From assembly GCF_006345805.1 (NCBI RefSeq), contig NC_043009.1, forward strand, positions 21,514,001 through 21,578,000: a stretch of 64,000 nt of DNA, given 5' to 3'. The DNA comes from Octopus sinensis (Eukaryota). Below are positions 1-64,000 of the stretch, one piece after another; positions within the stretch are counted from its first letter, which is position 1; every line of letters begins with the position of its first letter. The notes under the pieces were generated by a model. That model searched no databases and was not told where the DNA came from. It saw only the letters and a list, made by a program, of their open reading frames with translations. Position numbers and translations under genes: made by a program.

Positions 1-256
1 GATCTCTTTCTCAATTTGTTTCCAGTTTGCCTTATGGTAGTTCAAGCTGGAAAGATTCTGAGGGTTTCTTGTAGGCTGCATGTCCGTGCTCTCTTTTGGC
101 CCGTACATGGTCAGCTCTACCATGTTGTGATCCGAGAGTAGTGTCGGTGTCACTTTCACATTATGGATGAGATCCATATTATTTGTGAAGCAGAGATCCA
201 GTGTGTTACCTGCCCTGGTTGGTTGGAGTATTACTTGCTCCATGAACAATTTCATT
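1..256 (-). pseudogene. CR1-group LINE ORF2 fragment, C-terminal part of APE endonuclease domain (runs off window edge)
   Basis: Manual minus-strand translation MKLFMEQVILQPTRAGNTLDLCFTNNMDLIHNVKVTPTLLSDHNMVELT...NYHKANWKQIEKE; PTR..NTLDL and SDH motifs are typical of the LINE AP-endonuclease end. Confidence 0.85.
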
Positions 257-634
257 TAGAATGGTTGATCCTCTCAATTTCGATATCATATGACAAAGGC
301 AAGAAATTCTGTCTTCTATGCAATTCTGAGCTATTTTTCATTATTTTTTCTAAAAATACTCTAGTAAACACGGTTATAGAACGAGCATACAGATGTAAGC
401 ATTGGCAGAAACATACTTTTAGTGCATATAAGTAGTCTCTATCATTATATATAGTTTAGACTTTAATCTCCTTTATATTTAACATTCACTATTAATATCC
501 CTACTCTTTCTGTTAGCTACTTATGACGTTATATCATATAACGTTTTTTTAAACAATATTAATAGCGTTCTGTCTATCGCTATACGAATCCATCATTTTT
601 TGCTAAAATGTCGTATTGACAGTTTCGTTTTTTC

Positions 635-720
635 ACTTTCCCGAAGAGAAGATTGCATTGTTTATACCTTTTATTCTTTGAATAAGTATCAGTGGAATTT
701 TTGAAACATATGTAGAAAGT
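635..720 (+). ncRNA. Type I hammerhead ribozyme-like fold, U4C core variant, long stem II
   Basis: Stem I ACTTTC(635-640)/GAAAGT(715-720); core CCGAAGA; 55-nt paired stem II 648-702; GAAA; palindromic stem III ACATATGT; GUA cleavage triplet ending at 714. Confidence 0.7.
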
Positions 721-907
721 AAAAATACTTGTTTAAACCTGCGTTAACTCCATTTTTTATTCATATTATTCAAATATTCAACGTAAACAAGAAGTTTCAA
801 CCTTTATAAACAAGGAGTTACAACATCTTTACTTGTGAGATTTTTGCTGCCCTGGTAACTATTCATTCATTTATCCGTGTTAAATGTTAACAAGGTAAAA
901 TACACTC

Positions 908-1199
908 ATCTATTTATATACATATATATATATAATGTATATATATACATATATATATAATGTATATATATACATACATATATATAATGTATAAATAAAT
1001 ATACATATATATAATGTATATATGTATATATATACATATATATAAAATGTATATATATATATATACATATATAATGTATATATATATATACATATATATA
1101 TAATGTATATATATATACATATATATAATGTATATATATATATATCTACATATATATATATAATGTATATATTATATATATACATATATATATAATGTA

Positions 1200-1269
<70 letters not shown>
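908..1269. repeat. Compound (TA)n microsatellite with TACA/TAATG interruptions, ending in pure (TA)n
   Basis: Direct reading; produces the YI-repeat pseudo-ORFs. Confidence 0.95.
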
Positions 1270-1271
<2 letters not shown>

Positions 1272-1606
1272 TGAAGGCGCATGGCTCAGTGGTTAGAGCG
1301 TCGAGCTTACGATCGTGAGGTTGTGAGCTGGAATCCCGGACCGGGCTGCGTGTTGTGTTCTGAGCAAGGCACTTTATTTCACGTTGCTCCAGTTCACTCA
1401 GCTGTAGAAATGAGTTGCGACGTCACTGGTGCCAAGCTGTATCGACCTTTGTCTTTCCCTTGGATAACACTGGTGGTGTGGAGAGGGAGGCTGGTATGCA
1501 TGGGCGACTGCTGGTCTTCCATAAACAACCTTGCCCGGACTTGTGTCTAGGAGGGTAACTTTCTAGGTGCAATCCCATGGTCATTCATGACCGAAGGGAG
1601 TCTTTT
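1270..1606 (+). mobile_element. tRNA-derived SINE with CORE-like central domain
   Basis: Box A TGGCTCAGTGG and a tRNA-like head, followed by GTGTTGTGTTCTGAGCAAGGCACTT...CACTCAGCTG shared with copies at 19149 and 29275. Confidence 0.85.
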
Positions 1607-1825
1607 ACATATATATAAATCGTATATATATATATATACATATATATATAATGTATATATTTATATATACATATATATATAATGTATATATATACATATA
1701 TATATAATGTATATATATATATATACATATATATATAATGTATATAATACATATATATAATGTATATATATATATATATATATACATATATATATAATGT
1801 ATATATATATATACATATATAATAT
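1607..1825. repeat. Compound (TA)n microsatellite
   Basis: Direct reading. Confidence 0.95.
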
Positions 1826-1922
1826 TAATTAGAGACAAAACCACTATTTTGCAAATCAAACAAAGAAAGACTTAATCCAATACATAAAAAAATTTAATAT
1901 AAATTAAATAAAATTAAATTCG

Positions 1923-1968
1923 CCACTACAATTGTTTCGTGTCTCTTCTAAGGACATTCATCAGGTGG
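1923..1968 (-). ncRNA. Minimal type I hammerhead ribozyme fold (Penelope-LTR type)
   Basis: Minus strand CCAC CTGATGA ATGTC CTTAGAAGA GACAC GAA ACAATTGT A GTGG: 4-bp stem I, canonical core, stem II with an A-C mismatch at its base, palindromic stem III, GUA triplet. Confidence 0.75.
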
Positions 1969-3239
1969 ATTTCAGATCTAAAATAATCAATATTTTTAAG
2001 ATATAAATTTAAAATGACTAAAGCTATAAATAATATAAATTTATCAATGAAAATATATATATATATAATCTATATATAATCTATATATAATCAAGAACTA
2101 AAATAACCTCTATAAACAATTGAATATAAAGAAACCTAGTATTTAAGTTCTCATATTTAAAGATGAAGAATCTAATTTGAAAAAACAAAAAATAAAATTA
2201 AAATATATATACATACATGCTCATACACATATATCTAAGTATATATAAACATATCTAAATACATACACTAACTCACACACCCATATATATATATCTATAC
2301 ATACACATAAACATCTAGGCAACGATAAATTAATAAAGTAGTCGTACATACAACCCTCATTCATAAACACACTCACTCTGCATGACAACCACATATACTT
2401 CAGCAGCCACATATACTCAACCACAACAACATAAACATTTCATTCTTAGCAAGAAACTACCAAATACCATATACCACATATATACAACAACCATACATAA
2501 ATACTTAAAACAAACACACACCCACACATATTCCAAATACCACATGCATGCAACAAACATACACAAATACGCAAACAAACACACACACACACACACATTC
2601 ACACATACATAAACACTCAAAAGAAAACAACATTTCTACACATAAACAATGCACACCCACACACACTCACACACAATCACTCACATACAACAGCACTCCT
2701 ACCGCCACTCCAACACAGAGGAGTAACAAATTCAGCAGATACATACACTCAGCCACATACATACAGTAACATTCCTACTCAGCAATATACTATTAAAAAC
2801 CCCAACACCACTCTAAAACAAATTTATGAATGTGAATAATAACTTATATAGAATTATTCTATTATTAAACATAACCTAAACGAACCTATCTATTTATCAA
2901 AGTATGTCTAAGTTATTTAATAATTAATAACAAAGAAAAGTACGATAAATAGAACACTACATAAACAACAAGATTAACATAAGGAGAATATATTATTATT
3001 CAAAAGCTTATACATATTAAAATTACAATTAGGAGAACTTAAAAAAATACATACCTTCTATTCAATTTTAAGTTATGAAGTGAATTTAAAAGTCTAACTG
3101 TTACAGCGTTTACAAATTACGTTACCATAGAAATAGAATATATTTTTAATAAATTCTTTGCGCGTGATGAACGAACGTTATTTTAAAGATTATGAATGGA
3201 ATAGAATGGAATAATATGTTAATCAACGTAAATAGACTA

Positions 3240-3504
3240 AATTTACTACAAAATTCTTTAATAAAACAATCATGATAAACGAAACCCATACATACAAATA
3301 TAATGATAAAACCTCCCTTTACCATACACAATAACAAACCTATATAGCAATCCCCCTAATCTATACATTCACACACAAATACACTCACAAACATATACAT
3401 ATACCCACTCACACATACATATACATACGTACAATACTCGATATATACACCGATATATTCACACCCACACCCATACAGATAAATAAATAAATATATATAC
3501 ATCC

Positions 3505-3573
<69 letters not shown>

Positions 3574-4183
3574 TCACACATATCATCAAATACACATATA
3601 TATAAAATACACACATTCACAAAAAAATAAATAAATAAATATTTATTATATGTATATATGGGTGTGTACACGCAAACGGGTGCAATCTCACGCACATTCA
3701 AACATGCATGTATACAAGTGCATACACAAGCACACGCATTTACATAGCACTCATGCACTCCCGCATCTACACATGCACTTGTACAAGCGCACACATGCAC
3801 ACACACCCATGCACATGCATATTCACGGACACCCTCCTAAGCATCTAAATATACGTATATATGGCTACAACCAATACCCAAATAAAAATAAAACTACCAT
3901 GATCAACATACCAAGTATAATACATGGGGACTGAATTTACAACAAAATTCTTTAATAAAACAATCATGATAAACGAAACCCATACACACAAAAATAATGA
4001 TAAAACCCCCCATTTTACCAAATACACAATACGCACAAATACACGCACATATTTACACACACCCACAAACATATACATATACACACTCACACATACATAT
4101 ACATACGTACAATACTCGATATATACACCAATATATTCACACCCACACCCATACAGATCAATAAATAAATACATATACATCCA

Positions 4184-4244
<61 letters not shown>

Positions 4245-4279
4245 TCACACATATCATCACATACACATATATATAAAAA
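3240..4279. repeat. Imperfect direct duplication (3240-3608 and 3934-4279, offset ~694) each containing a (TA)n tract
   Basis: AAATTCTTTAATAAAACAATCATGATAAACGAAACCCATAC... and TACAATACTCGATATATACACC occur in both copies. Confidence 0.85.
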
Positions 4280-4404
4280 AATGTATATATAATGTATATA
4301 TATATATATGGTGTATATATATGATATATATATACATATATATATAATGTATATATATATATACATATATATATATACATATATATATAATGTATATATA
4401 TATA

Positions 4405-4914
4405 TGATTTTTGATTTGATTTTGATTTTTCCAGCTTCAGCTAATGAGCTGTGGCCATGCTGGGGCACCGCCATTTGATTTGCTACACGATTTTACCTCA
4501 CGGATGCTTTTTAGCAAACGCCAACTGATGCATGAGAGAGTTCGATGCAGCTGCTCTCATCTGCACCTCCTGCCGTGAAGTTGGTTCATCCGGGACACCT
4601 GACAGGAAGAGGTCCAGCCCTACTTTAAAGACGTCTGCATCTACAACATGCAGGTCCCTCATGTTCTTTGGGAGGATATTGAAGAGCTGTGGGCCTCTGA
4701 AGCCCAGGCTATCACAATATCTTGTCCTACATCTTGATGGCAAATTTGGAGTCCTTGGTACTATGCAGTGGCGTCCGGTTCTGGCATTTGTGTGACTCTC
4801 GATGCCAAAGTCTGGGACAAGTCCTTCCAGGATCTTCCAGATATATATTATGGCATATCTTTCTCGCCTACGCTCCAGGGAATAGAGCTTTAATCTCTTG
4901 AGTCTTTCCGAATA
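4405..4914 (-). mobile_element. CR1-group LINE 3' end (ORF2 C-terminus and 3' tail), cut at a TA tract
   Basis: ORF 4498-4977 contains LKLYSLERRRERYAIIYIWKIL...RGPQLFNILP; near-identical family to 7054-7686. Confidence 0.9.
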
Positions 4915-5002
4915 CATATATATATAATGGATATATATATATACATATATATATAATGGATATATATATATATACATATATATATAATGTATATATATAT
5001 AT

Positions 5003-5058
<56 letters not shown>

Positions 5059-5090
5059 ATATATATATTTATTTATTTATTTGTTTATAT

Positions 5091-5993
5091 AGAGGGCATT
5101 ATTATACATACATGCCACACGCTAAGAGGGACAAAATTAGTCATTTCTACCAAAAATTTTCTTAAACCCACCGAATGCAATTTTTCAAAGTAAGACATTT
5201 AAAAATATGGACTTGTATCACCTGTGATTTCATACCTCTGTATTCATAAATAAACGACCCTACCTCGTCTAAGCCGAGCAGCTAACTGATCAACATCAAC
5301 GAAGCACATGGGTGAGTTTACATATATTACATCCGGTAAATGGCAGACTTTTACGAATTGCATTTCGGGAAAGGAAAAGTTTATTCGGAATAAAAATTTA
5401 GCAATTAAGGACAACGTCTTAATAAGGAAAACTTAACAAGAAATTATCGGGTAGATAGCGTGAAAGACCTCATAAGAGAAAAAATTTCGAAAATAATTCT
5501 TTCTTATTGAACATATTAATTTATATATAGAGGGCATTATTATACATACATGCCACACGCTAAGAGGGACAAAATTAGTCATTTCTACCAAAAATTTTAC
5601 TAATCCCACCCATGTGCTTTACTAAACTCACCCATGTGCTTCGTTGATGTTGATCAGTTAGCTGCTCGGCTTAGACGAGGTAGGGTCGTTTATTTATGAT
5701 ACGTCCAGGCGTGCTGATGAATACAGAGGTATCAAATCACAGGTGATACAAGTCCATATTTTTAAATATCTTACTTTGAAAAATTGCATTCGGTGGGATT
5801 AGTAAAATTTTTGGTAGAAATGACTAATTTTGTCCCTCTTAGCATGTATGTATAATAATGCCCTCTATATATAAATTAATATGTTCAATAAGAAAGAATT
5901 ATTTCGAAATTTTTTCTCTTATGAGGTCTTTCACGCTATCTACCCGATAATTTCTTGTTAAGTTTTCCTTATTAAGAAGTTGTCCTTAATTGC

Positions 5994-5997
<4 letters not shown>
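5091..5997. repeat. Partial tandem (period ~438) plus inverted repeat, PLE pseudo-LTR-like
   Basis: AGAGGGCATTATTATACATACATG at 5091 and 5529; 5620-5997 is an inverted copy of the unit. Confidence 0.8.
5708..5754 (+). ncRNA. Degenerate type I hammerhead (G12 mutated to C); sibling at 5212-5246 (-) has intact GAAA but lacks the 5' core
   Basis: GGCGTG CTGATGA ATAC AGAG GTAT CAAA TCAC AG GTGA TA CAAGTC; the inverted sibling reads ...TGA ATAC AGAG GTAT GAAA TCAC AG GTGA TA CAAG. Confidence 0.6.
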
Positions 5998-6049
<52 letters not shown>

Positions 6050-6261
6050 AAATAGAAAGATGAATAATCTTGTAGTAGATTAATCAAAAGTTTAACCGAT
6101 ACCTTAGTAGCAAAAATCACAGCAGTAAACAGCACGGTTGGAGGTACAACCATCTGGCGTTGCAACCGTGCGTTGGTGCGGATAATTGAAATTAAAACAT
6201 TATTGGTGAATTGAAGAAATGGAGCTGAACGCAGATTGAACAGAATCGTTTTATTTCTTTC

Positions 6262-6348
6262 TTTCTTCTACACGTGTTTCGAAAGGCACAAATTACCAAA
6301 ATCCGATGAATAATGGGACCATATTGTGTCTTTCTCTTCAGGAAGAAA
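6262..6348 (-). ncRNA. Type I hammerhead ribozyme, canonical core, long stem II
   Basis: TTTCTTC CTGAAGA GAAAG-A-CACAA...TTGTG-C-CTTTC GAA ACACGTGT A GAAGAAA: 7-bp stem I, palindromic stem III, GUA triplet. Confidence 0.85.
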
Positions 6349-6524
6349 AAAGGAAATCCGTTGAGAAAAACAAAAACAGAACAGAGGCGGAGCAAAAACA
6401 AATCGAATTATGCTCCTAAGAGCCCATGGCGAAACAGTTTTCGCCATGGGCTCTTAGGAGCATAATTCGATTTGTTTTTGCTCCGCCTCTGTTCTGTTTT
6501 TGTTTTTCCAACGGATTTCCTTTT

Positions 6525-6613
6525 TTTCTTCCTGAAGAGAAAGACACAATATGGTCCCATTATTCAATCGGATTTTGGTAATTTGTGCCTTTCGAAACAC
6601 GTGTAGAATGAAA
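6525..6613 (+). ncRNA. Second, inverted copy of the same hammerhead (stem I weakened by an insertion)
   Basis: TTC CTGAAGA GAAAG...CTTTC GAAACACGTGTA GAATGAAA; predicted cleavage after 6605. Confidence 0.75.
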
Positions 6614-6661
6614 TAAAACGATTTCTGTTCAATCTGCGTTCAGCTCCATTTCTTCAATTCA

Positions 6662-6727
6662 TATATATATATATATATATAATGTATATATATATATATA
6701 CATATATATATAATGTATATAATATAA

Positions 6728-6759
<32 letters not shown>

Positions 6760-6858
6760 ATGTATATATATATATACATATATAATATATATATATATAC
6801 ATATATATATAATGTATATATATATATACATATATATATAATGTATATATATATATAA

Positions 6859-6903
<45 letters not shown>

Positions 6904-6910
6904 TATGTAT

Positions 6911-6941
<31 letters not shown>

Positions 6942-6958
6942 ATGTATGTATATATATA
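6662..6958. repeat. Compound (TA)n microsatellite
   Basis: Direct reading. Confidence 0.95.
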
Positions 6959-8410
6959 TGATTTTGATTTTGATTTTTGATTTTTCCAGTTTCAGCTAAT
7001 GAGCTGTGGCCATGCTGGGGCACCGCCATTTGGTGTTGCTACTTGGTTTCACTTCATGAAGGCTTTCTAGCAACTGCTATTTGGTGCATGAGAGAGTTCG
7101 ATGCAGCTGCCCTCATCTGCCCCTCCTGCTGTGAAGTTGGTTCATCTGGGACACCTGACAGGAAGAGATCCAGCTTCATTTTAAAGACATCTGTATCCAC
7201 CCCATGCAGGTCTCTCAGGTTCTTCGGGAGGATATTGAAGAGCTGTGGGCCTCGGAAGCCCAGGCTATCACAGAATCTTGTCCTACATCTTGATGGCAAG
7301 TTTGGAGTCCTAGGCACCACGCAGTGGCGCCCAGTTCTGGCATTTGCGTAACTCTCGATGCCAAAGTCCAGGACACTTCCCTCCAGGATCTTCCAGATGT
7401 ATATTATGGCATATCTTTCCCGCCTACGCTCCAGGGAATATAATTTTAATTTCCTGAGTCTTTCCCAGTAGCTTACATTCTGCATAGAGGCTATCTTCTT
7501 TGTGTAGCTACGTTGGATCGCTTCGAGCTCTGTGATCAACTTGACACTGGATGGTGACCATAACTGAGAGCAGTAGTCAAAGTGGCTTAGGACAAGTGTC
7601 CTCCAGAGGACCATCATGGTTTCTTGTTCTCTTGTTCTAAAGGTTCTGAGGATCCATCCGGCCAGTCGTCTACATTTCATTGCCAATTTAGCACATGTAC
7701 ACGAAAGGTCGCGTCATCACTCATGTAAATACCTAGGTCACGCACTGATTGTGCCTCTGGGATTGCTATTCCCCGGGTCCAGTGTATTCAATGGGTATTG
7801 CATTTAGTTTTGCATGCTGATAGTATAGAGCTTGAAACTTTTCAGCATTGAACTGCATGCTATTCTTTTCGGCCCACTTATATATTTTGTCTAGCTCACA
7901 TTGCAGGTGTTTAGTGTCCTCAGGGTTCTGTATTGCCTGTGAAACTTTTGTATCATCTGCATAACTTGTGATCGTGGCTCTCTGCGTGGCTGAGGGCATG
8001 TCTGAGAGGGCCATTATGAACAGTAGTCGTCCCAGAACAGTGCCCTGCGGAACACCGCTCACTATTTGCGTGTTAATGGAAGTTGCCCCATTGGCCACTA
8101 CCACCTGACTTCTATCTTTCAGAAAGTCATGAAGCCATTCTCCCAGTTTTCCAACTATGTTGAGATCACGCAGTTTGTGATCGACTTTATCAAAGGCCTT
8201 TGCAAAGTCGAGATATATCACTTCCACATTTGAGTGGTTGAGCAGCCGTTTCAGCACCCAGTCATAGTGTTGTAGGAGCTGAGTTAAACAGCTTCTCCCT
8301 GGTCGGAAACCATGTTGGGTGTCGGGCAGCAAGTCATTTTCTTCAAGGAAGGTGATCAGCTTCCTTCTGACTATTCGTTCCATGACCTTGCTGATGTGTG
8401 AGGTCAGAGA
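6959..8410 (-). pseudogene. CR1-group LINE ORF2 (reverse transcriptase and C-terminus) with frameshifts, plus 3' tail
   Basis: ORF 7766-8383: QHGFRPGRSCLTQL, YLDFAKAFDKV, SGVPQGTVLG, YADD; ORF 7054-7686 continues in a shifted frame; 5' side cut at the TA tract at 8410. Confidence 0.95.
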
Positions 8411-8537
8411 GATATATACATATATATATAATGTGTGTATATATATATATATACATATATATATAATGTATGTATATATATATATAATGTATATATATAT
8501 ATATATATATATACATATATATATAATGTATATATAT

Positions 8538-8775
8538 GTGGAGGCGCAATGGCCCAGTGGTTAGGGCAGCGGACTTGCAGTCGGAGGATCACGGTTTCGA
8601 TTCCCAAACCGGGCGTTGTGTGTGTTTATTGAGCGAAAACACCTAAAAGCTCCACGAGGCTCCGGCAGGGGATGGTGGTGATCCCTGCTGTACTATTTCA
8701 CCACTCTAAAGGCGGTGCTCCAGCATGGCCGCAGTCAAATGACTGAAACAAGTACAAAAGAAAAGAAAGAAAAGA
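8538..8775 (+). mobile_element. tRNA-derived SINE head/body joined to a CR1-type SINE tail
   Basis: TGGCCCAGTGG box A and GGTTTCGATTCCC box B; tail GGCGGTGCTCCAGCATGGCCGCAGTCAAATGACTGAAAC. Confidence 0.8.
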
Positions 8776-9346
8776 AATATATATATATACATATATATAT
8801 AATGTGTATATATATATATACATATATATATAATGTGTATATATATATATACATATATATAATGTATGTATATATATATATACATATATATAATGTATGT
8901 ATATATATACATATATATATAATGTATGTATATATATACATATATATATAATGTATATATATATACATACATATATATAATGTATATATATATATATATA
9001 TAATGTATATATATATATACATACATATATATAATGTATATATATATATAATGTATATATATATACATATATATATAATGTATATATATACATACATATA
9101 TATAATGTATATATATATATACATATATATATAATGTATATATATATACATATATACATATACATATATATATAATGTATATATATATATATATAATGTA
9201 TATATATATATATATACATAGATATATAATGTATATATATATATACTTATACATATATATATAATGTATATATATATATATGTGTATATACATATACATA
9301 TATATATAATTATATATATATATATTATATATATACATATATATAA

Positions 9347-9380
<34 letters not shown>

Positions 9381-9613
9381 ATGTATATATATATATATAT
9401 ACATATATATAATGTATATATATATATATACATATATATATAATGTATATATATATATACATATATATATAAGGTATATATATATATACATATATATATA
9501 ATGTATATATATATATATATACATGTATATATATATATACATATATATATAATGTATATATATATATATATACATGTGTGTATATATATATATACACATA
9601 TATATATAATGTA

Positions 9614-9645
<32 letters not shown>

Positions 9646-9648
9646 ATG

Positions 9649-9704
<56 letters not shown>

Positions 9705-9727
9705 ATATAATATATATATATATATAT
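8776..9727. repeat. ~950-bp compound (TA)n microsatellite
   Basis: Direct reading; unit approximately TACATATATATATAATGTATATATA. Confidence 0.95.
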
Positions 9728-9732
9728 CTTAA

Positions 9733-10513
9733 AACTTAAAATTGTATGATAGATTGCCGTCAATTCATTCTCTCTTACCTGTTTGTGTCTGCCTTCCAGT
9801 TGCTGTTTTTACTGAGATCTCCCTTTTTAGTGGAAGAAATAGCTATAACTCTTTGACTGCTATTTCTAAATTCGGTATGTGGTAAGGCAATTCGTTGCTA
9901 AACCCTTTATTGCTTAGTATTACTTAAATTTTCCTCGAATGAGGCTTTTACATGCCGAAGACTACTTGGTGTAATTGATAATTGTTCCAAATTGATTAAT
10001 TTCACCCTTCATTATTGCGGATAACCATATTTTATCTCAGTAGATGACCACAGCATCTTGTTTTGGCTACACGCGGGTGGGAGGGGGCTGGTGACACAAT
10101 CTTTCCATTCACACATTGAATTTGTTGATACTAGTTGCGGATTCTAGCTCGCTCTGATACTGAGTTGAGTTGGTGCCTTCTAGTATCTCAAAATTCAATA
10201 TATAATCATTTATGATTATAGTATTCTACGCTGAAGAGAAAAGAAGTTTTGGTGAGATAGAATTATTTAATATTTAATTCTTATGCTTTCCTAAAAACTT
10301 GATTTCGAAACGTACGTCCGTAGATAACTTAAAATTGTATGATAGATTGCCGTCAATTCATTCTCTCTTACCTGTTTGTGTCTGCCTTCCAGTTGCTGTT
10401 TTTACTGAGATCTCCCTTTTTAGTGGAAGAAATAGCTATAACTCTTTGACTGCTATTTCTAAATTCGGTATGTGGTAAGGCAATTCGTTGCTAAACCCTT
10501 TATTGCTTAGTAT
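9733..10513 (+). mobile_element. 593-bp unit with 188-bp terminal direct repeat and one hammerhead (retrozyme or PLE pseudo-LTR-like)
   Basis: 9733-9920 is repeated at 10326-10513; hammerhead lies immediately before the second copy; both ends abut TA tracts. Confidence 0.7.
10225..10324 (+). ncRNA. Type I hammerhead ribozyme, canonical core, 69-nt stem II
   Basis: TCTACG CTGAAGA G-AAA-AG-AAGTTTT...AAAACTT-GA-TTT-C GAA ACGTACGT C CGTAGA: 6-bp stem I, palindromic stem III, GUC triplet ending at 10318. Confidence 0.9.
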
Positions 10514-10784
10514 ATACATATATATATATATAATGTATGTATATATGTATATATAATGTATATTTATATATATAATGTTTATATATATATATATAAATAA
10601 TGTTTATGTGTATATGTACAGATATAGATATAGCTATATATATACGTTAATATACACATATATACATATATATATATACATTCATATATATATATATACA
10701 TTTGGTGTCCTGTACCCATATATTCATGTAGAGGTAGGTACGTATATGTATGTATATATGCATATGTTTTATTTATTAATTCAT

Positions 10785-10842
<58 letters not shown>

Positions 10843-10850
<8 letters not shown>

Positions 10851-11419
10851 TTATAATTCTGAAATGCGAAAAGTTTGTTTGTTTGTCTGGTTTTGTCATT
10901 GAGAACGGGTTAAAGGCCATTAGATCCCGTCGGATTGACTCAAAAATTTACAGGGACCTGTAAACTGAGGTGAGGATGCGAATGGGCTAGGTTAGAAATC
11001 CTTATTTTAAAAGGTGTCGTTGCTAGGGCCAAAAACGCACTTTGAGAAGTCTACTCACATTCTTTTATGTATTTGTCTTCCTCCATCACTCACTCTCTTT
11101 CCTCCCTTCCCATCACGTTCTATCTATAACATCGTTTCATAGCGTCTACCACCCTTACCTTCACTTTCTCTTTATAACGTCGTTTCACAGCGTCCTATAT
11201 CTCCCCCCTCCCTGCCTTCGACAGCGCTTTCACACTCTCTCTCTCTCTCTACGTCTGTCTGCATTCATAGAGAGAATTATCATCGCCAACACAACCACAC
11301 GATCATGAGAACAAATATTATGAATCAGATATTTATTGGGTTAATTTATATATGTGTGTGTGTTCTATATATAAATATGTATATATAATGTATATATACA
11401 AAGTGTATATATCTGTATT

Positions 11420-11485
<66 letters not shown>

Positions 11486-11524
11486 ACACTCTTACCCGCG
11501 CGTAGAGCGGATCACCTTAAGCTA

Positions 11525-11525
<1 letters not shown>
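10843..11525 (+). mobile_element. Non-autonomous Helitron (family R, copy 1)
   Basis: Starts (TC)TATA..TTATAATTCTGAAATGCG with a (GTTT)n tract; ends with a CCGC..GCGG hairpin then CTTAAGCTAG|T; homologues at 51288 and 53720. Confidence 0.75.
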
Positions 11526-11559
<34 letters not shown>

Positions 11560-11605
11560 AAACAAGGTGGAAAAAAGAGTACTCAAATACCAGTGGTAGA
11601 GTAGG

Positions 11606-12330
11606 CATGTAGTCCGCCAGTTCATTTAAAATTGTGGCCTTCGGGCAGACGGCTATGGTGTCGAGCGACTTCGAATACGTTCTCAACACCACGGTCTTCC
11701 TTTCCAGCTCTTTTACCCATTTCTTGGGAGGTGTCAACTCCCACACGAGAAATTCCTTTGTCATTGACACAAAGTTCAATAAATTCAAAGTACAAAAATA
11801 AAATAGAACACAAAAGGGAGAAGGAAAAACTCAACAGAAGAGAAGAAATAAAATAATTAACAGTTCAGAAAAGAGTTCTCTTTATTTTTATATAAATAAA
11901 TGACAGCTCGAAGAAGAGAGTACAAATTCAGACAAAGGAATCAAATTTTTCGGCCGAAAAGTGTACTCCTGGCCAAATGTCCAATTGGTAAAATGAATCC
12001 AACAAAACCGACCACAGCACTGGCTACCGCCAACGGTAACTTCAACAGCAACTGTATTTTGTTCCAATCATTCGGACGAGGATACGCCCCTCCACTATTT
12101 TTTTTCAATAACACAAAAACGGCAGCCGTCGAGAGCAGGCGAAATTGTTCCAGAGCTGGGCACAATTTACTGAAAAAGTAATTAGCATACAATAAATTAT
12201 GCACAGCTCACAACAAACAAAATCGCTCACGTCGAAAACTTTCTCTGTTTTTGTTCTTCTTTCTGTAATTGGGCGGAGCTAGCAAGCTCTCATCCACTCT
12301 GGTTCAACTGGAAGAAACTGATTAACAGCG
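11606..12330 (-). mobile_element. ORF1-only element copy A: 5' UTR and truncated ORF1 start
   Basis: MTKEFLVWELTPPKKWVKELERK...ELADYMP, then broken; head AGTGGATGAGAGCTTGCTAGCTCC at ~12300. Confidence 0.8.
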
Positions 12331-12352
12331 CATGTGCGTTAGCAAGCTACTT

Positions 12353-13445
12353 TATTTTATCTAATTTGCCACAGAGGCATTACACAGATGTAGCTTTGCG
12401 GGCTGGACATAGACATTAATGATATGAATGATGGTGATGGAACAATGATGATGATGGGAGAAGACGAATGCGCCCGCCGATTTCCGCTTCTCTAAAACAG
12501 TGTTCTTTTTTACAAAAAATCACAATGAGGCAATAAACCTCTTACTCAATATAATACAATGTACTATTTTTTTTTCTTTTAAAACACACAGAAAGTTCAG
12601 GTTACCCGGCCGACCAGCGCTCTTGCTTCATTGAAGCACTCACTCGGTTCCAGGCCAGACCACAAAGGTACAAATCTATAGGAGTCCTCCGGGAAGGAAT
12701 TCACGATCCTGCACAGATCCCTTTCCCGTAGGACCTCCGAAGCCACCTGCGAAGGTCACTCCGTGCAGGACCGAAGTCCCTCCCATTGGTCCCTCCTTTT
12801 CATTTTCCTTAATTCATTCTCAATGATTCCTCTTTTGTGGAAGAGGACAACATACCCGCCTGAGGAGGCTCGGGAAACGCCGTCCGCGTGTCACAATCCG
12901 CCGGCGGCGTCCCGTTTCTCTTTTTTCTTTTTTCCCTGGGCCGCGGGAGGTTGAGGTTCCTGTGGTGCACACAACGGGTCCTCTTTTTCTCCCGCAGCTC
13001 CCGGGTCTTTCGGTGGGTCACCATTGTCGTCCACCTTTCTTTTTCGTTTTGAGGATGTAACAACCTCCTCTTCATTCTTCTGCTTCTCTCCCTCCATTGG
13101 GGGGAGGGCAGGGAGAGATTCCACCATTAACTGCTCCGGGATCCTACTTTGGTCCCTAGGGCAGTTCTTCTTAATGTGGCCGGTCTCCAGACACAGGTGA
13201 CACTTGGGGGGCGTCCCTCGAGCATCACCGGATACCTGGACCCGGCCATCCTCAAGAAATCTGGGAAAACCAGACTTTCGGCTGATTGGGTCCATAGGGT
13301 CAAAACTGCTTTCGACCCCTCCCAATCTTCCGCAGGCAACACTTTAACATTCAGCAGCTTGGTACTGCTACCACTCACGTCGAAAACTTTCTCTGTTATT
13401 GTTCTTTTTTCTGTAATTGGGCGGAGCTAGCAAGCTCACGTCCAC
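12353..13445 (-). mobile_element. ORF1-only element copy B: internally deleted (5' head fused to mid-ORF1), CCHC knuckle, 3' UTR
   Basis: ORF 12891-13325 contains CHLCLETGHIKKNC; 3' end ...GGCAAATTAGATAAAATA|AAGTAGCTTGC. Confidence 0.8.
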
Positions 13446-14350
13446 CATGGCTCAACTCCGGGTGATAGGCCGTAGATACAAATTTTCAATAATTTTTTTC
13501 CCATATAATTTGGGAGAAACAATATTTCTTTGCTCTCAAGGGGCTGGCTTGCGAAGTCGCAAGCTTCTTGTGGGGAGTCAAATAGCAACCAGACCGTTGC
13601 ATATTTGACTCCCCGTGAGATAAATTTAATGGCTGGCATGTAGTCCGCCAGCTCATTTAAAATGGTGGCTTTCGGGAAGACGGCTATGGTGTCGAGCGAC
13701 TTCGAATACTTTCTCAACACCACGGTCTTCCTTTCCAGCTCTTTTACCCATTTCTTGGGAGGTGTCAACTCCCACACAAGAAATTCCTTTGTCATTGATA
13801 CAAAGTTCAATAAACTTCAAAGTACAAAAATGAAATAGTACACAAAAAGGAGAAGGAAAAACACAACAGAAGAGAAGAAATTATTTCTTCTCTTCTGTTG
13901 TGTTTTTCCTTCTCCTTTTTGTGTACTATTTCATTTTTGTACTTTGAAGTTTATTGAACTTTGTATCAATGACAAAGGAATTTCTTGTGTGGGAGTTGAC
14001 ACCTCCCAAGAAATGGGTAAAAGAGCTGGAAAGGAAGACCGTGGTGTTGAGAAAGTATTCGAAGTCGCTCGACACCATAGCCGTCTTCCCGAAAGCCACC
14101 ATTTTAAATGAGCTGGCGGACTACATGCCAGCCATTAAATTTATCTCACGGGGAGTCAAATATGCAACGGTCTGGTTGCTATTTGACTCCCCACAAGAAG
14201 CTTGCGACTTCGCAAGCCAGCCCCTTGAGAGCAAAGAAATATTGTTTCTCCCAAATTATATGGGAAAAAAATTATTGAAAATTTGTATCTACGGCCTATC
14301 ACCCGGAGTTGAGCCATGGTGGACGTGAGCTTGCTAGCTCCGCCCAATTA
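13414..14350. repeat. Perfect ~937-bp palindrome (468-bp arms, 1-nt centre at 13882) made of the ORF1 N-terminal half
   Basis: Identical 124-aa ORFs at 13436-13810(-) and 13954-14328(+); paired coordinates both sum to 27764. Confidence 0.95.
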
Positions 14351-14816
14351 ACAGTTGAAAAAAGAGCTCTTTTTTAAAAAAGAAATGATACCTCAGAGAA
14401 GAGAGTTCAACTTCAGACAAAGGAATCAAATTTTTCGGCCGAAAAGGGTACTCCCGGCCAAATGTCCAATTGGTAAAATGAATCCAACAAAACCGACCAC
14501 AGTACTGGCCACCGCCAACGGTAACTTCAACAGCAACTGTATTTTGTTCCAATCATTCGGACGAGGATACGCCCCTCCACTGTTTTTCTTTCAATAACAC
14601 AAAAACGGCAGCCGACGAGAGCAGGCTAAATTGTCCCAGAGCTGGGCACAATTTACTGAAAAAATAATTAGCACGCAATAAATTATGCACAGCTCACAAC
14701 AAACAAAATCACTCACGTCGTAAACTTTCTCTGTTTTTGTTCTTTTTTCTGTAATTGGACGGAGCTAGCAAGCTCACGTCCACTCTGGTTCAACTGGAAG
14801 AAACTGACTAACAGCG
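14351..14816 (-). mobile_element. ORF1-only element copy D: 5' head and UTR only
   Basis: GTGGACGTGAGCTTGCTAGCTCCGTCC head hairpin; UTR homologous to 11840-12300. Confidence 0.75.
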
Positions 14817-14838
14817 CATGTGCGTTAGCAAGCTACTT

Positions 14839-16866
14839 TATTTTATCTAATTTGCCACAGGCATTACACAGATGCAGCTTTGCGGGCTGGACATAGACAT
14901 TAATGGTATGAATGATGGTGATGGAACAATGATGATGATGGGAGAAGACGAATGCGCCCGCCGACTTCCGCTTCTCTAAAACAGTGTTCTTTTTTACAAA
15001 AAATCACAATGAGGCAATAAACCTCTTACTCAATATAATACAAGGTTCTATTTTTTTTCTTTTAAAACACACAGAAAGTTCAGGTTACCCGGCCGACCAG
15101 CGCTCTTGCTTCATTGAAGCACTCACTTGGTTCCAGGCCAGACCACACAGGTACAAATCTATAGGAGTCTTCCGTGAAGGAATTCACGATCCTGCACAGA
15201 TCACTTTCCCGTAGGACCTCCGAAGCCACCTGCGAAGGCCACTCAGGGTCCTCCGTGCAGGACCGAAGTCCCTCCCATTGGCCCCTCCTTTTCATTTTCC
15301 TTATTTCATTCTCAATAGTCCCTCCTTTGTGGAAGAGGACCACATCTCTGACCTCCGGGGGCACATCCGCCTGAGGAGGCTCGGGAGACGCCGTCTGCGT
15401 GTCACAATCCGCCTGCGGCGTCCCGTTTCTCTTTTTTCTTTTTTTCTTTTTTCCATGGGCCGCGGGAGTTTGAGGTTCCTGTAGTGCACACAACGGGTCC
15501 TCTTTTTCTCCCGCAGCTCCCGGGTCTTTCGGTGGGTCACCATTGTTGTCCACCTTTCTTTTACGTTTTGAGGATGTAACAACCTCCTCGGCACTCTTCT
15601 GCTTCTCTCCCTCCATTGGGGGGGCTGGGCAGGGAGAGATTCCACCATTAACTACTCCAGGATTCTACTTTGGTCCCTGGGGCAATTCTTCTTAATGTGG
15701 CCATCTCCAGGCACAGGTGACACTTGTGGGGGGGGCGTCCCTCAAGCATCACCGGATACCTGGACCCAGCCGTCCTCAAGAAATCTGGAAAAACCAGACT
15801 TTCGGCTGATTGGATCCATAGGGTCAAAACTGCTTTCGACCCCTCCCAATCTGCCGCAGGCAACACTTTAACATTCAGCAGCTTGGCACTGCTACCATCC
15901 AGACCCCGGCGGATAGAGTCCTCTATCCATTCGGGCTCAACTCCGGGTGGTAGGCCGCAGATCCAAGCTTTCAATAATTTTTTCCCCATATAATTTGGAA
16001 GAAACAATATTTCTTTGCCCTCAAGGGGCTGGATTGCGAAGTCGCAAGCTTCTTTTGGGGAGTCAAATAGCAACCAGATCGTTGCGTATTTCACTGCCCG
16101 TGAGATAAATTTAATGGCTGGCATGTAGTCTGCCAGCTCATTTAAAATTGTGGCCTTCGGGAAGACGGCTATGGTGTCGAGCGACTTCAAATAAGTCCTC
16201 AACACCACGGTCTTTCTTTCCAGCTCTTGTAAATATTTTTTGGGAGGTTTCAAGTCCCACACGAGAAATTCCTTTGCCATTTCAACACAAAGTTCAATTA
16301 AAGTTCAAAATGTAAGAAAATAAAATAAGACACAAAAAGGAGAAGGGAAAACACAACAGAAGAGAAGAAATACAATAAAAATAACAGTTCAAAAAAGTTC
16401 TTTTTAAAATAAACGATAGCTCGAAGAGAGTTCAAATTCAGACAAAGGAATTAATTTTTCGGCCGAAAAGGTACCCCTGGCCATTTGTCCAATTGGTAAA
16501 ATACCTTGCAAAAACAGTCCTTGGTAACCCTTGGTACTCCGTGGTAAATCCAGTGGAAAACACAAAGACAATTTCAAAACAAATTAATTTTTGCGGAGGA
16601 CTACGCCTCCTCAAAAACACAATTCTCACTGCAAAGCGAGTCTTTATAGGCGGCCACAGGCAGAAAAATGTCTGGAGCAGAGTGGAGTCTATTACTCACC
16701 AAAAAATATTAAATACAGAGCAACACACTCCACTAAGCCCTCAAAAAAATACAACAAACGCCTACCTGTAGTCGAGCCTCAAAATACAATATTTCACGAC
16801 GAAAGACATGACATCAAGCAGCAAGAACTCTCCGCCAAAAAAAAAAACACGTCCGACTTCGACGAA
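14839..16866 (-). mobile_element. ORF1-only element copy E, near full length (~2.0 kb), ORF1 frameshifted
   Basis: ORF 15648-16280 (RRM-like ATIWLLFDSPKEA...EGRPP-KCHLCLE) continues in 15080-15616 (...FNEARALVGRVT stop); ~240-nt 3' UTR; no ORF2. Confidence 0.85.
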
Positions 16867-16882
16867 GGTTAGCAAGCTACTT

Positions 16883-17319
16883 TATTTTATCTAATTTGCC
16901 ACAGGGCCATTACACAGATGTAGCTTTGCGGGCTGGACATAGACATTAATGGTATGAATGATGGTGATGGAACGAAGATGATGATGGGAGAAGACGAAAG
17001 CGCCCGCCGACTTCCGCTTCTCTAAAACAATGTTCTTTTTTCAACAAATCATAATGAGGCAATAAACCTCTTACAACGTTCTTTTAAAATATACAGAAAG
17101 TTCAGGTTTCAATATAATACAATGTTCCTTCAAAATATACAAAATGTTCAGGTCACCCGGCCGACCAGCTCTCTTGCTTCATTGAAGCACTCAGCCGGTT
17201 CCAGGCAAGACCACACAGGTACAAATCTATAGGAGTCCTCCGGGAAGGAATTCACGATCCTGCACAGATCGCTATCCATGACCTCCGCAGCCACCTGCGA
17301 AGGCCACTCAGGGTCCTCC
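16883..17319 (-). mobile_element. ORF1-only element copy F, 5'-truncated (ORF1 C-terminus and 3' UTR)
   Basis: Homologous to 14839-15255; mirrored at ~37062-37501. Confidence 0.8.
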
Positions 17320-18134
17320 GAAACAAGTAAAAGAGTAAAAGAGTAGTTACCCTTACATATAAATAAATAAATAAATCAAAACGAGTGAAAAATAATTGCA
17401 GGAAAAATTCCTTCCATCTCAACATATCTGAGAAACTCAGATTAAACCTCTAAAAATTTAGAAATTTAAAGTCTAAACCTTGAAACAAAATAAAAAAACT
17501 TATTTTTAAAATAATAATATAAATTAAAATGAAAACTCCTTATATTACATTACAAATTAAACCAATCTAAGAAATATATATATATATAATCAAAATATGC
17601 AACAAGGATATCCAGAGGTAATGCAGTACGATCGTTTCATGCAACTCCACTTAATTGAACAATGAAATCATTACATCAATTTAAAATGCAGAGCAATCCT
17701 CAGCTGCACAAAGACATAGAATTTAATTAAATTAGAACAGATGGACACATTAGTATAATTATACCTAAAATCTCCAAGAAGTTAAGGAGATAGACAAAAA
17801 ACATGCTGTCTCCACTCCAGCATAGAAGTTACTAAGGTATCAAGAAGATATTCATTGTTACAGACTCTGCCTGTCACTGATTTTTTTTGTTTATATGGGG
17901 TCAGTTTTAATTTATGGACTAGTTTATCAAATCCTTGCATATCTAAGGCTGAGAGAACAGAAGGCAATATCTGTTAGGGGTAGGGCTGAGGGAGCAGACA
18001 GACATCATAGTTGATATAGTAAAAAAAACTATTAAAAATGTTAGATGTAATTCCAGGAATAGAAGTGATGTCTTTGGGTAACGAGTGCCTCCGTAAAAAC
18101 AGATATAAATTCTCTGTCCTGACTGAAGGAAGCG

Positions 18135-18400
18135 AATATGGTTATGTCGACACAACAGCTGATATTATTTTTAAAAAACCAATGGCATAACCACGACGCG
18201 TCAATTCGTGCTATAAACACAAGACATGATACTTCTTTAGTTAACATTTGACACAAAGGGAGATTCAATACAGCATTTCCGTAATGATTGCATATCCTTA
18301 TGACAGAAATTGCAAGTTATGTAATCTTTGTTTAGAAAAGGTGTTGCATATCTTATTATTTAAAGAAAATCTGAATAAACGTTCTGAACTTATTATAAGA
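18135..18400 (+). pseudogene. Degenerate Penelope-like GIY-YIG endonuclease fragment (mirror ~35980-36245, minus)
   Basis: YVDTTADIIFKNQWHNHDAS and AYPYDRNCKLCNLCLEKVLHIL..LNKRSEL match the PLE endonuclease C-terminal pattern. Confidence 0.65.
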
Positions 18401-18517
18401 TATCACCTTGGGTTCGGAAAAACTTTTAAGAAGTACAGAGGTAAATATTTATTAGAAAATTTATAGTTGTTGATGATACCGTCAGAAACACATTTTGCGA
18501 AGTTTTCTAAACTGTAA

Positions 18518-18763
18518 TAGTGGTTCTCAACCGAGGTCCATATGGCCTTTGGGGATCCATAAAAGTTTTAGTTGTTAAAAATTATGTGCAAAAATTGGTT
18601 ATACTTCAACAATGCACAAAATGCTTTTTTATACAACTTCTAACAATATCTAATTATAAAAATATAACCGGATTTTTAAAAAAAATTGAATGGCTATGGC
18701 GATCATGTAGAACAAAATAGGAATCAAAGAGGTCCATGGGGAAAAAAGGGCTGAAAACCATTG
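18518..18763. mobile_element. hAT-type MITE (mirror 35617-35862)
   Basis: Termini TAGTGGTTCTCAACC / GGCTGAAAACCATTG; imperfect 8-bp TSD AACTGTAA / CTCTGTAA. Confidence 0.65.
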
Positions 18764-18779
18764 CTCTGTAATAATCCTT

Positions 18780-19140
18780 TCTACTATAGGCACAAGGCCT
18801 GAAATATTGAGGGAGAGGAAAGACGATCACATCGACCCCAGTACTTTATTGGTACTTAATTTATCGACCTTCGAAAGGATGAAAGGCAAAGTCGACCTCG
18901 GCAGAATTTGAACCCAGAACGTGAAGACGAACGAAATACCTATTTCTTTACTACCCACAAGGGGCTAAACACAGAGAGGACAAACAAGGACAGACAAACG
19001 GATTAAGTCGATAACATCGACCCCAGTGCGTAACTGGTACTTAATTTATCGACCCCGAAAGGATGAAAGGCAAAATCGACCTCGGCGGAATTTGAACTCA
19101 GAACGTAGCGGCAGACGAAATAACGCTAAGCATATCGACC
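18780..19140 (+). repeat. Multicopy SINE-like repeat (two units), also at 33610-33905, 35262-35600 and 62155-62760
   Basis: Recurrent CGACCCCGAAAGGATGAAAGGCAAAGTCGACCTCGGCGGAATTTGAACTCAGAACG. Confidence 0.75.
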
Positions 19141-19148
19141 GGCGTGCT

Positions 19149-19390
19149 GGAGGCGCGTGGCTTGAGGTGTTGAATTCCTTATCGTAAAATTGTGGTTTCG
19201 ATTCCTGAATCGGGCGATGCGTTGTGTTCTTCAGCAAGACACTTCATTTCACGTTGCTCACGTCCACTCAGCTGGCAGAAATGAGTCGCACTGCGACGGA
19301 CCGGCGTCCCGTCCAGATGGGGGAATATTATATGTGCCATAGAAACCGGAAAACCGGTTCTTATGAATCTATATGACTCAAGAAGTTAAC
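19149..19390 (+). mobile_element. Degenerate tRNA-derived CORE-like SINE (mirror ~35013-35254)
   Basis: GGCGCGTGGCTT head; GCAAGACACTTCATTTCACGTTGCTCACGTCCACTCAGCTGG. Confidence 0.7.
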
Positions 19391-19699
19391 TTAAAACTTA
19401 AAATATATTTGGAGCACGTATACCATCTGTTTGGAAGGAATGTTCCAAAAAGGAATGTGATACTTTATATTTTGGTATCCTCACGAAAGTATTCGCTGGT
19501 GTAACAGCGGTGTATCTAAAACCATTTATTTATAACAGAACGTCCTAAATGTTTGAAAATTTGACTGACTCAGTTGGAATGAATCTAGGAAGGAAGAGAA
19601 TTTTTTTTACTTTTTTTCCTTTTATTTTTCATTTCTATAAGCACAAATTATATCATTTATGTCCATGTCTGCTGAGGCTTACTTAATTAAATTTTAATT

Positions 19700-20450
19700 A
19701 ATTTGTTCGTTGTTAGTAAGTAGGACATGCCACGAATTTGTGATAGGCATTCATGGGTCTCGAAATACCATGGTTCTGCGTCTGAAGAATTTTGTGTCAG
19801 CTGCTGATGGCAGTGCAGTGTCGGTTGTGGCTGCACAGACCCACACGCGAGTGACAGTCTTGCATGCAGCGAATGCATTTGAAGATATTCTCTACCGGTG
19901 CTACCGAGTTTTCCTTTCTTCGAGCGCGGGGGAAAGTTTCAGTTTCTCTTCCTCTCGCTCCATCCTCTTGTGTAGTATTCGCCTCCAGCGTTGGCGATCA
20001 TTTGTGACCTCCTCCCATCTTAGGACATCCAGATCTATTGACTTCATATCTCTATTGCCGACTTCCTTGAAGCGAAAATGAGGTCGTCCTCATGCTCTGG
20101 TGCCGGTGGCCAGTTCCCGATGCAGGAGGCCTTTTGGGATCCTTCCATCCAGCATAAAATATATGTGCCCGAGCCAGCGCGGACGGCACTGTTGGAGCAG
20201 GGTGAATATGCTGGGCATCTTGGCGCGGTTGAAGGCTTCAATGTTAGTAACTCGGTCGGTCCACTTGATATCCAAAATGATTCTCAAGCTACGAAGGTGG
20301 AAGACGTGGAAGATACTGCACTTATCTGAAGTAGAGGCCCCATGTCGCGCTGCTGCAAGGTAGCGTGCTAAGGACGCACGCCTTGTAGACAGCAATCTTG
20401 ATGTTTGTTGTCAGTTTTTTTGTTCTCCCAGACTCTCTTCCTAGAATAAC
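19700..20450 (-). pseudogene. RTE (BovB-like) LINE ORF2 C-terminus with terminal zinc finger (mirror 33953-34700, plus)
   Basis: LRIILDIKWTDRVTN...RWLGHI...GRIPK.LL..EL..G.R..GRP, followed by C..C...CHSRVGL.SH. Confidence 0.85.
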
Positions 20451-20619
20451 CCATATTTGGGTTCGGAAGGGGGGGGGCTGCCCCCACCCACCCTTCCGAA
20501 CCCAAATATGGGATTTACAGCATATTACGAGGTCACAGTACTTGATTCCACGCAAAAAATCAGTTTTTTTTTTTTTTTTTTAGTGAAAATCGTGCGGGTG
20601 TTAATCTGTAATTTTACCA

Positions 20620-20980
20620 ATATTTTTTGGTGAGTAAAAGACTCCACTCTGTTCCAGACATTTTCCTGCCTGTGGTCGAGCGTAAAGACTCACTTTACAG
20701 TGAGAATTGTGTTTTTGAGGAGGCGTAGTCCCTCCGCAAAAATTAATTTGTTTGCTTCTGAAATTGTCTTTGTGTTTTTCACTGAATTTACCACGGAGTA
20801 CCAAGGATTACCGAGGACTGGTTTTGCAAGGTATTTTACCAATTGGACATTTGGCCAGGAGTACCTTTTTCGGCCGAGAAATTAATTCCTTTGTCTGAAT
20901 TTGAACTCTCTTCTTCTTCGAGCTATCGTTTATTTTAAAAAGAACTTTTTTGAACTGTTATTTTTATTGTACTTCTTCTC
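20620..20980 (+). mobile_element. Fragment of the ORF1-only element 5' UTR (variant 2)
   Basis: Homologous to 16380-16710 (reverse) and 37660-37800. Confidence 0.7.
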
Positions 20981-22944
20981 GGATCTTTTCTAAAAGATGG
21001 ACAGAATTTTCTAGTTAACTAAACAATTTGAAACTGGTAGAATGTGTCAAAAGAAAACATTATTGTAAACCAAATTGAAAACGAAATTGTAATTTCCAAG
21101 TTTAACGTAGTTTAATTATTCGAATTTTAACCAATGGTATTCTTTGTTTTGAGCTGATATCATTCTGCTTATTCGTTTTGTAACGTAAACATCGGCTTAT
21201 CGTAAACAGCTAAATTCGCTTGGCATCGTATAAAATTTGAGTAGATCCTAAACAGCTAAATTCTTTTTGAAAGGCTGAGTATATATAAAATTAGTGTTTA
21301 AATTATTTTCTATTGTTTGCATTGCTTTATAGAATTTGAAACTTATTCGTTTGTAAATGGCCACGTTTAAATTATTTTCTATTGTTTGCATTGCTTTATA
21401 GGATTTGAAACTTTGACACATACACACAAACACATATATTGATATATGCATATATTTATTTTTACACCCACACACACTCACACACACATGTATACAAACA
21501 TATGCATATATATATATATACACACCTATACACACATATTCTAATGCATATGCATATATGTGTATATATTTATAATGTGTGTGTATTATAGATGCATACA
21601 TTATATATATATAAAAGATGTTTACATACAATATATATATGTTATATACATCTACATGTATATGTATGTATGAATATATAAGTACCGCAGAATTTGAATC
21701 AAACTGTTTTGATCCATACATACACACACACATACACACATACTAAAATTACATCGTTGGAGCAGTAATTTATTTATGTATTTTTTGTTATACAATTTAT
21801 TTTTAAGCTGAATCCCTATCCTGCTATTAACCCCTTTCTTATAAAATAGTTGAAGAATATGGGGTGTAGGAATTGGGCCAGTATTGGAACTTTTAACTTC
21901 TTGCTCTCTATCTTATGATCTCCGAAATTTAAGAATCTTGTGTTAACGGGGCTCTTATTATTTACTCTGACTCTGCCACCACCTCAATGCAAAGACTATC
22001 AATATCAGAATCATCTTCACAACCACCACTACAACCATTACTACAACCTCCAACCACAACCATCTTCTGCAACCACAACCCCAAGACCAATACCAGGATC
22101 ATATTCAAAATCACCAATTTCACCACCACTACACTCTGCAATATTTTCAACACTACTATCCATGAGACATCCTAACATTAACAATGCTACTACTACTATC
22201 ATCATCATTATCATCATCATCCACTGCCGCCGCCACCACCACCACCACCACCTCTACAAAAACACCAACACTATAATTGCTGCCCTCATACACATCCACT
22301 GTCACCACTACACCACCACCACCACTGCCATGATAACCACATCTACCACCTCCAACACCATTGCCACCACTATCTATGAGACATCCTAAGTTAGATACTA
22401 CTTTCACTTTCTAGTTGCTCTTTGAGTTTATTATATCTAATCTATCTCTCTAAAAGATGCAAACCAAGTAGCATTAAATGGAGAATGGATGTGAGCAGAA
22501 AGAGAGTAAGTTCCATTCCAGTTTACAACAATTATAGAATTATTCTCAAACCATAAATGAATGGTGGAGAGGAGTGAAGGAGGAGTCATGTTTCCTCTGA
22601 GAGGTTACAGAAGTATTATTACACTGTTGTTAGAATAGCTGTGGAAAATGTAAGTTGAAATCAAATTTGATGCTAAATTTTTATAGTCATGTTCCCAATG
22701 AAATACACATAATCAATTTGAACAGTCTTAGTAAAATAACTACTTTCTTTAATTATTAATCAGGTGTTTGGATCAACAAAATTATGTGATAAAGGTGAGA
22801 AGGTCAGTAGAGTGTCTATCTGCTTGTAACTATGTAGGCTATGGCTTGTTATGGTTTATGTTAGGGTTAGAGCTATGGTCTAGAATTGGCAACAGATAGC
22901 ATACTAAATTGTAAATGGCCACGTTTACTGTATGCTAAACTGGC
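20913..22944. repeat. Inner left arm of inverted duplication (partner 30357-32397)
   Basis: Mirror ORFs 21248-21739(-)/31572-32054(+) and 22156-22407(-)/30896-31147(+). Confidence 0.95.
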
Positions 22945-24209
22945 ACTAGATATTTAATGAAACAGTTTACCTATCAGAATTTAAGTCATGAAAGGGTTAG
23001 TTAGCATTGTCAACACACTTCACATTTCTCTGTTTCTGTGGGCAATGAAATAAAACACTTGATAAGGAGTGGGTCAATATAGTTGACATTATTTCATCCT
23101 ATAAAATTTTTGGCTATGTACCTTTGTTAGAAATTCTTATTTGTTTTAATATAAAGTGCGAGCAAGAGAACATCTGCAGGCTTTCCTAAACTGTTAATGT
23201 GAATGTAGATGTTGTCCTTTTTCAACTTGTGTAAATTAATGTCTGATGAGAATGTGATTCCATGTAGAAACTGCCATTCTGGAGATAAATGATTGGATAA
23301 AATATCTAGTAAAAGGTTCTAGCTGTGAGACATGTTAAAGATGATGATGTGGGCTCAGTTTGATATAGTTTACAGCTTACTAATTCACAGGAATAGTAGT
23401 GGGTGTTAGGGTTTTTTTTTCCCATGTTTTATTTGAACAATTTGGCTGGATAAAGGGGGCTGTATCCTTGCCTTTTGCATTCCTTCTGAGACAAGAGCTG
23501 TGCCTTCAAAACTGGTAAGATTGATGTAGTTGATCTTGAATAAAATGTGTGGATGGCTGCAGAGGAAATAACATGGACAAAGGAATTTCAGAAGGCTAAC
23601 AATCTGGTAAGAAAGAATTTAATGCTTAGTTTGCAGGTGAATTACATGCTACGTGATCTTCGAGCCTTTTGTCGCCAGATGCTGTAACATGGTTTGTATC
23701 CAATATAGTAGTACCACCACTATTGCGATAATGGCCTAAAATATGTGGTACCAGTGTGATAAAATAAGATAATGCAGCAGCAATAACAACATAACTATCT
23801 CTCAAGAACCAACAAATATTCCAAATGAACAAACCAACCCACACTCTCGAACTTCACTATGAAATAACACAAACTATATACACTCTCTCGGTTCAGTCCA
23901 TTCCTCACAAGAGGGTACCTTGGCACTCATCACAACACTGAGAGAGTAAGAGGTGACTTAAGGTTACTAACTTTGTTCTGCCGACAAATTTCCATTTATT
24001 TATTCTTAAGCTTCAATTACTGCTGGAAACCACCTCTGCCTGGTACTGGCATTTATGTGAACAATGTAGACAATTGACAAGTATCAAATGCCACAATACA
24101 TAAATTCATTATTTATTAAAATTATCTTCAATTGTAGAAGTATCATAATTACTAAATGGTAATCGATTAGCATATTCAGGGCCATTTAGTCACCTACCAA
24201 TCTGGTAGA

Positions 24210-26445
24210 CATACTAGTCAAATTGACTACATCCTCACTAGGAAACAAGAAAGACGACTACTTGTAAATGCCCAAACTTTCCCAGGTGAAGAATGTACCC
24301 CACAACATAGATTAGTAGTTAGCGACTTCAGGATCAGGGCTAAATGGATGCCCAGAAGACGACCAGAATGGAGGAGAAGGGTCTGGAAGCTTAAGGACCC
24401 TGCAAAAAGAGATTGAGAGACATATTACGCAAAGCTGTGGAAGACAACTGGAGGTTGCTACTGGACAACCTTTTGAGGGCTAGTGACCAGATCTGTGGAT
24501 GGTGCAAAGTTTCCTCTCAACCCAAGGTAACGTGGTGGTGGAACAATGTTGTTGACAGGGCTAGTAAGGAAAAGAAACAGGCTTTGAAGGACTGGAAGAC
24601 CGGTGATAGCAGGGAATTGTATCAGACTGCCAAAAGGGAAGCTAGGAGATAGGTTTATTTGGCCAGAGGGAAAGCAGATAAGGAAAAATTTGCCAATGTT
24701 CTGCGCCGTGATGACCAAAGACTTGAAGTATTTTCCTGTTGCCAGACAGTGTGTGAGAGAGAATCGCGATGTCCTTGGAGAGAAATGTGTCCTCATGGGT
24801 GACAGTTCACTTGCTTTAAATGAAGCTGCAAAGAGACAGGTTTGGAGACACCATTATGAAAGTTTGCTAAATAAAGTGAATGAATGTGAGAAAGAGAGTC
24901 TGCCGAATGCCGGCCCAACAGAGGGACCAGCTATCTATCTAAATTGACAGTGCCTTGGTAGGTAAAGCAATTAAGGGTATGAAGACAGGGAAAGCCCCCG
25001 GACAATCAGGAATCACCACAGAGATGCTCAAACTATCTGGTGGTGTCGGCTATAGCCTAGTCAACCAGGTGATACATGAAGGAGTCATACCCAATGACTG
25101 GTGTAGCAGCACCATAGTCAACTGCTAACAAAGGTAAAGGTGACGCATTAGATACAAATAATTACAGAGGTATCAAGTTGTTGGATCAGGTAATGAAGGT
25201 CACGGAGAGGGTCATAGCCCAAGTAATTAGGGAGAGAGGCAGTCTAGATGAGATGCAGTTTCGGTTCGTGCCAGGGGAAAGCACCACTGATGCTATATTT
25301 CTGATAAGACAGATGCAGGAGAAATAGCTAGTCCAAGATAAAACTCTGTACCTGGCTTTCATTGACAGGGTCCCCCGATCCCCTATCTGGTGGTCAATGA
25401 GGAGACTAGGGATGGATGAATGTTTGAGAGCTGTACAAGCCATGTACAGTAAGGTGATGGTTGGCAACGAGTACAGTGAAGAATATCGTGTAGGGGTAAG
25501 GGTCAACCTAAGATCAGTCCTCAGCCCCCTCTTATTCATTATAGTCCTCCAGGCAATAACAGAGGAATTCAAGACAGGCTGCTCCTCTATGCTGATGACC
25601 TTGCACTAATAGCAGAGTCACTGCCGGAACTGGAGCCAAAGGGTAGGGCGTGGAAGCAAAGTCTAGAATTGAATGGCCCTCGGGTTAACCTAGCCAAAAC
25701 CAAAGTTTTAGTTAGTGTGCAGGCTGTCAAATCACAAACTCCTCTGTAGAAAAGGCATTGGTAGAAACTCCATACGATGCACCCGGTGTAAGCTATGGAC
25801 ACATAAAAGGTGCAGCAATATCAAAGGAAGGTTAACTAGGAAAATTATTTCTTGTGTGTGGCAGATACAGTGGGGCAATAAACACTGAAGGTGTTCAGAA
25901 AACAGCTTCCATTACATGCCTGGGGAAGAAACTAGAAGTAGTAAATACTTTCTACTACCTAGGCGACCAAGTATGTAGTGGGAGTGATTGCTCTGCGAGC
26001 GTAGCAACTAGAGTAATAATAGCCTGGGCAAATTCAGGGAGCTCCTACCTCTGCTGGCAGCTAATGGCCCCTCACTCAGGGGGAAAGGTGGACTGTATGA
26101 TGCATGTGTGTGAGCTGCCATGCTATACGGTAGTGAAACATGGGCCATGAATGCCGAGGACATGCGTAAGCTTGCAGTATGCTTGAGTCAAGTAAAACCA
26201 ATACCGTAGCTGGGGGCCGGTGACCCGCTAGCTGGGTCCTGTGCCAATGGGACATAAAGAACACCCACTACACTCTCAGAATAGTTGGCATTAGGAAGGG
26301 CATTTAGCTGTAGAAATTATGCTAGACTAGATTGGAGCCTGTTGAAGCAGCTGGCTCTCCAAGATTTCAGTCAAACTGTCCAACCCATGCCATCATGGAA
26401 AACGGACGTTAATCGATGATGATGATGATGATGACGACGACGACG
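24210..26445 (+). pseudogene. Degenerate RTE-clade LINE (endonuclease end, RT, C-terminus, 3' UTR with (GAT)n tail)
   Basis: SQIDYILTRK..TFPGEECTPQHRLVV; YRGIKLL; QFRFVPG.STTDAIF; LSPLLFIIVL; LYADDL; tail GGAAAACGGACGTTAATCGATGATGATG. Confidence 0.85.
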
Positions 26446-27134
26446 GTGATTATATTAGTAATAAAGTTGGGTGCAGGCAAGCGATTTGTAGTAGAGAGCA
26501 ATAGCGTTTGGAGCGAGCAAAGAGTTGGCAGCTGGCGACGCGATCGATCGAAAAGCTGTCATCTCGGCAGTGATATCGCCCGCGAGTGTGTGTCCGGTAG
26601 CGTACGTAACACACGGACGCATCGCATTTATGCACGCGGCTAAGGCGGCTATTGCTCTCTAATAATCGCTTGCTTTTTATTTACTTAATGCATTCTTCAC
26701 TTCGGCATACTGGGCAGAGATCGCATCGCATTCATGAACGCATTAGCTGTCTATCACCACCTTAGCTATCATAAACAAACACAAGTTCATGTATGATATT
26801 AATCTTTCTTCTACTTCAATTATTACATGGTTTTCTCTTATAAAAATACACACATACAGGAGAAGTAAATTATACATATAATACTTTAAATGTGGCTCTC
26901 GATAAACAGTCAAAGTAATTACCTGATCAACAATGGGTGACCAAATCTGATTTTCTACCTTGCAGTTAAGCAGATTCAATGTTTTAAAAATATCACTCAA
27001 GTAGAATATTTTTTTAAAACTCAGAATGTCTTTCCAAAATTTTCTTAGCTGTATCAGCTTGTCTTGGAGTTGTAATGAGTCATCTGACTCTTGAACATGA
27101 AAAAGTGAATTAATGGCTCCCACAAATTCACTAG

Positions 27135-28110
27135 TCTTTCAAGGTTCAGGCCTTTTGACCCATCTTACTTCTGTGTGAAGCAATAGGGTTTTAAAATCTT
27201 CATCTTCACAGAATTGCATAAAAAATCTATTATTCACAGAGTTTGATTTGACAATGTTATTTGTATGTATGGAAGTGTTGAGTGCGTTTTCCATGTGTCC
27301 ACCAATATTCTTAGCAACCACATGCTGTCTGTGGATAATGCAACGTATATTTAAAATGTGAGGAGCAACTGATTTCATTCTAGAAACAAAGCCTTTCACT
27401 TTTCCAGTCATGGCTGCAGCTCCATCTGATGCAGTGTTGATCAAATTAGTCGATGGAATATTTTTATCATTAAAATACTGCATTACTTCATTGAATATAT
27501 CTTCTCCATTAGTTTTTTCAGAAAAAACTTTTAATGAATAACATTTCTTCCCTTATATTATCATCATGGTTGAATCTGACATAGACCAGAAGGATAACTT
27601 GGTTATGAATTGTGCTATCATCAACCTGGATAGAAAAATTGGTCGTTTGGAGAATTTCCACAATCTTCTTTCTCCTCAACAAAATTAGACATTTCATCCT
27701 GTCTTCTTGTAATTGTGCTATTTGAAAGTGGAATTGTACTCAGAGTAGATGCAGCATCTTTTCCCAGAACCTCATTTGCACAAGCTATCATAGCAGGCTT
27801 GACAAGATTCTCACCTTAAATCTGAGGTGCTGCAACCTTAACAATAATTTCAGAAACCAAATAACTTGGTTTGAGTGTCTTTACTTTTTCAATATTTATC
27901 TTCTTTACAAAGTCAGGTAGTTTGATTAGCTGTATTTTCTTTTTATTCTCAAAATATTCCCGACCTTTACCAACAGATGATGGATGCCTTAATTTCTGGT
28001 GCTGCTCCAGCTTAAATTTCTTCATGGAATAATTTGTCATGATGGAATTACATTCAAGATACATAGGTTTTGAGTCTACAGATACAAATCTTCTTTGTAT
28101 TTCTTCAGTT
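27135..28110 (-). pseudogene. hAT transposase of the Charlie/Buster (SCAND3/ZBED-like) group, fragmented
   Basis: BED-like start MKKFKLEQH...HP; IPLSNSTITRR; SDGAAAMTG; CIIHRQH; LLLHTEVRW. Confidence 0.9.
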
Positions 28111-29274
28111 TTGCCTTTTTAGCAGTTGGTTCAGATATTATTACAACTGATCTTAAAAAAAATTAAAATAATAAATATTTTATTTCTATAAATTTAAAGT
28201 ATCAAATTTATTATTAAACGATATTATGTAGTGATCTATTAAAAATATCGAATTTAAAAATATCGAAACTGTTGTGATTATAAAATTTAAATTATGTAAT
28301 TCTTGATTGTAATATATTATTGATTATATATTATACATTATTGATTCTTATGGAATAATTATTGAATTTTGTTTTCTTATTATTATTCTGTCTTCATATA
28401 AATTATTATTAACTAACAGTGTCTTTATTATCGAACAATATTGTGTAGATCTGAAATGGCTTCAATTTTTTTATGATGACTACATGATGACACTTCACAT
28501 TATTGAAATATTGGGAATAGGAACTAGATCATCTGATGATGTTAACACTTGACAGAGTGGCTTCCTCTCCATGTAGCGAGGAAGATTTTAATTGATATGT
28601 TTCTCCTTTTAGCATTTAAACCGGCCATATCTGGCCCAAATATTCTACCTCTTTTATGTTCAAACCGGTCAGGCCTGGCCTCTTGCACCATCCTAGAAAG
28701 TCAATCTAAAAATAAGCAATCAGATCAATGAAATCTCAAGGCTACAGGTAATGCATGATTAATTCAAAGCAATGTGAATAAACAATCTGAATGTTAAGGA
28801 GTTAAGATGAAACAAGAATTGAACACTGGTTTTTAACAGTGATGTCAGAGATCTTTTAAATTGAAATACATTACTTTTAATATTGAAACAAACTACTGTA
28901 ACAATGTGAAACAAAATAATTGCATTCTTACTTGAACCAAAATCCATCATTCTCAGTATCATAAATAAAGGTGCCAGTCGCACCTCAGTGCTTACATGTT
29001 TGTCTTGTCTAATAAATGGAAGATTACTGAACATAAGACACTTGGGTCACTCAGCCAAGTTTCATCTGAGCAATATATGTGAAAGTTCTGGAAATTTGTG
29101 ACCTTTTTGTATTTCAAATAATGTGCAAGTCTGAGAATAATATACATTGTTGGATACAGACATATATAAACTTATATATTTTAGATTTTCTCAAAAAGTC
29201 TAACAATTGCTGACTAATATAACTAGCTTCTCTATTACTGCCTGTGTCTCTCCTCTCTTTGTTATTCTATCTAA

Positions 29275-29594
29275 AAGACTCCGCCGGTTACGACGACGAG
29301 GGTCCCAGCTGATACGATCAACGGAACAGCTTGCTCGTGAAATTAACGTGCAAATGGCTGAGCATTCCACAGACACGTGTACCCTTAACGTAGTTCTCGG
29401 GGAAAATCAGCGTGACACAGAGAGTGACAAGGCTGACCCTTTGAAATACAAGTACAACTCATTTTTGCCAGCTGAGTGGACTGGAGCAACGTGAAATAAA
29501 GTGTCTTGCTCAGGGACACAACGCGTCGCTGGGAATCGAACTCACAACCTTACGATCATGAGCCGAATGCCCTAACCACTAAGCCACGCGCCCT
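29275..29594 (-). mobile_element. Full-length tRNA-derived CORE-like SINE
   Basis: GGCGCGTGGCTTAGTGGTTAGGGCATTCGGCTCATGATCGTAAGGTTGTGAGTTCGATTCCC, then GTTGTGTCCCTGAGCAAGACACTTT. Confidence 0.85.
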
Positions 29595-30139
29595 CTATTC
29601 TATCTACAGATAGGTTTGTGTGTGTAGTTCTTATATATACACATTCATACATTACCTCTTTTACTTGTTTCAGTTATTGAACTGTGGCCATGATGGGGCA
29701 AAACCTTGAAAGGTTTAGTGAAACTAATTGCGCCCACTACATATTTTTAAGTTTGTTATTTATCAGTGTTGTTTGCTAAACCGTGAAGTTGCAAGGACAT
29801 AAACAAAACAACACCAATTGTTAATTTGGGATAGGGACAAACACAAAGACATTGTCTATGATGCTACTGGATCAACTAAAATATGTTACCCCCTACTATA
29901 TTATTGAATAGTTTTTCTCCTGTTTGTTATACCAACTACACCCTCACACACACAAATACATTTTTTGTAAGGTGGTTGGTGTTAATTCCAGACACAGAAA
30001 CTTATGTTGCAAAGAGAAAGTATGAACAAAATGTAGTCCTGCAACTCAGTTGGGAGTGGAGGTGGAGGCACTGGCTCAGTTCTGCCCAACAAATGCCAGC
30101 ATAGAAAAGTGATGATAATGCGGATCATGAATATCATCA

Positions 30140-30335
30140 TCGTCATCATCATCGTTTAATGTCCGTTTTCCATGCTAGCATGGGTTGGACGGTTCAACCG
30201 AGATCTGGGAAGCCAGAAGGCTGCACCAGGCTCCAGTCTGATCTGGCAGTGTTTCTACAGCTGGATACCCTTCCTAATGCCAACCACTCCGTGAGTGTAG
30301 TGGGTAATTTTTACGTGCAACTGGCACAGGTGCCA
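30140..30335 (-). mobile_element. RTE 3' tail fragment
   Basis: (ATC)n then GTTTAATGTCCGTTTTCCATGCTAGCATGGGTTGGACGG; homologous to 26330-26445 and 53221-53549. Confidence 0.75.
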
Positions 30336-30356
30336 GGCAAGCATACAGTAAACGTG

Positions 30357-32397
30357 GCCAGTTTAGCATACAGTAAACGTGGCCATTTACAATTTAGTAT
30401 GCTATCTGTTGCCAATTCTAGACCATAGCTCTAACCCTAACATAAACCATAACAAGCCATAGTCTACATAGTTACAAGCAGATAGACACTCTACTGACCT
30501 TCTCACCTTTATCTCATAATTTTGTTGATCCAAACACCTGATTAATAATTAAAGAAAGTAGTTATTTTACTAAGACTGTTCAAATTGATTATGTGTATTT
30601 CATTGGGAACATGACTATAAAAGAATTTAGCATCAAATTTGATTTCAACTTACATTTTCCACAGCTATTCTAACAACAGTGTAATAATACTTCTGTAACC
30701 TCTCAGAGGAAACATGACTCCTCCTTCACTCCTCTCCACCATTCATTTATGGTTTGAGAATAATTCTATAATTGTTGTAAACTGGAATGGAACTTACTCT
30801 CTTTCTGCTCACATCCATTCTCCATTTAATGCTACTTGGTTTGCATCTTTTAGAGAGATAGATTAGATATAATAAACTCAAAGAGCAACTAGAAAGTGAA
30901 AGTAGTATCTAACTTAGGATGTCTCATAGATAGTGGTGGCAATGGTGTTGGAGGTGGTAGATGTGGTTATCATGGCAGTGGTGGTGGTGGTGTAGTGGTG
31001 ACAGTGGATGTGTATGAGGGCAGCAATTATAGTGTTGGTGTTTTTGTAGAGGTGGTGGTGGTGGTGGTGGCGGCGGCAGTGGATGATGATGATAATGATG
31101 ATGATAGTAGTAGTAGCATTGTTAATGTTAGGATGTCTCATGGATAGTAGTGTTGAAAATATTGCAGAGTGTAGTGGTGGTGAAATTGGTGATTTTGAAT
31201 ACGATCCTGGTATTGGTCTTGGGGTTGTGGTTGCAGAAGATGGTTGTGGTGGTGGCATTGGAGGTTGTAGTAATGGTTGTAGTGGTGGTTGTGAAGATGA
31301 TTCTGATATTGATAGTCTTTGCATTGAGGTGGTGGCAGAGTCAGAGTAAATAATAAGAGCCCCGTTAACACAAGATTCTTAAATTTCGGAGATCATAAGA
31401 TAGAGAGCAAGAAGTTAAAAGTTCCAATACTGGCCCAATTCCTACACCCCATATTCTTCAACTATTTTATAAGAAAGGGGTTAATAGCAGGATAGGGATT
31501 CAGCTTAAAAATAAATTGTATAACAAAAAATACATAAATAAATTACTGCTCCAACGATGTAATTTTAGTATGTGTGTATGTGTGTGTGTATGTATGGATC
31601 AAAACAGTTTGATTCAAATTCTGCGGTACTTATATATTCATACATACATATACATGTAGATGTATATAACATATATATATTGTATGTAAACATCTTTTAT
31701 ATATATATAATGTATGCATCTATAATACACACACATTATAAATATATACACATATATGCATATGCATTAGAATATGTGTGTATAGGTGTGTATATATATA
31801 TATATGCATATGTTTGTATACATGTGTGTGTGAGTGTGTGTGGGTGTAAAAATAAATATATGCATATATCAATATATGTGTTTGTGTGTATGTGTCAAAG
31901 TTTCAAATCCTATAAAGCAATGCAAACAATAGAAAATAATTTAAACGTGGCCATTTACAAACGAATAAGTTTCAAATTCTATAAAGCAATGCAAACAATA
32001 GAAAATAATTTAAACACTAATTTTATATATACTCAGCCTTTCAAAAGAATTTAGCTGTTTAGGATCTACTCAAATTTTATACGATGCCAAGCGAATTTAG
32101 CTGTTTACGATAAGCCGATGTTTACGTTACAAAACGAATAAGCAGAATGATATCAGCTCAAAACAAAGAATACCATTGGTTAAAATTCGAATAATTAAAC
32201 TACGTTAAACTTGGAAATTACAATTTCGTTTTCAATTTGGTTTACAATAATGTTTTCTTTTGACACATTCTACCAGTTTCAAATTGTTTAGTTAACTAGA
32301 AAATTCTGTCCATCTTTTAGAAAAGATCCGAGAAGAAGTACAATAAAAATAACAGTTCAAAAAAGTTCTTTTTAAAATAAACGATAGCTCGAAGAAG
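30357..32397. repeat. Inner right arm of inverted duplication
   Basis: Reverse complement of 20913-22944, with one ~45-bp indel in the low-complexity part. Confidence 0.95.
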
Positions 32398-32639
32398 CAT
32401 ATTACAGCATATTACGAGGTCACAGTACTTGATTCCACGCAAAAAATCAGAGTTCTTTTTTGTGTGAAAATTCCGGGGTGGGTGGGTTAATCCCCCCCCC
32501 CTCCGGACCAATTCCGAACCAAAATATGGGATTTCCAGCATATTAGGAGGTTAGGGTACTTGATTCCACGCAAAAAATCCGAGTTTTTTTTTTTTTTCTT
32601 CGTGAAAATCGTGCGGGTGTTAATCTGTAATTTTACCCA

Positions 32640-33114
32640 AAATTCAATATTTCACGACGAAAGACGTGACATCAAGCAGCAAGAACTCTCCGCCAAAAAA
32701 ACACGTCCGACTTTGACGAAGGTTAGCAAGCTACTTTATTTTATCTAATTTGCCACAGGGCCATTACACAGATGTAGCTTTGCGGGCTGGACATAGACAT
32801 TAATGGTATAAATGATGGTGATGGAACGAGGATGATGATGGGAGAAGACGAAAGCGCCCGCCGACTTCCGTTTCTCTAAAACAATGTTCTTTTTTCCACA
32901 AATCATAATGAGGCAATAAACCTCTTACAATGTTCTTTTAAAATATACAGAAAGTTCAGGTTTCAATATAATACAATGTTCCTTCAAATATACAAAAAGT
33001 AGAGGTCACCCGGCCGACCAGCGCTCTTGTTTCATCGAAGCACTCACTCAAAATAAACACGTCCGACTTCGACGAAGGTTAACAAGCTACCTACTACACA
33101 GCCACTCCTGCGCC
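32640..33114 (-). mobile_element. Deleted ORF1-only element (head + 3' UTR + next head) preceded by the 5' part of a SINE
   Basis: 33114->33077 reads GGCGCAGGAGTGGCTGTGTAGTAGGTAGCTTGTTAACC, directly followed by head TTCGTCGAAGTCGGACGTG. Confidence 0.75.
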
Positions 33115-33952
33115 TAATATATAATTATAAACCTATGAGAAAGGAAGAAAATCCTTTTATTTCATTGATTTACAGTTGTTTCATCGAAAATCATCTCGTG
33201 AGCATTACCACATTATCATGCAACAATATATGCAACCACTGATACATGAGGTGTCACAGAAACAAAATCGAAAATCGATTTTTCAGAATCATACATAATA
33301 ATTATTTGCTGCGGACACCTAAGTGAACGATAATTCACACCTATACATGTTACACACCAAAGAAAAAAAAAAAAAAACAGAACAAACCAGGTTGAGTTGA
33401 CCGGTCAAGAAGAATGATGAATTGTAAAAAAAAAAGTAAGAAAATAAAACATAAAACAAAAGTTTTTGCTTTTAGACAATATAATGAAATATGGTCTCGT
33501 CAACAGTATCTGTATTAAAGATACTTTGTAGTCTTTTTGTCTGCCACTTTATAGCAGTCAGCCGTAAAATTGGCATTAACGGAGTTGGATGGTTTTAACC
33601 ACAGTATCTAGCAGTTACACGAGATTATATCGACTCCAGTGCGTAACTGGTACTTATTTAATCGCACAAGGCGGCGAGCTGGCAGAAACGTTACCACGCC
33701 GGGCGAAATGCGTAGCCGTTGTTCGTCTGCCGTTACATTCTGAATTTAAATTTCGCCGAGGTCGACTTTGCCTTTCATCCTTTCGGGGTCGATAAATTAA
33801 GTACCAGTTACGCACTGGGGTCGATGTAATGGACTTAATCCGTTTGTCTGTCCTTGTTTGTCCCCTCTATGTTTAGCCCCTTGTGGGTAGTAAAGAAATA
33901 GGTACTTATTTAATCGCACGCGCAGAGGCAACAAAGAAAATAGATTTCCATT

Positions 33953-36900
33953 GTTATTCTAGGAAGAGAGTCTGGGAGAACAAAGAAACTGACAACAAAC
34001 ATCAAGATTGCTGTCTACAAGGCGTGCGTCCTTAGCACGCTACCTTGCAGCAGCGCGACATGGGGCCTCTACTTCAGATAAGTGCAGTATCTTCCACGTC
34101 TTCCACCTTCGTAGCTTGAGAATCATTTTGGATATCAAGTGGACCGACCGAGTTACTAACATTGAAGCCTTCAACCGCGCCAAGATGCCCAGCATATTCA
34201 CCCTGCTCCAACAGTGCCGTCCGCGCTGGCTCGGGCACATATATTTTATGCTGGATGGAAGGATCCCAAAAGGCCTCCTGCATCGGGAACTGGCCACCGG
34301 CACCAGAGCATGAGGACGACCTCATTTTCGCTTCAAGGAAGTCGGCAATAGAGATATGAAGTCAATAGATCTGGATGTCCTAAGATGGGAGGAGGTCACA
34401 AATGATCGCCAACGCTGGAGGCGAATACTACACAAGAGGATGGAGCGAGAGGAAGAGAAACTGAAACTTTCCCCCGCGCTCGAAGAAAGGAAAACTCGGT
34501 AGCACCGGTAGAGAATATCTTCAAATGCATTCGCTGCATGCAAGACTGTCACTCGCGTGTGGGTCTGTGCAGCCACAACCGACACTGCACTGCCATCAGC
34601 AGCTGACACAAAATTCTTCAGACGCAGAACCATGGTATTTCGAGACCCATGAATGCCTATCACAAATTCGTGGCATGTCCTACTTACTAACAACGAACAA
34701 ATTAATTAAAATTTAATTAAGTAAGCCTCAGCAGACATGGACATAAATGATATAATTTGTGCTTATAGAAATGAAAAATAAAAGGAAAAAAGTAAAAAAA
34801 ATTCTCTTCCTTCCTAGATTCATTCCAACTGAGTCCGTCAAATTTTCAAACATTTAGGACGTTCTGTTATAAATAAATGGTTTTAGATACACCGCTGTTA
34901 CACCAGCGAATACTTTCGTGAGGATACCAAAATATAAAGTATCACATTCCTTTTTGGAACATTCCTTCCAAACAGATGGTATACGTGCTCCAAACATATT
35001 TTAAGTTTTAAGTTAACTTCTTGAGTCATATAGATTCATAAGAACCGGTTTTCCGGTTTCTATGGCACATATAATATTCCCCCATCTGGACGGGACGCCG
35101 GTCCGTCGCAGGGCGACTCATTTCTGCCAGCTGAGTGGACGTGAGCAACGTGAAATGAAATGTCTTGCTGAAGAACACAACGCATCGCCCGATTCAGGAA
35201 TCGAAACCACAATTTTACGATAAGGAATTCAACACCTCAAGCCACGCGCCTCCAGCACGCCGGTCGATATGCTTAGCGTTATTTCGTCTGCCGCTACGTT
35301 CTGAGTTCAAATTCCGCCGAGATCGACTTTGCCTTTCATCCTTTCGGGGTCGATAAATTAAGTACCAGTTACGCACTGGGGTCGATGTTATCGACTTAAT
35401 CCGTTTGTCTGTCCTTGTTTGTCTTCTCTGTGCTTAGCCCCTTGTGGGTAGTAAAGAAATAGGTATTTCGTTCGTCTTCACGTTCTGGGTTCAAATTCTG
35501 CCGAGGTCGACTTTGCCTTTCATCCTTTCGATAAAGTACTGGGGTCGATGTGATCGTCTTTCCTCTCCCTCAATATTTCAGGCCTTGTGCCTATAGTAGA
35601 AAGGATTATTACAGAGCAATGGTTTTCAGCCCTTTTTCCCCCATGGACCTCTTTGATTCCTATTTTGTTCTACATGATTGCCATAGCCATTCAATTTTTT
35701 TTTTAAATCCGGTTATATTTTTATAATTAGATATTGTTAGAAGTTGTATAAAAAAGCATTTTGTGCATTGTTGAAGTATAACCAATTTTTGCACATAGTT
35801 TTTAACAACTAAAACTTTTATGGATCCCCAAAGGCCATATGGACCTCGGTTGAGAACCACTATTACAGTTTAGAAAACTTCGCAAAATGTGTTTCTGACG
35901 GTATCATCAACAACTATAAATTTTCTAATAAATATTTACCTCTGTACTTCTTAAAAGTTTTTCCGAACCCAAGGTGATATCTTATAATAAGTTCAGAACG
36001 TTTATTCAGATTTTCTTTAAATAATAAGATATGCAACACCTTTTCTAAACAAAGATTACATAACTTGCAATTTCTGTCATAAGGATATGCAATCATTACA
36101 GAAATGCTGTATTGAATCTCCCTTTGTGTCAAATGTTAACTAAAGAAGTATCATGTCTTGTGTTTATAGCACGAATTGACGCGTCGTGGTTATGCCATTG
36201 GTTTTTTTAAAATAATATCAGCTGTTGTGTCGACATAACCATATTCGCTTCCTTCAGTCAGGACAGAGAATTTATATCTGTTTTTACGGAGGCACTCGTT
36301 ACCCAAAGACATCACTTCTATTCCTGGAATTACATCTTCTAACATTTTTAATAGTTTTTTTTACTATATCAACTATGATGTCTGTCTGCTCCCTCAGCCC
36401 TACCCCTAACAGATATTGCCTTCTGTTCTCTCAGCCTTAGATATGCAAGGATTTGATAAACTAGTCTATAAATTAAAACTGACCCCATATAAACAAAAAA
36501 AATCAGTGACAGGCAGAGTCTGTAACAATGAATATCTTCTTGATACCTTAGTAACTTCTATGCTGGAGTGGAGACAGCATGTTTTTTGTCTATCTCCTTA
36601 ACTTCTTGGAGATTTTAGGTATAATTATACTAATGTGTCCATCTGTTCTAATTTAATTAAATTCTATGTCTTTGTGCAGCTGAGGATTGCTCTGCATTTT
36701 AAATTGATGTAATGATTGCATTGTTCAATTAAGTGGAGTTGCATGAAACGATCGTACTGCATTACCTCTGGATATCCTTGTTGCATATTTTGATTATATA
36801 TATATATATTTCTTAGATTGGTTTAATTTGTAATGTAATATAAGGAGTTTTCATTTTAATTTATATTATTATTTTAAAAATAAGTTTTTTTATTTTGTTT

Positions 36901-37570
36901 CAAGGTTTAGACTTTAAATTTCTAAATTTTTAGAGGTTTAATCTGAGTTTCTCAGATATGTTGAGATGGAAGGAATTTTTCCTGCAATTATTTTTCACTC
37001 GTTTTGATTTATTTATTTATTTATATGTAAGGGTAACTACTCTTTTACTCTTTTACTTGTTTCGGAGGACCCTGAGTGGCCTTCGCAGGTGGCTGCGGAG
37101 GTCATGGGATAGCGATCTGTGCAGGATCGTGAATTCCTTCCCGGAGGACTCCTATAGATTTGTACCTGTGTGGTCTTGCCTGGAACCGGCTGAGTGCTTC
37201 AATGAAGCAAGAGAGCTGGTCGGCCGGGTGACCTGAACATTTTGTATATTTTGAAGGAACATTGTATTATATTGAAACCTGAACTTTCTGTATATTTTAA
37301 AAGAACGTTGTAAGAGGTTTATTGCCTCATTATGATTTGTTGAAAAAAGAACATTGTTTTAGAGAAGCGGAAGTCGGCGGGCGCTTTCGTCTTCTCCCAT
37401 CATCATCTTCGTTCCATCACCATCATTCATACCATTAATGTCTATGTCCAGCCCGCAAAGCTACATCTGTGTAATGGCCCTGTGGCAAATTAGATAAAAT
37501 AAAGTAGCTTGCTAACCTTCGTCGAAGTCGGACGTGTTTTTTTTGGCGGAGAGTTCTTGCTGCTTGATGT
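33953..37570. repeat. Outer right arm of inverted duplication
   Basis: Reverse complement of 16820-20450 with scattered substitutions and indels. Confidence 0.95.
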
Positions 37571-37860
37571 CGTGAAATATTGAACTTTGAGGCTCGACTA
37601 CAGGTAGGCGTTTGTTGTATTTTTTTGAGGGCTTAGTGGAGTGTGTTACCCTGTATTTAATATTTTTTGGTGAGTAATAGACTCCACTCTGCTCCAGACA
37701 TTTGCCTGCCTGTGGCCGCCTATAAAGACTCACTTTGCAGTGAGAGTTGTGTTTTTGAGGAGGCGTAGCCCCTCTGCAAAAATTAATTTCTTTGCGAAAA
37801 TTATCTTCGTGTCTGCGGATTACCAAGGAGTAACAAGGCAGGAGGGACTGTTTTTGCAAA

Positions 37861-39850
37861 GTGGACGTGAGTGTGTTGGCTCTGGCCAATTTTGAACTGG
37901 AAAAAAAAAAAGAACAACATCAGCATAAGACCGTAGTGGTAGGTGGATTTATTTTCGGTTTTGCTGGGTGTAATTTGTCAAATAGTAATTGTTTGTGTGT
38001 TGGTAAATTTCACCCAGCTCCGAGGCAATTCTGCCTGCTCTCGGCGGCTGCTGTTTTGTGAATTTAGTGTGAATATTTTGGATTCATTAAAAAAAAAAAA
38101 CAGTGGAAGGGCGTATCCTCGCCCGAATGATTAGAACCTGTTACAGTTGCTGTTGCAGCTACCGTTGACTGTAGCCAGTATTATGTTTGGATTTATTGGA
38201 TTTCTTTTACCAATTACGGGAAAAAACGATTCATACCAAGGAACCTATGTACATTTGGCCAGGAGTACCTTTTCGGCCGAAAATTAATTTATTTTTTTGC
38301 CTGTTATTTTTTTGAACTGTTATTTTTATTTTATTTCTTCCCTTCTGTTGTGTCTTTCCTTCTTCTTTTTATGTGTCTTTCCTCGTTTTTCTATTTTTGA
38401 ACTATATTTGAACTTTATTTAAAAATGGCGAAGGAATTTCTTGTGTCGGACTTGACACCTCCCAAAAAATGGTTAAAAGAGCTTGAAAGAAAGACGGTGG
38501 TGCTGAGGACTTATTCGAAGTCGCTCGACACCATAGCCGTCTTCCCGAGTGCCACAATTTTGAATGAGCTGGCAGATTACATGCCAGCCATTAAATTTTT
38601 TTCACGGGGAGTGAAGTATGCAGCGGTCTGGTTGCTGTTTGACTCCCCCCAAGAAGCTTGCGATTTTGCAAGTCAGCCACTCGAGGAAATCATGTTTCTT
38701 CCAAGCTACTGTGGAAAGAAATTATTGAGAGCTTGGATCTGCGGTTTGCCACCCGGAGTTGAGCCCGAGTGGATAGAGGACTTTATCCGCCGGGGTCTGG
38801 GTGGTAGCAGTACCAAGCGGCTGATTGGGAGAGGTCAAAAGCTGTTTTGACCCTATGGACCCAATCAGCCGAAAGTCTGGTCTTTCCAGATTTTTTTAGG
38901 ATGGCCGGGTCTAGGTATCCGGTGATGCTCGAGGGACGCCCCCCCCCCCAAGTGTCACCTGTGTCTGGAGACCGGCCACATTAAGAAAAACTGCCCCAAG
39001 GACCAAAATAGGATCCTGGAGCAGTTAATAGTGGAATCTCTCCCTGCTCCCTCAATGGAGAGAGAGAAGGAGGAGGATGACGAGGAGGTTTCTACATCCT
39101 CGAAAAAAACGAAAACGAAAGGTGTACAACAATGGTTGACCACCGAAGGACCCGAGGGCTGCAAGAGAGAAGGAGGACCTGTTGCGTGCGTCACAGGAAA
39201 CTCACCCTCTCGCGGCCCAAGGGAAAAAGAAAAACGGGACATCGCCGGCGGGTTGTGACACGCTGCCGGCGTGTCCCAATCCTCCTCCGTCGGGTGTGCC
39301 GTTGGAGGATGAATTTGTGGTCCTCTTCCACAAAGGAGGAACCATAGAAGAAGAAGTAAAGAAAATGGAAAGGAGGGGGCCGATGGGAGGGACTTCTGTC
39401 CTGAGTGGCCTTCACAGGTGGCTGCGGAGGTCCTATGGGATAGTGATCTGTGCAGGATCATAAATTCCTTCCCGGAGGACTCCTATAAATTTATACCTGT
39501 GTGGTCCGGCCTGGAACCGGGTGCATGCTTCAATGAAGCAAGGATACTGGTCGGCCGGATAACCTGAACGAGTCTAAAAAATGTGAAGCATGTGACTTTT
39601 TGTCTGTTTTAAAAAAGAAAAAAGAATTCTGAACACTGGGTTGTTTAAGCAAGAGGTTTATTGCCTCATTGTGTTTTTGGGGGAAAAGGAAAAAAGAACA
39701 TTGTTTTAGAGAAGCGAAAGTCGGCGGGCGCTTTTCGTGTTCTCCCATCATCATCATTTTTGCCTCACCATCATTCATACCGTTAATGTCCATGTCCAGC
39801 CCGCAAAGCTGCCATCTGTGTAACGCCCTTGTGACAAATTATATGAAATA
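37861..39850 (+). mobile_element. ORF1-only element copy G, diverged full-length copy (~2.0 kb); ORF1 38425-39567 disrupted
   Basis: Head GTGGACGTGAG; MAKEFLVSDLTPPKKW...; CHLCLETGHIKKNC encoded near 38955; stop TGA at 39565-39567; 3' UTR; then SINE. Confidence 0.85.
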
Positions 39851-40238
39851 AAGTAGCTTGCTTACCAAGCACATGGTTCCGGGTTCAGTCCCATTGCGTG
39901 TGCGTGGCACCTTGGGTAAGTGTCTTCTACTATAGCCTCGCGCCGACCAAAGCCTAGTGAGAGGATTTGGTAGATAGAAACTGGAAAGAAGCCCGTCGTA
40001 TATATGTATATGTATATATATGTGTGTTATTGTGTGTCTGTGTTTGTACCCCCAACATCGCTTGACAACCGATGCTGGTGTGTTTACGTCCCTGTAACTT
40101 AGCGGTTCGGCAAAAGAGACCGATAGAATAAGTACTAGGCTTACAAAGAATAAGTCCTGGGGTCGATTTGCTCGACTAAAGGCAGTGCTCCAGCATGGCC
40201 ACAGTCAAATGACTGAAACAAGTAAAAGAGTGAAGAGA
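39851..40238 (+). mobile_element. tRNA-derived SINE lacking its first ~20 nt, abutting the 3' end of copy G
   Basis: AAGTAGCTTGCTTACCAAGCACATGGTTCCGGGTTCAGTCCC...CCAGCATGGCCACAGTCAAATGACTGAAACAAGTAAAAGAG; homologous to 44970-45352. Confidence 0.9.
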
Positions 40239-40560
40239 GTATCTATATAATGGAGTTTCAATGTTTAACACCCCACAACCCAATATGGAAGGACGAGCAA
40301 CCACCATCTGTGCTCATACTGCAATTTTTAGAGTGGCACTGAAGTTATGTCTCCAAGGCTCAAGCCCGGATTGGGGCTGAGTCAACCTCTTTGAACTAAT
40401 ATTCACTCTTTTGTCACCATTGCCCATCACTTTAAATTACACTCGTTATTGCTGTGATAACATTAATACCATAACAATTATAATTTTAAAGAAAGGAAAG
40501 CAATTCTTTTCATGTGTAGCAAAGAGAACAAATCAAAACAGTCGCACATTTCAAATATTA

Positions 40561-41090
40561 TATTGGGTTGTCCGGAAAGTTCGTGTCGATTTATAGTAGC
40601 TTACCTTTCGATTTATTTTAGAACGTAGTTGAGTCCATACTCGTGAAATAGGATTTGACTACACATCCATTTAGAGCACAGTTTAAGCTATCTTTTCGTG
40701 GAAGAAGGTTTATGTTCCTATAACCTGTGTTATTTTCGGCACTTGATGCTTTGGGAACCAGACAAAAATTGCTGCAGCTCGGCTGGGATGTGTTAACCCA
40801 CCCTCCATATTCACCAGATATTGCTCCTTTGGATTTCAGGTCTCTGCAGAATAGTCTTAATGGTAAAAATTTCAATTCCTTGGATGACGTAAAAAGATAC
40901 CTGGATGAATTCTTTGCCATGAAACCACCTCAATTCTGGGAAGAGGGTATTTTCAAGTTAAAGGGAAAGATGTAGACGCATTGTCCAACAAAATGATTCA
41001 TATTTGGCTGATTTAAAATGTAAAGGCAGGTATTTATTGACCTTTTTCTTTCCTTTAAAAATCGGCACGAACTTTCCGGATAACTCAATA
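40561..41090 (+). mobile_element. Internally deleted mariner with TIRs and TA TSD
   Basis: TIRs TATTGGGTTGTCCGGAAAGTTCGTG / CACGAACTTTCCGGATAACTCAATA; HPPYSPDIAP motif. Confidence 0.9.
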
Positions 41091-41229
41091 TATTATATAT
41101 TTTTTTACGATATATTACGCGCAGAACAGTTGGAATTCTTTGATTTGTCGTTTTTCTTTTCCGTCCTAATTCTTAACCCGCTTCCTTCCCCCTCCCCCCT
41201 CCTCAGTAGACCTAATCAATGATTAACCT

Positions 41230-41231
41230 GT

Positions 41232-41284
<53 letters not shown>

Positions 41285-41613
41285 GATAGACGATAGATAG
41301 ATAAACAGGCAGGCAGACAGGCTGGCAGACAGACAGACATATGTCATATAACAAAGATTTGTGATAATAATAATAACAAGAGTTCATTTGTAAAAAACAA
41401 CTAGCTCTATTGTTAGGCAGATTCGTTCACCTGTTTTATATTAATAACAAGCTTTATAACGCACACACACACACACACACGCAAACACGCACACGTGTGC
41501 GCGCGCACACAAGATAATTTTACGAAAACGGAAGAGCTGTAATTAATCATTTGTATGTGTGTGCTTGCGTGTGTGAGTGTTTGTGTGTATTTGTATGGCT
41601 ATGTATGCGTCTG

Positions 41614-41693
<80 letters not shown>

Positions 41694-41764
41694 TATGTAT
41701 ATACTTATTGGCGCAAACACGCTGTCATAAACATATTTAGCATTAGATATTGGATTTTGTACGC

Positions 41765-41797
<33 letters not shown>

Positions 41798-42390
41798 ACA
41801 GGCAGGCAGACAGGCTGGCAGACAGACAGACATATGTCATATACAAAGAGTATTATTATTGTTCTTTGTCTTTGTAGCTTAATTAGCAATCTAATAGTCA
41901 TTTGTGATAATAATAATAACAAGAGTTCATTTGTAAAACAACTAGCTCTATTGTTAGGCAGATTCGTTCACCTGTTTTATATTAATAACAAGCTTTATAA
42001 ACGCACACACCACACACACACGCAACACGCACACGTGGCGCGCGACACAAGATAATTTTACGAAAACGGAAGAGCTGTAATTAATCATTTGTATGTGTGT
42101 GCTTGCGTGTGTGAGAGGTTTGTGTTATTTGTATGGCTATGTATGCGTCTGTAGTATATATATATAATAAGTATGTGTGTGTGGTGTGTGTGTGATGTGT
42201 GTGTGTGTTTGTGTGTTGTGTGTGTGTGTGTGTGTGTTATAGTATGTAACTTAATTGGGCGCAAACACGCTGTCATAAACATATTTAGCATTAGATATTG
42301 GATTTTGTACGCATTTTGTATATGGTGGTCATTGAGTGCGTTTTCATGTGTGTCCGAGCGTGTGTGTGTGCATGCATGTTATGTATTTTT

Positions 42391-42420
<30 letters not shown>
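41230..42420. repeat. (GATA)n and (GT)n microsatellites within a ~500-540-bp imperfect tandem duplication
   Basis: ATAAACAGGCAGGCAGACAGG at ~41302 and ~41795; AAGATAATTTTACGAAAACGGAAGAGC occurs twice. Confidence 0.85.
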
Positions 42421-42425
<5 letters not shown>

Positions 42426-42471
42426 AGAATCGTCACACATACATGTATATAAGAATCACTTGATGTATATA

Positions 42472-43228
42472 CGAAGTGTAGTCAAAAAGTATCCGATCTT
42501 GATTTTCTTTTTCTTGTTTCTTTTTTTGCACAAAATAATAATGGGTCAGCAAAATCCGTATGGGTGTTATGTGGCTGCGTCCTTCCTGAGCATGGGCAGT
42601 AGGTTGCGCCATTCGCCCGCAGTGACGCGTTGGATACAGACATGAAGAGTGTGCTGTGCGGCTTCTCTTCTTGAGTCAAGATGACCGAGAGCATTGCACG
42701 AAGATACTCTACCAAATACTTGGTGATAAGCAAGCCCAGACTATCGAGAAGATTCAAAAGGCCTTTGGAGATAATGCAATGGGGAAAATAGAAATAAAGG
42801 AGTGGTACAACTGGTCCAAAGATGACCGCATCTCAGTGAATAGTGAGCCATATTGTGGCCAGACATCGTCGCCTTAGTGCGGCGAAAACGACCCAGCCTG
42901 TGGGCAGCAAAAGAACTGGCAACTCCGCCATGACAACACACCCGCTCATTCCGCCCACGTTGTCCAAGCATTCCTCGTCGAGCAAAACACCACATGTTCG
43001 TCAGGTTTCCTCTCCCAGACTTGGTTCCGTGTGAGATTTGGCTATCCCTAAAGCAAAAAAAAAAAACACTCAAGGGAGAAGATTTGAGTCAATAGAGGAC
43101 ATTAAGCAAAATTCAACGGCACAGCTCTACAGCTTCCCGAAAATTGATTTCCAGAAATATTTCCAGCAGTGGCAGGAACGCTGGCAAAAGTGTGTAGACT
43201 CCCAAGGCGAATATTTTGGAGATATTTA
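42472..43228 (+). pseudogene. Internally deleted mariner transposase relic
   Basis: 5' terminus TA|CGAAGTGTAGTCAAAAAGT; HTH-like N-terminus; HDNTPAH; KGRRFESIEDIK...WQERWQKCV.SQGEYF. Confidence 0.85.
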
Positions 43229-43267
43229 AACTAATTAAATTTCATTTTGCAGGATAATCTGCAAACA

Positions 43268-44362
43268 TAGAAGAGTCTAAGGAGCATTTGAGGTACATAC
43301 TGCTTTATCACTTTAAAAGGGGGAACTCTGCAGCTGAAGCAATTCGAAATATTCACTCAGCTTATGGAGAAGAGTGTCTGAATGAAAGAACTTGCAGAAG
43401 GTGGTTTGGAAAAATCAGAAGTGGAAATTTCAACCTTGAGGATGAGGCTCGAACAGGACGTCCAATTGAGTTTGGTGGCAAGCTCCTTTTGGCAGAACTT
43501 GAAAAAGATCATGCAGTTTCAGATGAAGAATTTAAGAAGCAAACTTCATTCAAGCCATGCAATTGTTTACCTTCATCTTCAACAGCTTGGATAGGTCCCA
43601 AAACTCAGAAAATGGATGCCTCGTGATTTGTCTGAAACCAACCGCAAATACCAAATGGACATCTGCTCTTCTCTTCATTCTCGTGAACTCTTCTCGGACA
43701 GACTCATTCTGAACAGACTGGTGACCGGTGATGAAAAATAGGTCTTTTATCAAAATGTTTAGCGTCGTAGACGTTGGCTTAGTGAAGGGGAAAATGTCCA
43801 ACCACAACCGAAAAGGGAACTCCATGCGAAGAAGGTTCTTCTCTCTGATTCATGGGATTGCAAAGGGGTCGTCCACTTTGAGTTGCTACCAACTAATGCA
43901 ACAATCAATGCTCAAATCTATTGTTAGCAATTAGAGCGTTTGAACACTGCTTTGAAGAAAATAAAGACTTGCTTTAGTGAATCGAGAGAAAGTGGTGTTT
44001 CTTCAGGACAATGCAAGACCACACACTGCAAAGATCATGTCACATATGATCGAGAAACTTGACTGGAAAAAATTTACTCATCCATCTTATTCCCCAGACC
44101 TTGCTCCTTCAGATTACCATCTGTTCCGTAGTTTATAGAATCATTTGGAGGGATTAACTCTCGGAACAATTGAGGAAGTTGCAACTGATCTTTCAGAATT
44201 CTTCACTTCGAAACCAAAAGAGTTTTTCACTAATGGAATTAAAAATCTTACGAGTAGATGGAAAGATGTGATCAAATCTTATTATCTAAGAGATAATAAG
44301 ATTTGATCACTTGTTTTTCCTTATTTAAAATCCGAACATTACTCATGAGATGACCTGATATA
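43268..44362 (+). pseudogene. Mariner (DD34D) transposase pseudogene, near full length, with 3' TIR
   Basis: HLRYILLYHFKRG..WF...LED..R.GRP; WMPRDL; VTGDEKW; LQDNARPH; HPSYSPDLAPSDYHLF; stops and frameshifts. Confidence 0.92.
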
Positions 44363-44578
44363 TACATGTGTGTGTGTGTGGGGGGGGGATTCAAATTTAC
44401 AGAAGACAAAAGACGAAGGCAAACAAAGGGAACAAAAAGCAGTGTATTAGTTTGACGCTCGGGAAGAATGGAAGTCTTTACTTTCTCTTTCTAGCCTGTG
44501 CTCTTCAGCAGAAGTATATACATATGCATACATACAGACATACATTAACATAAGATTATATATATATTATATAATATA

Positions 44579-44616
<38 letters not shown>

Positions 44617-44969
44617 ACCTCGCAACACACGGACCTACTACAAGTTTAATGGCTATAGAAGTACTTAATGTTCTGTAGTTAAAAATTTAGATTTAATCGG
44701 CCCAAAATGCATAATAAATACTGCATTAAAATACTTTTTATATGATACATACATATATATATATGTATGTATCATATATATATATGATATATATAAATAT
44801 ATATATATGAGATATATATATATTATATAAATGTATCTATATATGAAATATATATTTATATATATCATACATATAAATATGATATATAAATATATGATAT
44901 ATATATATATATACATGATACGAGAATGAAGAGAAGAGCAGATGTCCATTTGGTATCATGTATATACAT

Positions 44970-45352
44970 GTGTGGTAAGTAGCTTGCTTACCAACCACAT
45001 GGTTCCGGGTTCAGTCCCACTGCGTGGCACCTTGGGCTATTGTGTCATCTACTATAGCCTCGGGCCGACCAAAGCCTTGTGAGTGGATTTGGTAGACGGA
45101 AACTGAAAGCAGCCTGTCGTACATATGTATATATATATATATGTATGTGTGTCTGTTTTTGTCCCCCTAGCATTGCTTGACAACCGATGCGGGTGTGTTT
45201 ATGTCCCTGTCACTTAGCGGTTCGGCAAAATAGACCGATAGAATAAGTACTGGGCTTACAAAGAATAAGTCCCGGGGTCGAGTTGCTCGACTAAAGGCGG
45301 TGCTCCAGCATGGCCGCAGTCAAATGACTGAAACAAGTAAAAGAGTAAAGAG
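44970..45352 (+). mobile_element. tRNA-derived SINE (uninterrupted reference for the targeted family)
   Basis: GTGTGGTAAGTAGCTTGCTTACCAACCACATGGTTCCGGGTTCAGTCCC...GGCGGTGCTCCAGCATGGCCGCAG tail. Confidence 0.9.
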
Positions 45353-45354
45353 TA

Positions 45355-45419
<65 letters not shown>

Positions 45420-45432
45420 ATATATATATATA

Positions 45433-46305
45433 CATCATATAATTAAGGGCTAAAGAGGGTTATTCTAAAGCCAATACACCGATTTATCCACTTATAATCC
45501 GCTTGCTACAGGAGAATTGAAACTGAAAACGGGCAACTAACCTTTAGAAAATTTAAATTTCGTTATCTCTATATTGAATCAATTTCGGAATTAATCTTAT
45601 AAAAAGATATATTCTTTCTTCAGTAGAGCTTTCGATGGGATATAAATAAAATACTCACGTATGATCATGGAAAAAGCACAAGCTAAAAACATAACTACAC
45701 TTGAGTACATCATTTATATCTAAAAATAAAAATTCTTTAAATATACTGCCCACGCTTCCTGATGGATTCCTTTTCAGTAGAGAAAGGGACTTCATCCTAT
45801 ATTGTTAGTAGTAAACTCGCTGCTTGCTACGGGAGGACCGGTAACCATTACAATTTGTAGCGGCGAAAGGTCAAGACGTTGTTTCTGAGGCTGACCAAAG
45901 AATTTTTATTTTTAGATATAAATGATGTACTCAACTGTAGTTATGTTTTTAGCTTGTGCTTTTTCCATGATCATACGTGAGTATTTTATTTATATCCCAT
46001 CGAAAGCTCTACTGAAGAAAGAATATATCTTTTTATAAGATTAATTCCGAAATTGATTCAATATAGAGATAACGAAATTTAAATTTTCTAAAGGTTAGTT
46101 GCCCGTTTTCAGCTTCAATTCTCCTGTAGCAAGCGGATTATAAGTGGATAAATCAGTGTATTGGCTTTAGAATAACCCTCTTTAGCCCTTAATTATATGA
46201 TGTTTATACTTCAACCGTAACGGTTTTTTTAAATACACTGCCCACGCTTCCTGATGGATTCCTTTTCTGTAGAGAAAGGGACTTCATCCTATATTGTTAG
46301 TAGTA
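45433..46305. repeat. Inverted repeat (45433-45737 / 45897-46202) plus a direct repeat of the spacer start (45740-45812 / 46230-46305)
   Basis: Direct reading; PLE-like inverted plus partial-tandem layout. Confidence 0.85.
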
Positions 46306-46351
46306 TATATATATATATGATATATATATATTTATATATATATATGATATA

Positions 46352-46416
<65 letters not shown>

Positions 46417-46418
<2 letters not shown>

Positions 46419-47263
46419 CTAGCAGAATTGCCCGGCGTTGCTCGGGGCTGAATTGCTTGAAAGTACTGTTAATGATTGCACTGAATTATGATGATTATTC
46501 AGGCAAATATTGATATAAGTTTACGCTGGGAGATAAGGACTTAACGATAAAACGTGTGCCATTGCATTGTTTTGGGGGAACCAAATTTCTGATGAGCATT
46601 ATAGGGGCACCAACTTTAAGTTTGAGAAAGTGTGGTGGTAGTCCGGGGTGCTCAAAGGAATTGAGTACCTCTATTGGATAGTTGATGACGTCCTCTGGGT
46701 CAGGAGTTGTATCGATAGACTGATATACATAGACTTCCCCAGGAATGAGTTTTAGCATTTCATCATTAATATGGTGAACGGTTTTATTCCTCGGGGCCAG
46801 TATAGCCTTTTTGCCAATCCAATCCATATTCTGATAATTAGCTTGTAGATCTGGGAACACTGCATCTCTGAGATCAGAAGGCGTCTTAACAATGGTACAA
46901 ATGGAATCGATGGCAATATTACCCTTTTCATCCCCTGGTATTTTGCCTTCGCCAAGTGCAAGGAGGGTGTGAGGAAATGCTGCTGATGTGATATTACGTC
47001 GCATATGAGCACGCATATTGGTGTGAAGTTTGAGAGTTACTTCCCTTTATTTAAAAAAATATGCATTAAAATGGAAAAAAATGATGGTAAATTATTTGTA
47101 AAATCATAGACTCATCGTAGACGCGCGCTAATAACCCAGAAGGGCTCGATATGAATCACAACTATAAGATACCCGGTTTTGGTTAAACTGCATTGCAAAA
47201 TGTGGGAGTAGTTAGGAATCTAAATCGGAGTAGACAGACACACAACCTTTCTTTTATATATAA
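46417..47263 (-). mobile_element. Internally deleted Helitron carrying a Pif1-type helicase fragment
   Basis: 3' end CCCCGAGCAACGCCGGG hairpin + CTAG|T; ORF 46495-47016 AILAPRN...LPPHFLKLKVGAPIMLIRNL...CNGTR. Confidence 0.92.
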
Positions 47264-47264
47264 A

Positions 47265-47942
47265 TATTTTCGTCCTAAAAAACTTTGTATGGATTGAATG
47301 GTTACCTCTATGGAAATATATACACGCACATTATACATACATCTGTGTATAGATGAATATATAAATACATTTAAATATCTATATACACTTTTGGGCGATC
47401 TTTCTTTTTCTTAGAGATAACATTAGATCTTATATTCGACCTAAAAAACTTTGTATGGAGTGAAAGGTTACCTCTATGGAAATATATACACACACATTAT
47501 ACATACATCTGTGTATAGATTAATATATAAATACATTTAAATATCTATATACAGTTTTGGGCGATCTTTCTTTTTCTTAGAGATAACTTTAGATCTTATA
47601 TTCGTCCTAAAAAACTTTGTATGGAGTGAATGGTTACCTCTATGGAAATATATACACACACGTTATACATACATGTGTGCATAGATGAATATATAAATAC
47701 ATTTAAATATCTATATACACTTTTGGGCGATCTTTCTGCTACTTGTATATACTTTAGATCTTATATTCGTCCTAAAAAACTTTGTATGGAGTGAAAGGTT
47801 ACCGCTATGGAAATATATACACACACATTATACATACATCTGTGTATAGATGAATATATAAATACATTTAAATATCTATATACACTTTTGGGCGATCTTT
47901 CTGCTACTTGGATATAGGTCTTATATTCGTCGTAAAAAACTT
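47265..47942. repeat. Minisatellite, ~166-bp unit, about 4 copies
   Basis: TTCGTCCTAAAAAACTTTGTATGG at 47269, 47435, 47601, 47766 and partly 47926. Confidence 0.9.
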
Positions 47943-48923
47943 TCCTGTCACACACTCACGCACACACGCATCCTCACACACACACACACGCACACACACA
48001 CACACACACTCACACACACACGTTAGCTTACAATTTTATTTATATATTTGCGTGTCTATGTGTGTAAAGTGGAAGTGGGAATGTAGAGTGAAATAGTCAC
48101 TCACTACAGAAAGTGAATTAGTTTCACTTTATATTTGCGTGTCTATGTGTGTAAAGTGGAAGTGGGAATGTAAAGTGAAGTAGTCACTCACTACAGAAAG
48201 TGAATTAATTTCACTTTATTCGTTGCACACTGTGTGTGTGCGTGTGCGTGTGGTGTAAACCACATTAAGAAAAGCATTTGACATACACACCAGAATGTGA
48301 GTTTTCTGTAAATTTTGCTTAATTGGAGTTTAAATTTTAAAAACTGGACCTGGCATGACCCGATGCATTCTACTCTTAAAAATGCTAGGTAAATTGTAAT
48401 TGAAGAAATCCTATATTGTAGATTTCTATAACTGACAAAGGGAGGCAGATAAAATCTGCCTTTTATAATAAGAGATATATATATGATATATATATTTATA
48501 TATATATGATATATATATATATCATATATATATAAATATGATACATAAATATATGATATATATATACATGATATATATATATATATATATGATATATATA
48601 TATATGTATATATATATGATATATATGTATATATATTTATATATATCATATATATGTATATATGTATATATATGTATATATATATGTGTGTGTGTGTGTG
48701 TGTTATGCGAACGAAGTGTACCAAAATATATTTATTTTCTCTAGTGTGTACCGCAAGCAAAAGAGAAAAAAAACTGCAGAAAAAAGTTCGCGAACGACTG
48801 GTTTTATAACCAGAGGATTTTTCGATGGTTCCAAGTAACCGATGCTTTTATGTATAGAGCGATTCTTCTAGTTAGAAATGAATGAAGAAATTAGTGGCAT
48901 TTTTCTGCTGCTGCTTCCATTTA

Positions 48924-49294
48924 TCTCTCTATATATAACGGCAGTTTGTCTGTCTGTATGTCTGTGTGTCTGTCAGGTTGTACCCTCACCCTGACCACGG
49001 CTTTCAACCGATTCTGATGAAACTTGACACACACATAGCCCAATGTCATAATTCAAAACTAACGCAGCGAAAATTTTGAAAAGTTCCCCCAGTTCTGAAA
49101 AATATCGATAAATTCGACATGGGATCGAGAATCAGAAGCACAAACCACAGACTATCTAGGGGACGCAACTCGACCTTTTTAACTCTCAAAAAATTTTACC
49201 ATAATTTTTTCCCCATTTTTTGGCTATAACTCTCTAAAAATGCTTTATAGTTATTTCCCTTACAAACCCGAGCAACGCCGGGTGATACTGCTAG
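48924..49294 (+). mobile_element. Non-autonomous Helitron
   Basis: A|TC..TATATATAA start, (GTCT)n tract, CCCGAGCAACGCCGGG hairpin, CTAG|T end; same 3' end as 46417. Confidence 0.85.
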
Positions 49295-49366
49295 TTAATT
49301 ATAAAACAATACAACTGAAGTATGTTTAGTTAACCGGAACACGAGTTCCTTATACAAAGCTTCTAC

Positions 49367-49400
<34 letters not shown>

Positions 49401-49409
49401 GTTTATATA

Positions 49410-50760
49410 TTTGTTGTGCAAGATTTTTTATACTAGGAGCTAGTATAAGAGTTACTCTAAAAGGTCACACGTTTAAGTTTAACAATAAAATATATGCCCA
49501 GGACGAGGGGGAAGCCATTGGCGTTAGTATCGCTGGTGATGTAGCCAACCTTTTCATGGTATGGTGGGACAGAAGACTTAAAGAACGCCTAACACAGAAC
49601 TCCATACTCATAAACATGTACTCTCGCTATGTTGATGATATCAATATAGTGGTAAAGGCACCCTCACAAGAGAGTACTGTTGATATAGTAATAGAAACTA
49701 ATACTATGGAGAGCATCCAGCAAATAGCTAACTCCATCCACCAGAGTATTAAGGTCACAATAGACTACCCCACTAAACACCCCAACCATAGACTACCACT
49801 ACTAGACACTGAACTCTGGCTAGAAATTGTGAATAATAAAACCCAAATCCTTCATTCGTACTATGCCAAACCTATGGCCTCAAAATACTTGATCCACCGG
49901 AACTCAGCCATTGCGGACAATGCCAAATTCAATATTTTGATGGCAGACCTCATCAGAAATGTGTCACGCATTTGCGAGCCTACAGAGTTAAAGAGACACA
50001 TACAATATTTCATTCACCGCATGCAGTTCTCAGGTTACAGCCATAAAGAAAGGATCAGAGTATACAAAGGAGCCATGAAGAAATTTGATAATATATTATG
50101 TAATGATAGGAATGGGATTTGCCCACTCTATAGGAACAAGTCATGGAACACTATAGAAAGGACAAAAAAGAAAATAGGGAAGGCCAACTCTTGGTATGAT
50201 AGCCATAAATACCAGAGTGTCATGTTCGTTGACACCACCCCTGGAGGTGAACTGGCGTACTGCTTTAGAAGGACTCTAGGCAAACTTAATCTAAGGATTA
50301 AGGTTGTTGAAAAGCCAGGCAACCATATCAAATCTATAATTGGTAGAACCTATCCTTTTAGTAGAACCCCCTGTATGGATAAGTACTGTACTGTATGTAG
50401 ATTTAGCCCACAAACAAACTGTAAAGCCAGAAATGTAGTCTATAGTATAAGATGTATAGAGGGACGATGCAGTAACAAGACAACGACATACGTAGGGGAA
50501 ACGGCAAGAAGCATAGGAGAGCGGGTAAATGACATTGGTGACAACTCAAGGAAGGTAAAAGCTCATCGATTCTGTACCAACACGCCGAACAGGAACACGG
50601 GGGATCAATCAACAACATAGAAATTAAAGTATTGTCCATACATAGAACAGATGCAACAATCAGACAAATTACAGAAGCTACACACATAATAGAAAATAAA
50701 CCTAGCCTGAATAGGAAACTAGAATGGAACACTAGCACACACCACAACATATGACGATAG
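49410..50760 (+). pseudogene. Penelope-like element, RT C-terminal half and GIY-YIG endonuclease (5'-truncated, frameshift near the end)
   Basis: FKFNNKIYAQ..G.AIG; YSRYVDDI; LPLLDT; YLIHRNSA; NVVYSIRC...YVGETARSIGER. Confidence 0.92.
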
Positions 50761-51143
50761 AGGATCCCGAAAACATAATAAATACACAGATAAATAAACT
50801 AATAGAAATAAATAACTATATAAGTTTTTTATTTATTTATTATTATTACTAGTATTGTTGTTATATATACATACATACAAGCATATGCAATGATAATAAT
50901 AAGTGGATGTAAACACATGAACAAAATAAGAATAAACAAAAACAACAACAAAAACAAATTACATGAACGTATATAAACAGAAGAGACAAATATTACAGGC
51001 AACCCCCCCACACACACACACACCACTAAATAAACATAGACGCACATAGAGATATAAGCATGCGCAAATGAAGACATACAATAGAAATACAAAATGGCTG
51101 ACGGTTAGTAAGGAGAGACACAAATAAGAAAGAAGAAAACAAA

Positions 51144-51188
51144 GGACCACTGATGCGGTCACAGGAGTGTGACGAAAGAACTCTGGCC
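51144..51188 (+). ncRNA. Hammerhead-like fold with variant core, downstream of the PLE ORF
   Basis: GGACCA CTGATGCG GTCAC AGGAGT GTGAC GAAA GAAC TC TGGCC. Confidence 0.55.
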
Positions 51189-52157
51189 GAAATAAGATTA
51201 AGTTTAATGTAAAAAATAAATAACACTGAAGCAAAATAACATCAAATATATAGTGACCATTCCGAAATATAACAGTATATATATATATATATATTATAAT
51301 TCTGAAATGCGAAAAGTTTGTTTGTTTGTCTGGTTTTGGCATTGAGAACGGGTTAAAGGTCACTAGATCCCGTCGGATTGACTCCAAAATTTACAGGTAC
51401 ATATAATATGAGGTGAGGATGCGAGTGGGCTAGGTTAGAAATCCCCATCATAAAAGGTGTCTTTGCTAGGGCCAATAACGTACTTTGACAAGTCTACTCT
51501 CATTCTTTTATGTATCTGTCTTCCTCCATCACTCACTCTCTTTCCTCCCTTCCTTTCACATTTTATCTATAACGTCGTTTCACAGCGTCTACATCCCTTC
51601 ACTTTGTCTTTATAACGCCGTTTCACAGCGTCCTATATCTCCCCCCACCCCGCCTTCTACAGGGCTTTCACACTCTCTCTCTCTCTCTCTACATCTGTCT
51701 GCATTCATAGAGAGAATTATCATCACCACCACCACCACAACACAATCATGAGACAAATATTATGAATCAGATATTTATTGGGTTAATTTATACATGTGCG
51801 TGTGTGTGTGTGTTCTATATATAAATATGTATATATAATATATATATACAAAGTGTATATATCTGTATTTATGTATGTTAAACTTTTTAATACTTTTTGA
51901 TAGTTATATATATATTTTTTTAAATTATAAATATAAATTGATAATTTTAATTTTAAATTTAAATAATTTAAATTTTAAAATTTTTATATTTTATATATTT
52001 TGTATATTATATTTTTATTTTTATGTTTTGGTTTATGTTTTTCACTGTTTGATTTGCCTAATACTGGTTTTATCTCTAATTTAATTTATATATATATAAT
52101 TTGTATACATTTGTATATATAATGCGTACACACACACACACATAAATATTTATAATG

Positions 52158-52201
<44 letters not shown>

Positions 52202-52273
52202 GATCCCGGGTTGAGTCGCGGTTAACCACCGTAAATAAGGTACTCAATACATAGCAGAGTAAAGTAATTTATT

Positions 52274-52384
52274 TTATAGAAGGAGCTTCTACAGAACTAG
52301 AACTGTTTCATTCAGATGAAATCTTCAGGATGAAGATTTCATCTGAATGAAACAGTTCTAGTCCTGTAGAAGCTCCTTCTATAA
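52274..52384. repeat. 54-bp-arm fold-back palindrome containing a hammerhead-like CTGAAGA...GAAAC remnant
   Basis: ...GAAATCTTCA gga TGAAGATTTC...; one mismatch between the arms. Confidence 0.85.
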
Positions 52385-53220
52385 TATATATATATATATA
52401 TATATAATGTGTGCATTATGTGGTCGGTTGTGCTGAAAATATGCACACCTATGTTAAAAGTGCTGGAGAGTTTGCATGGCAACTACTTTTTTCCTCAAAT
52501 GAAACGCGTGACCTCTAGGACAAAATCCCTCATCTTATAAAATGTGGCCCTGGTAGACCCGAATGAAATCGGGTTATATTAACCAAAATGTGAAAAGAGG
52601 TCTAAATGGGGCTTGAAGGGGATTAAAATTTACAGGAGTGGGTGTTTAGGAATTATCTGTTACATAAAGCTAAAAAATTTGCGCCAGCCTTTAAATCGTC
52701 AATGTGTTGCTGTCCATGATGAAGAAGTTTTGAATGATTGCTATAGTGAGTCTACTGTCGTGAGAAAGAATCACTTCAAAGCTTGGTGTTTAGGAATTTT
52801 CTTTCACATCAAGTTCAAAATTTTACGCCAGCCATTAAACTGCCACTACGTTGCCGTCCGTCGTTAAGAAATGCCAGCCATGGTGACTCTACTATCCTCA
52901 GATTCTATCCCTTCAAACTTTGGTTTCCAATATTTTTAAAATTTTTATTCAGCTCGCAAGTTCGTCTGTCCCTTTTAAATGTTAGTGTTTTGCTTTCTGC
53001 CTTGAAGCAGACCTTTCCTTTGTCACTGCCTGATATTTATGATTGATCTTTCAAAATATTTCTTTCTCAACTTACTCAAGATCTATTGTTGTTTATAAAT
53101 GGGAGAGAGATAGATAGAGAAAGATAGAGAGTAAGAGAAAGCGAGGGAGAGTCCGAGAGAAAGGAAGTGTAAGAGAGTGGAAAAGTGAGAGAGAAAGGAG
53201 AGAGAAACAAAGAGGGAGAA

Positions 53221-53549
53221 TCATCATCATCATCATCATGGTTTAACGTCCGTTTTCCGTGCTAGCACCGGTTGGACGGTTTGACCGGGGTCTGGGAAGC
53301 CAGGAGGCTGCACCAGGCTCCAGTCTGATCTGGCAATGTTTCTACAGCTGGATGCCCTTCCTAACGCCAACCACTCCAAGAGTGTAGTGGGTGCTTTTTA
53401 CGTGCCAGCGGCACAGGTGCCAGGGGTGCGGGTCTGGCAGCGGCCACGATTGGTTGGTGCTTTTTACGTGCCACCGGTACAGAAGCCAGTCAAGGCTGCG
53501 CTGCCATCGGCCACGTGCAGATGGTGCTTTTTACGTTCCGAAAGGAAAA
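53221..53549 (-). mobile_element. RTE 3' tail insertion flanked by an ~86-bp direct repeat
   Basis: (TCA)n tail; 53135-53220 repeated at 53550-53635. Confidence 0.7.
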
Positions 53550-53719
53550 GAGAAAGCGAGGGAGAGTCCGAGAGAAAGGAAGAGTAAGAGAGTGGGAAAG
53601 TGAGAGAGTAAGGAGAGAGAAACAAAGAGAGAGAATGTGGTGATAAACAACAGAAAAGAAGCAACAAAAAGTAACAACCACACTCTTACCTGCTCTACGC
53701 GCGGGTCACCTTAAGCTAG

Positions 53720-54247
53720 TCTATATTATAATTCTGAAATGCGAAAAGTTTGTTTGTTTGTTTGTCTGGTTTTGGCATTGAGAACGGATTAAAGGCCACT
53801 AGATCCCGTCGGATTGACTCCAAAATTTACACGGACATGTAAAATGAGGTGAGGATGCGAGTGGGCTAGTTTAGAAATCCCCATCTTAAAAGGTGTCGTT
53901 GCTAGGACCAAAAACGCACTTTGGCAAGTCTACTCTCATTCTTTTATGTATCTGTCTTCCTCCATCACTTACTCTCTTTCCTCCCTTCCTTTCACTTTCT
54001 ATATATAACGTCATTTCACAGCGTCTACATCCCTTCACTTTGTCTTTATAACGTCGTTTTACAGCGTCCTATATCTCCCCCCCTCCCCGCCTTCGACAGC
54101 GCTTTCAGGAAGGGTAAGACAGTGGGAAAGTGAGAAAGGAGAGAGAAACAAAAAGGGAGAATGTGGTGATAAAAAACAGAAAGGAAGCAACAGAAAGTAA
54201 GAACCACACGCTTACCCGCGCACCTTACCGCGGGCACCTTAAGCTAG
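53720..54247 (+). mobile_element. Helitron family R copy 3, in tandem with the previous copy
   Basis: Junction CTAG|TCTATATTATAATTCTG; end hairpin CCCGCG..CGCGGG + CTTAAGCTAG|T. Confidence 0.85.
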
Positions 54248-54399
54248 TATATATATATATATATATCATCATCATCATCATATACATATATATATGGAAA
54301 CACATAAAAAATAAAATTAATGTTCGTATTTGGTTGGTCAGTCAATAAGATTAAAATCTTCAAACAAGAATCGATATCAAAGATATAAGTTCATATGTA

Positions 54400-54830
54400 G
54401 AAAAACTCATTCTTTCTCTCTCCTTCTCTCCCTATCCCTCTCTTTCTGTCTGTCTTTCACTTTCTCACTCTCTCCACTCTCTTTACTTCTCTCTATTACC
54501 CACTCATTTTCGTTCTCTCTCTTTCACTTACTCTCCCTCTTCCTCTCTTTCTCTTTTTTTCTTTCTCTTTCTATCACTTTCTTTCTCTCTTTTTTTCTCG
54601 TTCTCTCTCTTTCTCTCTGTTACTTTCTTTCTTTTTTCTCGTTCTCTCTTTCCCTCTGTTACTTTCTCTCTCTCTATCTATCTATCTTCCCCTCTCTCCC
54701 ACCTCTGTCTCTTTCTTTCTCTCTCAGTCTCTCCCTCGCTCTTTTCCCCAAGACAATGTAGCATAGTCAACATACAACTCGCTTTCTCACCCTCTCTCTC
54801 CCTCTTTCTTTCTCTCTATCTCTCTCTCTC
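54400..54830. repeat. CT-rich low-complexity tract
   Basis: Direct reading. Confidence 0.85.
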
Positions 54831-55074
54831 TTATATTTTGAATACTGTTTTTCTTTTCGTTTTCCATTATTTTGTTTGTTGGTGTTTTACATTACATTTC
54901 TTTGGTTTGTCGCTTTTCTTTTCCGTCCTAATTCTTACCCCGCTCTCTTCCCCCTCCCCCTCCTCAATAAACCTAATCAATGATTATTAACCTGTTACCA
55001 CACATTAAAATCAATCATACTTAAAAGACACATATTCACACACACACACACACACACACCCGTACACGCCATAG

Positions 55075-55475
55075 CCACTCACAATAAAAGGGAACACTGG
55101 TAGCATGTACCATTGAAGACCTCAAGCACAACACACCCGATATAATGATTTGGGATAGAGAAGAAAAACTGTGTACAGTTATGGAAATTAGCTGCCCAGC
55201 AGATGTTAACATAAAGCTGAAGATTAGTGAAAAAGAGAACACCTATGCTGAACTATTGAGAAATCTGCAGTTACTCTATGCAGATTACAAGTTCAGGTTT
55301 ATACCTGTAATTATTGGGACCTTGGGATATGTAACACACTGCCTAAATACCAATCTTGAGAAATTAGGCTTCTTAAAACCAAAAAGGAGAAAGCTAGTTC
55401 GAAGACTACAGGTCCAATCCTTCACTGGAACTGTAAAAATCTGTAAAACTTTCCAGAAGTTTAACATTGAAATGT
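55075..55475 (+). pseudogene. R4/Dong-like (REL endonuclease) LINE 3' end
   Basis: HNTPDIMIWD...CTVMEISCPAD...K...Y..L...F.P.IIGTLG is a PD-(D/E)xK restriction-like endonuclease; followed by (TATG)n. Confidence 0.85.
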
Positions 55476-55535
55476 ATATGATATATAACTATATGCATGA
55501 GAATACATACATAAAACATACAAATCTATATATGC

Positions 55536-55700
55536 ATGTATGTATGTATGTATGTATGTATGTATGTATGTATGTATGTATGTATGTATGTATGTACATG
55601 CATACATACATACGTACATACATATATACATACATACATACATACATGCATGCATACATACATACATACATGCATACATACGTACGTACATACGTACACT
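55536..55700. repeat. (TATG)n/(TACA)n microsatellite
   Basis: Direct reading. Confidence 0.95.
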
Positions 55701-56106
55701 ATTGTTGATATTGAAATTTCAATGAAGAAGCCTTGGCTCTGGGCTAGAAGCGGTTCTTTCTCTATTGGCAAGAAATCTTGAAATAAACTGAATAATGATA
55801 TACATACATACATACATACATACAAACCGAGACTCTGCTACACTCTCTATAAATTTCCTACTGGGAATGACCATATTTATGAGAATCTTACATTGCTTAT
55901 AAACTCTATATTTGGAAGGATTCATATTAAACTCTGTCGGACTTTTGGATTTTACTCAAAGGATATTGGAATATTGTATATATACCATTATGCCTATAAA
56001 ACGGATTTACAAATTCAATACCCACACATATCTTACATCTATTTGCTTTTCTCCACCTCAGTCTCTATTTGTATCACAACTATGACTAAATTTTTCCTCT
56101 CACACC

Positions 56107-56158
56107 GTCTCCAATGAAGGGATATTATTAATTAATATGCTAGAAACAGCTGTAAGAC
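56107..56158 (+). ncRNA. Hammerhead-like fold with variant core CCAAUGA
   Basis: GTCT CCAATGA AGGG ATATT ATTAATT AATAT GCTA GAA ACAGCTGT A AGAC. Confidence 0.5.
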
Positions 56159-56363
56159 CTTCTATATATAAATGCTCTAATCTATACAGCCTTGGTTTTT
56201 TTTATCTTATTACGCATAAAATTCTTATATACACACGCTGACATAGAACCAACGTTGAACCCTTTATTCGCAATATTACCGAATCTGGAACTTAACTATG
56301 GTCTGTCTATAGCACTTATTCAGCATTACCTGACACCTTTGGGTCTCAATGACACCATTATCT

Positions 56364-56410
<47 letters not shown>

Positions 56411-56413
<3 letters not shown>

Positions 56414-56505
56414 ACAGGCTTCTTTCAGTTTCTGTTTACCAAATCCACTCACAAGGTTTTGGTCGGCCCGAGGCTATAGTAGAAGACACTTGCGCAAGGT
56501 GCCAC
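56411..56505 (-). mobile_element. SINE fragment (same family as 44970)
   Basis: GGCTTCTTTCAGTTTCTGTTTACCAAATCCACTCACAAGG...AAGGTGCCACG. Confidence 0.75.
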
Positions 56506-56819
56506 GGAATCTTCTTATCATACAGCCACGCCTGCGCCGGTGTACATATATACTGCTTATATATATATATATATACATACATAAAATATATAGGGTAGCG
56601 AGTTTTTTTATAATTTCACTACTAGTAGCCTAGCACGTATAAAAAAAGTCAATAGACAACATATTTTCAATATAAAATAGTGTATATTTAAACAGAAGAG
56701 AAACTACCTTTAAGTAGAAGATTAGTTCGGCACTTTTTCTTTTGTTGCGCGGTGAATTTGAAAAATTATAATATATAATGATGAAACACGTGTTATTTGC
56801 CTCTAAATTATATGTTAGT

Positions 56820-56888
56820 GTTACTGATGAGAATTTCGCCTAGCAAATTATTTTATTTGCTAAATAAAATTCGAAATCTAGGTATGAC
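56820..56888 (+). ncRNA. Type I hammerhead ribozyme, canonical core, 42-nt stem II
   Basis: GTTA CTGATGA GAATTT-CGCC-TAGCAAAT-TATTTT-ATTTGCTA-AATA-AAATTC GAA ATCTAGGT A TGAC; GUA triplet ending at 56884. Confidence 0.85.
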
Positions 56889-57044
56889 CGTAAAAAAATA
56901 GTAAGGTAAAAGTTTTTTTATTTTTCATTCTCTCCGAAATTACTCTTAAATGTGGTTTTGTTAGTTTTTGGCTGCTTCTTCTAGCGTGTAAAACTACCTG
57001 CTAAAGGTAGTTTCTCCTGTGTTTAAATTTACACTAAATGTGGA

Positions 57045-57445
57045 CGTTCTAACTGTGGAACATGCCCCCACCTTCTGGAGGGTTCAGAATTCCAATTCAA
57101 ACAAGGAGAAATATTTAAGATCAAATCAAATTTCACCTGCGCCTCAGCAAATGTAATCTATGTCATGACATGCATAGGATGTGGTAAACTCTATATTGGA
57201 CAAACAGAAATTTCGCTCCGTCAAAGAATCACCATTCACATAGAGCAAATCCGCCACCCAGGTGAGTGAACACATAGAAAGGTGTGCCAGGAATCTTAAT
57301 CCCAATTTCCAAATATTTTCCTTTTACCAATGTTCACAGAACACCACAATGCAACAAAGGTTGAATAAAGAGGCATTTTTCATCAACAAATTTCTCCCCC
57401 AACTAAATATGAACACACAACTCAATACAGAACACCACTAACTCT
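57045..57445 (+). pseudogene. Penelope-like GIY-YIG endonuclease fragment (frameshifted)
   Basis: CGTCPHL...FTCASANVIYVMTCIGCGKLYIGQTEISLRQRITIH...VSEHI..C...EAFFINKFLPQLN. Confidence 0.9.
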
Positions 57446-57816
57446 TCAATTGAAACCACTAACCCCTATACACTTCCTACACCACTCACATCTCTAAATC
57501 CTCCCTTACAAATAATCTTTTTTCTCAGGAACTATTAGACCTGACACCGTGCATTAGCCGGTGTTTTTCAAACGATGAATAGCTTTGCGTAAATCATGGT
57601 CCATTTTGTTCTCTTACTTTATTATCATCTTATAGTCATCTCATAATAATGACTTTTATGACTCGTATCACTACCTCAATCAATCTAAATGTATATATTT
57701 GTCATTGCCTGTCATAAATAGCCTTTTTTTATTTGCTATGTGCATTTTCGTTGATTTTCATATTTTACCCTTACATTTCCACGTGTATTTTATATTTTCT
57801 TTTTGTAACATATTTC

Positions 57817-57864
<48 letters not shown>

Positions 57865-58289
57865 CTGTTTACTAGACCTGCGTAAAACAACACCGTGATA
57901 TCTTCAGATCAAACCTTTCTGTCTTAAAGAAGGAGAGAACGCATAAGACATTGTTGTTCCTAATATACAAAAGAGGAAAAGGTTAGGATTTGAACACCTT
58001 TGATCATACATCTGGTCAATGAAGACTAATCTGAAATCAAATAACAATAACATAACTGTTTCTGTTCATTAAAAAAAAAAAATGTCTGGTACTTACTGTA
58101 TCAGTATCTTTTTGCCGAAACGTTAAGTTACGGGGAAGTAAACACACCAGCACCAGTTGCCAAACGGTGGTGGTACACACACTATATATATATAGATAGA
58201 TAGATAGGTAGGTAGGTTGGTAGGTAGGTAGATAGATAGATATGTAAAGGGAGAGCATTTCCTTTCTGTCGTGATCTTGAAGCAAAGAT

Positions 58290-60016
58290 CGTAACATGTT
58301 ACAAAACGATATTTGTCCCTCTGTTTTCTCTGTATGTTGGTCCCTTCCACTCATCCACCAGGAACTTTATCAGACTTGCTTTGTTGGGAGGGCTGCTGAG
58401 CAACTTACCTGTGCCCAGGTGCTATGCTTCTGAACTGGGTTCCTGTTTCAGATCCCCTGTTAATTCTTTCTGCATTTTTTATGGATGATTCCTTGTAAAA
58501 ATAAAAAACAACATCAATACGATGACTCTGGGCTCCTTCATGGAGAACGTGCGTCATCAATGACTCTGAGATCTGGGAGAAGTTTCTGGACCAAGCTCAT
58601 CCCATTAATAACTGTTGCTGACGGACTTGGAAGAATTTCTGCTGCAGCAACATTCTTCTCCAACTCTCTAGATAGGGATGCTTTGTTGGTCTTACGGAGA
58701 GTCCCGTCGCCATCGGCAAGTGCAACTGGTAGAGGACCCAAAAGCTGAGTCAGTACATCGGCCATATGTAGTTTTCTGATTTCTGCTACAAGGATCATGT
58801 GATCAAACAAGTCTCGGTCACCTTTCAAAACCACATCCTTGGCATGCCCTTGAGTGCATGGTTTCTCTCTGATGTCCGAGAAAGTTTTCAGTCTCATTTT
58901 AGTCATCCTGTCATGGAATTTTTTAGATGGCACATCAGCTTCTTGTCTAAAGATCTGGTATGATTCTTCTCCAAGTTTGTTAGCATCCAGGAGATCTTTT
59001 TCTATATCTTGTAGTGCTGCAGTGATACTCAAGTGGAACTCAAACTTACAAGATCCTCATTTTCAGGTTTGAATAAGTTTAGCCAACTTGCATCCATGAG
59101 CTGGAAAAAAAGATTGGATATCCGCGTAATCTTTCTTGATCGTTGACTGATTGAGGTCAGCGTTGTTCAAGGAATGTATTTTGCTCTATTTGTCATATCT
59201 CTCAGCTGCCGCAAGTATGAGCTGCGATACTCTGAGATTAAATAGAACCTAGCCACTGCTCCAGCTTCCAGACTGAATCCTTTCGAGCCACCAGGAGTTT
59301 GGGTGTCCTTGTTAACCGCCTCTTCGATTGTTTGGTCCACTGGTATACGTCCAAATGGATTTTGTTCTCCAACCTGGACTGCGAAACCACCGTTCATGAA
59401 GTGTGCATGAACTTCAGGATGTTCAATGTGGAGTTGAGACATCATTGCATAGTAATAGGTCAGGAATCGAACATAGTTCACCTTGTCATAGGCAAAACAC
59501 CATGGGATCATCTTTCCGATGGACACAAGATAGAGGATCCAGTTACCTTCTGGAAGCTCGTATTAGGCCAAGCATGATCTGCACTACGTCTATGTATGAC
59601 ATCCAGAAAGCCAACAGACTGTACACGCATCTAAAGAATTCAAGATAGGTTTGAAACAACTCCAAGATCCTTGTGCAGGACTCATTTCCAAGAACCTCTT
59701 GGAGGGACATCTTGGCTTACACTGCTTTGAAAGTTGCCTAAGACCTTCAATGTTTCTGCTAGGTGAGGCAAGCCTCATTAATGCTTCATGCACAAGTTTG
59801 TGCACCTTGACTGCACGGTTGTACTTGTGACCTTCCATGATCCCAGTCACTGATCCATCTGCTGTGACACCCGATTCAACACATATATCCCTAAGCCCTG
59901 CATCTTGAAACCGCTTGCCGATGATAGAAAGGAGGTTGCTAATTGTGTGGAAAACTTCCATCCTGATGATTATGTTTCTATATTTGTCTTTTCTCCATAC
60001 TATTTCAGTTGCCTTT
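58290..60016 (-). pseudogene. Relic of a large uncharacterised invertebrate transposase-like protein
   Basis: Co-linear fragments KATEIVW..IIIRMEVFH..LSIIGKRF.DAGL..VESGV...HKYNRA..HK..EAL; WCFAYDKVNYVR; DQTIEEAVNKD..GG..G; LRKTNKASL; NKASLIKFLVDEW. Confidence 0.65.
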
Positions 60017-60020
60017 GACT

Positions 60021-60752
60021 GACTCCAGTGTTTTTAGCCAAACTAGGATTGACAGTCAACAGCGACAAATCAAAAATTATGCGCATTAATGAAGAAAACA
60101 GCAAACATATTAAACTAGAAACCGGTGAACTAGAGGATGTAGCCGAGTTTACGTATTTAGGTAGTAAGATAACGTTTTCAGGCGGCACCGACGAAGATAT
60201 TAAGAGGAGAATAAGTAAGGCAAGGACTGCTTTTCACCTGTTAAAGAAAGTATGGAGCGCAAGTGTAATTTCAATAAAGAACAAAATAAGAATTTTTAAC
60301 ACTAACGTAAAAGCGGTGTTATTGTATGGGGCTGAGACATGGCGAACAACAGTTTAGTCAAATAAGCAAATACAATCATTCATCAACAGATGCTTGCGTA
60401 GTATACTTAAAATTAGATGGCCCGAACAGACAAGCAATATGGAGCTATGGCAAAGAACAAATGAAGTTTCAATTAAGGAGCAAATATTTAAGAAAAAGTG
60501 GAAGTGGATTGGTAGCAAAATTAGAAAAGACACACCAAATGTAGCGAAAAGTGCTTTACAGTGGAAACCAGATAGATATAGAAGGAGAGGTAGGCCTAAG
60601 AACTTGTAGCGGAGATCAATACAAAAGGAACTAGAGAAAGGGGGACATTCATGGCAGAGTATAAGTACAGAAGCCAAAAATTATGCAACATGGAATTCAG
60701 CTACAAGTGGCCTATACTCCGCATTGGAGGGTTAAAGGCATAAAGAAGAAGT
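60021..60752 (+). pseudogene. 5'-truncated RTE LINE (ORF2 C-terminus) adjoining the transposase relic
   Basis: GLTVNSDKSK; FTYLGS; RRISKARTAF; VLLYGAETW; CLRSILKIRW; WIG..IR; GRPK; GAA-rich tail. Confidence 0.9.
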
Positions 60753-61338
60753 GTTTTTAGTAGCATGTTTTATTAGCGTGTTTATTTCATTTATTAATTT
60801 TTTCCCTCTTACCCTACTCATGGCTGTTGGCCTTGTCTCCGGTCCTTCCTCCCCTAGATTTTATTGATGTTGTTGTTGAATTTTTTTTGCCCCACATACT
60901 TTTCAGATGTCTGCAGAGCATTCACTACACTTACGTATCATCTTATATTTTTTAATCCCCTGGTTTTGTATTCTGCCAGGTAAAAAAAAAAATTATACAA
61001 ACACAGGAAAGACATGAAAATAACTGAGCTAAAAAAAAAAAGTCGACAGAAAGAGAAGGGGAGGAGAGAATGGGGGAGGAAAGAGAGACTAGAGAAATGC
61101 TGGCAAGAGGAAAAACAAGACGAAGTATGCAGTTTACTTAAAGTTGGTCAATATCCAAGAGAAGAGATCTGATCTGTTTTGGTGGCAGTTATTATCAATT
61201 ATCTAATAACAGCTTGTTTTCTTCAATATGTAAATCTAAGGAGCATTCACAACAAAGGCAGATATCAAAAACGAATCGTTTATCGAGAATTTATTATCAA
61301 TTTCCAGATCAAACTTAACTGATCCACTTCGTCTCTCT

Positions 61339-61712
61339 CTTCTTTTATTCTTTTACTTGTTTCAGTCATTTGACTGTAGCCATGCTGGAGCACCACCTTT
61401 ACTCGAACAAATCGACCCCAGGACTTATTCTTTGTAAGCCTAGTACTTATTCTACTGATCTCTTTTGCTGAACCGCTAAGTAACGAGGATGTAAACACAC
61501 CAACATCAGTTGTCAAGCAAGGGTGGTGGTGGTGGTGGTAGGACAAACAGAGACACAAATAACAAACACACGTATATATATATATGTATGTATACATATA
61601 TACGTCGGGCTTCTTTCAGTTTCTTTCTACTAAATCCACTCACAAGACTTTGGTCGGCCTGTGGCTATAGGAGACACTTGCCCAAGGTGCCACACAGTGG
61701 GACTGAACCCAG
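61339..61712 (-). mobile_element. tRNA-derived SINE (family of 44970), 5' part missing
   Basis: Reverse of the tail ...GACTGAAACAAGTAAAAG and of GGGTTCAGTCCCAC. Confidence 0.85.
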
Positions 61713-62365
61713 AACCAAAAGGGAGTTTGTGTGTGGTCATTCGACTTGCTAAAAACAACAGCAAAAAGCTCCTTCAAATCACATTCAACCAGTACATTGA
61801 ATAATGCTTTATTCTACCTAGAAAAAGGTGAGATGTTCAGAGCTGGAATGCCTTTCAACATAGGTTTGCTTAATCAGGGTTCATCTGAGATTAAACAATA
61901 ACAATAACAATAATATCAACATCATCAATAGTGACAAAGATATTTGTGAGGATTTTTTGTTTGTTTTATTGTTTGTATAGAAAATTACAAGAAAATAGTT
62001 TGTGCTCTTTTTTCTGTTTTTTTTTTAATTATCAACAAGCACCAGCAACATCGGTTTTCAATTAGGCAGATAATTTTCTAACAGCAGCAAACGGACCTTA
62101 TCTTAGGTCTGAGAAAAAAAATGGGGCTAATAATTATAATAATAATAATAATTCATTCTACTACAAGCACAAGACCTGAAATTTTGGGGAAAGTAGATAG
62201 TCAATTACATCAACCCCTGTACTCGACTGGTACTTATTTCAACGACCCTGAAAGGATGAAAGGCGAAGTTGACAACAGTAGCATTTGAAACCAGAACGTA
62301 AAAACAGATGAAATGGTTACTAGGCATTTTGCCCCCAATGCTAACAATTTTGCCAGCTAGACACC

Positions 62366-62404
<39 letters not shown>

Positions 62405-62572
62405 GCACAAGACTAGCAATTTTAGTGGGATTACATCTACTCCAGTACATCCCTGGAAAGATGAAAGGCAAAGTTGATCTCAGCAGGATTTGAACTCGGA
62501 ACCTAAAGAATCAGAAGAAATGCTGCCAAGCATTTTGCCCAACAAATCTGCCAGCATACCGCTTTTATTTAT

Positions 62573-62606
<34 letters not shown>

Positions 62607-63018
62607 GTTGCTAATATAGGCACAATACTAGCAGTTTTGAGGAGAGGTCTTAGTTGACACCATTCATGCCGGTACATGACTGGTACTTTATTTCAACCCC
62701 AAACGATGAAAGACAAAGTTGGCCTTGGTGGAAATTTGAACACAGAGTGTAAAGAGCCGTAAGAAAGCATGTTTTCTGATGCTTTAAAGATTCCACCAGA
62801 TAAATATAAAATTTAAGTAAACATTTTTTTTTTAAAAAAAACTGAATCAGTCTATAAAAAAAAAAAAGGAGGGAGGAAGACATTTTTTTTTTTTCTGTTT
62901 CTATTTTCATTTCAAAACATAAAGTTCCCGGTTGGAGTTCTTTGAGATTTTTTTTTTGCTCCTGGAAAAAAAAAAAAGAGAAATTTTACTGACTTATCAA
63001 ACAAATACACAGCATTAA

Positions 63019-64000
63019 CCCTTTCGTTACCAAACTGCCCAAAGCCGCCTGAAAAAAATTTTGGTTAATGTGACCAAACCGCCCGTATTTACCTATTCAT
63101 ATTTAAATGAGAATATCAGAGCAAATCTCTTTAGTACATTCGTGAAAACAAGAGATTATATTTCGTAAACAGCTCATCTACAGTTTTGTACAATGATCGA
63201 AGTGTAATTTTAATTCCGTGAATTTTGGGTGATTTTTTTCCAAAATTTGTTCCTATTGTGTTTTCAAAATTTGTAATTCTGACAAAAAATGGATACGAAT
63301 TTCATTATATCAAGCAGCGAGTCAGAATTCGAAGGATTTTCTACTGAAGACCTTGATAAATCTAACTCTATGACTGAAAAAAAAAAGCATGTGGTATTTG
63401 ATAATGAATCTGATGTTTCATTTTCCGAAAGTGAAAACGGTGAATCCGAGAGCTCCGACAGCGATAAAGAAAATGAATTGGCACCTGAATGGAGTGAAAA
63501 TTTAAAAACTGTTTCTTTCGGTGATTTTTCTGAAGAAACTGGACCAAGCCACAGACTTTCCCAGGAGAGTAAAGCCTTAGACTATTTCTTTTTACTTTTT
63601 CGAATGAGCCTACGGCGGAAACGAACCGTTACGCTGAATGTAAACAAAGCGAAAGAAAGGATAGTTTGTGGTTTCCCACAACCTTAACTGAAATTAAGAC
63701 TATTTTGCCATAAATATTATTATGGGTATCAGAAAGTTACCCAGAATAACAAATTCTATCGTAAAATTTTGTTGTATACCCAATTGAATATTAGCTAATA
63801 ACCCATTTTCTATAGCGATGTTTGAACAAAATTTTAATAATTTTATATTTTGTTGAATTTACCTGTATCTACTTGCAATTAGAGTCACTTTGTGACAAAA
63901 ATTATAGTATAGAATTGGTTGAGAACATTTCATTAAATTATCTTCCAAAAATCACATTAATATATTGATAAATAAAAAAGTTATAGTTGTTTAATGAAAC
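63019..64000 (+). mobile_element. piggyBac-like element 5' end with truncated transposase N-terminus
   Basis: TTAA|CCCTTT terminus at 63015-63024; ORF 63289 acidic N-terminus, W..F...GP..LDYF.LLF; shifted frames give AETNRYAE and W.PTTLTEIK. Confidence 0.85.

What the first reader, a model, noticed from the sequence alone, without database searches (positions are those of the whole stretch)
11606..39850. ORF1-only (half-LINE-like) element that appears to insert specifically into a tRNA-derived SINE head and build tandem arrays
Seen: a ~2-kb element with at least 8 copies or fragments. It encodes one ~400-aa protein (RRM-like region, CX2CX4HX4C knuckle CHLCLETGHIKKNC, conserved C-terminus ...FNEARALVGRVT), a ~240-nt 3' UTR and no RT or endonuclease. 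Every intact 3' end is followed by AAGTAGCTTGCT(A/T)AC: 12352, 14838, 16882 and 32736 on minus, 37502 and 39851 on plus. That motif lies inside the head of the SINE at 44970 (GTGTGGT-AAGTAGCTTGCTTACC). At 39851 the element is followed by the rest of that SINE. At 33114->33077 the SINE 5' part lies directly upstream of an element head (19/23 match to 44970-44992). Established: Tx1-clade non-LTR elements are sequence-specific and target multicopy RNA genes or other repeats; HAL1 elements are ORF1-only derivatives of L1-type elements. Inference: a non-autonomous, SINE-targeting (or tRNA-targeting) element whose ~15-nt TSD regenerates the target, so successive insertions stack head-to-tail. I do not know of a description of this combination.
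Basis: partly seen in the sequence, partly recalled or inferred. Interest (0 to 1): 0.88.

Follow-up and report, generated by a model that had tools for sequence, protein, structure and literature searches.

The report
ORF1-only LINE derivative inside octopus SINE
An octopus genome region holds head-to-tail stacks of a 2-kb retrotransposon that keeps only the RNA-binding ORF1 of an L1/Tx1-type LINE and sits at one exact spot in the head of a SINE; this is a neat new variant of behaviour already known from site-specific Tx1 elements.

Summary
A ~2.0–2.35-kb element (5'UTR, one ~400-codon ORF, 241-nt 3'UTR, no RT or endonuclease) occurs in head-to-tail arrays. Every 3' end is followed by AAGTAGCTTGCT(A/T)AC, a 15-mer that lies in a SINE head.

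New evidence:
- The ORF is a true LINE ORF1. Its remote homologues in Octopus and Argonauta sit directly upstream of APE+RT+zf-RVT ORF2s.
- It is predicted to fold as two RRM-like domains plus a CCHC knuckle.
- Its N-terminal half has Ka/Ks of about 0.2 between subfamilies.
- The element shares a 3'-terminal motif (GCCCTTGTGGC..AATAAA) with those autonomous LINEs.
- One of those LINEs has a clean 16-bp TSD, the same size class as the 15-mer.
- SINE positions 1–37 precede an element head in the window and also in O. sinensis. SINE position 23 to the end follows one tail.

Caveats:
- Much of the copy count comes from a 6–7-kb inverted segmental duplication and a 2.5-kb tandem duplication.
- Only about 3–5 junctions are independent.
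- No partner LINE was found.
- No genome-wide flank census was possible.
- Tx1-Mar/SINEU-3 in crocodilians already shows TE-targeted insertion with a 16-bp TSD and TSD-sandwiched tandem copies.

Verdict: real, mostly as interpreted, and a new variant of a known kind.

The parts
14824..16867 (-). Reference full-length copy (2044 bp). It has 5' head A (CTTCGTCGAAGTCGGACGTG...), the ORF1 remains at 16280-15080, a 241-nt 3'UTR and the 15-mer at 14838-14824.
   Evidence: The ORF is broken by at least 2 frameshifts and one TAG.
16868..17320 (-). 5'-truncated copy: the last 58 codons, the 3'UTR and the 15-mer at 16882-16868. It lies directly upstream of the reference copy.
   Evidence: Its upstream flank is an inverted SINE 3'-end piece, not a SINE head.
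12338..14823 (-). Third array unit, with 5' head B (GCACATGCGCTG...). It contains an inverted internal duplicate at 13882-14315 and a piece of its own 5'UTR inside the ORF. Its 15-mer is at 12352-12338.
11604..12337 (-). Fourth array unit, with head B. It is cut off in ORF1 (codon ~55) by an unrelated inverted SINE-like end and (TA)n.
37063..37516 (+). Mirror copy of 17320-16868. It is part of the inverted segmental duplication.
37517..39865 (+). Diverged full-length copy (2349 bp, about 80% identical to the reference). It has head A plus a longer 5'UTR, ORF1 remains at 38425-39567, a 3'UTR and the 15-mer AAGTAGCTTGCTTAC at 39851-39865.
39851..40248 (+). SINE from its position 23 to its 3' end. 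It follows the tail in register, and the 15-mer is shared.
   Evidence: (89% identity to 44977-45361).
33078..33114 (-). SINE 5' part, positions 1-37 (GGCGCAGGAGTGGCTGTGTAGTAGGTAGCTTGTTAAC). It ends exactly where head A begins.
   Evidence: The SINE 5' start is confirmed by L002:4890 and L001:9452.
32722..33077 (-). Internally deleted copy: 28 nt of head A joined to the last 16 codons, the 3'UTR and the 15-mer at 32736-32722.
32638..32721 (-). Start of a further head-A copy directly after that 15-mer. It is interrupted by an unrelated ~240-bp stretch and resumes at 32395-32330. The mirror fragment lies at 20598-20980 (+).
44966..45361 (+). Slightly 5'-truncated SINE copy with an unoccupied target at 44977-44991.

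Best explanation
This is a non-autonomous non-LTR retrotransposon of an octopod. It keeps only ORF1 of an L1/Tx1-type LINE: two RRM-like domains, one CCHC knuckle and a loosely constrained tail. It also keeps that LINE group's 3'-terminal recognition motif.

Inferred mechanism:
1. The element's RNA is bound by its own ORF1 protein.
2. The RNA is reverse-transcribed in trans by the ORF2 protein (APE endonuclease + RT) of a related autonomous LINE that has not been found.
3. ORF2p nicks the bottom strand of the SINE head between ...GTGTGGT and AAGTAGC..., and the top strand 15-16 nt further on.
4. Each insertion is therefore flanked by two copies of AAGTAGCTTGCT(T/A)AC.
5. Both copies are again targets, so later insertions land next to earlier ones and build head-to-tail arrays whose units are separated by exactly one 15-mer.
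6. Insertion splits the SINE between its A-box-like and B-box-like motifs.

Shown: the anatomy, ORF1 homology and fold, selection on ORF1, the shared 3' motif, a 16-bp TSD in a relative, and in-register SINE halves.

Inferred: trans-mobilisation, the nick positions, sequential insertion, and specificity across the whole genome.
For: 1. ORF1 identity.
- A profile search found 74 relatives, nearly all from Octopus or Argonauta.
- In L002, L003 and L004 the homologue is followed by ORF2 with Exo_endo_phos, RVT_1 and zf-RVT domains. L005 shows an ORF2 start after the closest such ORF1.
- The AF2 model has mean pLDDT 79, and above 90 over most of residues 11-130. Foldseek hits are tandem-RRM proteins.
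- hhalign to the RBD_ZCCHC3_2nd region of a fish LINE protein gives E = 2.5e-5.

2. ORF1-only as the propagating form.
- Copies only 80-92% identical share the same stop, 3'UTR and tail.
- Ka/Ks is 0.19-0.23 over 175-189 N-terminal codons, Fisher p 1e-9 to 1e-13.

3. Shared 3' end.
- GCCCTTGTGGC..AATAAA closes the 3'UTR of the autonomous LINEs in L002, L004 and L012 and of every window copy. The alignment scores 32 against 12.8 ± 2.5 for shuffles, with 0 of 2000 shuffles as high.
- What follows the motif differs between families, so the 15-mer behaves as flank.

4. TSD size. The Argonauta LINE is flanked by a perfect 16-bp repeat, TCTTCAACTTATGTTT.

5. Target.
- SINE 1-37 lies directly before head A at 33114 and before head B in O. 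sinensis (L001:9452). SINE 23-to-end follows the tail at 39851.
- Heads A and B both abut the same 15-mer.
- Head B is conserved between species (p = 0.007). It is not SINE-derived (p = 0.17 and 0.93).

6. Precedent for the whole mechanism: PMC4494074.
Against: - All window evidence comes from one cluster reshaped by a large inverted duplication and a tandem duplication. The window could hold as few as one original SINE hit.
- The 5'-truncated copy at 17320/37063 is preceded by an inverted SINE 3' end, not by the SINE head.
- The two 15-mers around the deleted copy at 33092 and 32736 differ at 2 of 15 positions.
- Nearly all element-side 15-mers carry ...TAAC, whereas the SINE consensus has ...TTAC.
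- The O. vulgaris autonomous relative forms a 5273-bp tandem array whose junction is not repeated at the array's upstream edge. Arrays in this group can therefore arise another way.
- No partner LINE with the same 3'UTR was found. The only RT in the window is 26% identical to the relatives' ORF2.
- The C-terminal 96 codons show no significant constraint.
Confidence: 0.62

Rival explanations
1. The 15-mer is part of the element. On this view it was picked up once from a SINE by 3' read-through past the AATAAA, or by template switching. Insertion is not SINE-specific. Arrays arise in a single TPRT event by end-to-end RT template jumping between element RNAs. The SINE-flanked copies descend from, or recombined with, one ancestral SINE-embedded master.
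For: - AATAAA lies 13 nt before the end of the 15-mer. A pol II transcript would therefore carry about that much flank.
- Element-side 15-mers are uniformly the ...TAAC variant.
- The 3'UTR holds GCAAAGCT(A/G)C, which is complementary to the 15-mer.
- The autonomous O. vulgaris relative forms arrays without a visible TSD sandwich.
- The 5'-truncated copy lacks the SINE head upstream.
Against: - No tail in the window is followed by unrelated DNA.
- SINE 1-37 precedes two different element 5' ends, in two species, in exact register.
- In related LINEs the sequence after the conserved 3' motif differs by family, and in Argonauta it is a TSD.
- The hairpin is not thermodynamically distinctive, with z from -0.1 to -2.6.
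Confidence: 0.2
2. One chance insertion into a SINE was multiplied by local segmental duplication, inversion and unequal crossing-over, or by misassembly of a repeat-rich region. On this view the apparent specificity and the stacking are local artefacts.
For: - Inverted arms 16506-22944 and 37859-30357 are 97.7-99.3% identical.
- There is a 2.5-kb tandem duplication at 92% identity and an internal palindrome at 13881/13882.
- The related O. vulgaris array ends in an assembly gap.
Against: - Array units differ in structure (head A against head B, different 5'UTR deletions) and are only 80-92% identical.
- An independent O. sinensis copy has the same SINE 1-37/element junction.
- The 39851 copy belongs to a different subfamily and carries the TTAC form of the 15-mer.
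Confidence: 0.12
3. The element is not a LINE derivative. It would instead be a gag-only LTR-type element, a Penelope-like element or a retrozyme, whose partial tandem ('pseudo-LTR') structure explains the truncated-plus-full pairs.
For: - A CCHC knuckle is also typical of Gag.
- A 5'-truncated copy followed by a full copy resembles PLE pseudo-LTRs.
Against: - There are no long terminal repeats beyond the tandem units.
- Rfam finds no hammerhead or other ribozyme.
- The homologous ORFs sit upstream of APE+RT+zf-RVT ORF2s with 16-bp TSDs.
- The predicted fold is tandem RRM, not capsid.
Confidence: 0.03

Closest known systems
SINEU-3 and Tx1-Mar LINEs of crocodilians (Kojima 2015, PMC4494074)
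   Same: A non-autonomous element and its Tx1-type LINE insert at one sequence inside another transposon. The TSD is 16 bp. Tandem copies 'sandwiching a TSD' are attributed to sequential insertion.
   Different: - The target there is a Mariner DNA transposon; here it is a SINE head.
- SINEU-3 is a short, non-coding, snRNA-headed SINE; this element is 2 kb and encodes a selected ORF1.
- Tx1-clade membership of the octopus partner is untested.
HAL1 (half-L1) of mammals (Smit 1999 and Bao & Jurka 2010, cited in PMC5753468)
   Same: A non-autonomous LINE derivative that encodes only ORF1p and must borrow ORF2p.
   Different: - HAL1 derives from mammalian L1 with a coiled-coil/RRM/CTD ORF1. It is poly(A)-tailed and is not known to be site-specific.
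- This element has a double-RRM + CCHC ORF1, no poly(A), and a fixed flank.
Site-specific Tx1-clade LINEs: Tx1L in Tx1D, Keno in U2 snRNA genes, Kibi/Koshi in microsatellites (Kojima & Fujiwara 2004, as summarised in PMC4494074)
   Same: APE-type LINEs whose copies are found in one repeated target. The O. sinensis relative in L002 is likewise flanked on both sides by ATTAATT(ATT)n.
   Different: Those elements are autonomous, and a SINE head has not been listed among their targets in the texts read here.
L1-Tx1 LINE families annotated in Octopus vulgaris (PMC13282606)
   Same: The same host group and the same broad LINE class. That paper reports 13 families with 421 recent insertions, and SINEs at 11.6% of the genome.
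   Different: That paper does not describe ORF1-only derivatives, SINE-head targeting or arrays.

Membership tests
LINE ORF1 of the L1/Tx1 superfamily (RRM + CCHC type) | Homology to ORFs that lie directly upstream of an APE+RT ORF2 | tested here: met
   - Profile hits P0004, P0009, P0013 and P0003 have E from 1e-10 to 1e-17.
- Their loci carry Exo_endo_phos, RVT_1 and zf-RVT downstream.
LINE ORF1 of the L1/Tx1 superfamily (RRM + CCHC type) | RRM-type RNA-binding fold followed by a CX2CX4HX4C knuckle | tested here: met
   - AF2 model with mean pLDDT 79. The top Foldseek hits are tandem-RRM proteins, E about 1e-4.
- zf-CCHC is weak in the window copy and passes in relatives.
- This is a prediction, not a solved structure.
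Autonomous LINE | Encodes its own reverse transcriptase and endonuclease | tested here: not met
   In all copies only 241 nt lie between the ORF1 stop and the tail. tblastn with ORF2 of relatives hits nothing in the element.
HAL1-like (ORF1-only non-autonomous LINE derivative) | The ORF1-only unit is itself the amplified form, with ORF1 kept under selection | tested here: met
   - Subfamilies 80% identical share the same architecture.
- Ka/Ks is about 0.2 in the N-terminal 190 codons.
- The linker and C-terminal part are not constrained.
HAL1-like (ORF1-only non-autonomous LINE derivative) | 3' end shared with an autonomous partner LINE | tested here: inconclusive
   A 3'-terminal motif of about 25 nt is shared with three autonomous relatives. 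The rest of the 3'UTR is not alignable, and no close partner was found.
HAL1 proper | Derived from mammalian L1 | tested here: not met
   The host is an octopod, and ORF1 is of a different type.
Tx1 clade and dependants (site-specific) | RT of the mobilising LINE groups with Tx1 in a phylogeny | not tested
   - No partner is known, and no reference RT set is available here.
- Source names of ORF2 homologues were uninformative.
- The literature labels octopus L1-like LINEs 'L1-Tx1'.
Tx1 clade and dependants (site-specific) | Copies flanked on both sides by the same position of a repeated target | tested here: inconclusive
   Met at 33114, 39851 and L001:9452. The sample is tiny and clustered, and one 5' junction (17320) does not fit. 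No octopus DNA exists in the scannable collections.
Tx1 clade and dependants (site-specific) | TSD of about 16 bp, and tandem copies separated by exactly one TSD | tested here: met
   - One 15-mer lies between units at 12338, 14824, 16868 and 32722.
- The Argonauta relative has a 16-bp TSD.
tRNA-derived SINE (the target) | Head recognisable as a tRNA | tested here: not met
   - ARAGORN and Rfam give no tRNA hit, even at E up to 10.
- Only A-box-like (TGGCTGTGTGG) and B-box-like (GGTTCAGTCCC) motifs are seen by eye.
- Octopus tRNA-derived SINEs are on record (Ohshima & Okada 1994, cited in PMC10886601).
Penelope-like element / retrozyme | Hammerhead ribozyme in the terminal repeat; GIY-YIG/PLE RT in relatives | tested here: not met
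   Rfam finds nothing. Relatives carry APE-type ORF2.
LTR retrotransposon (gag-only derivative) | Long terminal direct repeats | tested here: not met
   Self-BLAST shows only whole-unit tandem repeats and no LTRs.

The most novel reading that the evidence does not exclude
Octopods may carry a lineage of ORF1-only 'half-LINEs' that has lived for a long time as a parasite of a Tx1-like LINE while homing, genome-wide, to one 15-16-nt site between the A-box-like and B-box-like motifs of the most abundant SINE. Each insertion would then silence a SINE copy and recreate two fresh targets, giving self-extending arrays. Such a coding, site-specific hyperparasite of a SINE has not been described in the texts I could read.
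Probability: 0.45. Interest if true: 0.6.

Novelty: new variant of a known kind. Interest (0 to 1): 0.45.

Why it matters
If the specificity holds genome-wide, it adds three things.
- SINE heads would join the list of targets of site-specific LINE machinery.
- It would show that an ORF1-only (HAL1-like) lifestyle evolved outside mammals, in a double-RRM + CCHC ORF1 lineage.
- It would give a clean natural example of TSD-regenerated targets building tandem arrays.

It would also point to an octopus endonuclease with a defined 15-16-bp recognition site. And it could help explain local array and palindrome formation in SINE-rich cephalopod genomes.

It does not overturn any concept. Each ingredient has a published precedent.

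Tried and rejected
- Metagenome scans. Neither the tail (AAATAAAGTAGCTTGCTWAC) nor, as a control, the SINE head was found. The collection holds no octopus DNA, so no flank census was possible.
- Exact look-up of the window's 210-aa ORF: not on record.
- First AF2 run on a shallow alignment: pLDDT 34, discarded.
- PDB sequence search with the family profile: only CCHC knuckles.
- MAFFT alignment A1, which forced C-terminal fragments onto the N-terminal domain: discarded.
- 3'UTR-wide similarity to the O. vulgaris LINE: not significant. Only the terminal motif is significant.
- Idea that head B, or the sequence upstream of the 15-mer, is further SINE-derived sequence: rejected (p = 0.17, 0.93 and 0.10).
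- Terminal hairpin pairing the 15-mer with GCAAAGCTAC: present in all copies, but not distinctive and without covariation.
- LTR, PLE and retrozyme readings: rejected.
- ZCCHC3 as an ORF1-derived gene: the paper I checked does not say so, so the claim was dropped.
- ORF2 homologue names gave no clade assignment.
- The end of the O. vulgaris array could not be seen because of an assembly gap.

Full report
**1. What is in the sequence**

The window is AT-rich, repeat-rich eukaryotic DNA. The only close protein relative of the element's ORF is an Octopus sinensis protein, and remoter relatives are from Octopus and Argonauta, so the source is an octopod.

The pattern AAGTAGCTTGCTWAC occurs seven times against zero in shuffles.

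A full unit consists of:
- a 5'UTR of about 590 nt (longer in some copies);
- one reading frame of about 400 codons;
- a 241-nt 3'UTR ending ...GGCAAATTAGATAAAATAAA;
- the 15-mer.

No copy has an intact frame. The reference copy has at least two frameshifts and a TAG stop. There is no RT or endonuclease coding capacity in the element.

**2. How many independent copies**

Self-comparison shows that the region is heavily rearranged.
- 16506-20450 and 20913-22944 are mirrored at 37859-33953 and 32397-30357 (97.7% and 99.3% identity). This is a palindrome with 6-7-kb arms whose outer edges lie inside two oppositely oriented element copies.
- 11855-13373 repeats 14346-15897 (92% identity).
- 32638-33046 is 95% identical to 16780-17193.
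- One unit carries an internal palindrome (13882-14315 against 13881-13449) and a piece of its own 5'UTR inside the ORF.

The minus-strand array reads, in order:
- 17320-16868, 5'-truncated;
- 16867-14824, head A;
- 14823-12338, head B;
- 12337-11604, head B, cut off.

The plus-strand array reads 37063-37516 (mirror copy), then 37517-39865 (a diverged subfamily), then the SINE remainder.

A third small array on the minus strand reads:
- SINE 1-37 at 33114-33078;
- an internally deleted copy at 33077-32722;
- a head-A stump at 32721-32638.

I count about three to five independent junctions, not six to eight.

**3. What the ORF is**

Pfam sees only a weak CCHC knuckle, and a word-indexed search finds one homologue. 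An exhaustive profile search with the N-terminal alignment found 74 relatives. Those with names are from O. sinensis, O. bimaculoides, O. vulgaris and Argonauta hians.

Evidence that these are LINE ORF1s:
- In three genomic loci the homologous ORF is followed by an ORF2 with Exo_endo_phos, RVT_1 and zf-RVT.
- The closest such ORF1 (P0003) is followed by an ORF2 start that matches the others.

With the 73-sequence alignment AlphaFold gives a confident model: mean pLDDT 79, and above 90 over most of residues 11-130. Its best PDB matches are tandem-RRM proteins such as SFPQ/NONO, hnRNP A1 UP1, Hrp1 and Npl3. The family profile also aligns with the second 'RBD_ZCCHC3' domain of the ORF1 part of a fish LINE protein.

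The ORF is therefore a LINE ORF1 of the double-RRM + CCHC kind, and the element is an ORF1-only derivative.

**4. Is the ORF1-only form the thing that spread?**

The reference-type copies and the 38425-39567 copy are only about 80% identical, yet share the same stop, 3'UTR and tail.
- Over the N-terminal 175-189 codons Ka/Ks is 0.19-0.23 between subfamilies and against the O. sinensis copy (Fisher p 1e-9 to 1e-13).
- The linker and the last 96 codons are not significantly constrained.

This is the HAL1 situation. It argues against independent deletion products.

**5. Is the 15-mer element or flank?**

The last ~25 nt before the 15-mer match the 3' ends of the autonomous relatives:
- window copies: GCCCTGTGGCAAATTAGATAAAATAAA;
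- diverged window copy: CCCTTGTGACAAATTATATGAAATAAA;
- L002: CCCTTGTGGCCAATAAA;
- L004: CCCTTGTGGCGAATAAA;
- L012: CCCTTGTGGGTAAATAAA.

The alignment scores 32 against 12.8 ± 2.5 for shuffles, with 0 of 2000 shuffles reaching it. The motif is found almost only at such ends.

What follows the motif differs by family:
- In Argonauta, after 6 nt, it is one arm of a perfect 16-bp TSD (TCTTCAACTTATGTTT) that also precedes the element's 5' end.
- In O. sinensis L002 both flanks are ATTAATT(ATT)n.

The 15-mer therefore sits where relatives have target DNA, and it has the size of their TSD.

Two different 5' ends both abut it: head A (CTTCGTCGAAGTCGG...) and head B (GCACATGCG...). Head B is conserved with O. 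sinensis (p = 0.007) and is not SINE-derived.

**6. The SINE**

- 39851-40248 continues from the 15-mer through the rest of a SINE (89% identity to 44977-45361).
- 33114-33078 is the first 37 nt of the SINE and ends where head A starts.
- In O. sinensis (L001) the same 37 nt end where a head-B element starts.
- A complete, diverged SINE in L002 confirms that GGCGC...GG.GT is the SINE's 5' end.

The site lies between an A-box-like and a B-box-like motif. This was judged by eye only. ARAGORN and Rfam do not recognise a tRNA here. The SINE at 44977 carries an unoccupied site.

**7. Mechanism and rivals**

The best-fitting account is target-primed reverse transcription by a borrowed ORF2p at a fixed site in the SINE head. 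A 15-16-bp stagger duplicates the site, and repeated use builds arrays.

Exactly this has been described for Tx1-Mar LINEs and SINEU-3 in crocodilians: a 16-bp TSD inside Mariner-N4_AMi, with tandem copies 'sandwiching a TSD' by sequential insertion.

Points that do not fit cleanly:
- The truncated copy at 17320/37063 abuts an inverted SINE 3' end rather than a SINE head.
- The element-side 15-mers are nearly all ...TAAC, against ...TTAC in the SINE.
- The O. vulgaris autonomous relative forms a 5273-bp array (at least 3 units, 99.4% identical) with no TSD visible at its upstream edge, and its far end is an assembly gap.

These points keep two rivals alive:
- The 15-mer is element-borne and the arrays arise by RT template jumping.
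- The apparent stacking is mostly local duplication.

The LTR, Penelope and retrozyme readings are excluded.

**8. What could not be done**

- No octopus genome could be searched at the DNA level. Scans for both the tail and the SINE head returned nothing. The decisive flank census is therefore outstanding.
- No partner LINE was identified. The only RT in the window belongs to another clade.
- Tx1 against L1 placement was not tested. A recent O. vulgaris annotation lists 13 'L1-Tx1' families with 421 recent insertions, and SINEs at 11.6% of the genome.

**9. Verdict**

Every component has a precedent: HAL1, site-specific Tx1 elements, and TSD-sandwiched arrays. The combination of a selected ORF1-only element homing to a SINE head in a cephalopod appears undescribed in what I could read. 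It is best rated a new variant of a known kind, of moderate interest.

Noticed in passing
window 16506-22944 and 30357-37859: Large inverted segmental duplication with arms 97.7-99.3% identical and a spacer of about 7.4 kb. The outer edges fall inside two oppositely oriented element copies, which suggests recombination between them, or an assembly artefact. The identical 160-aa 'ORFs' at 21248-21739 and 31572-32054 are just mirrored low-complexity DNA.
   Followed up: partly
window 13449-14315: Perfect-centre palindrome at 13881/13882. Element positions 529-967 are present in both orientations inside one array unit. The same unit has about 70 nt of its own 5'UTR inserted in the ORF near 13430-13370.
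   Followed up: partly
window 14880-14893 and equivalents in all copies: The 3'UTR segment GCAAAGCT(A/G)C is complementary, with one bulge, to GTAGCTTGC of the 15-mer and of the target's top strand. The predicted hairpin is not energetically distinctive and shows no covariation.
   Followed up: yes
window 7766-8413 (-); repeats 4166-4909 and 6716-7465: RT fragment (RVT_1, E = 1.6e-20) of a different LINE clade, only 26-27% identical to the ORF2 of the ORF1 relatives. It is not the partner.
   Followed up: partly
window 46495-47016 (-): ORF with a Pif1 helicase 2B domain (E = 1.2e-14), possibly a Helitron remnant.
   Followed up: no
L003 2445-17026 / L012 4446-19184 (O. vulgaris OX597840.1): Autonomous ORF1+ORF2 LINE in a head-to-tail array. 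The period is 5273 bp, with at least 3 units at 99.2-99.6% identity. The array ends in a run of N (an assembly gap).
   Followed up: partly
L004 7790-13260 (Argonauta hians): A 5.4-kb LINE with ORF1 and a broken ORF2, flanked by a perfect 16-bp TSD (TCTTCAACTTATGTTT). A second, isolated copy of the 3' motif lies at 7108-7125.
   Followed up: yes
L002 5716-5778 and 11343-11378 (O. sinensis): The LINE is flanked on both sides by ATTAATT(ATT)n. This is either a long TSD or microsatellite targeting of the Kibi/Koshi kind.
   Followed up: partly
window 16848-16867; L002 ~5790-5812; L003 7719-7730: The 5' ends of several families of this LINE group share a GGACGT(G/T) motif within the first ~30 nt, possibly a conserved start region.
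   Followed up: no
L006-L011 (Logan, SRR11869384-94): Contigs of about 1.7 kb with a 294-aa ORF1 homologue and no visible ORF2 start. They may be transcripts of another ORF1-only element in an unidentified cephalopod sample.
   Followed up: no
window 17321-17350 (+) and 37033-37062 (-): The last ~26 nt of a SINE, in inverted orientation, abut the 5'-truncated element copy. This junction is unexplained by the targeting model.
   Followed up: partly
window 47265-47943: Tandem repeat with a period of about 166 bp (91-93% identity between copies).
   Followed up: no
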